A stretch of 64,000 nucleotides of DNA from assembly GCA_977016875.1 (NCBI GenBank), contig CDRNST010000188.1:2232001-2296000 (forward strand), written 5' to 3'. This document shows positions 1 to 64,000 of this stretch, piece after piece (the stretch's first letter is position 1; the number at the start of each line of letters is the position of its first letter). The translations under genes were made by a program, and so were the position numbers. The notes under the pieces were generated by a model that made no database searches, was not told where the DNA came from, and worked only from the letters and a program-made list of their open reading frames with translations. Source of the DNA: Pavona decussata. Its lineage: Eukaryota.

Positions 1-1585
1 TTAATATTTAGCAAGAGTCCGCAGCATCAAAAAAGCTGCCGCTCTTATAAAATTGGCGCGAAAACAGGATGCGCTCTTCAGTTAATTTATTCCCCGCGTA
101 AATCGTATTTCGCATAATTATGCCATTCTGCACGCCATGCCACATACCATTCCACAAACTAATTCCTCCTTTTACCCTCACCGACCTTACAGAACATCCG
201 ATTTACAGAAAGTTAACTCAACGAATCTATTTGATGATCACTGGGATAGGACAGAACTTTAATGACAAAATCAAAGCGCCCTGAGAGTGACCAAAGAATG
301 AACTATTTCAAATTATGTCTATAGTTATTTGTTTATTAAACACGCAAAAAAGAAAATAAACTTCACTCGCACTGGAAGGCGACGCAAAGGTCGAAGTGTA
401 CGTTCATTCTTTTAGTAGTTTTGCGTGATTGCCAATGGACAAAATATCATGACACAAAAGAGAGTGTTTCCAGGATTTAAAAGTGCTTTAAATGAAAGAA
501 GCTGGGTTTATAAAGTGGAAAGACACTGCAGCTCCCGTGGCGATTGAATAACAAGCAGAAACCGTCCAGTTTTCCTTCCAAGAACCGCCGAAAATATTTT
601 CTTTCTGAATGCTGCGTCGCCGGATGAAACTTGATACACGTGAACGATTTTGGTTGTCTAGCACGTGACCGATTTCTTCCCGGTGTTTTCAGCGTGGCAA
701 TTCCTTTGTGCATCCAAACGACGGCTTCTTTCAACGTTTTGTAACATCGGAAGGGGCTTTCAGTTTTGCTAAAGCCCGGGTGCTAAAGTTGCTATTTTGG
801 CTTTATCCAACGTAAAAATAAAAATGCGTTTAGCGTTGCGGTACTCAGTTGTTGTTGGTATGAATATGCAAATTTTCGGCGTTTACGTTTGTTCCAATGA
901 ATCGATCTTATCGATAACACTCGACTCCGAAGGAAAGATTTTTTTTTCAGATTCTACGTTTAGCGTGTCAATTTGGCGTGCCAGTGCGTTCACCTTTTTC
1001 CCTGTTTTCCCATGAGGATCACATTTTGGTTTTATCCAAGTGAACGTAAATAAAGAAATGAATTCGTCAAGCGTTGATTGTCACTGTGCATTAGCAAACT
1101 TTCAGTGTTTACATTTGTTCTGGTGAATAGATCTTCAGCATCGCTCACACTGGACCCCGTATGAAATTTATTTTCGAAGCTTTAGTTTTAGTTTCCTACT
1201 TTACCCTAAGCCTTTCACCCATGGTCTTGAATCTTTAAAGTTAATTGAACGTTTTCTTTCTTGTATTGCGGCCAGAGAAATGAAAAGTTTTGCTCAGCTG
1301 TATGTAAATTCAGTGTTTACGGCCTGATCTTATCGATTACGTTTGACACCGGATGGGAATTTATCGAGAAGAGCCAAAAGAGCGTCTGAGGTTAATTAAA
1401 GTCGAACTTTTGGAAAATATCCGTCCTGAAACGAAAGTTGCCCCTTCGGTTTCGTTCAATGGAAGGAGTTAGCAGACAACACACATACTAGCTGTTTTCT
1501 TTTAAGAATACGATATTCGTTGTGTTAATTTTACGTCCTTGTTTTTTGTCCCGTAATCAGGCGGCTGATGATGAATACATGCAGG

Positions 1586-1640
1586 GTCACAGACGGACTA
1601 TAACCGCCGGTAATACCGGGGGTTATAGTCCGTCTGTGAC
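1586..1640. repeat. 55-bp near-perfect palindrome, probably a truncated palindromic mini-MITE
   Basis: gtcacagacggactataaccgccggta-a-taccgggggttatagtccgtctgtgac; 27-bp arms, one mismatch; followed by gcaggcta. Confidence 0.75.
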
Positions 1641-2433
1641 GCAGGCTACCAGACTCGCAGACTCGGCCAACATGTAGCGCACGCGCACTAGATCACTGCG
1701 TTTTAGCATATACGAAGAAATCCTATTTTATAACATGGCGCTCCGCCCAAGTAATTAAGGACCGACTTTAAGTAATTCTTGCATGCGAACATAGATTTAA
1801 TATTCCAAATAGCGGTTGGCCTTTCTAGAAAGCGCGTATACGGTTATGAACCTAGTAAAATTGCCCTATAGAGAGACCCTCCACTACCTTCTCCCAATAA
1901 TCCCCGTAGTTCATTAATCAGACCCCAGCGGGAGACTACTGAAGCCCTCCTAAGTTAAGATGTATCTTATTTTTTTTTCTCTGATATTCTGTACTATTCT
2001 GTAAAAAAGACTTCAAGGTGGCGGATCCAAGATGCCGGCTGCATATAGAGAACAAGATATGGCGTCATAAGTCTACTAGCCTCTACTTTGCAGACCTCCT
2101 TTTTAGAAGACTATTGGACTTTGGTTCTTTTTTGGAGGGAGGGAGATTACGTTGCATTTAGTAACAGAAAATTATGAAGACCATAGTCTATGTGATAAAC
2201 AAAGCGGCATCGACTAGACAGAGGCGAAGATATAGCATCTGGTTTATCATATAATCTTCTTGAAATAAGCGAAAGAATATTGTGTCAAACATACAACTTG
2301 TCCAGTTCCAAAAGACTTGAAAATACACCAGGAGGTAGACTTTGAATTTCGTTCCCAGACAAGTCCCTGCAGGATAATTAAAAATAATATTAGAGACAAT
2401 GGAAAGTACAAAGTGACCATTGCCTTAATAAAA

Positions 2434-2485
<52 letters not shown>
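2434..2485 (+). repeat. (AATC)n microsatellite
   Basis: About 13 perfect units; paralogous copy at 7764-7812 with the same right flank. Confidence 0.95.
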
Positions 2486-2579
2486 CATCAGGTAATGAAT
2501 GAATGAAAAATAGCTGCTTGATATTGTATGAAAAACCATTCCGTTTCCAATAAAAAACACAAATCCCTTATCAACTTAC

Positions 2580-2651
2580 AGGAGGGTCAGCTTTGATAAT
2601 TTGGAGAATATTCCAGCCGGAAGACTTCGAAGTTTATTCGTATACAAGTAC
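2580..2651 (-). CDS. LRR exon [24 protein letters not shown]
   Basis: 72 bp; acceptor tttcttgcag, donor gtaagt; open frame. Confidence 0.92.
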
Positions 2652-5600
2652 CTGCAAGAAATAGGACACTGGTCAATTTTAAGTGGCAAGGAGAAATCAC
2701 GCGCATAGCCACGTGCATACGGACATAAGTGACATTGTCAAGGCCATATAAAAACAATTTCAAATGAAACACCGAGAAATGTCGAAAGTCTTAACCTTTT
2801 GTAGTTTAACATTCCTAATATCTACTGCTTGCTTTGTTGTTACAGATTTCATTTAGGTAACATTGCATTCTGAATATCACCTCGAAAGATATGATGGCTT
2901 GGAAAACAACGATTCCTTCAGTTGTGTTTATCTTTTTGAAAAGTCCGAACTGAAGTGTCGGTCATGATTTTAATTTCATCATCAGTATCGTGACCAAGAA
3001 ATATAGTAAAAAAAAAAAATGGAAAAACAATCGAATGAATAAATCAACAAATTGGCCTTCTTAACGTAAATTCAACATGAAAATAAAAAAAACCTCCAAC
3101 TGTAAACTTACAGACTTTGAAGATTGTTCAGTTTAGAGAATACAGTTCCTGGCAGTTCAGCGATTGAGTTACTTCCAAGATGCCTAATCAAGTTGAAAGG
3201 TATAAAAGAAAATAAAAACTTCAGTAATAGGTAGTTTGCATCGCCGTCATGTTGGTGTACAGAACAAAAGAAAATTTGTTCACAAAGTTTGCATAAAAAT
3301 GGCAGGTAACTCCCAGAGGAGAAAAATATCATTGTCCCTGTCCACCAACATGGCTGCCATGACGTCACATGTAAACCGTCAATTAGATCTGCGTTCTCCT
3401 TCCTGTACTAGCTAAGGCAATATTTGTTGAAAGAGCTCATCTCAGTATGAATATGTTAGTTATGGCGTTTAATCAATTCTTTTCTGAAAGGGAGGAAAGG
3501 TTGACTTAAATGGAAGTTAACGTCAACGACGCTCACATTGTTATACGAATGCGAATGGCACCTAACATATAGCTCGTACATTCAATTCATACTTTTCCAA
3601 ACTTCAGATTTGCTCAAGTAAATTAATGAATGAGTGAGGCAGAGGAGGGGGGGGGGGAGGGTCTTTCTTCTAAGGTTTTCGTCCTACTATCGTCACATTT
3701 TAGCAGCCCTCTTGGTACTTATGACATATGCAAATTAGGTCACGTGACTCAGTTTTTCGCGAAAGGAACGTAGGCCCAGGTGTTAATCCACCTGAGTGGT
3801 ATTTTTTTTTTTAGGGGAAGAGTTTTTATGAAATTGCCTTCTTAATTCTTTAATGGCTAATAATTTACCCTCCACCCATCCATCAGGCTTCGGTTGCTCC
3901 ACTCGAGGCGACTGATGGTTGGCGTATAACATACATCAGGGGAATGCGAACGCCGTAGTATTCTTGGCTCAAAAGAAAACCTTCGTTTCGGTGGATCAAA
4001 GCGCCTCTATTGAGTGGTTTATATCGTCCTTATTTGAACGCACCCAAAAATTTTTCCTAAACGGTTCTCTTCCCAGCAACTGTGTATTGTCCTGCGGTTT
4101 CCCTCAGGGGACAATTTTGGGAACACGCCTTTTTCTCTCATACATTTATGACCTACCCAATTGTATCGTGTACTCACAGCCCCGAATGTATGCCGATGAC
4201 ACCCACTTGACGCTTGCAGGTAATAATGATAAAATAAAGATCTTGCCAGCTTCAGTGAAAGACTCATTTCTACTAAGCTCACACTAAATAAACCTAAAAC
4301 TGAATTCATGTTAATTGGCTCTTGGCAAAGGTGGGAAGCAGTCTCTCATTCCCCCTTTCTAACAATCGGTGGGGCCCATAAGTCAGGTCCCGAGCACAAA
4401 GTCTATTGGTGTTCACATAGACGAAAATCTGAATTGGAACTTTTGTCCCTCACACAACGCTTCTATTGATTTAAAATTCTTTGGTGAAATCTCATTTTGA
4501 TTATTGGGGCGTTGTGTGGGGGTAACTGTAATACAACTCTTGCCAATAAACTCCAAAAGCTTCTTTCTTTCAAGAGCTGAGTCGGAGAAAGCTTGAATCC
4601 CAGCGCCAGATACAAAACGCTTGTATTGTGTAAAAATCTGTAAATGGGATCGCTCCTGATTATCTTCGATCTAAATTTGTCGAGCATAGCACCATTACTC
4701 GCTATATTCACTTCGCAAGACTGAAGATAAACTTGCTGTCCCCTTCCCCGCACTAATTAACTTCCTTAAAAAGAGTTTCAGGTATTTTGGGGCGGCAATG
4801 GAACAGTTTCCCAACTCAATTCCGGTACGCAAATGAGTTCTGTAGTGTCATTTAGGGTCTTTCCACACCGGCTGCAGCGGCTTCTTTTAGCTTTAATACG
4901 GATGGCGAATATATTTGGCTGTGAGACGCTTTCAAAGTCATGGTGTTTTTATTAGAGAGGCAAAACATTCAATTGTAATCAATTATGCCTGTGTTATGGA
5001 CACCTAATTATACAAGAAAAATTGGGAATAGGCTGACTAAATAGAGACTTCGCAAATACATGCCTCATCGATCGCACTAGTGTATTGAAAAACGTGGGTC
5101 CAGATGTGGTTTACTGCTTATTATGATTATGCGTTTACAAAGTATTTTTTGCTCTTAAGTGATTATATAAAGCCGACATTTTTCATGTTAATTGTTACAG
5201 TTAAGTGTTGCAATACATCGTGAGGCTGCAGCAGTGAAGTTAATGATGAACTTTTCTCATTTTTTTGAAGAAAATTTCCCTTTACTCAAAAGACAACAAA
5301 AGTCGAAGAAACAAACAAAGAAAAAAAGCGAACAAATAAACAAACGAACAAACAAAACAATCGGTTGATTCATTGCTGTCTCTTGGGGGTTCTAGCTTTC
5401 CAGATGGTGTGAATGCACATCTGGAGTTGTAAGTTATCTGGCACGAGTAAAAATCATGTCATTAAAAATATCATTTTGAGACGTTGCAATAGAGATATAT
5501 TGGGCAGAAAAAAAATGCAATCTACGGCTTAAATTACTTGCAGTGACCTAAGATTTCTAAGTTCGGATATTTTTTTCCTTGTAAGTTCAGCAATTGTTAC

Positions 5601-7761
5601 TTATCAAGACGCCTGTAAAAGAGAAAAATAAATGAACTAATCGCTGCTTGTATTTTTCCCTTTTCGTTGGAATATTCTCTTGTCACATACTTTGGCAGAG
5701 AGGATGGTATCATTTTGTGTTATAAGGCTGCTTCCTGTAATTTATTTCATTGTATGATGTTCTTAATTTTGGGACGTTCGTGCACCTTTTTTCTGTTGAG
5801 TTTGCTTAAACAAAAAACAAACAAACTGAAACGTCATTTAAATGCCATTATTTTGGCGTTTAGGGACGTTTAAATAATAAAAAAGATGTGGGCATAAAAA
5901 TGTGCATTTTCTCTATATTACTCACAATGACTGAAGACGTGTCAGCTCGGAGAATATTTGTTCCGGCAGTTCAGCAATATTGTTGCTTTTAAGATTCCTG
6001 TAGAAGAGAAAAAAGGATAAAAATTAAACTAATACTCCCTTACTTTTGCACTTTCTGTTAAATATCTAACTGTTACAGTGACGATGGTACAATCCTGCCT
6101 GGTTATTTTCGCTTTTTGCACTACTCGTCGCAAAATATTTCATATATAAGTGCTTCTTAAACGAGAAATCCTTAGATTTCTAGCTCTATAAAATTAAACG
6201 GCGTGAGAAATCCCTCACTGAAAAATTTATACTCACCAAAAACAACACTATCACTGCCTTTGACAACAAATGGACACCCTTCTTCTCAAAACATTTTACT
6301 TCTGGCACAGTCTGACGCGGTCGCACTCCTATCACACCATCCCGTATTACTATTATTGTTATTTCTACCTATTTACAATTCATTTCCTCTCTTAACTCAA
6401 ATAAGTGTATTTTTGTTTCCTTCTTTTTTTTTTTGTCTTCCATGTAGCATGGACATTGTAAGTTGTTTTAGTTAGTTGTAAGTATAGTAAGTATTGTTAA
6501 CGATGTAGATATAGTTATTGTGGTTTGTATTGTGAGTATTGTAAGAAATGTTAGTAGTGTTTAGTATTGTAAATGTGCTGTCATGTAAGACAAATAAAAT
6601 TGTAATCATTAAAAAAGTGACGATGGTAACACGTTCTAAAACTCCAAGGAGTGTTCTAAAGCTTTATTTGCACAATTTGATAGTTTCAAGGGAGCCTTAA
6701 GTTGCAAGTTACCAAGAGCACCTTCATAGGTGGGCACAATTAGCGCTATTTCTACTATCTTTTCGCGAAACCCACAACCAGTGGCAATATGTTAACGTTT
6801 CATTTTCGTCTTGATCTCGCCTCCCGCCCTTTTCCAACATTCGTACTTTGGGAAAGTACGAAGGACTTTTAGTAATCAAAATTAAAGATTTGGAGGCTTG
6901 TTGACTTGGACATTTTCTGTCGTAAGATTTTAGTTTTGAAAAGCTTGGCAGGGACCTTTTTTAAGGTTAAATAAAAAGCGTATTTATAAAAGGCGTGCTC
7001 GCTTGATTATAAGGTAAGCTTAAGATTGATGGTACTTCGCTTTTGTAGCTATAAAAAAGTAGAAGGCTCCATTTACATTCCGTGTCAAACTTTGCCTATT
7101 GTTATGGTTGACTTTTTAGGAGACAATAGACCTATTTCACGAACCGTTTTCGTCGCGAACACACACAGTCTTTAACAGAAAACACATTTAACGGATCGAT
7201 TTTTGTTGGAATTACATTGCCTAAACTTGCCTAATTTGCTGAATGTTTTTAAACAACACCAGTCGGCAAAAAGTTAGCAATCAAAGTTGGTTTTAAGGCA
7301 CCTCTTTTGTTTTGTTTGAGAGATTTTTGTTGTTGTCATTGATAGTGACGCGGATTTTCTCTCGTGTGCGTGTATATATCTGTGAGGATTGTGTTGCCTT
7401 AACGCGATGAATTGCTGAAAGACTGATCTTTATGAGAATTAAGTACATACTAGAGTTTGAACATTTTTTTTATGTCATGAGTAGCGCACGGAATTAGATA
7501 GAAAATAGGCTATTTCCATGATGGCGTCACTTTTTACTACAACTGCCAGAATTCATTTCGTTTTTCTCTTCAAATGCAAATTTTGTAATCCCAGTGGACA
7601 GCAAAGAGCAAAAGCTCTAATTAGCATGAGAAAACAAAAACCAGAAGGATTCTGGTAGTTGTAGTAAAATGACGTCATAGTGAAAATGTCCTATTACACT
7701 CTTACTAGCAAGCATTGTTGACCAAAATAGAGCAATAAGAGAGCAGCTTAATAAAAGATCA

Positions 7762-7797
<36 letters not shown>

Positions 7798-10700
7798 GAC
7801 AATCAATCAATCCACCCATAGGTTAATGAATGAATGAAAAGTAGCCGCTTGATATTGTATGAAAAACCATTCCGTTTCCAATAAAAAAAAAACTGGTTTA
7901 AAAACAACTATTTTCGTTCAGAGTGGGAGCTAGGGTATGAAACAGAATAAGGGAAGCCGGAGAGACGGAGATAGTTCAGGAGACTACCAGAGAGATAAAC
8001 ATAAGTGAGCGCTGTCAACCTGACAACTATAAGAAATAAACTGCAGGACAGTATATCTGCCTATAGCTATTTTACGGTTATAAGGGCGGCAATCCAGAAA
8101 TTTCGCCTGGAGGTGTGCAAAATGAAAAAAATCGAAAATTCCCAAAATTTGCCAGGACATAGGTCTAGATGAAGTATTAATACAAAAATTACTTTGAGTT
8201 CAATTAGATTTTTTCTTTTAGGCGAATGGCGACAAAGTCGGTATGGCCGCTTCCACATCGCTTTTCACGGCGTCAACACCATACGTTACTTGAAATTCAC
8301 CTAAAAACAAACATAACAGTAAATCCGATCATTAAACATCTTAATCAAAAGAATGCATATTAAGGAACAGTCTGAAGTGTTATTTGTTCAATTCCATCGC
8401 GAACGAAACTTTTTTTTCCATATTTCGCCGATTTTGGCGGAGCAAAAACACGGCAACATTGGGAGGATAAAATCGCTCCTGGGTACATGGCGTGGTTTCA
8501 TATCAAGTACATCGAGGGAAATAGCAAGGTTTCGTCTTCAAATAACTGCAATAAAAGTTTTGGGCTGCGTTAAATATAAAATTTTAGAGCGCGAAACAAA
8601 AGTGACCCAACGGTCCAATTACGCAGTTCCTTGTCAAGCATTTAGAACCGTAAATGAATAACATGCTCGGTTAAAGAAATAATGGGTCAATTTTCGCAAA
8701 AAAAATCACTACTGTTGCGAAGATTATACTAATTTCGAGTAACATTTCCATTAATTACTGCTTAGGCTGTTTGAAATTTCAACTTTAAACGGCTTCTTCG
8801 AAAGATTAAATTCAAATTCTACTTGTTCGGTCCGAGAACCGATATAGTTTTAAATTGCCTGGTTTTGAAACAAACCGTAAAACAGGATATTAGCCATATT
8901 TACACTTCTTTTGGAAGACTTCTATTTGCAGATCTTTTCATACCAAACTGTGAGCGCTTAGCATGAAGATAGGTATCTACCTTTTGCCTCGACTCACAAG
9001 TTGCAGACCCCCGGGGGGGGGGTACTCCAAAAAAAAATTGGGTAGGGGTGTGCGGCCCGCTTCCCAAACCCTTACCCTATTTATGACCAAAATCTGCGAT
9101 TTTCCCTACCCTATTTATGACCTGAAGTAGCTTCTTCTAAAATAAATCGAACCCAGGACAGGAGTGCAAAAATCTATACCCTATTTATTACCAAAATGGC
9201 GGCAAAATGGCTAAAAGCGATACCCTACTTATGACCAAAACAGCCGAAAAACCATACCCTTTGGCGCTGCACATACCTATATAGCCCATATAAGGGAGTA
9301 CCCCCCCCCCCCCCCCGGGGGTTGCAGACGGCCACCGGCCGATGCATTCGAAGCAAAGGAAAAGATTGCGTGACAAGTACCCAGGCGTTTACGCTGCCAC
9401 GCAGCCAGTCGTTACGCTTTCTCTGGAACTTTGTGGAGCTTGTCTGAAAAATTTCAAATACTTTAATGTTTGTTTGTTTGTTTGTTCCTTTTTTACGAGA
9501 CCTTTTTGAACGTACCAAAGTTAAGCGGGTATTCACCCTGGGACCATTTTGTCCTGGGTATTGTCTAACTCAGCAGGTAGAGAAGATCCTTGGGTTAACA
9601 AATTTGACCGCTATATAGTCCTCTTCTACGAAACTTGCAGCCGTTTTCGTTTTTAGCGAGGGAAATCATGCAAATAATGACAACTAAAGAACGACGGAAA
9701 GGGTGGTGGGTTTTGGTTGTCACTGAGTCAATACCTGCATCCTATCTCGCTTACAGATTTGCGAGACCTTGTAAAAACGTTTACATTTTGATCGAAATGG
9801 CAAGATTATAGGTAGGGTTATACGGGTGTCTTTTGAGTAAAACGTCGTTCTAAGGATTGGATCCCAGTCCTTTGACAGCAACTCGACCACTTGTTTTGAG
9901 CTACTTCTAGCAACAGCATGGTAAAATAACAAACTACCCATTATCTTGTATGGTTTTAACTTTGTATTTGATGTTTTGTTCCCTCACAATGAACAGCAGT
10001 GATCATATAATTGAAAGCATCTGGTGACCCCCAATGAAACTGTAGTGAGTCGACTTGAATTTTTGTACGTGGTGCGCGTGCACGAACTTAATCGTATAGA
10101 CGGTAGACTAGCTCGCGTAGCTGGTGAGATTGTTTGCAGAGTCAGTGTTACGTTTTAGGGTTGAACAGCGGAGCAGCGAAAAGAATGGTGAGGATACAAG
10201 CCTTCGCACGTGTGTGGGCAACGAGGCATGGATCATAAACAGTTATCTGCTTGGACTGCTCAGTGCTTGCATTTGATAACGTTCAGACTACACATCGTTC
10301 TTGTTCAACGTCTTCATGGAAAGTCCACATGGCCCTCCAACAAACGCGGAGTAACCACGTACAGGTTAAGGTTGTCATACAGTGATGTTGTAAGCGCGTG
10401 CGCACACAGATACACTCTGTTTTTTTTTTTTTTTTTTTTTTTTAATAAGAACTATTCTTATAAGAACGTCGAGGCTGAGATTAACCAAAATTTTAAGAAC
10501 GTATTAAGAACATTCCTAAGGCTGAGAGTCGATTAAGAACGTTTTTATTTTGCTAATCTGAATATAAAATCAAGGTAAGAAATGGAAATTAACCAAAATA
10601 CTTAAGGGCATGTTTTGTATAACATTAACAATGGTGACACACATCTCGGTTTGCCATAATCAGCAGTTCTTGATACCATATCTCACCAGACAATGCACTT

Positions 10701-13700
10701 TGATAGGTTTCCTAGGCCTGGTCACGTCCTCTTTGATTTACTTAAATACCTGTTCTTTCATCTTTTTTTTTTATATGAACTTTCCATATCAATGTTTTAA
10801 AGTTGGCGTAATCTCCGACAATCCTGTCCGTGCAAACTATTTCCCTACCCCACCCCCACAATCCTTTGTCTGTCTGTTGTGTAACGCATTCCAATGCATC
10901 CGATGACGCTCCGGCTAAAAAAAAGGAGCTGTTTATTTTCAGTTCTCAGGTATTTATATTTTACACATATATTTATTTCTCCCACCAGAAAAAACTTACC
11001 TTTATGCTGTCTATTAAGATTTAGAAATGATAGAAAGTCATTGTCCTTTACGGCTTACCACAGGGCACCCACACAAACTATGTGACCGTTTGTATTTTGA
11101 ATTTATAGAGGCAATGTATGGGAATATCGAAAATCCTCGTATTATCGTACTAGATTGCGATAGATATTCTCATTAAACATCAAAATAAACGTAGTTTTAC
11201 CTTAAATGTTGTGTGTTGTCGTTCCTGACGTTGAAGACGGCGATTTTAGCCATTTGAAGGGTTCGGCGTTGAACGTTCACTCTAGCGTAATAGAAGAGTC
11301 ACTCTTCTTTTGAATGCGTGACAAGGAACTGCGTAATTTGACCGTTGGGTCACTTTTGTTTGGCGCTCTAAAATTTAATATTTAACGTAGCCCAAAAATT
11401 TTATTGCAGTTATTTGAAGATGAAACCTTGCTCTTTCGCTCGATGTACTTGATATGAAACCACGCTCCGCTAAAATCGGCGAAATATGGAAAAAAAATTT
11501 CGTTCGCGATGGAATTGAACAAATAACACTTCAGACTATTCCTAAATATGAATTCTTTTGATCAAGGATTGAATGGTCGGATTTACTGTTATGTTTATTC
11601 TTAGGCGACTTTCAAGTAACGTATGGTGTGGACGCTGTGAAAATTGATGTGGGAGCGGCCAAACCGACTTTGTTGCCGTTCGCGTAAAATAAAAATCTAA
11701 TCGAACTCAAAGTATTTTTTGTATTAATACTTCATCTAGACCAATTTTGGGAATTTTCGATTTTTTTCATTTTGCACACCTCCAGGCGAAATTTCTGGAT
11801 TGCCGCTCTTAAGCGCTTTTAAGGAAACATTAAAGTGCCCATAACAGAATTTTTTTTTATTTTCTCATCTGAATCTAAACATAACCATAAGACATTCAAA
11901 TTTGCCGCCATTTTGGCCCACCATTCGCATTAGTCTCCTCTCGGTTTAGCAAGAGCTGTGACGTAGATTCAGGAACACGTGACTTCAGCCTTTCTCTGAA
12001 TCTCACTGAAAACAAGTCGCGGCATTTCTGCACGTTTCTCGAAAATGTCGGAAAGATGTGTGGCAGCGAGATGTGGAAATATCAAAGACGAAGCGAATGG
12101 AATAAGCATGCACAGGATTCCTTCCTTTGGCACCACATGCCCGCAAAGACTGAGGAGGCGAAAGAAATGGATCGATTTTATGCTGGAGCGGAGGAAGATG
12201 TGGACGCTTGGAAAGACCTCGTCCTTGTGCTCGATGCACTTCAATGAGGAGAATTTCACAAGGCTGATGAATTCAGGTTTAAACGTAAAACGTGAACTGA
12301 AGTAGGATGACATCAGCGTTTGTGTTTATCCTTCAAAACATGCTAAGCGAAAGGAAGACGAAGATCAAGAGCCACCTTCGAAGAGGAGCAGGGAAAAGCG
12401 AATGGTAAGCTTTTGATAAATATTCACACCCGCTTGTGGCATTCTAAGCGTTGTAACTTTCTAAGGTTTATAGTTTGACCTCACTGTTAACTTAGTCGCA
12501 AGTTTTATAAAATGTGGCGTAATTGTTTTGGTATATATTCTCATAGATCGTGAGATCCGCGAAGTTTCGTTTAGACCAAGCTCTCAAAAAATACTAGCAC
12601 AAATGTTAGCACTGATGTAAATAGATCGACGCGAGAACAGTCGCACTCGGTGAACACAGAAAACATTGTAAACCACGATGTAGATAAGGTAGATAAACTG
12701 CAGCAAGAATTCAACGAGCTCAAACAAATATTGTACAAACATGTGTTGCAGAATTCTGCAGACAATAAAAATGTTGAAAAGTATAGCAGTGTTATCTCTG
12801 AAAACCTAGCCACCACAACGGGGGTTCAAAATAAAAAAGGGCACAAAGCAAATAACAAGTGCAAAGAGCGCAGAAAAATATTGGCTAAAAAACAGATTCA
12901 GACACAAAGAGAAAAACACGAGAAATTCATAAGGAATTTTTCAAACCAACAACTTAGCGACAGCCTGTTAGCGTTATTTCTAAAGGGCTCCAATTTGTCC
13001 TGACACCGGTGACAGACGCGAATTACATTAGACGCCAACTCTTTGTAACTCTTGTTAGACTTCGAACATTTCGCAAGACGTATGCCTAAAAGATACAATG
13101 GATTTCGTAAACTTTATAGGAAAGACCAAGGTCTCTCAAGATACTATCTTGGTATCAATGGATGCAACAAGCTTGTATACAAATATACCACAGGAGGAGG
13201 GAATTACAACAGTATGCAGAGCATACGAGGCATTCCACAGCAATAAACCTCCTATACCGTAACACTACCTCAAAGAAATACTTAAACTTATTCTTCAGGA
13301 AAATTCATTCCAAGTTGTTGGAAACAATTATCTCCAGACCCATGGAACTGCAATGGGTACAAAAATGGCCGTTGCGTTTGCAAACATATGGCCGATATTG
13401 AAACAAAAGTGATAAGTCAAAGCAAAACAAAACCAATAGCAATAGAATGGAAACGTTTTATTGATGACATTTTCTCACTGTGGGACGGTGAGAAAAAGGA
13501 AATTAACCTGTTCATTGAACAAGCTAACAACTTCCATCCTACAATTAAATTTACGGCCGAAATTTCAGAGAACGAGACAAGCTATTATTATCACAGTTCA
13601 ACACGTGTCTCTCCTGTAGTTCCGCGAGAACAATGCCGCTGGTCAGCGCTTCCCAATTGCCTTCGAGTTACTTGCAGCAGTAGCACTCGCTGATATTTGC

Positions 13701-16700
13701 TAGCAGATCACGGCTACAGTTACCTCAAGTACACCTACATGGAAAATAATTCGTTCGAATGTATGTGAGTACTTGGCCATAGTTTTGACAGATGATAATG
13801 AAGAGCGCGTATGCAAAATGCAAGGTGAGAACTTTACCATCCACAAACACGCACTCTATTCTCCAAGCGTTTTGTTAAATCTTCCTCGAGTCGTCACTTC
13901 TCCTCTTGTTCCTTGCGATATCTTTTTAGCCATTTTTCGTCTGCTATCGGCTCGTCCGCGTACGGTTCGAGTGTATCATCATCTTCACACGTATTACTTG
14001 TTTCGTGGACGCTATCTATCGCCTCGACTTCGACGCTTTCAAATTCGTCCTAGCAGCTTTCTTCAGCGGTTTGCTCACTTTCCGTGTCAGATATTAAGTT
14101 TTCTGCCATGGAATATACTTATTTGGAGCTAATTTTTTCCTTCCTACCGGTGAATCTGACGATTTTCTTTCTGCCGCGAACGGACTTTACTGAAGGTCAA
14201 ATGAGTGCATAGACACGAGAGTTCCTGAATCTACGTCACAGACTATGTCACGGGGCCCTGTCGTGAGCCCGTCGGCATTCTTACCAGCGGGGCGGATTGA
14301 CCGCAATAAAATAGGATTTCAAAGATTTGTAAAATTAATAACAAATTCGCGTTTTATGCTAATCGTAAAAAATTTTCGCGGACGTTCTGTTCAGATTCAG
14401 ATAAGAAAATAAAAAAAAATTCAGTTATGGGCACTTTAAGCTCCACTGACGACAAGTTACAATATGGTTGGTATAACTCTCTAATTTCGAATAATGTCAC
14501 ATAAAAAAAGATCTCCAAAACTTTTTCCTTACCACCCCTGTGGTAAAGGAAAACAAATCCCTTATCAACTTACAGGAGGGTCAACTTTGATAATTTCGAG
14601 AATACTCCAGCCGGAAGACTTTGAAGTTTATTCGTATCCAAGTACCTGCAAGAAATAGGACATTGGTCAATTTTAATTGGTAAGGAGAAATCACGTGCAT
14701 AGCCACGTGCATACTAATAAATAATAATAAATTTAAATTTATACCGCGCAGTTTCTATAAAAATATTCAACTGCGCCTTACAATAAATATTAAATTCAAA
14801 ATAAAATGGAAGTTCAAAATTACAATTCTAAAATTCCATAAATAAATAAAATAATTCATCAATAATGCAAATTAATTATAATAACTATAGTAACTAATTA
14901 AATGCCCCATTAAATAAAAAAGTTTTAAGTCTAATTTAAAAAATATCTAAACTGGAAATAGATCTTATTGTGATAGGAAGCAGATTCCAAAGTCAAGGGG
15001 CAGAACAACTAAACGATCTATCCGCCAGGGTCTTCTTGGTTCTTATTGTCGGGAAAGCTAATAAGGTTGCAGAGTCATCGTTGCGCCTTAAATTATAGAT
15101 TATACCTAGACGGCGGCAAGATAGTAAATGACGTTAGTAATCAGGCGCCATACCATGTAATACCTTAAATACGAACATAAGTGACATTGTCAAGGCCATA
15201 TGAAAACAAATTCAAATGAAACACCGAGAAATGTCGAAGGTCTTAACCTTTTTTGTAGTTTAACATTCCGAATCTCTACTGCTTGCTTCGTTGTTACAGA
15301 TATCATTTAGGTAACACTGCAGTCTGAATATCACTCAAAAGATATGATGGCTTGGAAAACAATGATTCCTTTAGTTATGTTTCAAACGAGACATCTTTTT
15401 GAAAAGTCAGAACTGAAGTGTTGGTCATGATTTGAATATCATCATCAGTATCTTGACCAACAAATATAGTAAAAAAAAATGGAAAAACAATCAAATGAAT
15501 AAATCAACAAATTGGTCTTCAAAACGTAAATTCAACATGAAAATATAAAAAACCTCAACTTACAGTCTTTGCAGATTGTTCAGTTTAGAGAATACAGTTC
15601 CCGACAGTTCAGCGATTGAGTTACTTCCAAGATACCTAATCAAGTTGAAAGGTATAAAAGAAAAAAAAAATCAGTAATAGGTGGTTTGCATCGCCGTCAT
15701 GTTGGTGTACAGAACAAAAGAAAAAAAATTGTTCACAAAGTTTGCATAAAAATGGCAGGTAACTCCCAGAGGAGAAAAATCTTATTGTCCCGTCTGACCT
15801 CTTCGTTGCTTCAGTTCGTTGCTCTACTAACTTTGCATTCGGGTAACTGTTCATTTTGTGAGTTTGTCATAAGCCCATGGAAGATAATTAAGTAAATTAA
15901 AGACGATATATCTGAGCTGCATGGTGGGCTTTCTTTAATATCCAACTTGATTATTTGTGAGGCTTGGACGAACTGAGCTATCCAGCCAGCTGGGTGGTGG
16001 TCATATTCCCGTGGAGGATGAATAAATTAAAGTAGATATATCAAATCCAGCGAATTTGGATTACGTAGGAAACATTTAAATACAAGGAAGATAATTGCAG
16101 TTACCGTACGCAACTTGAGCACTTTGTAAAACGAAGCTTGAAAGTAACATAAAATAATAAAAATAAACCAAGCTTGCTTTTCGCAACTGCTCAAGTAGCG
16201 TACACTGTACGTATTGAGCGTTTTAAAAAGACGCGAAAGGCCACCGAAGATAAGTTCGCTGGCAGAAGTAATGATTTAGGCAACCGTTGGCGCTATTTTT
16301 ACCAACTTTTCGTGAAACCCACGTCTCACTATGTTGTAACGCTTTGGCCTTAATCGCGACTCCCGCCCTTTCCCACCACCCAACGCTGTTTGGAAAATTA
16401 ATAGCGCTAGGCTAAAAACCTACAAAAGATATGACTTTGCCAGTACATCCAACATTGCGCATTGGGGGGGGGGGGGGGGGGGGGGGGAGTGGTGGTCGAA
16501 CGCATTATAACACTTGTACCTAGTGACGATATGTTGTTGTTGTACTTTATCCTTGATAGAATCATGCTTCCTTTCCCACAATTCAATGTTCTTAGACGCT
16601 GAAAAGCGATTCAAAAGATGTCGAGTTCCTTGTACTATCCAACATTGCACCGGGACAAAGGGGGCGGATGGCCAAACTGGAATTAAGGTCCTTTTGGAGT

Positions 16701-19700
16701 ATATCACAAATAACAAAAATCAGTCGCGTGATTACCAGTTAGGGGAAGCTGTAACATAACGCTTTTCAGGGCTACTGCTTTCAAGATTGGCCTCGTTCTC
16801 AAATTCAAAAACCTGGTTGTTATGATTTGTTTGTAGTGTCAACCAGTAAGTGTTTGAGGCTTTAAAAGACAATAAACTGAGCGTAAACTTCGTTTGCCGT
16901 TTCATACCAACAAAACTCAAAATGCCTCTTTTTTGCGTCCTGTAGCAAACTAAGCTAAAAAACATACATCTTTGCATTGTAGTCTTTGATTCAAAGTCTC
17001 ATTTAGAAAGCAAAATTCCCTAATGACAGCAAACCTTAATCTCTCGACCAAACATTTGTCTTCAATTTTGCCTCTCACGCCTGTACAGCGAATCGAGCAG
17101 GAATTTAAACTCTTAAATTATTGAATTTTAAGCCGACTTAATTGTTCCAATACACTCATTTCTCCTTGACCTGTCACCCTTTAAACACAGAAAAGGATAT
17201 TTATTATAGGAGAAGCACTTCGGCTCCTACAGACTAAATCAGTCCAAGATAAATTTCGAAATGTTGCTAACATTTCTTCCCCTCCCGAATTACAGGGAAG
17301 CTGAAATTCGAATACATTTTAACTGAAACTCCTTAGCTCTAGTTCATAGTTCTCCAAAGTGTTTTGTTACGCATTAATCTGATAACAGCCCGGTGTTCCG
17401 AATCTCCAGCAGAGGCATTCTAGTTATTTGTCGCTTAAGGGTCTTGCCAGCAACCGGTCCGTCCACCACTCGCACAAGGCCGTCAGGGCCAGGGTACGTC
17501 TGCTCGATGCGCCCAACATTCCACTGTCGCCTCACTCTACCGGGATCAATAACAACGACAACATCTTCAAACCGCAAATTGTCGTTACGGAAGTACCATT
17601 TCTGTCTTGATTCAATCTGCGGTATATATTGTTTCATCCATCGGTTCCACACGTCTTGTGAGCTCTTGTAGTCTTCTCCAGCGCTTTCTGGGATTAAATG
17701 GCTCGGTGTCGACGCTCTCTGGTACAAAATCGCCACCAATTTTTCTGATCAGAAAGTGATTTGGAGTCAAGACGCGCTCGTCGTTAGGATCGTCACTCAC
17801 AGCTGTTAAAGGTTTCGAATTCAGGAGACTTTCTACCCCAATCGAGATTGTCTCCAACTCCTTATATTAACTCCTGCATCACCGAGTACAGCAAAAATAG
17901 CTCGCTTTGCTGACTTAATCTTAGACTCAAAGACTCCACCAAAATGTGGCGCTGCAGTTGGGTTCAATTTCCAACTCACTCCTTTATTGGAGATCATCCG
18001 TTGTATCTTGTCTTAGTCTATAGCAGAGACTAGGTCTCGCAGTTCCCTCGATGCGCTTACAAAGTTCGTTCCATTGTATCTTAACATTTGCGGCGGCCAT
18101 CCTCTCCGCGCAGTCATTCTAACTAAAGCGTTAAAAAATGCATCAGTGTCCAAAGACGACGCCATCTCTAAGTGGCAACAATGGGTCTTCAAACAGAGAA
18201 ACAAACACAAATAGCGCTTAGCTCGCACTCTTCCACGTCCTTGCTTAGTTAAGAAAGGTCCTCCAAAGTCTATTGCACAGCTCTCGAAAGGTCTGGGGGA
18301 TTGCTGCAGTCTAATCTTCGGTAACGGGGCCATTTGCTAGTGAGCTGGCTATAATCGAAATCGTTTCGCACACCCAAAACATTCTCTTATGACTCTTTTT
18401 ACTTGTTCACGAACATGGGCCCCTACGTATTTCTCCTGTACATGATTAATCGTATAGTTAAGCCCCATCTGATGACCCTCTAATTATTGGTAGTACTTAA
18501 CGATCAGTTCTGTGACATGATTCCTCTTAGGCAGTATGATTGGACACTTCACATCATATGAGAGATCGTCTGCATGTCGTAGTCTGGTGTTGGACCTCAA
18601 AATGCCATTAGCTAATACTGGATAAAACGGTGCCAATGCACTTCCTCTTAGCATCACCTAGTTCCTTCTCATTAGCTCTATCTCTGCTGCGTACACTTTA
18701 GACTGAACCTCCCGAATGATAAATTCCTCAGCGTTTTGAATCTCCAATGGCTTCAGTTTACCCTTCTCTCCCTGTTCAGCTGGTTTCCAACAATTGTCTG
18801 TAAATCGGCGCACCCACGCTGTCACACGACAACCCAATTTCCAGTTCTCCTTTTCTTTTGACTCGATACCATTTCGAGTATCTTGAGGGTTCCAATTGCC
18901 ACACCTCTTCGACACCAGCCTATTCTTCACCTTCTTTAATTATTTGGTAACTGATAGCATCCTTTGTCCCTGTTTCTTTTGTTCCTTTAAGTTCAAGGTT
19001 CTCTGTTGACGTTGGCTTGTTAAACTTCCACTCTGGCCAGTCTTGTTTTGACTTCTTCAGATATTCGGGTCATAAGTCCACCATAGGTCTGCGCTTGCTA
19101 ACTCTTCTACTGTCAGACATTTTGTCCCAGGGTCGGCGGGGTTTACATCCGTAGGAACATAGCCCCACTGATTAGGAGCAGAGAACTCATGAATTTCTCC
19201 AACATGATGGGCTATGAACGGTCTATACTCTCTACTCTGACCTTGGATCCAGTAACCCACATTCACACTGTCCACCCAATAGGTCACTCCATTTGTTGGT
19301 ATCTTGAGTGGAGAGCAAAGTTTTCTTGTTAATCGTAATCCAATGAGTGCACCCAAAAGTTCAAATCTGGGGATGCTCACTGCTTTCAATGGTGCCAGCC
19401 GAGACTTCGGCATAATCATTCGAGCAGTGACATTTAAATCCTCATACACATGACGTGCGTAAACCATAGCTGTATGTGCGTTCTCTGACGCGTCACTGAA
19501 TGTATAAATGCTCAGTTCTTCCATATTAAGACTTCGGTCTTTCAAACACCTTGGGATTTTCACAAGTTCAAGGTCTTCCAAGTCTTGGAACCACTTTGTC
19601 CATTCTTGCTGATGAGGTGTCGGCAACAGTTCATCCCAATCCCGTGCCTCCAGCCATGCCATTTGTATCAACAACTTGAACCTGATTACATTAAAGGTGA

Positions 19701-22700
19701 TAAGAATCCTAACGGGTCGTAAACTGCTGCTTTTCGCCTCAAAACATTTCTCTTGGTGAATTCAAATCCATCTAACTGTAACAAGTGTCTAAAGGAAAAT
19801 TCTTCCCTTGTGGCGGCCCAGGACACTCAGCTTTATGAATCGACTTTATTTAAACACGGTAAATGGCTCAGCAAGCTGGTTTTCAGACATGCCGTGTGAT
19901 AATTACAAATTACAAATTGACCCCTCAAATTGTAGTCATGAATTTCAGAGGTTCTATGAAACCGCTCCCTAAGGTACGTCGGACAATTACTATTGAATAC
20001 TTTAAACATTGTATCTAATAAGTGCCTTTTTCTTCTTTCTTCTGAGTTTGTCCACTCCAAAGAATTTAGTACATCTGATAATCTGATAGAGTAATCAGTC
20101 CGAGTAATAATCCGTGCTGCTCTATTTTGTAACTTTTGCAATTTGTCAGCACGTGTTTTGGAACAGTCACCCCATACAATATCACAATAGTCAAAGTAGG
20201 GCTGGACAAGTGAATAGTAAATAGTTTTAAGAGTCTCTTGATTATCGGTTAGTTTTCTAGCTAAATACAGCATTCGCAGGCCATTAAAGACTTTGGATGA
20301 AATATTTTTGATCTGATTATCGCAGGTTAGCATTTCATCAATATGAACCCCCAGTAACTTAGCAGAGGGTTTATGTTCAATAGGTCTATTATCCAACTCT
20401 AGATTCATGAACTTGGCATTTGCCAAATTATGCCGAGAGCCAATTGTCATATAACTAGTTTTAGAAGTATTGGAACTTAATGTGTTTGTCTAATCCAATT
20501 ATGTGCTGCAATTAAGTCACTATTTATAAAGAAGATTCAATTCCGGATATATCTTTATGAGCTGTAGTTATATATGTATCATCGGTAAACATACCAGGCG
20601 TTGTATGCTGCAGATTAGGGAAAATCGTTTATATAAATTATGAACAACAGTGGTCCAAGTATAGAGCCCTGGCGAATGCCACATGATATATATCGTTCTG
20701 TGGATAAGACCCCATTTACACAACATCTCTGTGTTCTGCCAGTCAAATATGATATATGATTTACGCAGCTGGAGAGCATTGCCATTGACACCATAACAAC
20801 GCAGCTTACGTAGTAAGATGTAATGGTCAACAGTGTCGAAGGCTTTCCTTAAGTTGATAAATACACTACCATTAAGTTTACCAGCATCCATGTTGGCAAG
20901 CCAAAGGTTTACTGCACTTATCAAAGCTGTAGAGGTTGAATAATTTGGTCTAAAGGCAGATTGAGACTCAGTTAAAAGATTACCTGCTTGAAAATATTCT
21001 AACAGCTGAGAGTGCATGACCTTTCCACAATTTTCGATATGGCAGGTAGAATAGAAATCGGTCGGTAGTTGCTTGGAACATTTCTTTCATCCGACTTAAT
21101 AATAGGATGTACTTTTGCCTTTTTCCAATCATCAGGAAATATTCCAGTCTCCATCTCATGATTAATAATATCACATATAGAGTCTGAGATATACGCACTA
21201 AAAAGCTTTAAGAGTCTACTAGCTAGTAATGTTATCTAGCCCACACTGCCTTGCTGAGGGTTTAAGATCGGAAATAAGGTTTAGAATACATCCTACGTTT
21301 GTCGGGCGAAAACAAAAATTTAAATCGGTTCTATTTAAAAAATCCTCTGGTTGAGAAGCAGTATCAGGGATACCAGATGCCAGCTTACTACCTAGCGAAC
21401 AAAAGTGATTATTCATTTGTTCAGCTATATCTTGCTTTTGTACAAAATCTTTGCCCTCATAAAGAAGTTCATTTATAATTGTCATTTTAGGCTTGCAACC
21501 CAGGGAAATATGCAAACGAAACGCAAAAGACGAAAACCAACAAAAAACAACGAAAAACTCCGCTATTTACCTTTGTGTCTCTTGAAGTATTTTAAAACAA
21601 AAATTCAAATCTGGAGGTTGTTGGTTACCCGTGGCGATTGAATGACATTTAGATGTAATAATTGTTGCATTTTGAAAGGAAGAAAAAAGGAAGAAAAAAA
21701 AAATGAGTGGACCTAAAAATATTCAATTTCCCTAAGTTACTCACAGTGTTCGAAGATGTATTAGTTCCGAGAATACTTGTTCCGGCAGCTCAGCAATCCT
21801 GTTGCCACCAAGATCCCTGTAGAAGAGAAGTGAAAAAAAAATCAAACTGATATGTTATTCTTTTTTACACTTTCCATTAAAATATTAAATTTTTACATCA
21901 TTTGGCGATGGTGAAAACACGCTCTAAAACATCAAGGACTTTTCTAAAACTTCATTTATGCCGCGACACCGGCTCTGTTCTTCTTTTCCTGACGATGACA
22001 CTGCACACCAAAAGACCTTATAGACCTCAAAGATAGCGTTTACTTAAATAATCCGATATCCGATACGCTCAGCCTGATAACACGTGCCTCTATTCTCCAA
22101 TTCGACGGCGACGCATGAATTAGATTATGCTATAATGTAATCCTGTTTTTTGTTGTTGTTGTTGTTTGGCACAATTTGATAGTTTCAAGGTAAAAAGCAG
22201 TCAAAAGTACAAAAGTAGTCCGAGTACAACAAAAATAGCTCGCTTTGCTGACTTAATCATAGATTCAAAGACTTCACCGAAATGTGGTGCTGCAGTTGGG
22301 TTCCATTGGCAAATCACTCGCAGTTCCCTTTATGCGCTTACAAAGTTCGTTCCATTGTCTCTTAACATTTGCTGCGGCCAGCCTCTCCGCGCAGTCATTC
22401 TGACTAAAGCGTTAAGAAATGCATCAGTGTTCAAAGACGACGCCATCTCTAAGTGTCAACAATGAGTCTTCAAACAGAGAAACAACACAAATAGCGCTTA
22501 GCTCGCACTCTTCCACGTCCTTTCACAGCTCTCGAAAGGTCTGGGGGATTGCTGCAGTCTAATCTTCGGCATCGGATCCATTTGCTGGTGAGCTGGCTTT
22601 GACCGAAATCGTTTCGCACACTCAAAACATTCTCTTATGACTCTTTTTACTTGTTCACGAACATGGACCGCTTAGTATTTCTCCCGTACATGATTAATCG

Positions 22701-25700
22701 TATAGTTAAGCCCCATCAGATGACCTTCTAATTATTGGTAGTACTTAACGATCAGTCCTGTGACATGATTCCTCTTAGGAAGTATGATTGGACACTTCAC
22801 ATCATATGAGAGATCGTCTGCATGTCGTAGTCTAGTGTTGGACCTCAAAATGCCATTAACTAATACTGGATTAAACGGTGCCAATGCACTTCCGCTTAGG
22901 ATTTAATTGTTCCTTCTCAATGGCTCTATCTCTGCTGCGTACAGTCTTTAGACTGAATATCCCGAATGATAAATTCCCCAGCGTTTTAAAGCAACAAATG
23001 GCTTCAGTTCACTCTTCTCTCCCTGTTCAGCTGGTTTCCTACAATTGCCTGTAAATCGGCGCACCCACGCTGTCACACGAACTAAAGAAAACCCAATTTC
23101 CAGTTCTCCTTTTCTTTTTAACTCGATACCATTTCGAGTATCTTTAGGGTTCCAATCGCCACACCTCTTCGACACCAGCCGTTTCTTCACCTTCTTTATT
23201 TATCTGGTAACTGATAGCATGGATCCTTTGTCCCTGTTTCTTTTGTTCCTTTAAGTTCAAGGTTCTCTGTTGACGTTGGCTTGTTAAACTTCCACTCTGG
23301 CCAGCCTTGTTTTGACTTCTTCAGATATTCGGGTCATAAGTCCACCATAAGTCTGCGCTTGCTAACTCGTCTACTGTCAGACCTTTTGTCCCAGGGTCGG
23401 CGGGGTTTACATCCGTAGAAACATAGCCCCACTGATTAGGAGCAGAGAACTCATGAACTTCTCCAACATGATGGGCTATGAACGGTTTATACTCTCTACT
23501 CTGACCTTGGATCCAGTACCCCACATTCACACTGTCCACCCAAAAAAACTGCAGCAAGAATTCAACGAGCTCAAACAAATATTGTACACACATGTGTTGC
23601 AGAATTCTGCAGACAATAAAAATGTTGAAAAGTATAGCAGTGTTATCTCTGAAAACCTAGCCACCACAACGGGGGTTCAAAATAAAAAAGGGCACAAAGC
23701 AAATAACAAGTGCAAAGAGCGCAGAAAAATATTGGCTAAAAAACAGATTCAGACACAAAGAGAAAAACACGAGAAATTCATAAGGAATTTTTCAAACCAA
23801 CAACTTAGCGACAGCCTGTTAGCGTTATTTCTAAAGGGCTCCAATTTGTCCTGACACCGGTGACAGACGCGAATTACATTAGACGCCAACTCTTTGTAAC
23901 TCTTGTTAGACTTCGAACATTTCGCAAGACGTATGCCTAAAAGATACAATGGATTTCGTAAACTTTATAGGAAAGACCAAGGTCTCTCAAGATACTATCT
24001 TGGTATCAATGGATGCAACAAGCTTGTATACAAATATACCACAGGAGGAGGGAATTACAACAGTATGCAAAGCATACGAGGCATTCCACAGCAATAAACC
24101 TCCTATACCGTAACACTACCTCAAAGAAATACTTAAACTTATTCTTCAGGAAAATTCATTCCAAGTTGTTGGAAACAATTATCTCCAGACCCATGGAACT
24201 GCAATGGGTACAAAAATGGCCGTTGCGTTTGCAAACATATGGCCGATATTGAAACAAAAGTGATAAGTCAAAGCAAAACAAAACCAATAGCAATAGAATG
24301 GAAACGTTTTATTGATGACATTTTCTCACTGTGGGACGGTGAGAAAAAGGAAATTAACCTGTTCATTGAACAAGCTAACAACTTCCATCCTACAATTAAA
24401 TTTACGGCCGAAATTTCAGAGAACGAGACAAGCTATTATTATCACAGTTCAACACGTGTCTCTCCTGTAGTTCCGCGAGAACAATGCCGCTGGTCAGCGC
24501 TTCCCAATTGCCTTCGAGTTACTTGCAGCAGTAGCACTCGCTGATATTTGCTAGCAGATCACGGCTACAGTTACCTCAAGTACACCTGCATGGAAAATAA
24601 TTCGTTCGAATGTATGTGAGTACTTGGCCATAGTTTTGACAGATGATAATGAAGAGCGCGTATGCAAAATGCAAGGTGAGAACTTTACCATCCACAAACA
24701 CGCACTCTATTCTCCAAGCGTTTTGTTAAATCTTCCTCGAGTCGTCACTTCTCCTCTTGTTCCTTGCGATATCTTTTTAGCCATTTTTCGTCTGCTATCG
24801 GCTCGTCCGCGTACGGTTCGAGTGTATCATCATCTTCACACGTATTACTTGTTTCGTGGACGCTATCTATCGCCTCGACTTCGACGCTTTCAAATTCGTC
24901 CTAGCAGCTTTCTTCAGCGGTTTGCTCACTTTCCGTGTCAGATATTAAGTTTTCTGCCATGGAATATACTTATTTGGAGCTAATTTTTTCCTTCCTACCG
25001 GTGAATCTGACGATTTTCTTTCTGCCGCGAACGGACTTTACTGAAGGTCAAATGAGTGCATAGACACGAGAGTTCCTGAATCTACGTCACAGACTATGTC
25101 ACGGGGCCCTGTCGTGAGCCCGTCGGCATTCTTACCAGCGGGGCGGATTGACCGCAATAAAATAGGATTTCAAAGATTTGTAAAATTAATAACAAATTCG
25201 CGTTTTATGCTAATCGTAAAAAATTTTCGCGGACGTTCTGTTCAGATTCAGATAAGAAAATAAAAAAAATTCAGTTATGGGCACTTTAAGCTCCACTGAC
25301 GACAAGTTACAATATGGTTGGTATAACTCTCTAATTTCGAATAATGTCACATAAAAAAAGATCTCCAAAACTTTTTCCTTACCACCCCTGTGGTAAAGGA
25401 AAACAAATCCCTTATCAACTTACAGGAGGGTCAACTTTGATAATTTCGAGAATACTCCAGCCGGAAGACTTTGAAGTTTATTCGTATCCAAGTACCTGCA
25501 AGAAATAGGACATTGGTCAATTTTAATTGGTAAGGAGAAATCACGTGCATAGCCACGTGCATACTAATAAATAATAATAAATTTAAATTTATACCGCGCA
25601 GTTTCTATAAAAATATTCAACTGCGCCTTACAATAAATATTAAATTCAAAATAAAATGGAAGTTCAAAATTACAATTCTAAAATTCCATAAATAAATAAA

Positions 25701-28700
25701 ATAATTCATCAATAATGCAAATTAATTATAATAACTATAGTAACTAATTAAATGCCCCATTAAATAAAAAAGTTTTAAGTCTAATTTAAAAAATATCTAA
25801 ACTGGAAATAGATCTTATTGTGATAGGAAGCAGATTCCAAAGTCAAGGGGCAGAACAACTAAACGATCTATCCGCCAGGGTCTTCTTGGTTCTTATTGTC
25901 GGGAAAGCTAATAAGGTTGCAGAGTCATCGTTGCGCCTTAAATTATAGATTATACCTAGACGGCGGCAAGATAGTAAATGACGTTAGTAATCAGGCGCCA
26001 TACCATGTAATACCTTAAATACGAACATAAGTGACATTGTCAAGGCCATATGAAAACAAATTCAAATGAAACACCGAGAAATGTCGAAGGTCTTAACCTT
26101 TTTTGTAGTTTAACATTCCGAATCTCTACTGCTTGCTTCGTTGTTACAGATATCATTTAGGTAACACTGCAGTCTGAATATCACTCAAAAGATATGATGG
26201 CTTGGAAAACAATGATTCCTTTAGTTATGTTTCAAACGAGACATCTTTTTGAAAAGTCAGAACTGAAGTGTTGGTCATGATTTGAATATCATCATCAGTA
26301 TCTTGACCAACAAATATAGTAAAAAAAAATGGAAAAACAATCAAATGAATAAATCAACAAATTGGTCTTCAAAACGTAAATTCAACATGAAAATATAAAA
26401 AACCTCAACTTACAGTCTTTGCAGATTGTTCAGTTTAGAGAATACAGTTCCCGACAGTTCAGCGATTGAGTTACTTCCAAGATACCTAATCAAGTTGAAA
26501 GGTATAAAAGAAAAAAAAAAATCAGTAATAGGTGGTTTGCATCGCCGTCATGTTGGTGTACAGAACAAAAGAAAAAAAATTGTTCACAAAGTTTGCATAA
26601 AAATGGCAGGTAACTCCCAGAGGAGAAAAATCTTATTGTCCCGTCTGACCTCTTCGTTGCTTCAGTTCGTTGCTCTACTAACTTTGCATTCGGGTAACTG
26701 TTCATTTTGTGAGTTTGTCATAAGCCCATGGAAGATAATTAAGTAAATTAAAGACGATATATCTGAGCTGCATGGTGGGCTTTCTTTAATATCCAACTTG
26801 ATTATTTGTGAGGCTTGGACGAACTGAGCTATCCAGCCAGCTGGGTGGTGGTCATATTCCCGTGGAGGATGAATAAATTAAAGTAGATATATCAAATCCA
26901 GCGAATTTGGATTACGTAGGAAACATTTAAATACAAGGAAGATAATTGCAGTTACCGTACGCAACTTGAGCACTTTGTAAAACGAAGCTTGAAAGTAACA
27001 TAAAATAATAAAAATAAACCAAGCTTGCTTTTCGCAACTGCTCAAGTAGCGTACACTGTACGTATTGAGCGTTTTAAAAAGACGCGAAAGGCCACCGAAG
27101 ATAAGTTCGCTGGCAGAAGTAATGATTTAGGCAACCGTTGGCGCTATTTTTACCAACTTTTCGTGAAACCCACGTCTCACTATGTTGTAACGCTTTGGCC
27201 TTAATCGCGACTCCCGCCCTTTCCCACCACCCAACGCTGTTTGGAAAATTAATAGCGCTAGGCTAAAAACCTACAAAAGATATGACTTTGCCAGTACATC
27301 CAACATTGCGCATTGGGGGGGGGGGGGGGGGGGGGAGTGGTGGTCGAACGCATTATAACACTTGTACCTAGTGACGATATGTTGTTGTTGTACTTTATCC
27401 TTGATAGAATCATGCTTCCTTTCCCACAATTCAATGTTCTTAGACGCTGAAAAGCGATTCAAAAGATGTCGAGTTCCTTGTACTATCCAACATTGCACCG
27501 GGACAAAGGGGGCGGATGGCCAAACTGGAATTAAGGTCCTTTTGGAGTATATCACAAATAACAAAAATCAGTCGCGTGATTACCAGTTAGGGGAAGCTGT
27601 AACATAACGCTTTTCAGGGCTACTGCTTTCAAGATTGGCCTCGTTCTCAAATTCAAAAACCTGGTTGTTATGATTTGTTTGTAGTGTCAACCAGTAAGTG
27701 TTTGAGGCTTTAAAAGACAATAAACTGAGCGTAAACTTCGTTTGCCGTTTCATACCAACAAAACTCAAAATGCCTCTTTTTTGCGTCCTGTAGCAAACTA
27801 AGCTAAAAAACATACATCTTTGCATTGTAGTCTTTGATTCAAAGTCTCATTTAGAAAGCAAAATTCCCTAATGACAGCAAACCTTAATCTCTCGACCAAA
27901 CATTTGTCTTCAATTTTGCCTCTCACGCCTGTACAGCGAATCGAGCAGGAATTTAAACTCTTAAATTATTGAATTTTAAGCCGACTTAATTGTTCCAATA
28001 CACTCATTTCTCCTTGACCTGTCACCCTTTAAACACAGAAAAGGATATTTATTATAGGAGAAGCACTTCGGCTCCTACAGACTAAATCAGTCCAAGATAA
28101 ATTTCGAAATGTTGCTAACATTTCTTCCCCTCCCGAATTACAGGGAAGCTGAAATTCGAATACATTTTAACTGAAACTCCTTAGCTCTAGTTCATAGTTC
28201 TCCAAAGTGTTTTGTTACGCATTAATCTGATAACAGCCCGGTGTTCCGAATCTCCAGCAGAGGCATTCTAGTTATTTGTCGCTTAAGGGTCTTGCCAGCA
28301 ACCGGTCCGTCCACCACTCGCACAAGGCCGTCAGGGCCAGGGTACGTCTGCTCGATGCGCCCAACATTCCACTGTCGCCTCACTCTACCGGGATCAATAA
28401 CAACGACAACATCTTCAAACCGCAAATTGTCGTTACGGAAGTACCATTTCTGTCTTGATTCAATCTGCGGTATATATTGTTTCATCCATCGGTTCCACAC
28501 GTCTTGTGAGCTCTTGTAGTCTTCTCCAGCGCTTTCTGGGATTAAATGGCTCGGTGTCGACGCTCTCTGGTACAAAATCGCCACCAATTTTTCTGATCAG
28601 AAAGTGATTTGGAGTCAAGACGCGCTCGTCGTTAGGATCGTCACTCACAGCTGTTAAAGGTTTCGAATTCAGGAGACTTTCTACCCCAATCGAGATTGTC

Positions 28701-31700
28701 TCCAACTCCTTATATTAACTCCTGCATCACCGAGTACAGCAAAAATAGCTCGCTTTGCTGACTTAATCTTAGACTCAAAGACTCCACCAAAATGTGGCGC
28801 TGCAGTTGGGTTCAATTTCCAACTCACTCCTTTATTGGAGATCATCCGTTGTATCTTGTCTTAGTCTATAGCAGAGACTAGGTCTCGCAGTTCCCTCGAT
28901 GCGCTTACAAAGTTCGTTCCATTGTATCTTAACATTTGCGGCGGCCATCCTCTCCGCGCAGTCATTCTAACTAAAGCGTTAAAAAATGCATCAGTGTCCA
29001 AAGACGACGCCATCTCTAAGTGGCAACAATGGGTCTTCAAACAGAGAAACAAACACAAATAGCGCTTAGCTCGCACTCTTCCACGTCCTTGCTTAGTTAA
29101 GAAAGGTCCTCCAAAGTCTATTGCACAGCTCTCGAAAGGTCTGGGGGATTGCTGCAGTCTAATCTTCGGTAACGGGGCCATTTGCTAGTGAGCTGGCTAT
29201 AATCGAAATCGTTTCGCACACCCAAAACATTCTCTTATGACTCTTTTTACTTGTTCACGAACATGGGCCCCTACGTATTTCTCCTGTACATGATTAATCG
29301 TATAGTTAAGCCCCATCTGATGACCCTCTAATTATTGGTAGTACTTAACGATCAGTTCTGTGACATGATTCCTCTTAGGCAGTATGATTGGACACTTCAC
29401 ATCATATGAGAGATCGTCTGCATGTCGTAGTCTGGTGTTGGACCTCAAAATGCCATTAGCTAATACTGGATAAAACGGTGCCAATGCACTTCCTCTTAGC
29501 ATCACCTAGTTCCTTCTCATTAGCTCTATCTCTGCTGCGTACACTTTAGACTGAACCTCCCGAATGATAAATTCCTCAGCGTTTTGAATCTCCAATGGCT
29601 TCAGTTTACCCTTCTCTCCCTGTTCAGCTGGTTTCCAACAATTGTCTGTAAATCGGCGCACCCACGCTGTCACACGACAACCCAATTTCCAGTTCTCCTT
29701 TTCTTTTGACTCGATACCATTTCGAGTATCTTGAGGGTTCCAATTGCCACACCTCTTCGACACCAGCCTATTCTTCACCTTCTTTAATTATTTGGTAACT
29801 GATAGCATCCTTTGTCCCTGTTTCTTTTGTTCCTTTAAGTTCAAGGTTCTCTGTTGACGTTGGCTTGTTAAACTTCCACTCTGGCCAGTCTTGTTTTGAC
29901 TTCTTCAGATATTCGGGTCATAAGTCCACCATAGGTCTGCGCTTGCTAACTCTTCTACTGTCAGACATTTTGTCCCAGGGTCGGCGGGGTTTACATCCGT
30001 AGGAACATAGCCCCACTGATTAGGAGCAGAGAACTCATGAATTTCTCCAACATGATGGGCTATGAACGGTCTATACTCTCTACTCTGACCTTGGATCCAG
30101 TAACCCACATTCACACTGTCCACCCAATAGGTCACTCCATTTGTTGGTATCTTGAGTGGAGAGCAAAGTTTTCTTGTTAATCGTAATCCAATGAGTGCAC
30201 CCAAAAGTTCAAATCTGGGGATGCTCACTGCTTTCAATGGTGCCAGCCGAGACTTCGGCATAATCATTCGAGCAGTGACATTTAAATCCTCATACACATG
30301 ACGTGCGTAAACCATAGCTGTATGTGCGTTCTCTGACGCGTCACTGAATGTATAAATGCTCAGTTCTTCCATATTAAGACTTCGGTCTTTCAAACACCTT
30401 GGGATTTTCACAAGTTCAAGGTCTTCCAAGTCTTGGAACCACTTTGTCCATTCTTGCTGATGAGGTGTCGGCAACAGTTCATCCCAATCCCGTGCCTCCA
30501 GCCATGCCATTTGTATCAACAACTTGAACCTGATTACATTAAAGGTGATAAGAATCCTAACGGGTCGTAAACTGCTGCTTTTCGCCTCAAAACATTTCTC
30601 TTGGTGAATTCAAATCCATCTAACTGTAACAAGTGTCTAAAGGAAAATTCTTCCCTTGTGGCGGCCCAGGACACTCAGCTTTATGAATCGACTTTATTTA
30701 AACACGGTAAATGGCTCAGCAAGCTGGTTTTCAGACATGCCGTGTGATAATTACAAATTACAAATTGACCCCTCAAATTGTAGTCATGAATTTCAGAGGT
30801 TCTATGAAACCGCTCCCTAAGGTACGTCGGACAATTACTATTGAATACTTTAAACATTGTATCTAATAAGTGCCTTTTTCTTCTTTCTTCTGAGTTTGTC
30901 CACTCCAAAGAATTTAGTACATCTGATAATCTGATAGAGTAATCAGTCCGAGTAATAATCCGTGCTGCTCTATTTTGTAACTTTTGCAATTTGTCAGCAC
31001 GTGTTTTGGAACAGTCACCCCATACAATATCACAATAGTCAAAGTAGGGCTGGAAAAGTGAATAGTAAATAGTTTTAAGAGTCTCTTGATTATCGGTTAG
31101 TTTTCTAGCTAAATACAGCATTCGCAGGCCATTAAAGACTTTGGATGAAATATTTTTGATCTGATTATCGCAGGTTAGCATTTCATCAATATGAACCCCC
31201 AGTAACTTAGCAGAGGGTTTATGTTCAATAGGTCTATTATCCAACTCTAGATTCATGAACTTGGCATTTGCCAAATTATGCCGAGAGCCAATTGTCATAT
31301 AACTAGTTTTAGAAGTATTGGAACTTAATGTGTTTGTCTAATCCAATTATGTGCTGCAATTAAGTCACTATTTATAAAGAAGATTCAATTCCGGATATAT
31401 CTTTATGAGCTGTAGTTATATATGTATCATCGATAAACATACCAGGCGTTGTATGCTGCAGATTAGGGAAAATCGTTTATATAAATTATGAACAACAGTG
31501 GTCCAAGTATAGAGCCCTGGCGAATGCCACATGATATATATCGTTCTGTGGATAAGACCCCATTTACACAACATCTCTGTGTTCTGCCAGTCAAATATGA
31601 TATATGATTTACGCAGCTGGAGAGCATTGCCATTGACACCATAACAACGCAGCTTACGTAGTAAGATGTAATGGTCAACAGTGTCGAAGGCTTTCCTTAA

Positions 31701-34700
31701 GTTGATAAATACACTACCATTAAGTTTACCAGCATCCATGTTGGCAAGCCAAAGGTTTACTGCACTTATCAAAGCTGTAGAGGTTGAATAATTTGGTCTA
31801 AAGGCAGATTGAGACTCAGTTAAAAGATTACCTGCTTGAAAATATTCTAACAGCTGAGAGTGCATGACCTTTCCACAATTTTCGATATGGCAGGTAGAAT
31901 AGAAATCGGTCGGTAGTTGCTTGGAACATTTCTTTCATCCGACTTAATAATAGGATGTACTTTTGCCTTTTTCCAATCATCAGGAAATATTCCAGTCTCC
32001 ATCTCATGATTAATAATATCACATATAGAGTCTGAGATATACGCACTAAAAAGCTTTAAGAGTCTACTAGCTAGTAATGTTATCTAGCCCACACTGCCTT
32101 GCTGAGGGTTTAAGATCGGAAATAAGGTTTAGAATACATCCTACGTTTGTCGGGCGAAAACAAAAATTTAAATCGGTTCTATTTAAAAAATCCTCTGGTT
32201 GAGAAGCAGTATCAGGGATACCAGATGCCAGCTTACTACCTAGCGAACAAAAGTGATTATTCATTTGTTCAGCTATATCTTGCTGTTGTACAAAATCTTT
32301 GCCCTCATAAAGAAGTTCATTTATAATTGTCATTTTAGGCTTGCAACCCAGGGAAATATGCAAACGAAACGCAAAAGACGAAAACCAACAAAAAACAACG
32401 AAAAACTCCGCTATTTACCTTTGTGTCTCTCTTGAAGTATTTTAAAACAAAAATTCAAATCTGGAGGTTGTTGGTTACCCGTGGCGATTGAATGACATTT
32501 AGATGTAATAATTGTTGCATTTTGAAAGGAAGAAAAAAGGAAGAAAAAAAAAATGAGTGGACCTAAAAATATTCAATTTCCCTAAGTTACTCACAGTGTT
32601 CGAAGATGTATTAGTTCCGAGAATACTTGTTCCGGCAGCTCAGCAATCCTGTTGCCACCAAGATCCCTGTAGAAGAGAAGTGAAAAAAAAATCAAACTGA
32701 TATGTTATTCTTTTTTACACTTTCCATTAAAATATTAAATTTTTACATCATTTGGCGATGGTGAAAACACGCTCTAAAACATCAAGGACTTTTCTAAAAC
32801 TTCATTTATGCCGCGACACCGGCTCTGTTCTTCTTTTCCTGACGATGACACTGCACACCAAAAGACCTTATAGACCTCAAAGATAGCGTTTACTTAAATA
32901 ATCCGATATCCGATACGCTCAGCCTGATAACACGTGCCTCTATTCTCCAATTCGACGGCGACGCATGAATTAGATTATGCTATAATGTAATCCTGTTTTT
33001 TGTTGTTGTTGTTGTTTGGCACAATTTGATAGTTTCAAGGTAAAAAGCAGTCAAAAGTACAAAAGTAGTCCGAGTACAACAAAAATAGCTCGCTTTGCTG
33101 ACTTAATCATAGATTCAAAGACTTCACCGAAATGTGGTGCTGCAGTTGGGTTCCATTGGCAAATCACTCGCAGTTCCCTTTATGCGCTTACAAAGTTCGT
33201 TCCATTGTCTCTTAACATTTGCTGCGGCCAGCCTCTCCGCGCAGTCATTCTGACTAAAGCGTTAAGAAATGCATCAGTGTTCAAAGACGACGCCATCTCT
33301 AAGTGTCAACAATGAGTCTTCAAACAGAGAAACAACACAAATAGCGCTTAGCTCGCACTCTTCCACGTCCTTTCACAGCTCTCGAAAGGTCTGGGGGATT
33401 GCTGCAGTCTAATCTTCGGCATCGGATCCATTTGCTGGTGAGCTGGCTTTGACCGAAATCGTTTCGCACACTCAAAACATTCTCTTATGACTCTTTTTAC
33501 TTGTTCACGAACATGGACCGCTTAGTATTTCTCCCGTACATGATTAATCGTATAGTTAAGCCCCATCAGATGACCTTCTAATTATTGGTAGTACTTAACG
33601 ATCAGTCCTGTGACATGATTCCTCTTAGGAAGTATGATTGGACACTTCACATCATATGAGAGATCGTCTGCATGTCGTAGTCTAGTGTTGGACCTCAAAA
33701 TGCCATTAACTAATACTGGATTAAACGGTGCCAATGCACTTCCGCTTAGGATTTAATTGTTCCTTCTCAATGGCTCTATCTCTGCTGCGTACAGTCTTTA
33801 GACTGAATATCCCGAATGATAAATTCCCCAGCGTTTTAAAGCAACAAATGGCTTCAGTTCACTCTTCTCTCCCTGTTCAGCTGGTTTCCTACAATTGCCT
33901 GTAAATCGGCGCACCCACGCTGTCACACGAACTAAAGAAAACCCAATTTCCAGTTCTCCTTTTCTTTTTAACTCGATACCATTTCGAGTATCTTTAGGGT
34001 TCCAATCGCCACACCTCTTCGACACCAGCCGTTTCTTCACCTTCTTTATTTATCTGGTAACTGATAGCATGGATCCTTTGTCCCTGTTTCTTTTGTTCCT
34101 TTAAGTTCAAGGTTCTCTGTTGACGTTGGCTTGTTAAACTTCCACTCTGGCCAGCCTTGTTTTGACTTCTTCAGATATTCGGGTCATAAGTCCACCATAA
34201 GTCTGCGCTTGCTAACTCGTCTACTGTCAGACCTTTTGTCCCAGGGTCGGCGGGGTTTACATCCGTAGAAACATAGCCCCACTGATTAGGAGCAGAGAAC
34301 TCATGAACTTCTCCAACATGATGGGCTATGAACGGTTTATACTCTCTACTCTGACCTTGGATCCAGTACCCCACATTCACACTGTCCACCCAAAAAAACT
34401 GCAGCAAGAATTCAACGAGCTCAAACAAATATTGTACACACATGTGTTGCAGAATTCTGCAGACAATAAAAATGTTGAAAAGTATAGCAGTGTTATCTCT
34501 GAAAACCTAGCCACCACAACGGGGGTTCAAAATAAAAAAGGGCACAAAGCAAATAACAAGTGCAAAGAGCGCAGAAAAATATTGGCTAAAAAACAGATTC
34601 AGACACAAAGAGAAAAACACGAGAAATTCATAAGGAATTTTTCAAACCAACAACTTAGCGACAGCCTGTTAGCGTTATTTCTAAAGGGCTCCAATTTGTC

Positions 34701-37700
34701 CTGACACCGGTGACAGACGCGAATTACATTAGACGCCAACTCTTTGTAACTCTTGTTAGACTTCGAACATTTCGCAAGACGTATGCCTAAAAGATACAAT
34801 GGATTTCGTAAACTTTATAGGAAAGACCAAGGTCTCTCAAGATACTATCTTAGTATCAATGGATGCAACAAGCTTGTATACAAATATACCACAGGAGGAG
34901 GGAATTACAACAGTATGCAAAGCATACGAGGCATTCCACAGCAATAAACCTCCTATACCGTAACACTACCTCAAAGAAATACTTAAACTTATTCTTCAGG
35001 AAAATTCATTCCAAGTTGTTGGAAACAATTATCTCCAGACCCATGGAACTGCAATGGGTACAAAAATGGCCGTTGCGTTTGCAAACATATGGCCGATATT
35101 GAAACAAAAGTGATAAGTCAAAGCAAAACAAAACCAATAGCAATAGAATGGAAACGTTTTATTGATGACATTTTCTCACTGTGGGACGGTGAGAAAAAGG
35201 AAATTAACCTGTTCATTGAACAAGCTAACAACTTCCATCCTACAATTAAATTTACGGCCGAAATTTCAGAGAACGAGACAAGCTATTATTATCACAGTTC
35301 AACACGTGTCTCTCCTGTAGTTCCGCGAGAACAATGCCGCTGGTCAGCGCTTCCCAATTGCCTTCGAGTTACTTGCAGCAGTAGCACTCGCTGATATTTG
35401 CTAGCAGATCACGGCTACAGTTACCTCAAGTACACCTACATGGAAAATAATTCGTTCGAATGTATGTGAGTACTTGGCCATAGTTTTGACAGATGATAAT
35501 GAAGAGCGCGTATGCAAAATGCAAGGTGAGAACTTTACCATCCACAAACACGCACTCTATTCTCCAAGCGTTTTGTTAAATCTTCCTCGAGTCGTCACTT
35601 CTCCTCTTGTTCCTTGCGATATCTTTTTAGCCATTTTTCGTCTGCTATCGGCTCGTCCGCGTACGGTTCGAGTGTATCATCATCTTCACACGTATTACTT
35701 GTTTCGTGGACGCTATCTATCGCCTCGACTTCGACGCTTTCAAATTCGTCCTAGCAGCTTTCTTCAGCGGTTTGCTCACTTTCCGTGTCAGATATTAAGT
35801 TTTCTGCCATGGAATATACTTATTTGGAGCTAATTTTTTCCTTCCTACCGGTGAATCTGACGATTTTCTTTCTGCCGCGAACGGACTTTACTGAAGGTCA
35901 AATGAGTGCATAGACACGAGAGTTCCTGAATCTACGTCACAGACTATGTCACGGGGCCCTGTTGTGAGCCCGTCGGCATTCTTACCAGCGGGGCGGATTG
36001 ACCGCAATAAAATAGGATTTCAAAGATTTGTAAAATTAATAACAAATTCGCGTTTTATGCAAATCGTAAAAAATTTTCGCGGACGTTCTGTTCAGATTCA
36101 GATAACAAAATAAAAAAAAATTCAGTTATGGGCACTTTAAGCTCCACTGACGACAAGTTACAATATGGTTGGTATAACTCTCTAATTTCGAATAATGTCA
36201 CATAAAAAAAGATCTCCAAAACTTTTTCCTTACCACCCCTGTGGTAAAGGAAAACAAATCCCTTATCAACTTACAGGAGGGTCAACTTTGATAATTTCGA
36301 GAATACTCCAGCCGGAAGACTTTGAAGTTTATTCGTATCCAAGTACCTGCAAGAAATAGGACATTGGTCAATTTTAATTGGTAAGGAGAAATCACGTGCA
36401 TAGCCACGTGCATACTAATAAATAATAATAAATTTAAATTTATACCGCGCAGTTTCTATAAAAATATTCAACTGCGCCTTACAATAAATATTAAATTCAA
36501 AATAAAATGGAAGTTCAAAATTACAATTCTAAAATTCCATAAATAAATAAAATAATTCATCAATAATGCAAATTAATTATAATAACTATAGTAACTAATT
36601 AAATGCCCCATTAAATAAAAAAGTTTTAAGTCTAATTTAAAAAATATCTAAACTGGAAATAGATCTTATTGTGATAGGAAGCAGATTCCAAAGTCAAGGG
36701 GCAGAACAACTAAACGATCTATCCGCCAGGGTCTTCTTGGTTCTTATTGTCGGGAAAGCTAATAAGGTTGCAGAGTCATCGTTGCGCCTTAAATTATAGA
36801 TTATACCTAGACGGCGGCAAGATAGTAAATGACGTTAGTAATCAGGCGCCATACCATGTAATACCTTAAATACGAACATAAGTGACATTGTCAAGGCCAT
36901 ATGAAAACAAATTCAAATGAAACACCGAGAAATGTCGAAGGTCTTAACCTTTTTTGTAGTTTAACATTCCGAATCTCTACTGCTTGCTTCGTTGTTACAG
37001 ATATCATTTAGGTAACACTGCAGTCTGAATATCACTCAAAAGATATGATGGCTTGGAAAACAATGATTCCTTTAGTTATGTTTCAAACGAGACATCTTTT
37101 TGAAAAGTCAGAACTGAAGTGTTGGTCATGATTTGAATATCATCATCAGTATCTTGACCAACAAATATAGTAAAAAAAAATGGAAAAACAATCAAATGAA
37201 TAAATCAACAAATTGGTCTTCAAAACGTAAATTCAACATGAAAATATAAAAAACCTCAACTTACAGTCTTTGCAGATTGTTCAGTTTAGAGAATACAGTT
37301 CCCGACAGTTCAGCGATTGAGTTACTTCCAAGATACCTAATCAAGTTGAAAGGTATAAAAGAAAAAAAAAAATCAGTAATAGGTGGTTTGCATCGCCGTC
37401 ATGTTGGTGTACAGAACAAAAGAAAAAAAATTGTTCACAAAGTTTGCATAAAAATGGCAGGTAACTCCCAGAGGAGAAAAATCTTATTGTCCCGTCTGAC
37501 CTCTTCGTTGCTTCAGTTCGTTGCTCTACTAACTTTGCATTCGGGTAACTGTTCATTTTGTGAGTTTGTCATAAGCCCATGGAAGATAATTAAGTAAATT
37601 AAAGACGATATATCTGAGCTGCATGGTGGGCTTTCTTTAATATCCAACTTGATTATTTGTGAGGCTTGGACGAACTGAGCTATCTAGCCAGCTGGGTGGT

Positions 37701-40700
37701 GGTCATATTCCCGTGGAGGATGAATAAATTAAAGTAGATATATCAAATCCAGCGAATTTGGATTACGTAGGAAACATTTAAATACAAGGAAGATAATTGC
37801 AGTTACCGTACGCAACTTGAGCACTTTGTAAAACGAAGCTTGAAAGTAACATAAAATAATAAAAATAAACCAAGCTTGCTTTTCGCAACTGCTCAAGTAG
37901 CGTACACTGTACGTATTGAGCGTTTTAAAAAGACGCGAAAGGCCACCGAAGATAAGTTCGCTGGCAGAAGTAATGATTTAGGCAACCGTTGGCGCTATTT
38001 TTACCAACTTTTCGTGAAACCCACGTCTCACTATGTTGTAACGCTTTGGCCTTAATCGCGACTCCCGCCCTTTCCCACCACCCAACGCTGTTTGGAAAAT
38101 TAATAGCGCTAGGCTAAAAACCTACAAAAGATATGACTTTGCCAGTACATCCAACATTGCGCATTGGGGGGGGGGGGGGGGGGGGAGTGGTGGTCGAACG
38201 CATTATAACACTTGTACCTAGTGACGATATGTTGTTGTTGTACTTTATCCTTGATAGAATCATGCTTCCTTTCCCACAATTCAATGTTCTTAGACGCTGA
38301 AAAGCGATTCAAAAGATGTCGAGTTTCTTGTACTATCCAACATTGCACCGGGACAAAGGGGGCGGATGGCCAAACTGGAATTAAGGTCCTTTTGGAGTAT
38401 ATCACAAATAACAAAAATCAGTCGCGTGATTACCAGTTAGGGGAAGCTGTAACATAACGCTTTTCAGGGCTACTGCTTTCAAGATTGGCCTCGTTCTCAA
38501 ATTCAAAAACCTGGTTGTTATGATTTGTTTGTAGTGTCAACCAGTAAGTGTTTGAGGCTTTAAAAGACAATAAACTGAGCGTAAACCTCGTTTGCCGTTT
38601 CATACCAACAAAACTCAAAATGCCTCTTTTTTGCGTCCTGTAGCAAACTAAGCTAAAAAACATACATCTTTGCATTGTAGTCTTTGATTCAAAGTCTCAT
38701 TTAGAAAGCAAAATTCCCTAATGACAGCAAACCTTAATCTCTCGACCAAACATTTGTCTTCAATTTTGCCTCTCACGCCTATACAGCGAATCGAGCAGGA
38801 ATTTAAACTCTTAAATTATTGAATTTTAAGCCGACTTAATTGTTCCAATACACTCATTTCTCCTCGACCTGTCACCCTTTAAACACAGAAAAGGATATTT
38901 ATTATAGGAGAAGCACTTCGGCTCCTACAGACTAAATCAGTCCAAGATAAATTTCGAAATGTTGCTAACATTTCTTCCCCTCCCGAATTACAGGGAAGCT
39001 GAAATTCGAATACATTTTAACTGAAACTCCTTAGCTCTAGTTCATAGTTCTCCAAAGTGTTTTGTTACGCATTAATCTGATAACAGCTCGGTGTTCCGAA
39101 TCTCCAGCAGAGGCATTCTAGTTATTTGTCGCTTAAGGGTCTTGCCAGCAACCGGTCCGTCCACCACTCGCACAAGGCCGTCAGGGCCAGGGTACGTCTG
39201 CTCGATGCGCCCAACATTCCACTGTCGCCTCACTCTACCGGGATCAATAACAACGACAACATCTTCAAACCGCAAATTGTCGTTACGGAAGTACCATTTC
39301 TGTCTTGATTCAATCTGCGGTATATATTGTTTCATCCATCGGTTCCACACGTCTTGTGAGCTCTTGTAGTCTTCTCCAGCGCTTTCTGGGATTAAATGGC
39401 TCGGTGTCGACGCTCTCTGGTACAAAATCGCCACCAATTTTTCTGATCAGAAAGTGATTTGGAGTCAAGACGCGCTCGTCGTTAGGATCGTCACTCACAG
39501 CTGTTAAAGGTTTCGAATTCAAGAGACTTTCTACCCCAATCGAGATTGTCTCCAACTCCTTATATTAACTCCTGCATCACCGAGTACAGCAAAAATAGCT
39601 CGCTTTGCTGACTTAATCTTAGACTCAAAGACTCCACCAAAATGTGGCGCTGCAGTTGGGTTCAATTTCCAACTCACTCCTTTATTGGAGATCATCCGTT
39701 GTATCTTGTCTTAGTCTATAGCAGAGACTAGGTCTCGCAGTTCCCTCGATGCGCTTACAAAGTTCGTTCCATTGTATCTTAACATTTGCGGCGGCCATCC
39801 TCTCCGCGCAGTCATTCTAACTAAAGCGTTAAAAAATGCATCAGTGTCCAAAGACGACGCCATCTCTAAGTGGCAACAATGGGTCTTCAAACAGAGAAAC
39901 AAACACAAATAGCGCTTAGCTCGCACTCTTCCACGTCCTTGCTTAGTTAAGAAAGGTCCTCCAAAGTCTATTGCACAGCTCTCGAAAGGTCTGGGGGATT
40001 GCTGCAGTCTAATCTTCGGTAACGGGGCCATTTGCTAGTGAGCTGGCTATAATCGAAATCGTTTCGCACACCCAAAACATTCTCTTATGACTCTTTTTAC
40101 TTGTTCACGAACATGGGCCCCTACGTATTTCTCCTGTACATGATTAATCGTATAGTTAAGCCCCATCTGATGACCCTCTAATTATTGGTAGTACTTAACG
40201 ATCAGTTCTGTGACATGATTCCTCTTAGGCAGTATGATTGGACACTTCACATCATATGAGAGATCGTCTGCATGTCGTAGTCTGGTGTTGGACCTCAAAA
40301 TGCCATTAGCTAATACTGGATAAAACGGTGCCAATGCACTTCCTCTTAGCATCACCTAGTTCCTTCTCATTAGCTCTATCTCTGCTGCGTACACTTTAGA
40401 CTGAACCTCCCGAATGATAAATTCCTCAGCGTTTTGAATCTCCAATGGCTTCAGTTTACCCTTCTCTCCCTGTTCAGCTGGTTTCCAACAACTGTCTGTA
40501 AATCGGCGCACCCACGCTGTCACACGACAACCCAATTTCCAGTTCTCCTTTTCTTTTGACTCGATACCATTTCGAGTATCTTGAGGGTTCCAATTGCCAC
40601 ACCTCTTCGACACCAGCCTATTCTTCACCTTCTTTAATTATTTGGTAACTGATAGCATCCTTTGTCCCTGTTTCTTTTGTTCCTTTAAGTTCAAGGTTCT

Positions 40701-43700
40701 CTGTTGACGTTGGCTTGTTAAACTTCCACTCTGGCCAGTCTTGTTTTGACTTCTTCAGATATTCGGGTCATAAGTCCACCATAGGTCTGCGCTTGCTAAC
40801 TCTTCTACTGTCAGACATTTTGTCCCAGGGTCGGCGGGGTTTACATCCGTAGGAACATAGCCCCACTGATTAGGAGCAGAGAACTCATGAATTTCTCCAA
40901 CATGATGGGCTATGAACGGTCTATACTCTCTACTCTGACCTTGGATCCAGTAACCCACATTCACACTGTCCACCCAATAGGTCACTCCATTTGTTGGTAT
41001 CTTGAGTGGAGAGCAAAGTTTTCTTGTTAATCGTAATCCAATGAGTGCACCCAAAAGTTCAAATCTGGGGATGCTCACTGCTTTCAATGGTGCCAGCCGA
41101 GACTTCGGCATAATCATTCGAGCAGTGACATTTAAATCCTCATACACATGACGTGCGTAAACCATAGCTGTATGTGCGTTCTCTGACGCGTCACTGAATG
41201 TATAAATGCTCAGTTCTTCCATATTAAGACTTCGGTCTTTCAAACACCTTGGGATTTTCACAAGTTCAAGGTCTTCCAAGTCTTGGAACCACTTTGTCCA
41301 TTCTTGCTGATGAGGTGTCGGCAACAGTTCATCCCAATCCCGTGCCTCCAGCCATGCCATTTGTATCAACAACTTGAACCTGATTACATTAAAGGTGATA
41401 AGAATCCTAACGGGTCGTAAACTGCTGCTTTTCGCCTCAAAACATTTCTCTTGGTGAATTCAAATCCATCTAACTGTAACAAGTGTCTAAAGGAAAATTC
41501 TTCCCTTGTGGCGGCCCAGGACACTCAGCTTTATGAATCGACTTTATTTAAACACGGTAAATGGCTCAGCAAGCTGGTTTTCAGACATGCCGTGTGATAA
41601 TTACAAATTACAAATTGACCCCTCAAATTGTAGTCATGAATTTCAGAGGTTCTATGAAACCGCTCCCTAAGGTACGTCGGACAATTACTATTGAATACTT
41701 TAAACATTGTATCTAATAAGTGCCTTTTTCTTCTTTCTTCTGAGTTTGTCCACTCCAAAGAATTTAGTACATCTGATAATCTGATAGAGTAATCAGTCCG
41801 AGTAATAATCCGTGCTGCTCTATTTTGTAACTTTTGCAATTTGTCAGCAAGTGTTTTGGAACAGTCACCCCATACAATATCACAATAGTCAAAGTAGGGC
41901 TGGACAAGTGAATAGTAAATAGTTTTAAGAGTCTCTTGATTATCGGTTAGTTTTCTAGCTAAATACAGCATTCGCAGGCCATTAAAGACTTTGGATGAAA
42001 TATTTTTGATCTGATTATCGCAGGTTAGCATTTCATCAATATGAACCCCCAGTAACTTAGCAGAGGGTTTATGTTCAATAGGTCTATTATCCAACTCTAG
42101 ATTCATGAACTTGGCATTTGCCAAATTATGCCGAGAGCCAATTGTCATATAACTAGTTTTAGAAGTATTGGAACTTAATGTGTTTGTCTAATCCAATTAT
42201 GTGCTGCAATTAAGTCACTATTTATAAAGAAGATTCAATTCCGGATATATCTTTATGAGCTGTAGTTATATATGTATCATCGGTAAACATACCAGGCGTT
42301 GTATGCTGCAGATTAGGGAAAATCGTTTATATAAATTATGAACAACAGTGGTCCAAGTATAGAGCCCTGGCGAATGCCACATGATATATATCGTTCTGTG
42401 GATAAGACCCCATTTACACAACATCTCTGTGTTCTGCCAGTCAAATATGATATATGATTTACGCAGCTGGAGAGCATTGCCATTGACACCATAACAACGC
42501 AGCTTACGTAGTAAGATGTAATGGTCAACAGTGTCGAAGGCTTTCCTTAAGTTGATAAATACACTACCATTAAGTTTACCAGCATCCATGTTGGCAAGCC
42601 AAAGGTTTACTGCACTTATCAAAGCTGTAGAGGTTGAATAATTTGGTCTAAAGGCAGATTGAGACTCAGTTAAAAGATTACCTGCTTGAAAATATTCTAA
42701 CAGCTGAGAGTGCATGACCTTTCCACAATTTTCGATATGGCAGGTAGAATAGAAATCGGTCGGTAGTTGCTTGGAACATTTCTTTCATCCGACTTAATAA
42801 TAGGATGTACTTTTGCCTTTTTCCAATCATCAGGAAATATTCCAGTCTCCATCTCATGATTAATAATATCACATATAGAGTCTGAGATATACGCACTAAA
42901 AAGCTTTAAGAGTCTACTAGCTAGTAATGTTATCTAGCCCACACTGCCTTGCTGAGGGTTTAAGATCGGAAATAAGGTTTAGAATACATCCTACGTTTGT
43001 CGGGCGAAAACAAAAATTTAAATCGGTTCTATTTAAAAAATCCTCTGGTTGAGAAGCAGTATCAGGGATACCAGATGCCAGCTTACTACCTAGCGAACAA
43101 AAGTGATTATTCATTTGTTCAGCTATATCTTGCTTTTGTACAAAATCTTTGCCCTCATAAAGAAGTTCATTTATAATTGTCATTTTAGGCTTGCAACTCA
43201 GGGAAATATGCAAACGAAACGCAAAAGACGAAAACCAACAAAAAACAACGAAAAACTCCGCTATTTACCTTTGTGTCTCTTGAAGTATTTTAAAACAAAA
43301 ATTCAAATCTGGAGGTTGTTGGTTACCCGTGGCGATTGAATGACATTTAGATGTAATAATTGTTGCATTTTGAAAGGAAGAAAAAAGGAAGAAAAAAAAA
43401 ATGAGTGGACCTAAAAATATTCAATTTCCCTAAGTTACTCACAGTGTTCGAAGATGTATTAGTTCCGAGAATACTTGTTCCGGCAGCTCAGCAATCCTGT
43501 TGCCACCAAGATCCCTGTAGAAGAGAAGTGAAAAAAAAATCAAACTGATATGTTATTCTTTTTTACACTTTCCATTAAAATATTAAATTTTTACATCATT
43601 TGGCGATGGTGAAAACACGCTCTAAAACATCAAGGACTTTTCTAAAACTTCATTTATGCCGCGACACCGGCTCTGTTCTTCTTTTCCTGACGATGACACT

Positions 43701-46700
43701 GCACACCAAAAGACCTTATAGACCTCAAAGATAGCGTTTACTTAAATAATCCGATATCCGATACGCTCAGCCTGATAACACGTGCCTCTATTCTCCAATT
43801 CGACGGCGACGCATGAATTAGATTATGCTATAATGTAATCCTGTTTTTTGTTGTTGTTGTTGTTTGGCACAATTTGATAGTTTCAAGGTAAAAAGCAGTC
43901 AAAAGTACAAAAGTAGTCCGAGTACAACAAAAATAGCTCGCTTTGCTGACTTAATCATAGATTCAAAGACTTCACCGAAATGTGGTGCTGCAGTTGGGTT
44001 CCATTGGCAAATCACTCGCAGTTCCCTTTATGCGCTTACAAAGTTCGTTCCATTGTCTCTTAACATTTGCTGCGGTCAGCCTCTCCGCGCAGTCATTCTG
44101 ACTAAAGCGTTAAGAAATGCATCAGTGTTCAAAGACGACGCCATCTCTAAGTGTCAACAATGAGTCTTCAAACAGAGAAACAACACAAATAGCGCTTAGC
44201 TCGCACTCTTCCACGTCCTTTCACAGCTCTCGAAAGGTCTGGGGGATTGCTGCAGTCTAATCTTCGGCATCGGATCCATTTGCTGGTGAGCTGGCTTTGA
44301 CCGAAATCGTTTCGCACACTCAAAACATTCTCTTATGACTCTTTTTACTTGTTCACGAACATGGACCGCTTAGTATTTCTCCCGTACATGATTAATCGTA
44401 TAGTTAAGCCCCATCAGATGACCTTCTAATTATTGGTAGTACTTAACGATCAGTCCTGTGACATGATTCCTCTTAGGAAGTATGATTGGACACTTCACAT
44501 CATATGAGAGATCGTCTGCATGTCGTAGTCTAGTGTTGGACCTCAAAATGCCATTAACTAATACTGGATTAAACGGTGCCAATGCACTTCCGCTTAGGAT
44601 TTAATTGTTCCTTCTCAATGGCTCTATCTCTGCTGCGTACAGTCTTTAGACTGAATATCCCGAATGATAAATTCCCCAGCGTTTTAAAGCAACAAATGGC
44701 TTCAGTTCACTCTTCTCTCCCTGTTCAGCTGGTTTCCTACAATTGCCTGTAAATCGGCGCACCCACGCTGTCACACGAACTAAAGAAAACCCAATTTCCA
44801 GTTCTCCTTTTCTTTTTAACTCGATACCATTTCGAGTATCTTTAGGGTTCCAATCGCCACACCTCTTCGACACCAGCCGTTTCTTCACCTTCTTTATTTA
44901 TTTGGTAACTGATAGCATGGATCTTTTGTCCCTGTTTCTTTTGTTCCTTTAAGTTCAAGGTTCTCTGTTGACGTTGGCTTGTTAAACTTCCACACTGGCC
45001 AGCCTTGTTTTGACTTCTTCAGATATTCGGGTCATAAGTCCACCATAAGTCTGCGCTTGCTAACTCGTCTACTGTCAGACCTTTTGTCCCAGGGTCGGCG
45101 GGGTTTACATCCGTAGAAACATAGCCCCACTGATTAGGAGCAGAGAACTCATGAACTTCTCCAACATGATGGGCTATGAACGGTTTATACTCTCTACTCT
45201 GACCTTGGATCCAGTACCCCACATTCACACTGTCCACCCAATGGGTCACTCCATTTGTTGGTATCTTGAGTGCAAAGAAAACTTGTCTTGTTAATCGTAA
45301 TCCGATGGGTGCACCCAAAAATTCTAATCTGGGGATGCTCACTGCTTTCAATGGTGCCATCCGAGACTTCGAAATAAGCATTCGAGCAGTGATGTTGCCA
45401 TCCTCATACACACGACATGCATAAACTATAGCTGTATGTGCGTTCTCTGACGCGTCACTGAATGTATAAATGCTCAGTTTTTCCACCTTGAGACTTGGGT
45501 CTTTCAAACACATTGGGATTTTTACAAGTTCAAGGTCTTCCAAGTCTTGGAATCACTTTGTCCATTCTTGCTGATGAGGTGTCGGCAACAGTTCATCTCA
45601 ATTCCGTGCCTACAGCCTTGCCATTTGTATCAACAACTTGAACGTGATTACAAAAGGAGATAAAAAGCGTAAAGGGTCGTAAACTGCTGCTTTTTGCCTC
45701 AAAACATTCCTCTTGGTGAATTCAAATCCATCTAGGAGAATTCGCCCCTTGTAGCGGCCCNNNNNNNNNNNNNNNNNNNNNNNNNNNNNNNNNNNNNNNN
45801 NNNNNNNNNNNNNNNNNNNNNNNNNNNNNNNNNNNNNNNNNNNNNNNNNNNNNNNNNNNNNNNNNNNNNNNNNNNNNNNNNNNNNNNNAATCAATCATTT
45901 TTTAAAAAGTCGCGCTCTCTCATTTTCTGCCTCAGTCCAGCTGTTATCCACAGTGAAGATTTACTTTTCACTTTTCTTTTCTCTCATCGGGGCATGTTCG
46001 TTTACAACTTCCAGAAATAGAGATTTCCAGACATCCCACATCTCGTTTGGGTCATCCATAAGAGAAGCAAAGTGGAAAGGTGTCTCTTTAATGTCTTTGA
46101 TGAAGGCATCACAATCAAAATTTTTGTCTAGATTCTATTATTTTTGGGTCAGCTTTCAGTGTATCATCTTTATGAGTAGCATAGATAAGATTGATAAGAT
46201 AAGACTGTCTGGTTATTAGTAAATATGTGATCTCTTAGTGTTCTAGTGCTAGAAGTTATTCTCGTTGGTTGGTCTATTAATTAAATGTATTGGTAAGTTT
46301 CAGTAATGAACTTTAAGTGTTCCGCCTTGTGGGCAAACGTTTGCGACAGGAGATTACAATTTCTATCACCCATAATAGTACTCTCTTTATCTTCTTGGTC
46401 AATTTTTAGTAGGTACGATTAAAATTTGTCAAAAATTTCGACCTTCGAATCTGGAGGTCTATACCAAGTTGTCACCAAGAAAGGCTTGGACAAGAGTAAC
46501 AGATTCTGTCTGTTATCCACAGTGAAGATTTCAACAGAAACTCAACAAGACTGAACAGAAACTTACACGACTACAACGTACTAAAGACAAAAAAAGACAC
46601 AAGACAGACGACAACTGGGTCAGGAATATTTCTTCCCGTCCTCTAGACAAGACTGAAACCTAGGTATTCTCCTACGGACTGAAACACTCAGTGACGCCTA

Positions 46701-49700
46701 AACACATACTGACTGATGATATTGTATCTAGTGTTGAGGCGGTTCTGTCTCGTCAGAGAGAACTATGAGAATCAGTCAAGGATAATAGCAGAAGCAGAAT
46801 TGCTTCTACTATACAATCATCCTCCCTAGCTGACAGTAACTTGACTAAAGACGAACAAAATGGACACTATAGTTAACGACAAACAGACATACGAAGAACT
46901 GAAACGAGACCCGACCCCATCACTTCAACGTAAACTTAACAGTAAACTACTTGACCTTAAGAAAACTGACGTTATTGACATACAAAGTTACAACAGACTG
47001 AGGTGCCGCGTACCGCAACCACCTAAACTCTACGGACTACCAAAACTACACAAAACTAACATACCCATGCGACCCATAGTCTCGTTCTGTGGGTCCCCGA
47101 CTTACGAACTATCCAAATACTTGACTACTATACTGTAACCGTTGACAAACGAATCCCGACACAAACTACAGTCTACCGAGACCTGACGAAGGTATCTCAA
47201 CTGATCTTTGATTTGCAGCCAGTTGGTGGGTTTTATCCCACCACAGATGTTATTAGATGTTTTCGCTACAATGACTTCGTCCACCCGACCATCCACACTC
47301 TCCAAGTCAATCTCCATGGTTGCTCTCATTAAATTGACCTTCTGTCCATTAGCATCATTGAAAATTACTTTCTCCTTCCCAGTTCCCAGTTCCTAGTTCC
47401 CAGTTCCTCTACCACATCCTCATTAACATACGACGTATCAATGCCTTCTTCCAAGAAACAATTAACTTTCAAGCGTCTTTCCCTATGTTTCAGAATGACT
47501 GGAACAGTACGCAAGGCAATACTACTCTGTGAATGTTCTTGTGCTGTTTCATGTGTACTGGACTTGTTTTCCTCTGTCATGGGTGTGTCAGCCTTCCCCT
47601 CCATGGACTCAGGAACTACTTTCTTTCTCGTCATGAAGTAACCGAGAGTGTCTGTCTTTGCATCCGTCAATTCCACACTCTCTGTTCCAAGTACATGAGT
47701 CACCAAGGTGCCCTTTCCCCAAGCAACGGTAACTCAGTCCGACTTTCTTCGCCGTCTCTCACTTCTTTCTATGTTCCATTCCCTCGAACATTTCACATTT
47801 CCAAATTGGGTGTTCTTGGTTGCACACTTTAAAGGGCCGATCACGTTTCTCTTCTGTGGTCCCGAAATAAGACTTAGTTGAGCTCTTTCCTCGTGCACTT
47901 CCAACAGATGCTTGTACCTGGTACCCAGCCTCCTTAGCAACCCAGTGACGCAGTCTTTCAAGAGACTCCGTGCTTCCCTTTTCTTTAATCCATCTGTATA
48001 AATAGCTACGTAGAGCTTGAGGAAGTTTTTCCAGCACAATTGCACACAATGTTCCTCCTTCCAGGGCAGCAAACTTCTTATTTTCCTTTAATGAAACCAC
48101 AGTCCTCTCCACTATGTCGGCAAATCTTTCTACAATCCTGGCCAGAACGTTCGGGACACCTTGCCTATTTTTAATTAAAAACATGAAAATTCATTTCCCC
48201 TCCACCCTCCCCCCCCCCCCCCCCCTCAACAATGTTGAGGGTCAGGAGTCAGACATGGTTCGAAAATCTTGTACATTTTATCAATGTTGAGAGTCAGGAG
48301 TCAGACATAGTTTATCAACTCAACATTGTTTAGGGTGGGGGAAACTTGTAGCAAGTGCCCCGAAACCAATTGGCCAGGATTGTAGCTCTTTTGGATTATC
48401 AGCGTTTATCGGCCTCAAATTACGTAGCTCGTCGATATGGGCTTCAACCTGTCGCCTGTTTCTCCCATACTTTCAACTTTGCCTTGGCCGCTTCGTACGC
48501 ATGATCCGAGTAACGAGGCCCTTTCAACGTTTCGGTCGCCTCTCCTTCTAAACAACTGTCGAGCCAAAATATTTAAACTTAGCTGACAGACTTGTTTCAT
48601 CCACGCAACTGGAAAACGCTGCCCACCAAGACTGATATCCTTTCTTGTTGCCTGAAAACTTTGGGATTCAAATCCGCTCGAGCTGTATGTTTGCATCTAC
48701 CACGTGACCATCTTTGCTATGGGCGCTCTTAAATGTACCGATCTGGCTCGTGTTATTTCCTTCGCTTTCCTTGCTGTTACTTTGCGATAAAAAAAGCCAA
48801 GCTTCCTTTGTCTCTATCATTTAATCCGCTTCGTCACTTGTTGAATCTGCCAGCGATGTATGTTCATTTTCTCCGTACAAGGTTTGAAGCGAATTCAGCA
48901 GCTCCAACAATTCATCTCGTCGCTTGTCGATGTCCTGTAAATTTGCCGTGACATCTTCCTTGTTTGGCATTTTTGCTGATAATTCCGCCGCTAATTTGTT
49001 TAGAAGCTTCGTAATACTTGCTTGATGGTTTTTTTCCCTTCTTTAACTCGATCTTCAATTTTTTTATTCATAAGTCCCCCAGTTTCAGTTCTCAATATAA
49101 TTCCCGCCAAATATTTCCAAGTTTTAACGACTCCCTTACAAATTCCACAATACTGGTTCCGATTACAGTCTAATTATAACACCAATGCGAATATCCGGCA
49201 CAAAGGACTAAAATGTAGATTCTATTCCACGACTGTAAGCTTTATACAATACGAAGCTATCTCGACAAATCTCGACAAGTCTCGAGTCAAGTTCCATAGA
49301 AGAGAGTCAGAGTTTAACCACACTGCATGACATAAAACATGTGATAATTGTCAGGACGTACATGATGTAACGCAACTCGAAATGTTGCTAACACACTGGT
49401 TGAAAATGTTCTCAACGAAGTTCTATTCTCGAACAGAAATAAGGCTCGTCGGTCTAAATCAAAGAAAAAAGAATGAGTGTTTACCGTTCGTCACTACTTA
49501 CAATCCTGCTTAACCAAATCCAAAAAGCGTTGGCACCTTATTCAAAACCAGCCTGGCCTCGCCAAAATATTTAAAAACGAAACGATTGTAGCCTACGTAT
49601 ACAGAAAGGAAAAATCCCTCAAGGACATTCTTGTCTGCGCAAAGCGACTTCCACGAAAACAATAATCATAAAAGAGAAAGAAGCCTTACTTTTACAATAA

Positions 49701-52700
49701 TATGCATATGCACAATGAGATATGGTTGACCCTCCGCCATATCACAAAGCAATAATTACAAATTTGTGTACTTAATTCAGTTGATCTTCCGAGTGCAAGC
49801 GTAGAAGCTTAGGACTTAAGACACTTTAATAAAAATTTTCATTTATAAAGTTTATAGTTTTCGCTGGCTGACTAGTCCCTAGAATATCCTGGTTTCAATT
49901 GACCGTTTATTCCTTTTCTAAGCAAAAATACAGTACATGTACTCCAAAAAAACCCTCTTGATTCCAAAGAAACGACCCAAAACGTTTCTTTCCATCTAAG
50001 TAGGTCATGTGACCCCAAAAACAAACAAAAACAACTTCATGTAAAACGCTTAAAGTATCCTTCACATCATTCTCCCCCTTCTCGATGGGCCAGTAACTCA
50101 TCGAGCCCATAACGTTTATACTTAATGTTTTCGGTGTTCCTTAGTATGATTCAAAGTACTCTCAATGTTTTAAAAGGCTTATAACGTTAGTGCTCTCAGT
50201 GTTCATCTTGTCTCCTGGCTGTTGCGTCCTCTTCGACACATTCTAACGGACAAATCCTGGCGATTGGTCTGATCAAGGCATTACGACTCACTTGCACTTT
50301 CACTGCTCGAAAATGCCTATCCTTTTTAGGGTAAACCTCCTGAACTCTACCCAGGGGCCAATGTCCACGAAGCGTGTCTGGGGCAATCACTAGAACAACA
50401 TCATTGACCTGGATGTCTTTCTGTTCCCTCTGCCACTTTGTCCTACGGTTGAGTGTTGGTAGCCATTCTCGAAGCCAGCGGTGCCAGAAATGCCGCACCA
50501 GCTCTTGTAGACGTCTCCAATACTTTCGTGGGCTAAATTGGCTACTGTCAACTGTTTCTGGAGAAAACTGACCCCCCACTTGTCCGAAAAAGAAGTGATT
50601 AGGGGTGAGTGGTACATCATCTAAGGGGTTTGCTGACTGGTGTGTTAACGGCCTGGAGTTAATAAGAGCTTCTTCACCCGTAAAGGGAGTCGTCAGTTCC
50701 TCGTCTGTAACATCCGCACTCCCCAGTATTGCATATGTTGTTCTTTGGCCGCTTTAATCATTGTCTCATGGACCCCACCAGAATGGGGAACCAGAGGGGG
50801 GTTAAAGTTCCACTTTACTCTTCTATTTGCAACGGAACTCACAATATTGTCTTGGTCCAGTTGTGCAACTAGCTCCCTCAGCTCGCGCTCCGCTCCAACA
50901 AAATTACTCCCGTTGTCAGAAACCATCTCCTTTGGTAGACCTCTTCGATTTGTCATACGGAAGAATGCATTCAAGAAGGAATCTGTGTCCAGCCCGTATG
51001 CCATCTTTAGGTGAACAGCTCGTGACAGCAAACATGTAAATAAGCATAGGTAACGCTTGGTCCTCCTCTTGCCCCTTCCTTGTACGGTCACAAATGGTCC
51101 TGCAAAGTCGACTGCTGTTCGGGCGAACGTTCGCAAGGGCAATTTCAGTCGGATCTTTGGTAGAAGGGCCATTATCTGCTTTGCGGCCTTTGCTTTCCTT
51201 CGTTGACATTCGTAGCATTCTCTTTCCACCTCACGAATCTCTTCTCTTGCCTGCATGATCCAAAATCGGGACGACAGCAATGACAGCGTGTGATTGGTTC
51301 CCGCTAAGTGGTTGCTTCCCTCATTAAAAGATTTCACAATCAACCTCGTCACTGAATTCTTCCTTGGTAGAATGACAGAGAACCTTGCATCAAATGGCAA
51401 ATAGTTAGCATAGCGTAGTCTGCCATCCGATCGAAGTAGGCCATGTTTGTCCAGAACGGACTTCAAACTCAATAGCTTGCTGTTTGATGGAAGAGGCTTC
51501 TGTTTTACCAGTGCCTTGTAATCTTCATGAAATGCTTCCTGTTGTACTTTCTTGATGATTTCGATTTCCTCATCTGCGATTTCCTGGCAACCCAGCTCCC
51601 CGTAACTTCTCTCATTGATATGTATCCTGCAGTTGTTCAAAAATCGCCCAACCCGTGCTCTAACTCTCACTAGTTTTCTCCAACTTGAAAATCTGCTGGG
51701 CTGTAAACGGGAAGGTGTCTCTGGCATCAAAGCCCCGACGCATGTTCAGCCTAAAGGTGTCAGTCGGGCCACAGGCTCACCAGGCTGCCCACAAATGTCC
51801 TTAATTGAATAATGCAGTTCCGCATAGTCTATCCCAATCAACATGTCAACGACTGGTCGAGGACCAAGATCGGGGGAGTTAATGCCTTGTAGATGCTCTT
51901 ATTTTGCAGCTTGCATTTTCCAGTTGACCGGCCGCATGTTTCCAGTTACTCGTGTTGCGATGTATGCTGAAATCCTTACATTAGTCCTGCCATCCACACC
52001 ACGCAGGTCAAACTCCATCGGCATGGTCTGGAAGGAATCCTCTCCACCGTTGAGGACATCAACAGTGATCTTCTGCATGGTTCCCTCCAACCCTAACTCA
52101 GCGGCTACATCACCGTTTATGTAAGTCTTGGTACTAGCATCATCCAACAATGCATTCAAGACCAACCTCCGCCCTCCATCCTTCACAACCACTGGTCCGG
52201 TACGCAAAGCCACACAATGTGCCTGTTCTGGAGGCTTCGAAGTCATCATTGTTGTTGTTAAGAAACTTTCGTTCGAAAACCTGCGCTCCCCTTCCGTGCT
52301 AGGACTGGCTGGAACATTTCTGCTCTGTGAATGTCCCATTTCAGTGACCAATGCTCTTCCCGGCTCCTGATCTGCTATCTCCGGCCCATGGTTCACTCGG
52401 TCATCAGCAAAATCATTTTTTGTTACTAGACCTCCATGCAGCAATTTATTTTGCGTTCTTTGACAGCCATTTATACCACAGGACTTACTCCAGGCACAGC
52501 GGTCGCTGGTGTGATTTTTTCGTAGGCAATAGAAGCAAACTCTCAATTGTTTAGCTGTAAGCCAACGGCTTTGGACATCCATTTTCTTAAACTGTTCACA
52601 ACGCCACAGGGGATGATCTTTCCTGCAAAACTCACAGTCAAGGTTTTTAGCCTTTCCTGGTGCTCTCGTCTGTCCAAAGAAGGTCTGCACTCCTTCTCTG

Positions 52701-55700
52701 CGCCTTCCTGCAACTCCACATAATGTCTCTGCTGCGACAGTCTGAAACTCAGCTTCTTGATGATCCAATCGCGAAGTGTCTCAACACACTCTGATTTCTT
52801 ATGTTCAAACACCCATCTGTTGTAATTAGCAAGCATCAACTCGGTCATTTTCTTCTGTATCTTAATGTGCAAAGGGATAACTCTTCCTTAGCTTCTCAAA
52901 TTTTGGTCTCCATCTCCTTCTGACGGCGTGCGTATTCTTCATCAAGTTGTTTTCGAGCGCGGTTGATTGATTCTTCCTTTTTACGAAATTTCTCCTCGAG
53001 GTGTCGGCGCGCTTTCTTTTCCTTTGAATGCAAACTCAATAGTTTCCCCGGAAAATTCTGATGCTTGACTCGAGAGTTCATCTTTGATGGCATGCAAATA
53101 CTCTTGGAAATATTCTTGAGCTTAAAAAATTCTTCTTCGATATCCTCAATTTCACGGCTTGTTTTCTCCAGAGCGCTACGAACGCTTGCTTTCGAATACA
53201 ATTCTGCCAATGATGACAAATCTACAACAACACGTTCCTGTGCTTCATTCAACAGTTTTCGGGAATCTCGAATCTCACGATGATTCGCTGCGATCGCATC
53301 TTCTAACAAATCCAACAACTGATTTTTCCTCCTTGTAAACGACGATTTCGACTTACCTCTTGCGACTTTCCGTTTCTGAATCTTGTCTGAAATTTCTTGG
53401 CGGGCATCATCCGCTGCGGCGAGGTCTTTAATTTCTGCTCTATCACGAGCTTTCTTCTTCTTCTCCGGATTTCTTGGCATGGTTTTCCTTTCAAGAACCT
53501 CGCTCTGCTACCAATTATGGTTTCAATTGACCGTTTATTCCTTTTCTAAGGCAAAATACAGTACATGTACTCCAAAAAAGCCTCTTGGTCCCAAAAAACG
53601 ACCCAAAACGTTTTTTTTTTTCATCCAAGTAGGTAATGTGACCCCCAAACCAAAAAACCACTTCTTACCCTCCGTGGCAGTTCGTCAATCTGGAGGTTGT
53701 TGGTTACCCGTGAAGATTGAATGGCGTTGAAATTCAATAATTGTGGCATTTTTGGACGTTAAAATAATAATAAAAAATAAATGTGTGCACAGAAAAATAT
53801 GCAATTTCGATAAGTTACTCACAGTGACTGAAGATATGTCAGTTCGGAGAATACTTGTTTCGGCAGCTCAGCAATCCTGTTGCTACCAAGATCCCTGTAG
53901 AGGAGAAAGTGCTAAAAAAGCCAGCTAATATGTTCTTCTTTTTAACAATTTCCATTAAAATATTTATAGAAAAAAAAATCACTATTGTTTGACAAGAAGC
54001 TCTATTGGAAAAGAGGCCAACAGTTAGTAAGCGTTCACTTAAATAACGCGATATTCCATACGCTCAGCCTGACTAACACGTACTTCTATTCTTAATTTCG
54101 ACGGCGCCGCATAAATTAGATTATGCTAAAACGTTATCCTGTTCTTTTTTTGTTTTTTTTTTGGCACAATCTGATAGTTTCAAGGAAAAAAAGTATTAAA
54201 AAAATCTTGTTAGCTTTGCGCAAATGAAGTCTCTCACGGCATTAAATAAAATTACTAAGAGCACCTTCACAGAAACGGTCTACCTACCGCTACATCACAA
54301 AGCGTGATTACAAATTTGTGTACATAATTTAGTTGATCTTCCGAACCCAAGCGTAGAAACTGAGGACTTGAAATCTTTATTAAAAAATTCATTTGTAAAG
54401 TTTATAATTTTTAAGGCGATTATTTTATAAAATACCCTTCGTGGCAGTTCATTAATTTTATTATCATAGACGTTAACATTTTGAAGATGTTAACGAACCA
54501 AAAGCTAATTATAACCGATTTTGTTGATGGATTTGAAGAACTTCCGCCTAATAATGCCTGTGAAAAGAGGTTTATTTTCCTTTGTGTCTCTTAAATGATT
54601 TAAGCTATGAAAATGGAGAAAAATAACACTTGGAGGTTGATGGTTACGTGGTTAGAGTGAATGTAATTAAAATGTCATTATTTTGAGATTTTGGGATTAA
54701 ATTTTGCAATTGCCCTAAATTACTCACAGTAACTGAAGATGTGTCAGTTCAGAGAATATCTTTTCCGGCAGCTCAGTAATTTTGTTGCCTCCAAGATTCC
54801 TGTAGAATAAAAAAAGACCAATAAAAGATCTAATTAGCTTTTCTGTTTACACTTTCTAAATCATTCATTTCTTACTTCATCTGGCATGATCCTTTTATGA
54901 TACAATGCTGCTTCCTGTAACTTAATTTATTTTTTTTAATATTTTTTGTCATGGAAATTTCCACATATGTAAACATAATTGCATAAATACTTACACTTAT
55001 GTACACTATTGAAGACAAAATTTGAATACTCCAAGAATAAAAAATAAAAATAATAATTAAGGGATAGAAAGGAAAAAGAAACAGGTAAAAGTCTTACAAA
55101 AATTTGGTGATTAGAACAGCTCGTTTAACGTATTGTAAACTGGAAAGTTTCTTTTCCCACATTTTAAGTGACAAGTTAATTTACCTCTCGCCCCCGCAAT
55201 ATGGAGCTCTGTAGTATAGACACGCCTTGCTCTGGCTAAGAAAGCGCCAAGAGAGGGAAGACTACCATTACATTTCCTGACGTACAGATAATATTTCCCT
55301 AATAACAGTATGTGATTAAACAAGAAATAATCCTCTCCTATGTCGACTTTACCAAAGATGACATCAGTGTCGGGAAAGAAGCACTGATGTGCGTGACGTA
55401 GAATATTAACTTGGAAATTTGATGAAAAATGTCACGAAATAGTAACGCGAGCAATACTTTAAAAATAAGTGAACAAAGCAGATTGCACAATTGTACTCCG
55501 GCAAAGTCCGAAGTTAATACACTGCATGACAATGATGTAACTGCACGCGTAGTATTAAGCTAAATAAGGAAGAAAAACGCGTGTAATTGTGTAATTGAAA
55601 TAAATTTAGGAGCATTACAATAGTGTAGGCTTCGGTTTATACCGTGCAATCAGTTAGATACAAAAACGTTATACAAATATTATTGTCTCTAAGCCAGGAC

Positions 55701-56205
55701 AGGACTTATTTCCAGGAAACAGATGAAATTTTGCGGAGGAAGAGTAAATGCTCGATGAATTCTGGTTCCTTGGGAACTGCGTCAAACCGAAACGAAACAG
55801 CTTTTCATTAGTGAAGACTATATTATTAAGACTTTTGTACAGAAACGCTCTAATTTTTGACTCGGGCGTGACACGAAATGGGAGGGACTAATTTTTTTCC
55901 CAGTTTTAATCAAATTTCTGATAACTTTGTTGAAAACGTTTGTCTAGCCGTTGACCGTTATTTCGTTGTAAGACGACCGTTATCTTCGCACGTTCACGCC
56001 TTTTCTTGCTGCTGAGATTGTTTCATGGATGCCAATTACGGCTTCACTGCTACTTTTGAGCATGAATCCATTCCGGTGTGGTTCCCAGGAAGTGAAAAAC
56101 TAAACGGGCTTTCCATTGTCAAAGAATACTTACAAATATTCGAGGTTTGGAAGTTCAGCGAATGATTCATTTGACAAAAACGGTATTTTGTTGTTCAGCA
56201 AATCC
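2580..56205 (-). CDS. Multi-exon leucine-rich-repeat protein, partial: 15 intact 72-bp LRR exons, probably the ectodomain of a cell-surface receptor (LRR-GPCR, TLR-like or other); both ends lie outside the identified exons
   Basis: Manual splicing of AG..GT-bounded 72-bp exons gives an open 360-aa chain: [72 protein letters not shown] [[72 protein letters not shown]]x3 [72 protein letters not shown]. It matches LxxLxLxxNxIxxLPxxxFxxLxx. Continuity across the N gap is assumed. Confidence 0.85.
3112..3183 (-). CDS. LRR exon [24 protein letters not shown]
   Basis: 72 bp; pyrimidine tract then gattag acceptor, donor gtaagt; visible at the end of ORF 3108..3368. Confidence 0.92.
3226..3384. mobile_element. 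Short MITE (catgttggtg...caccaacatgg family); truncated paralogs near 15676, 26527 and 37378
   Basis: Inverted ends tttgcatcgccgtcatgttggtg / caccaacatggctgccatgacgtcacatgtaaa. Confidence 0.6.
3880..4890 (+). mobile_element. Decayed CR1/L2-group LINE reverse transcriptase fragment
   Basis: [21 protein letters not shown] and MYADDTHLT motifs in ORF 3919..4287; downstream [11 protein letters not shown]-like and KKSFRY..AA.WNS-like remnants with frameshifts. Confidence 0.85.
5542..5612 (-). pseudogene. Dead LRR exon (RLDK*, frameshift, [18 protein letters not shown])
   Basis: 71 bp; in-frame TAA; acceptor ttttacag intact; donor is gcaagt instead of gtaagt/gtgagt; flanks resemble those of the other D/N-type exons. 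Confidence 0.8.
5926..5997 (-). CDS. LRR exon [24 protein letters not shown]
   Basis: 72 bp; acceptor ctctttctacag-type (ttctacag), donor gtgagt. Confidence 0.92.
6090..6615 (+). mobile_element. 5'-truncated L1/Tx1-type LINE 3' end with 13-bp target-site duplication
   Basis: agtgacgatggta at 6077-6089 and 6616-6628; aataaa plus A-tail at the 3' end; decayed ORF2 C-terminus (AKYFIYKC...TEKFI...FDNKW). Confidence 0.8.
7504..7695. mobile_element. MITE with ~50-bp imperfect TIRs
   Basis: aataggctatttccatgatggcgtcactttttactacaactgccagaat / attctggtagttgtagtaaaatgacgtcatagtgaaaatgtcctatt. Confidence 0.75.
7764..7812 (+). repeat. (AATC)n microsatellite, paralog of 2434-2485
   Basis: Followed by gaatgaatgaaaa..gcttgatattgtatgaaaaaccattccgtttccaataaaaaa, as at 2497-2557. 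Confidence 0.92.
8084..11808. mobile_element. Non-autonomous DNA transposon with ~500-560-bp TIRs, (T/A)TAA-flanked, Kolobok-like
   Basis: 8084-~8643 is the reverse complement of ~11312-11808 (gcggcaatccagaaatttcgcctggaggtgtgcaaaatgaaaaaaatcgaaaattcccaaaatt...); flanks ataa / ttaa; no transposase inside. Confidence 0.88.
9009..9320. mobile_element. MITE with ccccgggg..tactcc termini and 9-bp TSD (MULE-like TSD length), nested in the 8084-11808 element
   Basis: gttgcagac at 9000-9008 and 9321-9329; internal accctatttatgacc repeats. Confidence 0.88.
12045..12404 (+). pseudogene. THAP zinc-finger exon (N-terminus of the Kolobok transposase)
   Basis: M..CVAARC...HRIP...W......LCSMHF THAP signature; premature TAG at 12303; frame continues to a gtaagc donor at 12405. 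Confidence 0.85.
12565..13580 (+). mobile_element. Penelope-like retroelement RT fragment, deleted and frameshifted; repeated from 23546 and 34396
   Basis: [32 protein letters not shown] and [15 protein letters not shown] motifs. Confidence 0.85.
13590..14109 (-). pseudogene. KolX-like / P2X7-ballast-like Cys-rich gene remnant, 2 exons (14109-13838, 13734-~13590); repeated in tandem copies 2 and 3
   Basis: [12 protein letters not shown]..acidic..[22 protein letters not shown] | intron gtaaag..catgtag | [23 protein letters not shown]; several stop codons. Confidence 0.75.
14574..14645 (-). CDS. LRR exon [24 protein letters not shown] (tandem copy 1)
   Basis: 72 bp; ttgcag / gtaagt. Confidence 0.9.
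14715..15168 (-). mobile_element. L2-type LINE 3' fragment inserted in an LRR intron (also ~25565-26018 and ~36416-36869)
   Basis: Minus strand [27 protein letters not shown] with a (TTA)n-like tail; absent from the paralogous intron at 2710-2730; atac duplicated at both ends. Confidence 0.8.
15564..15635 (-). CDS. LRR exon [24 protein letters not shown] (copy 1)
   Basis: 72 bp; gattag / gtaagt. Confidence 0.9.
16750..19830 (-). mobile_element. BEL/Pao LTR retrotransposon 3' half (RNase H, integrase, C-terminal DUF5641-like region, PPT, 3' LTR ~16750-17272), copy 1
   Basis: [56 protein letters not shown] motifs; tttcttcccctccc (PPT) abuts an LTR bounded by tgtaaca...gctaaca; many stops. Confidence 0.9.
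19833..21505 (-). mobile_element. CR1/L2-group LINE ORF2 fragment, pseudogenised, copy 1
   Basis: [50 protein letters not shown] motifs split across frames. Confidence 0.9.
21745..21816 (-). CDS. LRR exon [24 protein letters not shown] (copy 1)
   Basis: 72 bp; ttctacag / gtgagt. Confidence 0.9.
22218..23543 (-). mobile_element. Second, related BEL/Pao pol fragment, cut by the tandem junction (also 33068-34393)
   Basis: Aligns by eye with 17880-19278, with substitutions and small deletions. Confidence 0.88.
23546..25285. mobile_element. Orphan right half of the Kolobok element (Penelope fragment, KolX, right TIR), copy 2
   Basis: Ends gttatgggcact|ttaa at 25285; no left TIR in this copy. 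Confidence 0.85.
25424..25495 (-). CDS. LRR exon YLDTN-type (copy 2)
   Basis: Identical to 14574-14645 including splice sites. Confidence 0.87.
26414..26485 (-). CDS. LRR exon YLGSN-type (copy 2)
   Basis: Identical to 15564-15635. Confidence 0.87.
27598..30678 (-). mobile_element. BEL/Pao 3' half, copy 2
   Basis: Near-identical to 16750-19830. Confidence 0.9.
30681..32353 (-). mobile_element. CR1/L2-group LINE fragment, copy 2
   Basis: Near-identical to 19833-21505. Confidence 0.9.
32595..32666 (-). CDS. LRR exon DLGGN-type (copy 2)
   Basis: Identical to 21745-21816. Confidence 0.87.
34396..36136. mobile_element. Orphan right half of the Kolobok element, copy 3
   Basis: Ends gttatgggcact|ttaa at 36136. 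Confidence 0.85.
36275..36346 (-). CDS. LRR exon YLDTN-type (copy 3)
   Basis: Identical to 14574-14645. Confidence 0.87.
37265..37336 (-). CDS. LRR exon YLGSN-type (copy 3)
   Basis: Identical to 15564-15635. Confidence 0.87.
38448..41528 (-). mobile_element. BEL/Pao 3' half, copy 3
   Basis: Near-identical to 16750-19830. Confidence 0.9.
41531..43203 (-). mobile_element. CR1/L2-group LINE fragment, copy 3
   Basis: Near-identical to 19833-21505. Confidence 0.9.
43443..43514 (-). CDS. LRR exon DLGGN-type (copy 3)
   Basis: Identical to 21745-21816. Confidence 0.87.
43916..45760 (-). mobile_element. Second BEL/Pao pol fragment, continuing past the end of the triplication to the gap
   Basis: ORF 45019..45543 has [25 protein letters not shown]; YDPL.FLSPF at ~45650-45680. 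Confidence 0.9.
45761..45888. other. Assembly gap (128 N)
   Basis: Run of n. Confidence 1.
45889..46500 (-). mobile_element. CR1/L2-group LINE endonuclease/linker fragment
   Basis: Minus strand [45 protein letters not shown] remnants. Confidence 0.75.
46532..47185 (+). mobile_element. Penelope-like RT N-terminal fragment
   Basis: [44 protein letters not shown]. Confidence 0.88.
47190..49393 (-). mobile_element. BEL/Pao 5' part (gag with CCHC knuckles, protease) and probable LTR remnant
   Basis: [47 protein letters not shown]; right end cgaaatgttgctaaca is the same as the LTR terminus at 17257-17272. Confidence 0.8.
48133..48382. mobile_element. TA-flanked MITE (Tc1/mariner-type TSD) inserted in BEL gag
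   Basis: ta|caatcctggcca ... tggccaggattg|ta; removing it restores the KELERFAD frame. Confidence 0.85.
49395..49670 (+). mobile_element. Penelope-like C-terminal fragment
   Basis: [33 protein letters not shown]. Confidence 0.7.
49890..53664 (-). mobile_element. BEL/Pao LTR retrotransposon with two diverged LTRs (49890-~50066; 53518-~53664 truncated), internally deleted
   Basis: PBS TGGTAGCAGAGCG (53501-53513, minus strand, tRNA-iMet-like); PPT aagggggagaa; gag CCHC, protease LLDDAST, integrase [17 protein letters not shown]; RT and RNase H absent between ~51800 and 51730. Confidence 0.92.
53823..53894 (-). CDS. LRR exon [24 protein letters not shown]
   Basis: 72 bp; ctctacag / gtgagt. Confidence 0.92.
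54728..54799 (-). CDS. LRR exon [24 protein letters not shown]
   Basis: 72 bp; ttctacag / gtgagt. Confidence 0.92.
54928..55345 (-). mobile_element. L1/Tx1-type LINE 3' fragment
   Basis: [14 protein letters not shown]...PSL..F......Y..E..IA motif (ORF 55111..55323); A-rich tail near 54930. Confidence 0.75.
56134..56205 (-). CDS. LRR exon [24 protein letters not shown] (divergent; likely an early repeat of the array)
   Basis: 72 bp; tttttcag / gtaagt. Confidence 0.9.
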
Positions 56206-56251
56206 CTGAAAAACAAAAACGTCGAGAACAGCAAACACAACATCACCTTAA

Positions 56252-58111
56252 GGGGCTCTCAGCAGTTTTTCTGGACTTAGGGTGGAACTTTTGAAATTAT
56301 TTTCTCGCATAGAAGATAAACTTCGATCGCCTTCATACTACATCATCATTTCAACATATCATCAAAGTTAATTTTCTCATCAATTTCCTAGCAACAACCA
56401 TTACCGTAGCAACGGTAGCGCATAGTCTCTAATTTTAAACATTGTCCTGACTATCTTGAAATCTAGTCAGACTCTTGATGATGAAACTTTATGGATTTAT
56501 ATCTCTCAATGTAGACAACTTGTAGGCAAAATTAGAAAAAATGTATCTTTCTGTTTAAATATTTATGATTAGGTGAAGTCGTGCAAAAGGTAAAATTTAC
56601 AATAGAAGACTTGAGAAGCAGGAGCAAAGATTTATGTAAATTTTACCTTTTGCACGACTTTACGTTATCATAAATATTCACAGCACGTGAGTAGCAGTGA
56701 GAAAGCGAATAACGACTGAAACTTGACCAAGATTTAGCCTTCTTATCTAGCACCGGTTTCGTTTCTTTCGAAAATAATTCTTACTCTAACCGCTTGTAAT
56801 TTAACTGAAAAAATATGTGGGAGTATTTTAAAGATATCTTGATATATGCAAAGTAGGAATTTTTTCATTCATCTGCGCTTTATTTGAACTGTTTTTAAAC
56901 ATCGAAGACACCCATGAAACTCAACGTACATTTAGAATGTTGTGCTATGAGGCACGACCTTTTAAGGTGGCCGAGCACAGTTTTCCAGTATACAGTTGTT
57001 AGTCTACATGATTTGAAAACTACGTACTTCTGAGTACCCGAAATTAGCATGGTGCAAGATTAACTAAGAAGGAATAAATTTTGATACTTCTTGTTGAGTA
57101 AGGTGCCGTTGCCATGGCAACGCAGCAAGCTATTAAACGCCCACAAATAATGGTTTTCCTTAATTTTTAGAAAATGCACTCGTTAGATTTTTTCCATTTT
57201 TTGTATCCAGAAAAACTCACAAAACACTGACATGGTGATGCTGCTTTCATGTAATTTTAACAGAGAGATCTCCTGTAAATGTTGGTTTTGCGCTTTAATG
57301 TTTTTTGAAGATACCCTCTGTTAGATTTTGGTTTTTGTTTGTGGGCGTGTTACGCTTTTGGTGAACTACTGTTTTGTCAAATTTCACGAAATTCTAACAA
57401 GCGGTTCCTTAGAAAACAGTTTATTTCCATTAAAACAACCAGTCACAATTTTTTGCTCATATGCGCATGCGTGGATTTTAATTAGGTTTTCTCAGCAAAG
57501 ATGAAAAGCGTACAAAAAGGGTTAGCTTTTCGTGAACTCACTTTCTTTGTTCGGCGATAAATGAAGAAGGATTCACAAACGAGAAACTGAGTTATTTTAA
57601 GAGCAAAACTTACCTTTGTGATCCATTTGGTATAAAAGCGAGGGATCGATAGTGTTTGCTTACCACAACCCTAGCGCGCGCTTAATAGCATCACTAACAG
57701 AATCTGTAAAGCGTGCGCAAACTGTGTTCGGCCACCTTGACAGACAAGACAAAGTGTCAAGTCTTATTTTTTTGGTGAAAAATGCATGAATAGACAAAAT
57801 CACCTCCTAAAATTGATTCATTATTTACTTAAAAACGCTCTTTTTTTTCTAATTCCGCCTACAAGTCGTCTAGATTGATTAGATGAAATCCATAAAGTTT
57901 CGTCATAAAGTGTCTGACTATATTTCGAGATCATCGACAATGTTTAAAATGAAAGGCAATGCGCTACTGTTGTTGTGGTAAAAGTTGTTGATTGGAAACT
58001 GATGAGAAAATTAACTAACGTTGACGATGTAGTGTGAAGAAGATCGAAGGTTTGCGGGTTCGTAATTTCAAAACGTCCACCCTAAGTCCAGAAAAACTTC
58101 TGCGAGCCTCC
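56252..58111. mobile_element. Non-autonomous long-TIR DNA transposon, TTAA-type flank (Kolobok-like)
   Basis: ttaa|ggggctctcagcagtttttctggacttagggtgga ... tccaccctaagtccagaaaaacttctgcgagcctcc|ttta; inverted similarity extends ~250 bp inward; internal 26-bp perfect inverted repeat at ~56576-56660. Confidence 0.82.
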
Positions 58112-59269
58112 TTTATAACAGAATGAACCGTTATAAAAGATCATAGGTAACATTTCTTTAAGTATTTCTTGCATACAAACATAGATTAAATAGCGGCAAT
58201 TCACTAGTTTTACAAAAGGGGCAGACTCAAGAAGTGATCCTAAGTTAAGATGTATCTTGAATGTTGTTTCTTGGAAATTACTTAGTATTAATCAAAATGC
58301 TCTCCGTTTTGAGTAAATGCCTAAGGTCTACAGCAAATGCTCAATGAATAAAAGGTCGGAAGGACGTATGAGCTATCTTTCAATTATTCATAAATATTTT
58401 TATTGGGGGCGTCGAGACAATTGTTTTTCTTTTTCGGTTACGTTGTAGAGAATCAGCTATTCTTGAGGGTGTAACTTCCATCTCACTGTAAGTAATATAG
58501 CTAAGTACCCTATCTATGTCATAACATCCAGGTACGTTCTTGTTGTTTTGGCTGACAGAATAAGGTTAAGGACCATTGTCAATGGGATAAACGAGGCTAG
58601 ATCGGCAAGACAGAGGCAAAAATATATCATCCCACCAATCTTATAATCTTCTTAAAATACGCGAAGGAATATTGACTCAAACATTATGATACAACAATGT
58701 CAGTTCCAAAATATTGGAAAATACACCAGGAGGTAGTCTTTGAATTTTGTTCCACGACAATTCTATGTCACACAATAAAAAATACTATAAGAGACAACGG
58801 ATAACGCTCTAGTTTCACGTAATATCACGTTATAAGTGATTTCCAAATCCTTTCCTTACAACCCTGCATGCAAACGACGCCTAACGTAATACTTTCACAT
58901 TTTTCTTTATACTTTATAACGACCAAACTTTTCCAAACGCAGAATTATATTTTTTGGAGGGAGGGGGAGGGATTTTACGAATTTCCCCTTATTATTCTCA
59001 CCAAGAATTTCTCTAGCTAGTTATCCATGACAAAGTTATTAAGTCGTAGACGAAATTATTCCGAAGGGAGTTAAAAAGATGCGTCTCCCCGCTGCAAGTA
59101 CAGCTCAGCCAGCACCCTGTCGTACAATCCACGTTCTTGCTGATAGAATGAAGATGAGGACCATAGTCAATGTGATACACAAAGCGCAATCGACTCAGTA
59201 GACGTGGAAATGTGACCCATTTAGAAGATAATCACCCGGTCTAGCATGGTGTTAATTAGGCTCCGTTTG

Positions 59270-59587
59270 TAACGATCATCTACGTGGCTCTGATAGTGAT
59301 TGGTCACATTTCCACAAAGAATATGACCGGCTGAGAGAAGTGTTTTGTAAGCTTAAATACCCACAACACTAAATTGACACGGCAATCAAAAGGCTTATCG
59401 ACACTAAGGCATCTGATCCACAGACCTATCCATCGTCACAAGAGAAAACGAACACTGTTAGAGTCATCCTACCGTTTAAAGATTAGAGTTTAGAAAACAT
59501 TATGAAACGGCAACTTCGTAAACTAAGTTTAAAAGTAGGAGCTGCCATCCAACCGGTGTTTGTAAGTCGGAGGCTCAATGAACATCT
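59270..59587 (+). mobile_element. Penelope-like fragment
   Basis: WSHFHKEYDRLREVFCKLKYP...VRVILPFKD...LSLKVGAAIQPVFVSRR, with stops. Confidence 0.7.
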
Positions 59588-61498
59588 TAAGAGGGAATGT
59601 CTACTAACACCGAGCGTGGGGTGGCACATAATAAAAAATGAAAGTCCTTCACAAATTGACTAAGGATACCCTATGGTAGTTCTAGTAACGTGGTGGTTTT
59701 GATTTCTCGGAATTCTTTTTTAAACCCAGAAAAATTGAATAAAATCTTTTCGGCCCCAAGTGTCTATAAAAGCACACAAAATAGACGTGTCCCATACCTT
59801 CTCTCAACTTCGCTCTGTTTAATTCGCATAGATAAAAAACCTAATTTTAAGCTTGGAAATGTGCAGTTGAAGTGTTTACGAATCGTTTGAGGCCAATAAT
59901 AGATCTCTGCTTTAGTTTTGAAGGTCACAGGGAAGGTACCGAAAGTTACTAAAATTGGCTCAGTCGAAATTCTCAATTTGGCGCACTTTTTCAGAAGAGA
60001 GTTTCCCTACCCGGTAAAACACTGAATCACTTGAAATTTAGAATTCTTGATTGACGAAATGTCGTTCTAAAACCAGGTTTAAAAATCAGTTTCGGGCTTT
60101 CTATCAGCGCTGAGAACTAACGCTCTCAAAATCCCGATAATTGCAACATTATCTGTCAACAACTGTAAGCGATAAACATGTGTCTGTCAAAATCACCGAA
60201 GACTTTTGTAATTTTTTTCTTGTTTCCCTCAATATTAAGATGGACCAAACAACAGAAAGCTCATATTTAGCTCACCTTGAATAAGATGTCATCTAAGTAT
60301 CAGTTTCTTGGCCTAATGTACCATACAAAGCCATCATAGCTCGAAGGGTTGATAATTGATCTCGTTCAGTGACTAATGACTTCTGCTATCGCATTCACGT
60401 CACTTGGCAAATGCCAATTGAAGGGGCAAAAATCCTTTGACGGTAACAAAACCCTGTCGGCTCAAAGAAAATATTAACAGAAATATCTTATTTTAAAGTT
60501 TTCCACAGTCATCTCAGAAACCGCCGGACTTTATAATCTTCCATCTTCGACCGTTTTTGACTGTACCTGTTTCGGTCACGCAACGACTTCCTTCGGAGTG
60601 ATTGATTTTCTTACATATGGCCAAAATCGAAAAAAAAAATCCAAACATCAGGGCGTCTGAAACTAGTTCCTTTAAAGTTATTTGAACATGCAAACGTGAC
60701 TGTTCACGCATTAACGCGGCTTTTGAATTTCTCCGTGGACAGTGATGCTCGATTCAGGTTGTTTATTTCACGACGGTCATGGCGTGTGCGTGAATGGTTT
60801 ATTCAGCAAAGATAATTACTTGAATGATGTTTTAACGAGAGGAAATTGAACAGATACCGGTATAAGGTGATATAAGAAAATTGTGACTTAACGAGAACTT
60901 TTTTAGTTTCTCAACCAGAATGACGTTCGTTCTTTTTTGCATGTGTCGGTTTGCCAACATAAATAACAGCTATAAACAAGATAAAAGATATACAGACAGA
61001 TAAGAAGTTCCGTGATCACTGATGATAACAGTACCTGAAAAAGGGTTGGGTGCATCAATTCTTCGTTAACAAGATCTTTAAAAAAGTTCAGTTTTCTGTT
61101 TAATCGTTAATTTTCTCTGATCTGTAGCATTTTTTTTAAATGTGTTTATTTTAGTTACAATGATCTGTTGTGTTCTTATAAACACCACCGTTGTTCTGAT
61201 TGAAATATAGTCACGCACCTGATGGACTGCTGGAACAATTACCAAATATACAAAATGTCTATATTATAAAACACTCGTAGTTTTTTTGTATTTACGCTGC
61301 GTTTAAAGAATTTATGATAATTTCAATCAATCTAACCGATATTTCGGTTGTGACCGGGTGAAATCAGCGTGTGAGATTTGCGGATGCTTCAATTATCTGA
61401 CAAGGTGGTCAAACAGAAAAAAAGTGTTTTAGTAAACCGTTCAAATCTTTCGTTGGTGCAACTCTAGTGCAAAACCGTTAAGACAACAACAAACTTAA

Positions 61499-61682
61499 AG
61501 GACCCTAGTCAGCCTCCGCCATTTTCGATGCCATCAAAATTATTGATATTGCATGGTGAAGCTAAATCTTATTGCTTTGTGTTCCTGAAAGTATTTCGTT
61601 CATTTCGACATGCTCCGAATAAAATATAATAGCCCAACTCTCGTAAATAAACAAAAACAAAGGCGTGGCTGGCTAGGGCCCT
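61499..61682. mobile_element. 184-bp TTAA-flanked MITE (Kolobok-like)
   Basis: ttaa|aggaccctagtcagcctccgccattt ... aaaggcgtggctggctagggccct|ttaa. Confidence 0.85.
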
Positions 61683-64000
61683 TTAATGCATACCTCGTGA
61701 AATTTCACAGGACACCACGTTTCGGGACAACACTAGCAGTGTTCGAATAAGTGATGTTTACTCCGAAGTTGAGCTTATCTTAGCGCGCGCGTGATTCTTT
61801 CCTCCGCTCTATTTCTGTGTAGACCATTATAGACTTGCCGCAAGTCGTCTTCTTATGCACCGAAAGAGTGACCAACAAGGCGACGGAGTCGTGAGCCGAG
61901 CGCCTGACTGGACTCCCACGAAAACGGGCTTTGACAATGTCTAACCTTTCCCATCTCAGTGGGAAATTGGCCGGTGCATAGCCGGTGCTAACCAATGACG
62001 AGATCCGCATGGGCTCTCTTAACATACTGCAATACTGACAAGGTGAGAAAAGCAGACCGTGGGATAGGCAAGTCGGAGTCCATAGCTTTATTGCGACAAA
62101 CCGGTGTACTGATTCCATTGGGCTCTTGAATTGGTAAGTACACCTTAATTTTGTCATATACGCTGGCCTCCTCTGTAACTGATTTGCGAACAATGGGCCA
62201 ATTTAGTTTGGAAACAGAGCAATCCAAACGTAGCCTGGACCCACGCAGTCGTCATTTTAGGGGACATCGCTGGTGCTTTGAACTTTGAACTAATCACTAC
62301 ATAAATCAATAAGTGAGCTTAGCAATCTTTTGGATAGGTATATGCCGTGACCCGGAAGCTTCCGAGGCGACACCAAAAACAGTACCAGAAACTGCAAGCA
62401 TTGGATCGAGCCCGAGGGGATAGGGGAGGGGGGAGGGGGTTTCTACTCATAGTACACAGTATGTGTGAAACGATAGTAAGAGTTAAAATTTAGGTGTGAA
62501 AGGCTCGACCACAAAAAAATATAGGAGCCTCTTTGGCTCGTCCTTTTGCACAGTTCAGATTCAGAACATAAAATAACTTTATTATATCACACCAGGAGCT
62601 ACATTTAGGTCTATAGACGCACTAAATTCGTACTTGGCATCTACAGACGTCATCCCTATTAGGTCTCAGCTCAAACGCTCATTGGAAAATGCGAGCGGAC
62701 GAACTTTGATGATGGACAAGGGGTGGCTCCTGTCAGGTACATGCCAAGAAATAACAGCACATGAGACAGGCGCACTGTTTCGCGCAATACGTTCAATAGA
62801 CACGCTGCGTCGCCAGCTCTCTAGTGATAAACATTGTGATGTCGCAGCACACCGTTGATGTGCTAAACGAACTTAAAAAGGAGTTTGCATTGACTGTGAA
62901 GAAAGCAAAGGTAAACAGCTTTACATCGTCATGGAAGGCCCACATACCGGCGCTCTATCAACCAAGATGCTGCAAGGGTCGACGTCCTAGAGCGACCTGA
63001 AGAGTTAACAGTTTTGGTTGTCCGAAAACCAAAGTGCGCGATTCAGTATACAAGGTTTATTCCTTCGCATGTCAGCATAGCTCAAATCCTATCTAGAACT
63101 CCTTTTTTTTTTTTTTTTTTTGTCTTCTGGTGACGGAGAGGGGGAGGGAATCCCCCTCCATAACTTCACAAGTATAAAAGGCAAGGCAATGTCGGCTATG
63201 AGACTCCGAGGAGAGATCGTACGTTCAAGCATGTCTCCTCTGGGGTCCGCAACGGGGAATGATGAAGTCACATGACAGCTAGACGTGTTGGAAGCGGTTG
63301 TCATGTGGCCGACACCAGCACTCCCTAGAGCGCGAGACGAGAAGTCCTTTGACAGAGCTTCAGTCGACTATGCGGAGAAGCTTGCGGGACAAACCACGCT
63401 GTTACCAGTGGTCAGCATAGTCAGTAAGAGAGCAACAGACTAGATATGGTAGGGATACTCAAGTCAAGTGCGTTACGAAGGACTCGGTTCTAGTTCAGAA
63501 GTCCTATTTGACATCAAACCGGAAGTAAAGCAGACCCTGTATGCGACACTTGCAGTGGCTACATCGTGAAACAAACCATTATTTAATTTATTACAATGTA
63601 TTGCTGTGACAAATGATCCAGTTTAAGATCAATGATCGATGTGTGCTGAAGTAGCTAGCAACCTTAACAGCAGGTTTCTTCTTGCACCTTGCCTCGAAGA
63701 AAGCACTGGTGGATGATGCACGCGCTCACCCCACCCCCGCCCCACCCCTATTTTCATTTACCATTAGGAAATTTGTATTTCCTTTAGCATTGACCTCTCA
63801 GCTGTAACAATTCGATGGAAAAAGCCATACATCGACAAACTGCATTCTCTTTGTCAAGGATGAGCATGTCAGTAGTGAGGAGTGATTTTTTTCTGGCTGA
63901 TAACATTGTTTTGTCTCATCCTCAAGAGAACATTCAGGGATGAGACCGTACTGACTTTTGCACGAAGGCGAAAACCAAGGTGTTAATACTTAGTGGTTCT

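Follow-up and report, generated by a model that had tools for sequence, protein, structure and literature searches.

Fifteen 72-bp single-LRR exons of Pavona decussata as the probable centre of a serially spliced cnidarian membrane-receptor gene

Introduction

The genes of LGR4/5/6 and of the glycoprotein-hormone receptors carry one LRR per exon of ~72 bp. Slit genes likewise have their LRRs in individual 72-bp exons, and it has been suggested that this arrangement could underlie alternative splicing. The VLR cassettes of lampreys and hagfish, which are not exons, enter an incomplete gene by somatic copying.

A window of 64,000 nucleotides (contig CDRNST010000188.1, positions 2,232,001 to 2,296,000) from the coral Pavona decussata was analyzed. 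Its initial annotation had described fifteen interchangeable 72-bp LRR exons, likened their module to that of VLR cassettes, and proposed a cassette library from which receptor variants are made. The fifteen exons are probably the centre of one ~104-kb membrane-receptor gene on the minus strand, which is serially spliced, has grown in its LRR region by duplication, and belongs to a cnidarian family. Nothing seen at this locus points to a choice among cassettes, to variable splicing or to assembly of the VLR kind.

Results

Anatomy of the exon array

Between 2580 and 56205 the minus strand carries fifteen open 72-bp LRR exons with flanking splice sites, and all of those described previously were confirmed. 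Each begins with G, ends with CT or TT and holds 23 open codons, with a polypyrimidine tract and AG before it and GTRAGT or GTATGT after it. The scaffold of the 23 codons is LxLxxNxIxxLPxxxFxxLxxLxx; across 20 distinct exon sequences L1, L3, N6, F16 and L19 were invariant, and I8, L11 and L22 almost so. A scan of the minus strand of the window for 72-bp exons gave 16 matches, compared with 0.28 on average and never more than 2 in 200 shuffles. For each of ten exons scanned singly, LRR_8 was the best Pfam match, with scores (12.5–18.2 bits) below the 27-bit cut-off, as expected when one repeat is scored against a model of 2.5 repeats. Scaffold and single-exon matches place the exons in the ‘typical’ 24-residue LRR class (LRR_8 clan), and the Montipora homologue P0003 (XP_068730350) matched LRR_8 at E 5e-36.

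Beyond the fifteen, a 16th 72-bp exon, a 70-bp S-type LRR exon and 11 further 72-bp exons past the window start (window-relative -1649 to -12084) were found, which brings the total to ~28 LRR exons (one of 70 bp and 27 of 72 bp), all of the same intron phase (Table 1). Exon 16 opens a series of four S-Q exon pairs, which runs on below the window start. Because all LRR exons are phase-symmetric, any one of them can be added or removed with the frame preserved, and the frame-keeping joins between any two exons that had been claimed were borne out. The 70-bp exon is 89% identical to the S-type exon e18; its 2-base start and TT end fit the phase-1 end of the Ig-like exon described below and the phase of LRR exon 1. 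On this phase logic only, it is probably the first LRR exon, and the chain would run from the Ig-like exon through the 70-bp exon to exon 1. The LRRNT-like open piece nearby is probably a relic, or an exon with some other partner. An LRR-like motif at ~54436–54504 was dropped as an exon, usable splice sites being absent.

Table 1. Features of the LRR region in the window (positions count from the first letter of the window).
Feature	Position	Strand	Remarks
LRRNT-like open piece (C-x3-C-x3-C-x-C ... FN)	59047-59154	-	AG/GT-flanked; phase misfits Ig-like exon
70-bp S-type LRR exon (ELSWNKIQRLPPGVFSNILELTL)	58693-58762	-	starts with 2 bases, ends TT
LRR exon 1 (Q type), 72 bp	56134-56205	-	scan; LRR_8 best Pfam match
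LRR exon 2 (G type), 72 bp	54728-54799	-	scan; Pfam
LRR exon 3 (G type), 72 bp	53823-53894	-	scan; Pfam
Assembly gap, 128 N	45761-45888	.	intron between exons 3 and 4
10,851-bp unit, three in tandem	12695-45241	.	self-BLAST; Pfam on intron ORFs
LRR exon 4 (G, copy 1)	43443-43514	-	identical to exons 7, 10
LRR exon 5 (D, copy 1)	37265-37336	-	identical to exons 8, 11; RNA-joined to exon 6
LRR exon 6 (E, copy 1)	36275-36346	-	identical to exons 9, 12; RNA-joined on both sides
LRR exon 7 (G, copy 2)	32595-32666	-	exon 6-7 joint in RNA run X5, absent from DNA run X1
LRR exon 8 (D, copy 2)	26414-26485	-	scan
LRR exon 9 (E, copy 2)	25424-25495	-	scan
LRR exon 10 (G, copy 3)	21745-21816	-	scan
LRR exon 11 (D, copy 3)	15564-15635	-	scan
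LRR exon 12 (E, copy 3)	14574-14645	-	scan
LRR exon 13 (G-like)	5926-5997	-	scan; Pfam
LRR exon 14 (older D copy)	3112-3183	-	5/72 nt differ from D
LRR exon 15 (older E copy)	2580-2651	-	5/72 nt differ from E
LRR exon 16 (S type)	2295-2366	-	absent from the initial annotation

The surrounding gene and its family

The gene model spans window-relative +75.3 kb to -28.9 kb. Its 5′ part would comprise a CUB exon followed by an Ig-like exon; the LRR part would consist of the 70-bp exon and the 27 exons of 72 bp, each giving one 24-residue ‘typical’ LRR and joined in succession by ordinary splicing; and the 3′ part would comprise two Ephrin-receptor-like cysteine-rich exons, a large exon for DUF7630 and the membrane module, and a C-terminal tail exon. 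Exons were searched by reference one at a time, rather than as a joined spliced model, and the mapping covers the LRR exons up to 27 and then resumes at the first cysteine-rich exon. With P0003 as tblastn query, residues 47–207 (CUB/Ig) matched at +75223..+74633 (E 5e-26), residues 491–563 at -14930..-15148 and residues 560–602 at -16536..-16664 (the two cysteine-rich exons; E 1e-13 and 3e-9), the transmembrane (TM) exon at E 1e-157 with 47% identity over 554 columns, and the tail at E 2e-23. The TM exon is open over 562 codons, follows the last LRR exon on the same strand at a distance of 8 kb, and matched P0003 and P0002 by phmmer at E 2.8e-160 and 1.6e-177. The initial annotation had suggested that extending the window would reveal the remaining exons of a receptor, and this was partly so: CUB, Ig-like, cysteine-rich, multi-pass TM and tail exons were found, while a signal-peptide exon was not found in the search beyond the window, an LRRNT cap exon of fitting phase was not found at the locus, and the membrane domain gave no 7TM match.

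Judged by its sequence, the gene falls into a large cnidarian family annotated only as ‘uncharacterized protein’, with 2647 matches in a representative protein library and at least 79 paralogous TM exons in the coral genome. The domains of homologues are CUB, LRR_8, Ephrin_rec_like and DUF7630. Examples are Montipora capricornis XP_068730350, Oculina patagonica XP_078342705 / KAL9960146, Nematostella A7RJF1 and an Aurelia model named ‘Leucine-rich...’. Two ENA homologues from a metagenome assembly (P0026 and P0033) are intron-less, and at P0001 no LRR exon was found in the 4.1 kb upstream of the TM exon, where the contig ends. Literature searches on DUF7630, on Ephrin_rec_like with LRR in coral and on 72-bp Slit exons returned nothing about this family.

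The membrane module

The module encoded by the large exon would be multi-pass and helical, with ~9–10 helices, and its structure was predicted with a pLDDT of 88.4. In predicted structures, the same fold appears in cnidarian LRR_8+DUF7630 clusters (TM 0.86) and, at TM 0.68–0.73, in protist Ephrin_rec_like/TRP clusters. The Pfam TRP family (PF06011) scored 18.4 bits on the module, below its 28.5 cut-off; it matched 12 of 51 homologues at E <= 0.01 (best E 1.1e-6) and occurs in 11–15% of the members of the same-fold Atlas clusters. No 7tm family was among the Pfam matches of the TM exon or of the 51 homologues, and no GPCR was in the Foldseek or VIA-align match lists of the module. Against solved structures, nothing above noise was obtained by hmmsearch (best E 8.6e-4, a designed protein), Foldseek (E >= 0.02) or VIA-align (Z <= 6.2). 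To our knowledge, channel activity is known for no member of the cnidarian LRR / DUF7630 family.

Block duplication of exons

By self-BLAST, the 10,851-bp unit is tandemly triplicated, with copies 99.77–99.82% identical. Each copy holds exons G, D and E and fragments of BEL/Pao retrotransposons, to which the intron ORFs (Peptidase_A17, RVT_1, integrase; Pfam) belong; these are the broken transposon ORFs remarked on earlier. Exon sets 4/7/10, 5/8/11 and 6/9/12 are nucleotide-identical because the unit is present three times, so that 9 of the 15 exon sequences are distinct and the nine duplicated exons contribute no diversity of sequence. The S-Q pairs, present in four copies, form units that are 86–91% identical. 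In a neighbouring 93% paralogue, the exon types present four times here were found as single copies, as read from match tables.

The exon gain foreseen by the initial annotation is thus real and takes the form of recent block duplication, and exon number evolves fast in this LRR region. Growth of the region probably came about through unequal crossing-over between introns: the four S-Q pairs would go back to an older event, and the three G-D-E blocks of 10.85 kb to a very recent one. The assembly gap breaks no exon or frame and lies ~520 bp past the end of the array, so the number of units is not certain. Contig C133 was considered as a second allele (haplotig), as its match to the window end is 100%, but the common stretch is a 5.66-kb repeat (59586–65243) only, and no second allele of the array is therefore given by it.

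Substitution divergence was 6.5% in exons and 8.2% in introns (p = 0.07), not clearly lower in the former, and dN/dS between duplicate exons was 0.5–1.2. Exons are free of indels throughout and introns have many. Judged from these values, constraint shows itself only at the scaffold positions and in the lack of indels.

Transcripts

Read evidence consisted of contigs only, for one 4.9-kb stretch in four runs. One RNA contig (run X5, depth 7.56) joins exons 5, 6 and 7, the only exons seen joined on one RNA. Its joints, 37265|36346 and 36275|32666, have GT..AG ends exactly at the predicted borders, and both are absent from the DNA-like run X1.

Discussion

The triplication itself could be an assembly artefact, with a single unit or a different number in truth, the gap a mis-join and fifteen exons an overcount. 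The closeness of the array end to the gap and the near identity of the copies suit such a reading, as does the depth of run X1, which is uneven over the unit (~120 vs ~280), though taken without a single-copy baseline and with repeats inside the unit. We regard it as unlikely: the copies differ at ~20 positions per unit and were thus assembled as distinct sequences, and the E-to-G joint in the RNA contig calls for two or more units arranged in series, unless it stems from a circular RNA, since back-splicing could in principle produce the same joint. That the gene is instead decaying, a recently inactivated paralogue whose open exons have not yet filled with stops, is given a small chance. LRRNT and signal-peptide exons were not found, the introns are crowded with retrotransposons, dN/dS between duplicates is near 1, and the TM exon of the neighbouring paralogue contains a TAA; against this, reading frames are uninterrupted and splice sites intact in 28 LRR exons, in the 562-codon TM exon and in the tail exon, the exons stay open beside introns that carry many indels, spliced RNA exists, and RNA-like runs from several studies contain 21–45% of the TM exon words.

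Two further readings would make the array a source of variants. Combinatorial splicing, with phase-symmetric LRR exons included or skipped in the manner of Dscam or Slit to vary the ectodomain, would be permitted by 28 LRR exons of one phase, any of which can be skipped in frame, and an NCBI isoform of the Montipora homologue lacks 25 residues after the LRRs. It is nevertheless improbable, as the sole contig joins consecutive exons in genomic order and no skipping joint occurred in four runs, weak evidence in itself because contigs drop rare forms; moreover, 9 of the 15 exons are identical copies whose choice would change length only, and the Oculina homologue, with the same layout, is annotated as one serial protein. 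The same observations weigh against the proposed cassette library: its exons are ordered, in one orientation and inside a single gene with its own 5′ and 3′ exons, the only transcript evidence is serial splicing from 5 to 6 to 7, the nine duplicated exons are identical, and the layout is shared with Oculina. Somatic assembly of the VLR kind, in which somatic cells would copy the exons as donor cassettes into an incomplete receptor gene, has next to no probability; its only likenesses are LRR modules of 24 residues and the clustering of many similar copies, set against a canonical acceptor and donor at every exon, an ordered, single-orientation arrangement flanked by the 5′ and 3′ exons of the same gene, and GT..AG joining in RNA, the joined form being absent in the DNA-like run X1.

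One serially spliced receptor gene is thus the preferred reading. Its product may act at the cell surface as a receptor or in adhesion, with a long LRR solenoid that would bind an external ligand and be linked to a membrane module bearing a distant likeness to fungal TRP/Flc calcium-channel-type proteins. More speculatively, and rather doubtfully, the family (at least 79 paralogues, often in tandem) would be one of germline-diversified receptors in which the length of the ligand-binding solenoid changes fast as phase-symmetric single-LRR exon blocks are duplicated and lost, copy number is polymorphic between colonies and signalling passes through the hitherto unstudied TRP/Flc-like module; if so, it could recognise symbionts, microbes or non-self tissue. 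Because LRR number can jump by exon blocks between very recent paralogues, these genes are reasonable candidates for fast-evolving coral recognition receptors. Since gene finders based on ORFs overlook nearly the whole of such genes, the receptor repertoires of corals may be larger than current counts.

Compared with VLR loci, which also cluster many similar 24-residue ‘typical’ LRR modules, the locus has canonical AG/GT at all exons, where donor cassettes would be without splice sites, and its exons are joined by RNA splicing, so that the initial comparison with VLR does not hold. LGR-type genes share the equal-length, equal-phase single-LRR exons placed before a multi-pass membrane domain, but at this locus that domain does not belong to the rhodopsin-type 7TM class. 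The 72-bp single-LRR exons, skippable without frameshift, are shared with Slit, from which the locus differs in the absence of LRRNT/LRRCT-bounded sub-domains and of EGF, laminin-G and cystine-knot exons, in its downstream order of Ephrin_rec_like, DUF7630 and TM helices, and in a protein anchored in the membrane by many helices. Fungal TRP-like / Flc proteins (PF06011), such as A. nidulans TrpR (PMC8618638) and Cryptococcus Flc1 (PMC9600462), have a different ectodomain, and the match of the TM module to them is faint and below the Pfam cut-off; the family therefore couples an LRR ectodomain to a multi-pass module without a solved relative and with a faint fungal TRP/Flc link.

Homologues within the family have the same module order (CUB, Ig-like, LRRs, Cys-rich, DUF7630, multi-pass TM, tail), and the TM exon is 47–54% identical to theirs. 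LRR number differs, with ~28 here, ~9 in the Montipora protein and ~5–6 in the Oculina model, and, relative to homologues, an LRRNT exon of fitting phase is missing from the set found here. In the Oculina patagonica homologue, too, the LRR exons measure 72 bp and share that phase, and the layout is thus the family's normal gene structure. What appeared to be a new diversity-generating device is the way in which exons are ordinarily laid out in a large cnidarian receptor family that is still unstudied.

LRR exons and extent of the gene

The window (G000:C188:2232001-2296000; G+C 39.8%, one run of 128 N) was scanned for LRR motifs in six frames, and all LRR-like segments were on the minus strand. 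Fifteen exons of exactly 72 bp, reported at 2580-56205 by the initial annotation, were recovered by a scan for AG, 72 open nucleotides and GT. Each has G as its first base, CT or TT as its last bases, and 23 codons fitting LxLxxNxIxxLPxxxFxxLxxLxx. The scan gave 16 matches on the window's minus strand, vs. a mean of 0.28 (maximum 2) in shuffled sequence, and LRR_8 was the top Pfam match for 10/10 exons scanned one at a time; the observation was therefore accepted as real. ORFs in the introns were BEL/Pao retrotransposon fragments (Peptidase_A17, RVT_1 and integrase by Pfam). Window positions 100-1600 hold a member of a repeat family that has 48 or more copies across the genome, at 92-96% identity.

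With 80 kb of window flanks covered, the array was found to continue downstream, with a sixteenth 72-bp exon at 2295-2366 and then, beyond the window start, eleven more in identical phase (27 in total). The exons were assigned to sequence classes (Q, G, D, E, S; D' and E' denote the older diverged copies, G' a G-like exon), and the block order is Q, G, G, (G-D-E)x3, G'-D'-E', (S-Q)x4, then four unique exons. Beyond the LRR array lie two cysteine-rich exons, an open 562-codon exon encoding many hydrophobic helices, and a tail exon. Parts of the Montipora capricornis protein XP_068730350 were placed by tblastn in correct order along one strand, and gene length is thus ~104 kb. The intron separating the multi-pass membrane (TM) exon from the tail exon holds a LINE-type endonuclease/reverse-transcriptase ORF of 1022 uninterrupted codons on the gene's strand (window-relative -22693..-25758; L015/L009, outside the window).

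At the 5' end, the Ig-like exon terminates in phase 1. A 70-bp S-type LRR piece was considered as frame-broken, and this was dropped since its start matches the phase of the Ig exon and its end that of LRR exon 1. Its ends so give an exact fit between these two exons, which by phase logic it would link. A more decayed copy of the LRRNT-like stretch was seen at ~58500-58620. No signal-peptide exon was found in the mapped gene and window flanks. A 5.66-kb stretch of the 5' intron (59586-64000, continuing to +65243) is 99.77% identical to C133:200601-206258, on another contig of the genome. A haplotig was rejected as the source of this match, and the stretch represents either a transposon inserted very recently or an equally recent segmental copy.

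Features of the LRR-rich gene (signed positions are window-relative: minus, beyond the window start; plus, beyond its end; LRR exons numbered 5' to 3')
Feature	Position	Strand	Remarks
CUB + Ig-like part	+75223..+74633	gene strand	tblastn with Montipora protein
LRRNT-like cysteine cluster	59047-59154		AG/GT flanks; phase mismatched to upstream Ig-like exon
S-type LRR piece, 70 bp	58693-58762	minus	two bases at start, TT at end
Assembly gap	45761-45888		intron between exon 3 (53823-53894) and exon 4 (43443-43514)
Older D copy	3112-3183	minus	differs from D at 5/72 nt
Older E copy	2580-2651	minus	differs from E at 5/72 nt
Cys-rich part	-14930..-16664	gene strand	tblastn with Montipora protein
TM part	-20026..-21633	gene strand	tblastn with Montipora protein
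Tail	-28633..-28887	gene strand	tblastn with Montipora protein

Tandem triplication and splicing

Self-BLAST identified a 10,851-bp unit in three head-to-tail copies at 12695-45241 (99.77-99.82% identical). Each unit carries three exons, G (DLGGN...), D (YLGSN...) and E (YLDTN...), all nucleotide-identical across the three copies, so the fifteen exons comprise nine different sequences. The assembly gap lies ~520 bp past the end of the tandem array and interrupts no exon, and because all exons share the same phase it cannot break the reading frame. The number of units is uncertain owing to this nearby gap. A high-copy repeat at 34300-36100, with counterparts at equivalent positions in the remaining two units, had word depths of 20,000-80,000 in the DNA-like run X1, vs. 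~120 in adjoining unique sequence. It was also found in RNA-like runs, and its internal joints vary from run to run.

The initial annotation had read the array as an expandable 'cassette library' for variable receptors. Runs with the TM exon were from one organism and 'coral metagenome' samples, in ten studies. Over window 32500-37400, one contig of the RNA run X5 (depth 7.56) joins 37265/36346 and 36275/32666. At both joints the sequence removed is bounded by GT..AG in the gene's orientation, and its ends coincide exactly with the predicted exon borders. These exons thus occur in RNA, spliced together in the order they have in the genome; run X1 was without either joint in this region. Unless back-splicing produced the E-to-G joint, its template must contain two or more units in tandem. 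No exon-skipping joint was seen in contigs over the same region, though contigs may miss rare forms. Splicing in genomic order with no skipping joint seen does not support the cassette reading.

Selection on the exons was compared among duplicates. For the S-Q units, mismatch divergence was 6.5% in exons vs. 8.2% in introns (p = 0.07), with zero indels in exons and many in introns. dN/dS among duplicate exons was scattered (0.5-1.2). LRR scaffold residues were invariant and repeat positions 2, 4, 5, 13, 20, 23 and 24 were the most variable, which is the usual LRR pattern; counts are too small for a positive-selection claim.

Membrane module

An AlphaFold model of the TM module, built from 51 homologues, was confident (pLDDT 88.4, pTM 0.85). 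No solved structure was matched by sequence search or by fold search. In the ESM Atlas, the fold was found in cnidarian LRR_8/DUF7630 clusters (TM 0.86) and, at TM 0.68-0.73, in Ephrin_rec_like/TRP clusters from haptophytes, green algae, ciliates and giant viruses. Pfam TRP (PF06011), a fungal TRP-like/Flc calcium-channel-type family (PMC8618638, PMC9600462), was matched by 12/51 homologues. Since these matches were below threshold, a channel-like or transporter-like role for the module may be taken only as a lead. In one haptophyte cluster sharing the fold, Ephrin_rec_like occurs in 45% and TIR_2 in 18% of members, and the latter hints at a possible coupling of the module to signalling domains of the immune type.

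Family and comparison with known gene structures

The 562-codon exon gave 2647 matches in a representative library of 1.84 billion proteins. The best named matches were each 'uncharacterized protein' (Oculina patagonica, Montipora, Actinia, Nematostella, Aurelia), and Pfam content of the homologues was CUB/MAM/SRCR, LRR_8, Ephrin_rec_like and DUF7630. At least 79 paralogous TM exons occur in the Pavona genome, and many of them are clustered. A neighbouring tandem paralogue, lying 134 kb upstream in the same orientation (G000:C188:2344457-2346100), has a TM exon that is 93% identical, with one in-frame TAA. It gave single matches to exon types D, E, G', S and Q, vs. four of each in the studied gene, and LRR exon number therefore evolves quickly via block duplication. 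On a further contig (C209:114097-119844), part of the S-type exon is matched five times in tandem at intervals of 1423 bp (82% over 56 nt), which marks another LRR-exon array.

The exon layout is not special to this gene, as the GenBank-annotated Oculina homologue (L031) likewise has 72-bp LRR exons, in a phase identical to those of the Pavona gene. Two full-length family members from ENA assembly ERZ25878582 (L028 and L029; 1287 and 1150 aa, LRR_8 + DUF7630) are intron-less, so not every member of the family has one LRR per exon. The gene adds a new member, unusually rich in LRRs, to a cnidarian receptor family that is known but unstudied, and the gene's structure is the family's ordinary one-LRR-per-exon layout with a very recent exon-block triplication. 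Comparable gene structures are familiar from LGR and Slit genes.

Follow-up and report, generated by a model that had tools for sequence, protein, structure and literature searches.

Intragenic Repeat Blocks in Known Genes and in Pavona decussata

An in-frame, multi-exon tandem repeat lies within the LPA gene, where the segregating copy number of the kringle IV-2 block sets protein length; this polymorphism is proven and its phenotypic effects are known, in a domain type and an organism other than those of the coral block described below. In human nebulin (NEB), a multi-exon block of a repeat protein is present three times in tandem with very high identity and with the frame kept, and the number of blocks varies through recurrent unequal exchange, copy-number variation having been demonstrated in people (PMC9109913, PMC9142044).

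The stretch of DNA analyzed here (the window, 64,000 nucleotides of Pavona decussata contig CDRNST010000188.1) carries in a minus-strand gene a block, 12695-45241, of three head-to-tail 10.85-kb units. The block resembles the NEB triplicate region in that several exons of a repeat protein are present three times in tandem, near-identical and in frame, and its novel junction has been confirmed outside the assembly. The two differ in that the NEB block has eight exons whereas each 10.85-kb coral block has three, in that NEB is an actin-binding ruler whereas the coral exons encode an LRR ectodomain, and in that variation of block number is only suggested for the coral. Seen beside NEB, the coral triplication can be regarded as an ordinary kind of event. 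It is likely to be a real intragenic tandem segmental duplication that took two steps to form, and the coral gene in which it lies encodes a putative surface receptor.

Structure of the Tandem Block

12695-23545, minus strand: unit U1, first copy on the plus strand and 3'-most in the gene, adjoining the left flank
23546-34395, minus strand: unit U2, middle copy, with a junction at both ends
34396-45241, minus strand: unit U3, last copy, adjoining the right flank
23536-23554: U1/U2 junction, consisting of the unit end (...CCACCCAA), two extra A's and the unit start (AAACTGCAG...)
34386-34404: U2/U3 junction, the same string

The preliminary description had recognized three near-identical tandem units, and this is borne out by the two identical junctions and by a single 21.7-kb self-alignment at 99.82%, which corresponds to a unit identity of 99.8%. 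In the unit alignment, the copies are distinguished by 24 substitutions and a few homopolymer or microsatellite indels. The private substitutions of each copy and the different poly-G lengths reported earlier were both found again, the tract being 24, 21 and 20 long in U1, U2 and U3 (at 16464, 27315 and 38166). The junction string has only two occurrences in the whole 602-Mb assembly. The presence of a haplotig of the locus elsewhere in the assembly was ruled out, the unit-unique parts being confined to one contig.

About two thirds of the unit derives from transposons, in agreement with the earlier view that it is mostly transposon DNA. The transposon parts of U1 are a high-copy element (12695-14440), Pao/BEL-like and RT fragments (about 17.4-21.5 kb) and a further fragment (22.2-23.5 kb). 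The outer breakpoints of the block fall in or near the following features.

11887-14440: high-copy transposon with at least 40 genomic copies, 91-96% identical, containing the left breakpoint (12695)
44219-45734: Pao/BEL-like retroelement fragment containing the right breakpoint (45241)
45761-45888: N run, 520 bp past the block, a mask of exactly 128 bases

The breakpoints have no mutual homology and lie inside two different transposons, which are intact in other genomic copies. The Pao/BEL-like fragment containing the right breakpoint is 92% identical to a fragment inside the unit, at 18273-19774. An interpretation of the N run as a scaffold gap was rejected, since contigs L015, L018 and L020 are collinear with the window across exactly 128 bases.

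LRR Exons and Size of the Array

21745-21816 (U1), 32595-32666 (U2), 43443-43514 (U3), minus strand: D-type LRR exon, 72 bp, AG/GT, phase 2
15564-15635 (U1), 26414-26485 (U2), 37265-37336 (U3), minus strand: YLGS-type LRR exon, 72 bp, AG/GT, phase 2
14574-14645 (U1), 25424-25495 (U2), 36275-36346 (U3), minus strand: YLDT-type LRR exon, 72 bp, AG/GT, phase 2
2295-2366, minus strand: intact LRR exon with a GTATGT donor; another 11 LRR exons come after it, 3' of the window
2580-5997, minus strand: older, diverged copy of the three-exon module (exons 5926-5997, 3112-3183 and 2580-2651)
53823-56205, minus strand: upstream intact LRR exons of the same gene (56134-56205, 54728-54799 and 53823-53894)

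Sixteen intact LRR exons lie within the window and 11 further 3' of it, which makes 27 over the locus. An open frame, the exact length and canonical splice sites are found in all 27, as is an LRR motif, one repeat per 72-bp exon, with a 24-residue period, an LxxLxLxxNxI/L core and a hydrophobic ladder after it. Single exons score 14.6-22.2 bits with Pfam LRR_8 (E 1e-4 to 0.03), a model that spans two repeats and has a gathering threshold of 27 bits, so that a lone repeat is expected to fall short of it; the D-type exon of U1 reaches E=0.029 as a single repeat. Within each of the D, YLGS and YLDT types, the nine duplicated exons are identical in sequence across the copies.

Each LRR exon begins at the third codon base and ends on the first two codon bases. 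Because all of them are 72 bp long and have both boundaries in phase 2, the frame is kept with every added unit, which contributes three LRRs, and the array numbers 21, 24 or 27 LRRs for one, two or three units, respectively. The preliminary description was thus correct in placing both breakpoints in introns and in concluding from this that the frame is kept, the exons being phase-symmetric. Its growth from 9 to 15 repeats was a window-limited count, the locus-wide change being from 21 to 27, and the exon at 2295-2366, which it had taken as terminal or broken, is in fact intact. A gene end by a stop at this exon was also considered and rejected; the apparent stop is intronic, past the GTATGT donor. 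The same gene holds older duplications of the three-exon module and of two-exon modules, and intron stretches of the module at 2580-5997 are 90-94% identical to the 10.85-kb unit.

Predicted Gene Product

By sequence similarity, the gene product belongs to a coral family of multipass membrane proteins with LRR, ephrin-receptor-like and DUF7630 parts. It is a putative surface receptor in which at least 27 LRRs are combined with a Cys-rich ephrin-receptor-like part, with DUF7630 and with a multipass membrane domain. The 27 single-LRR exons are distributed over more than 65 kb of a gene whose total extent exceeds 85 kb. A search with its 562-aa exon (L012:2331-4016, minus strand) yields, at E<=1e-3, 841 homologues, and PF24633 is annotated on most homologues among the matches listed. 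Identity reaches 62% to members annotated with LRR, Ephrin_rec_like, DUF7630 and multipass domains, and the atlas neighbours of this exon are of the same family kind. Its own Pfam matches are sub-threshold (DUF7630, E=0.009; TRP, E=0.001), as are those of two exons on L005 with CPxGxF motifs (E 0.014-0.021); these Cys-rich exons are 65-72% identical to the matching part of four Oculina proteins that carry a PF07699 annotation.

The likeness to this scleractinian family lies in the shared C-terminal region and in the order of the linker, Cys-rich and last exons, which is the same in family proteins. Annotated relatives, at 309-983 aa (a range set by the length limit of the search), have room for about 4-10 LRRs, whereas the Pavona gene has 27. 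At NCBI, family members bear the names 'putative leucine-rich repeat-containing protein DDB_G0281931' (Montipora) and uncharacterized protein (Oculina patagonica). We know of no member with a tested function, and a literature search with the family name and "coral" gave no match. The 5' exon was not found by tblastn with four relatives, and the acceptor of a candidate exon at 58692 is defective.

The Array in Other Assemblies

The identical junction, the two extra A's included, is present on contigs of two independent ENA assemblies, ERZ25073805 (L014/L020) and ERZ25073751 (L015/L021); the tandem duplication is real and not an invention of the assembler. ERZ25073751 represents another haplotype, because its flanks differ from the reference by 0.04-0.3%. 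Each of the two assemblies resolves two copies, with both contig sets ending inside the array, and three copies are seen in the reference assembly only.

The private substitutions of U1 (12738 A, 13219 G) are common to the first copy of ERZ25073805. Of the 18 substitutions that set U3 apart from U1 and U2, six recur in the last copy of each of the other two assemblies and ten are private to the reference assembly; the U2-private and U3-private alleles have no match in any other assembly on record. A copy-specific ORF occurs in its U1 type on four contigs, and in its U2 and U3 types nowhere else on record. Although about 17 kb of flanks are 100% identical between ERZ25073805 and the reference, the last unit of the former differs from U3 at 8 sites, so that either two array haplotypes with identical flanks exist or copies have been mixed in one assembly.

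Sequencing runs were examined as Logan contigs. No junction-bridging contig occurs among the longest Logan DNA contigs listed, one side of the junction being a transposon at thousands-fold depth. Contig depths vary from run to run, at about 275 for X1 and about 120 and 289 for X3, and are not convertible to copy number. An exact search of JGI metagenome contigs with the junction 25-mer gave no match, an uninformative result, and a cluster look-up of the junction-spanning ORF returned no further samples.

Proposed Origin of the Array and Alternative Explanations

Divergence among the units is hierarchical, with 0.055% between U1 and U2 and about 0.19% for U3. The differences look like real mutations, because they are transition-biased (17 transitions vs 7 transversions) and spread evenly over the unit. 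U2 agrees at 12738 (C) and 13219 (A) with those copies that have the junction on their left, and at the six sites that separate first and last copies in all assemblies it has first-copy alleles; it also has four private substitutions (13737 G, 20207 A, 20585 A and 21437 G) and a private TC indel. Hence U2 looks like a last-copy/first-copy hybrid, a mixture of alleles that is the product expected from unequal crossing-over. The differences between first and last copies are found only in the left 4.9 kb of the unit (9 vs 0, p=0.001; 12 vs 0, p=0.0001), and this confinement shows exchange between copies.

Under the two-step model, a non-homologous tandem duplication of the replication- or end-joining type would first have joined the breakpoint in the Pao-like fragment to that in the unrelated high-copy transposon, giving a two-copy array that is now common to several haplotypes. 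On the reference haplotype, unequal crossing-over between a last and a first copy would then have reused the junction and created U2, and ongoing exchange between copies may continue to reshuffle the array. The term "very recent", which had been applied to the whole triplication, is appropriate for the third copy only and not for the first duplication, which is common to haplotypes whose flanks differ by 0.04-0.3%.

That both extra copies arose together in a single event, for example by a replication template switch, is very improbable. The identity of the two junctions accords with such an event, but a homology-driven step that reuses the first junction predicts it equally well; moreover, the numbers of private substitutions (2 in U1, 4 in U2 and 18 in U3) are not star-like (chi-square p=7.5e-5), and the junction is found on other haplotypes with two resolved copies only. 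The duplication might instead be real but over-counted in the reference, each haplotype having two copies and material of the second haplotype having been threaded in as a third unit. This is unlikely, although it deserves more weight than a single event: both independent assemblies resolve just two copies, the U2- and U3-private alleles are absent from them, and ERZ25073805 combines the same flanks with a different last unit. Against it, U2, with junctions on both sides, is neither of the first-copy type (12738 C, 13219 A) nor of the last-copy type (0/6 last-copy alleles), and so is not simply the first or last unit of the other haplotype. A false join would require a haplotype switch within about 0.5 kb, beside informative sites; in addition, the assembly holds no second version of the locus, and the N run beside the block reflects masking.

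It is also rather improbable that the extra exons never reach protein, the units being skipped in splicing or belonging to a decaying pseudogene, so that the block would be neutral structural variation. The duplication-specific YLDT-to-D splice was not seen in the RNA contigs, in which the D exon is uncovered; the sole RNA contig (X17 record 13) has a depth of about 4, the introns are full of transposons, and the broken acceptor at 58692 and the missing 5' end of the gene may be read in the same way. Nevertheless, this RNA contig joins YLGS to YLDT and YLDT to the exon at 5926-5997 precisely as predicted, matching the YLDT exon without mismatch, and is thus spliced through an exon of a unit. 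The intact state of all 27 LRR exons, with the nine duplicated ones identical within type, also speaks against decay, as do the downstream exons, whose frames are open and whose identity to annotated members of the family is 54-70%.

Implications for LRR Number

The locus illustrates how a gene with one repeat per exon can grow: as the LRR exons are phase-symmetric, any intronic breakpoints yield repeats gained in frame, transposon-filled introns are a source of breakpoints, and once two copies are present, homology drives further gain, loss and reshuffling. With two copies resolved elsewhere and three in the reference, a copy-number polymorphism of the block between colonies is plausible. More tentatively, alleles of two and three units may be actively segregating, which would make LRR number a length polymorphism, perhaps with a 2/3 heterozygote in the sequenced colony; it would be generated by recurrent unequal crossing-over together with gene conversion on haplotypes whose flanks are otherwise identical. 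If this is true, a putative recognition receptor would change its ectodomain length three LRRs at a time, and at a much higher rate than that at which point mutation alters the surrounding DNA. Should block number differ from colony to colony, this locus would provide a simple marker, and also a natural experiment on the length of the LRR ectodomain in a receptor-like family that is coral-expanded and uncharacterized. For annotation, the locus is a warning: the gene extends over more than 85 kb, its 27 exons are tiny and its blocks nearly identical, and assemblers and gene predictors may miscount such repeats.

Structure of the tandem block

Comparison of the window with itself gives one alignment of 21.7 kb with 99.82% identity (12695-34393 against 23546-45241) and a second of 10.85 kb with 99.77% identity, and these resolve into three head-to-tail units:

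12695-23545, unit U1, the 3′-most in the minus-strand gene
23546-34395, unit U2
34396-45241, unit U3, the 5′-most

Both junctions are the same: the end of a unit (...CCACCCAA) is followed by two A's, for which neither flank holds a template, and then by the start of the next unit (AAACTGCAG...). The 25-base junction sequence is found at two sites, both at unit borders, and nowhere else in the 602-Mb assembly. The preliminary description of near-identical tandem units is therefore correct, and the poly-G lengths that it reported (24, 21 and 20 in U1, U2 and U3) agree with a count of the tract. The three-way alignment of the units contains 34 variable columns, of which 24 are substitutions and the remainder a few indels in homopolymers or microsatellites.

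As had also been stated, the unit is mostly transposon DNA; only 14441-17600 and approximately 21600-22200 are unique to the locus. These parts occur three times on the contig CDRNST010000188.1 (C188) and not elsewhere, which rules out a stray haplotig in the assembly. Reverse-transcriptase and DUF5641 remnants make up about 17.4-21.5 kb. The breakpoints are intronic, share no homology and lie in two unrelated transposons. The left one (12695) is within a transposon (11887-14440) whose genomic copies continue unbroken across the breakpoint position; judging from its at least 40 copies with 91-96% identity, this family was probably active recently. Some family members carry an internal deletion, so that their matches to the query break at about 650/810. 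The right breakpoint (45241) is within a Pao/BEL-like retroelement fragment, which extends beyond U3 to 45734 and shares 92% identity with another fragment, internal to the unit, at 18273-19774. The only N run of the window (45761-45888) is located 520 bp past the block. Because independent contigs of two assemblies are collinear across it, with exactly 128 bases between the matches, this run is a mask, and a scaffold break is excluded.

Two further repeats lie in the introns beside the block. On its left, the two members of an inverted repeat pair (8081-8443 and 11464-11811), separated by about 3 kb, share 89% identity. Immediately 5′ of the block, a large minus-strand retroelement (46000-53500) has long gag-like, protease and integrase open frames; it is 100% identical in the ENA assembly ERZ25073805 and has 4 mismatches in 9.6 kb in a second, ERZ25073751.

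The gene and its LRR exons

The array gene is on the minus strand, and each unit carries three of its exons (U1 coordinates; equivalent copies in U2 and U3):

21745-21816, minus, D-type exon, 72 bp, AG/GT
15564-15635, minus, YLGS-type exon, 72 bp, AG/GT
14574-14645, minus, YLDT-type exon, 72 bp, AG/GT

The first base of each is the third base of a Leu codon and the last two are the first two of the next Leu codon, so that any whole number of exons keeps the frame; this anatomy bears out the earlier claim of intronic breakpoints and a preserved frame. None of the 24 substitutions among the units is exonic. In domain and homology searches run exon by exon, with the exons unjoined, the LRR_8 matches of single exons were consistent and below threshold.

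When the contig around C188:2232001-2296000 was fetched and the gene was followed past the window, the LRR array was found to run on in the 3′ direction. A scan for 72-bp exons with AG/GT borders, phase 2 and the LRR pattern gave 27, of which 16 are inside the window and 11 downstream; the proposed growth from 9 to 15 repeats is accordingly corrected to 21 to 27. The exon at 2295-2366 does not run into a stop, since a GTATGT donor is present. Further downstream, the gene continues with the following parts:

linker exon and Cys-rich ephrin-receptor-like exons
exon of 562 aa, containing DUF7630 and multiple membrane spans
one further 3′ exon, past a LINE insertion

The 562-aa exon has 841 homologues; those with names are scleractinian (Oculina patagonica, Montipora) and are annotated with LRR, Ephrin_rec_like and DUF7630, and none of them has a known function. 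A tblastn search with four relatives did not locate the 5′ end of the gene. A non-LTR retrotransposon (L011:4242-7307 of the fetched stretch; C188:2206242-2209307, minus), with a 1022-aa open frame encoding endonuclease and reverse transcriptase, occupies the intron that precedes the last exon. An LRR-like exon at 58690-58765 (minus) resembles the 2295-2366 type; its altered acceptor region leaves 70 instead of 72 bases, and it is probably dead.

Among Logan contigs of coral sequencing runs, examined over a 6-kb stretch centered on the junction, one RNA contig from run X17 (152 nt, depth 4) contains the final 8 nt of the YLGS exon and the whole YLDT exon without mismatch, followed by 71 nt of which the part shown is the start of the exon 5926-5997. 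The gene is thus transcribed and spliced exactly as predicted, through a unit exon. The duplication-specific joint from YLDT to D was not seen in the RNA contigs, whose coverage does not include the D exon. No DNA piece bridging the junction was present among the longest pieces listed; because only these are shown and the transposon to the right of the junction has thousands-fold depth, this says little.

An older copy of the three-exon module, about 10% diverged, is present in the same gene (exons 5926-5997, 3112-3183 and 2580-2651). Downstream, two-exon modules, each of one 'LQNNKIAF...' exon and one 'LSGNKIQSLPPGVF...' exon, are repeated three to four times in tandem every 2-3 kb (L006:300-8350; C188:2222300-2230350, minus) and represent an earlier round of similar intragenic duplication. 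Exon-block growth is therefore habitual for this gene. Paralogous sequences were also noted: an LRR region at C188:2365125-2365522, 73% identical to the D-exon neighborhood, and a large exon (438 aa, 93% identical) of the gene P0004 on a 360-kb ENA contig reaching upstream of the array. They suggest a local cluster of family members.

The junction in independent assemblies

An exact look-up of the junction-spanning ORF gave a match on the 360-kb contig of ERZ25073805, and a walk with further ORFs and mapping of the fetched loci then gave the layout in two assemblies. In ERZ25073805, this contig contains the right flank, one full unit, the junction and 1 kb of the preceding unit before it ends; a second contig contains the left flank and the first unit to position 23077, and the ends of these contigs share an overlap of 560 identical bases. 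Over 10 kb on the left and 6.8 kb on the right, the flanks match the window at 100% identity. In ERZ25073751, one contig has the right flank, one full unit, the junction and 3 kb of the preceding unit, and the 3′ part of the gene is on a separate contig, which is estimated to reach the first unit. The flanks in this assembly diverge from the reference by 0.04-0.3%, indicating another haplotype. The junction is thus present in three assemblies and at least two clearly different haplotypes, so the duplication is biological and not an assembler product.

Both ENA assemblies stop within the array, each with two copies resolved. In a 205-aa transposon ORF, each reference copy has a one-residue difference; four contigs carry the form found in U1, and those of U2 and U3 have no record outside the reference. 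The third copy is consequently attested by the reference assembly only.

History of the copies

U1 and U2 diverge by 0.055%, U1 and U3 by 0.184%, and U2 and U3 by 0.203%. The private substitutions (2, 4 and 18 in U1, U2 and U3) reject a simultaneous origin (p=7.5e-5). Transitions outnumber transversions among the differences (17:7), which are distributed evenly over the unit, a pattern that mutations, unlike read errors, would give.

When the units of the other assemblies were added, six alleles (13151 A, 14262 T, 14360 A, 16889 C, 17167 C and 17390 T) were found in all last copies (in plus-strand order) and not in first copies or U2, and two junction-adjacent alleles (12738 C and 13219 A) in U2 and every other copy that a junction adjoins on the left. 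U2 is therefore of last-copy type over a short stretch at its left end and of first-copy type in the rest, the expected product of unequal crossing-over between the last and first units of a two-copy array. Such an exchange also accounts for the identity of the two junctions. The reference U3 has ten alleles of its own. All differences between first and last copies fall within the left 4.9 kb (9 vs 0, p=0.001; 12 vs 0, p=0.0001), which argues that the right half was homogenized by exchange. The designation "very recent" may apply at most to the third copy; it does not hold for the first duplication, whose junction is common to at least two different haplotypes.

The ERZ25073805 array is unlike the reference array despite the identical flanks. 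This mismatch would fit a sequenced colony heterozygous for two array forms, an array that evolves faster than its flanks, or copies mixed in one of the assemblies. The existence of several array haplotypes is further supported by the runs, which contain alleles that none of the three reference copies has (C at 20956, for example); in X3, the combination of A at 25211 and G at 25256 matches the last unit in the ENA assemblies. Positions 20956 and 22206, with their U2 and U3 equivalents, are G and A in all three reference units, and C and C in both ERZ25073751 units and the first ERZ25073805 unit; X1 and X3 have C at 20956 and not C at 22206. Such sharing of alleles by the copies within a haplotype indicates concerted evolution.

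Possible mechanism

The block probably arose in two steps. A non-homologous tandem duplication, by end-joining or replication template switching, would have added the two A's, and a homology-driven event would then have produced the third unit. Each unit would lengthen the ectodomain by three LRRs, to give 21, 24 or 27. The closest documented analogue of the coral block is the nebulin triplicate region, in which eight exons are present three times and copy number varies through unequal exchange (PMC9109913, PMC9142044), and the block adds a well-supported case to this known class of events. Copy-number polymorphism, previously considered probable, is plausible and is proposed here tentatively.
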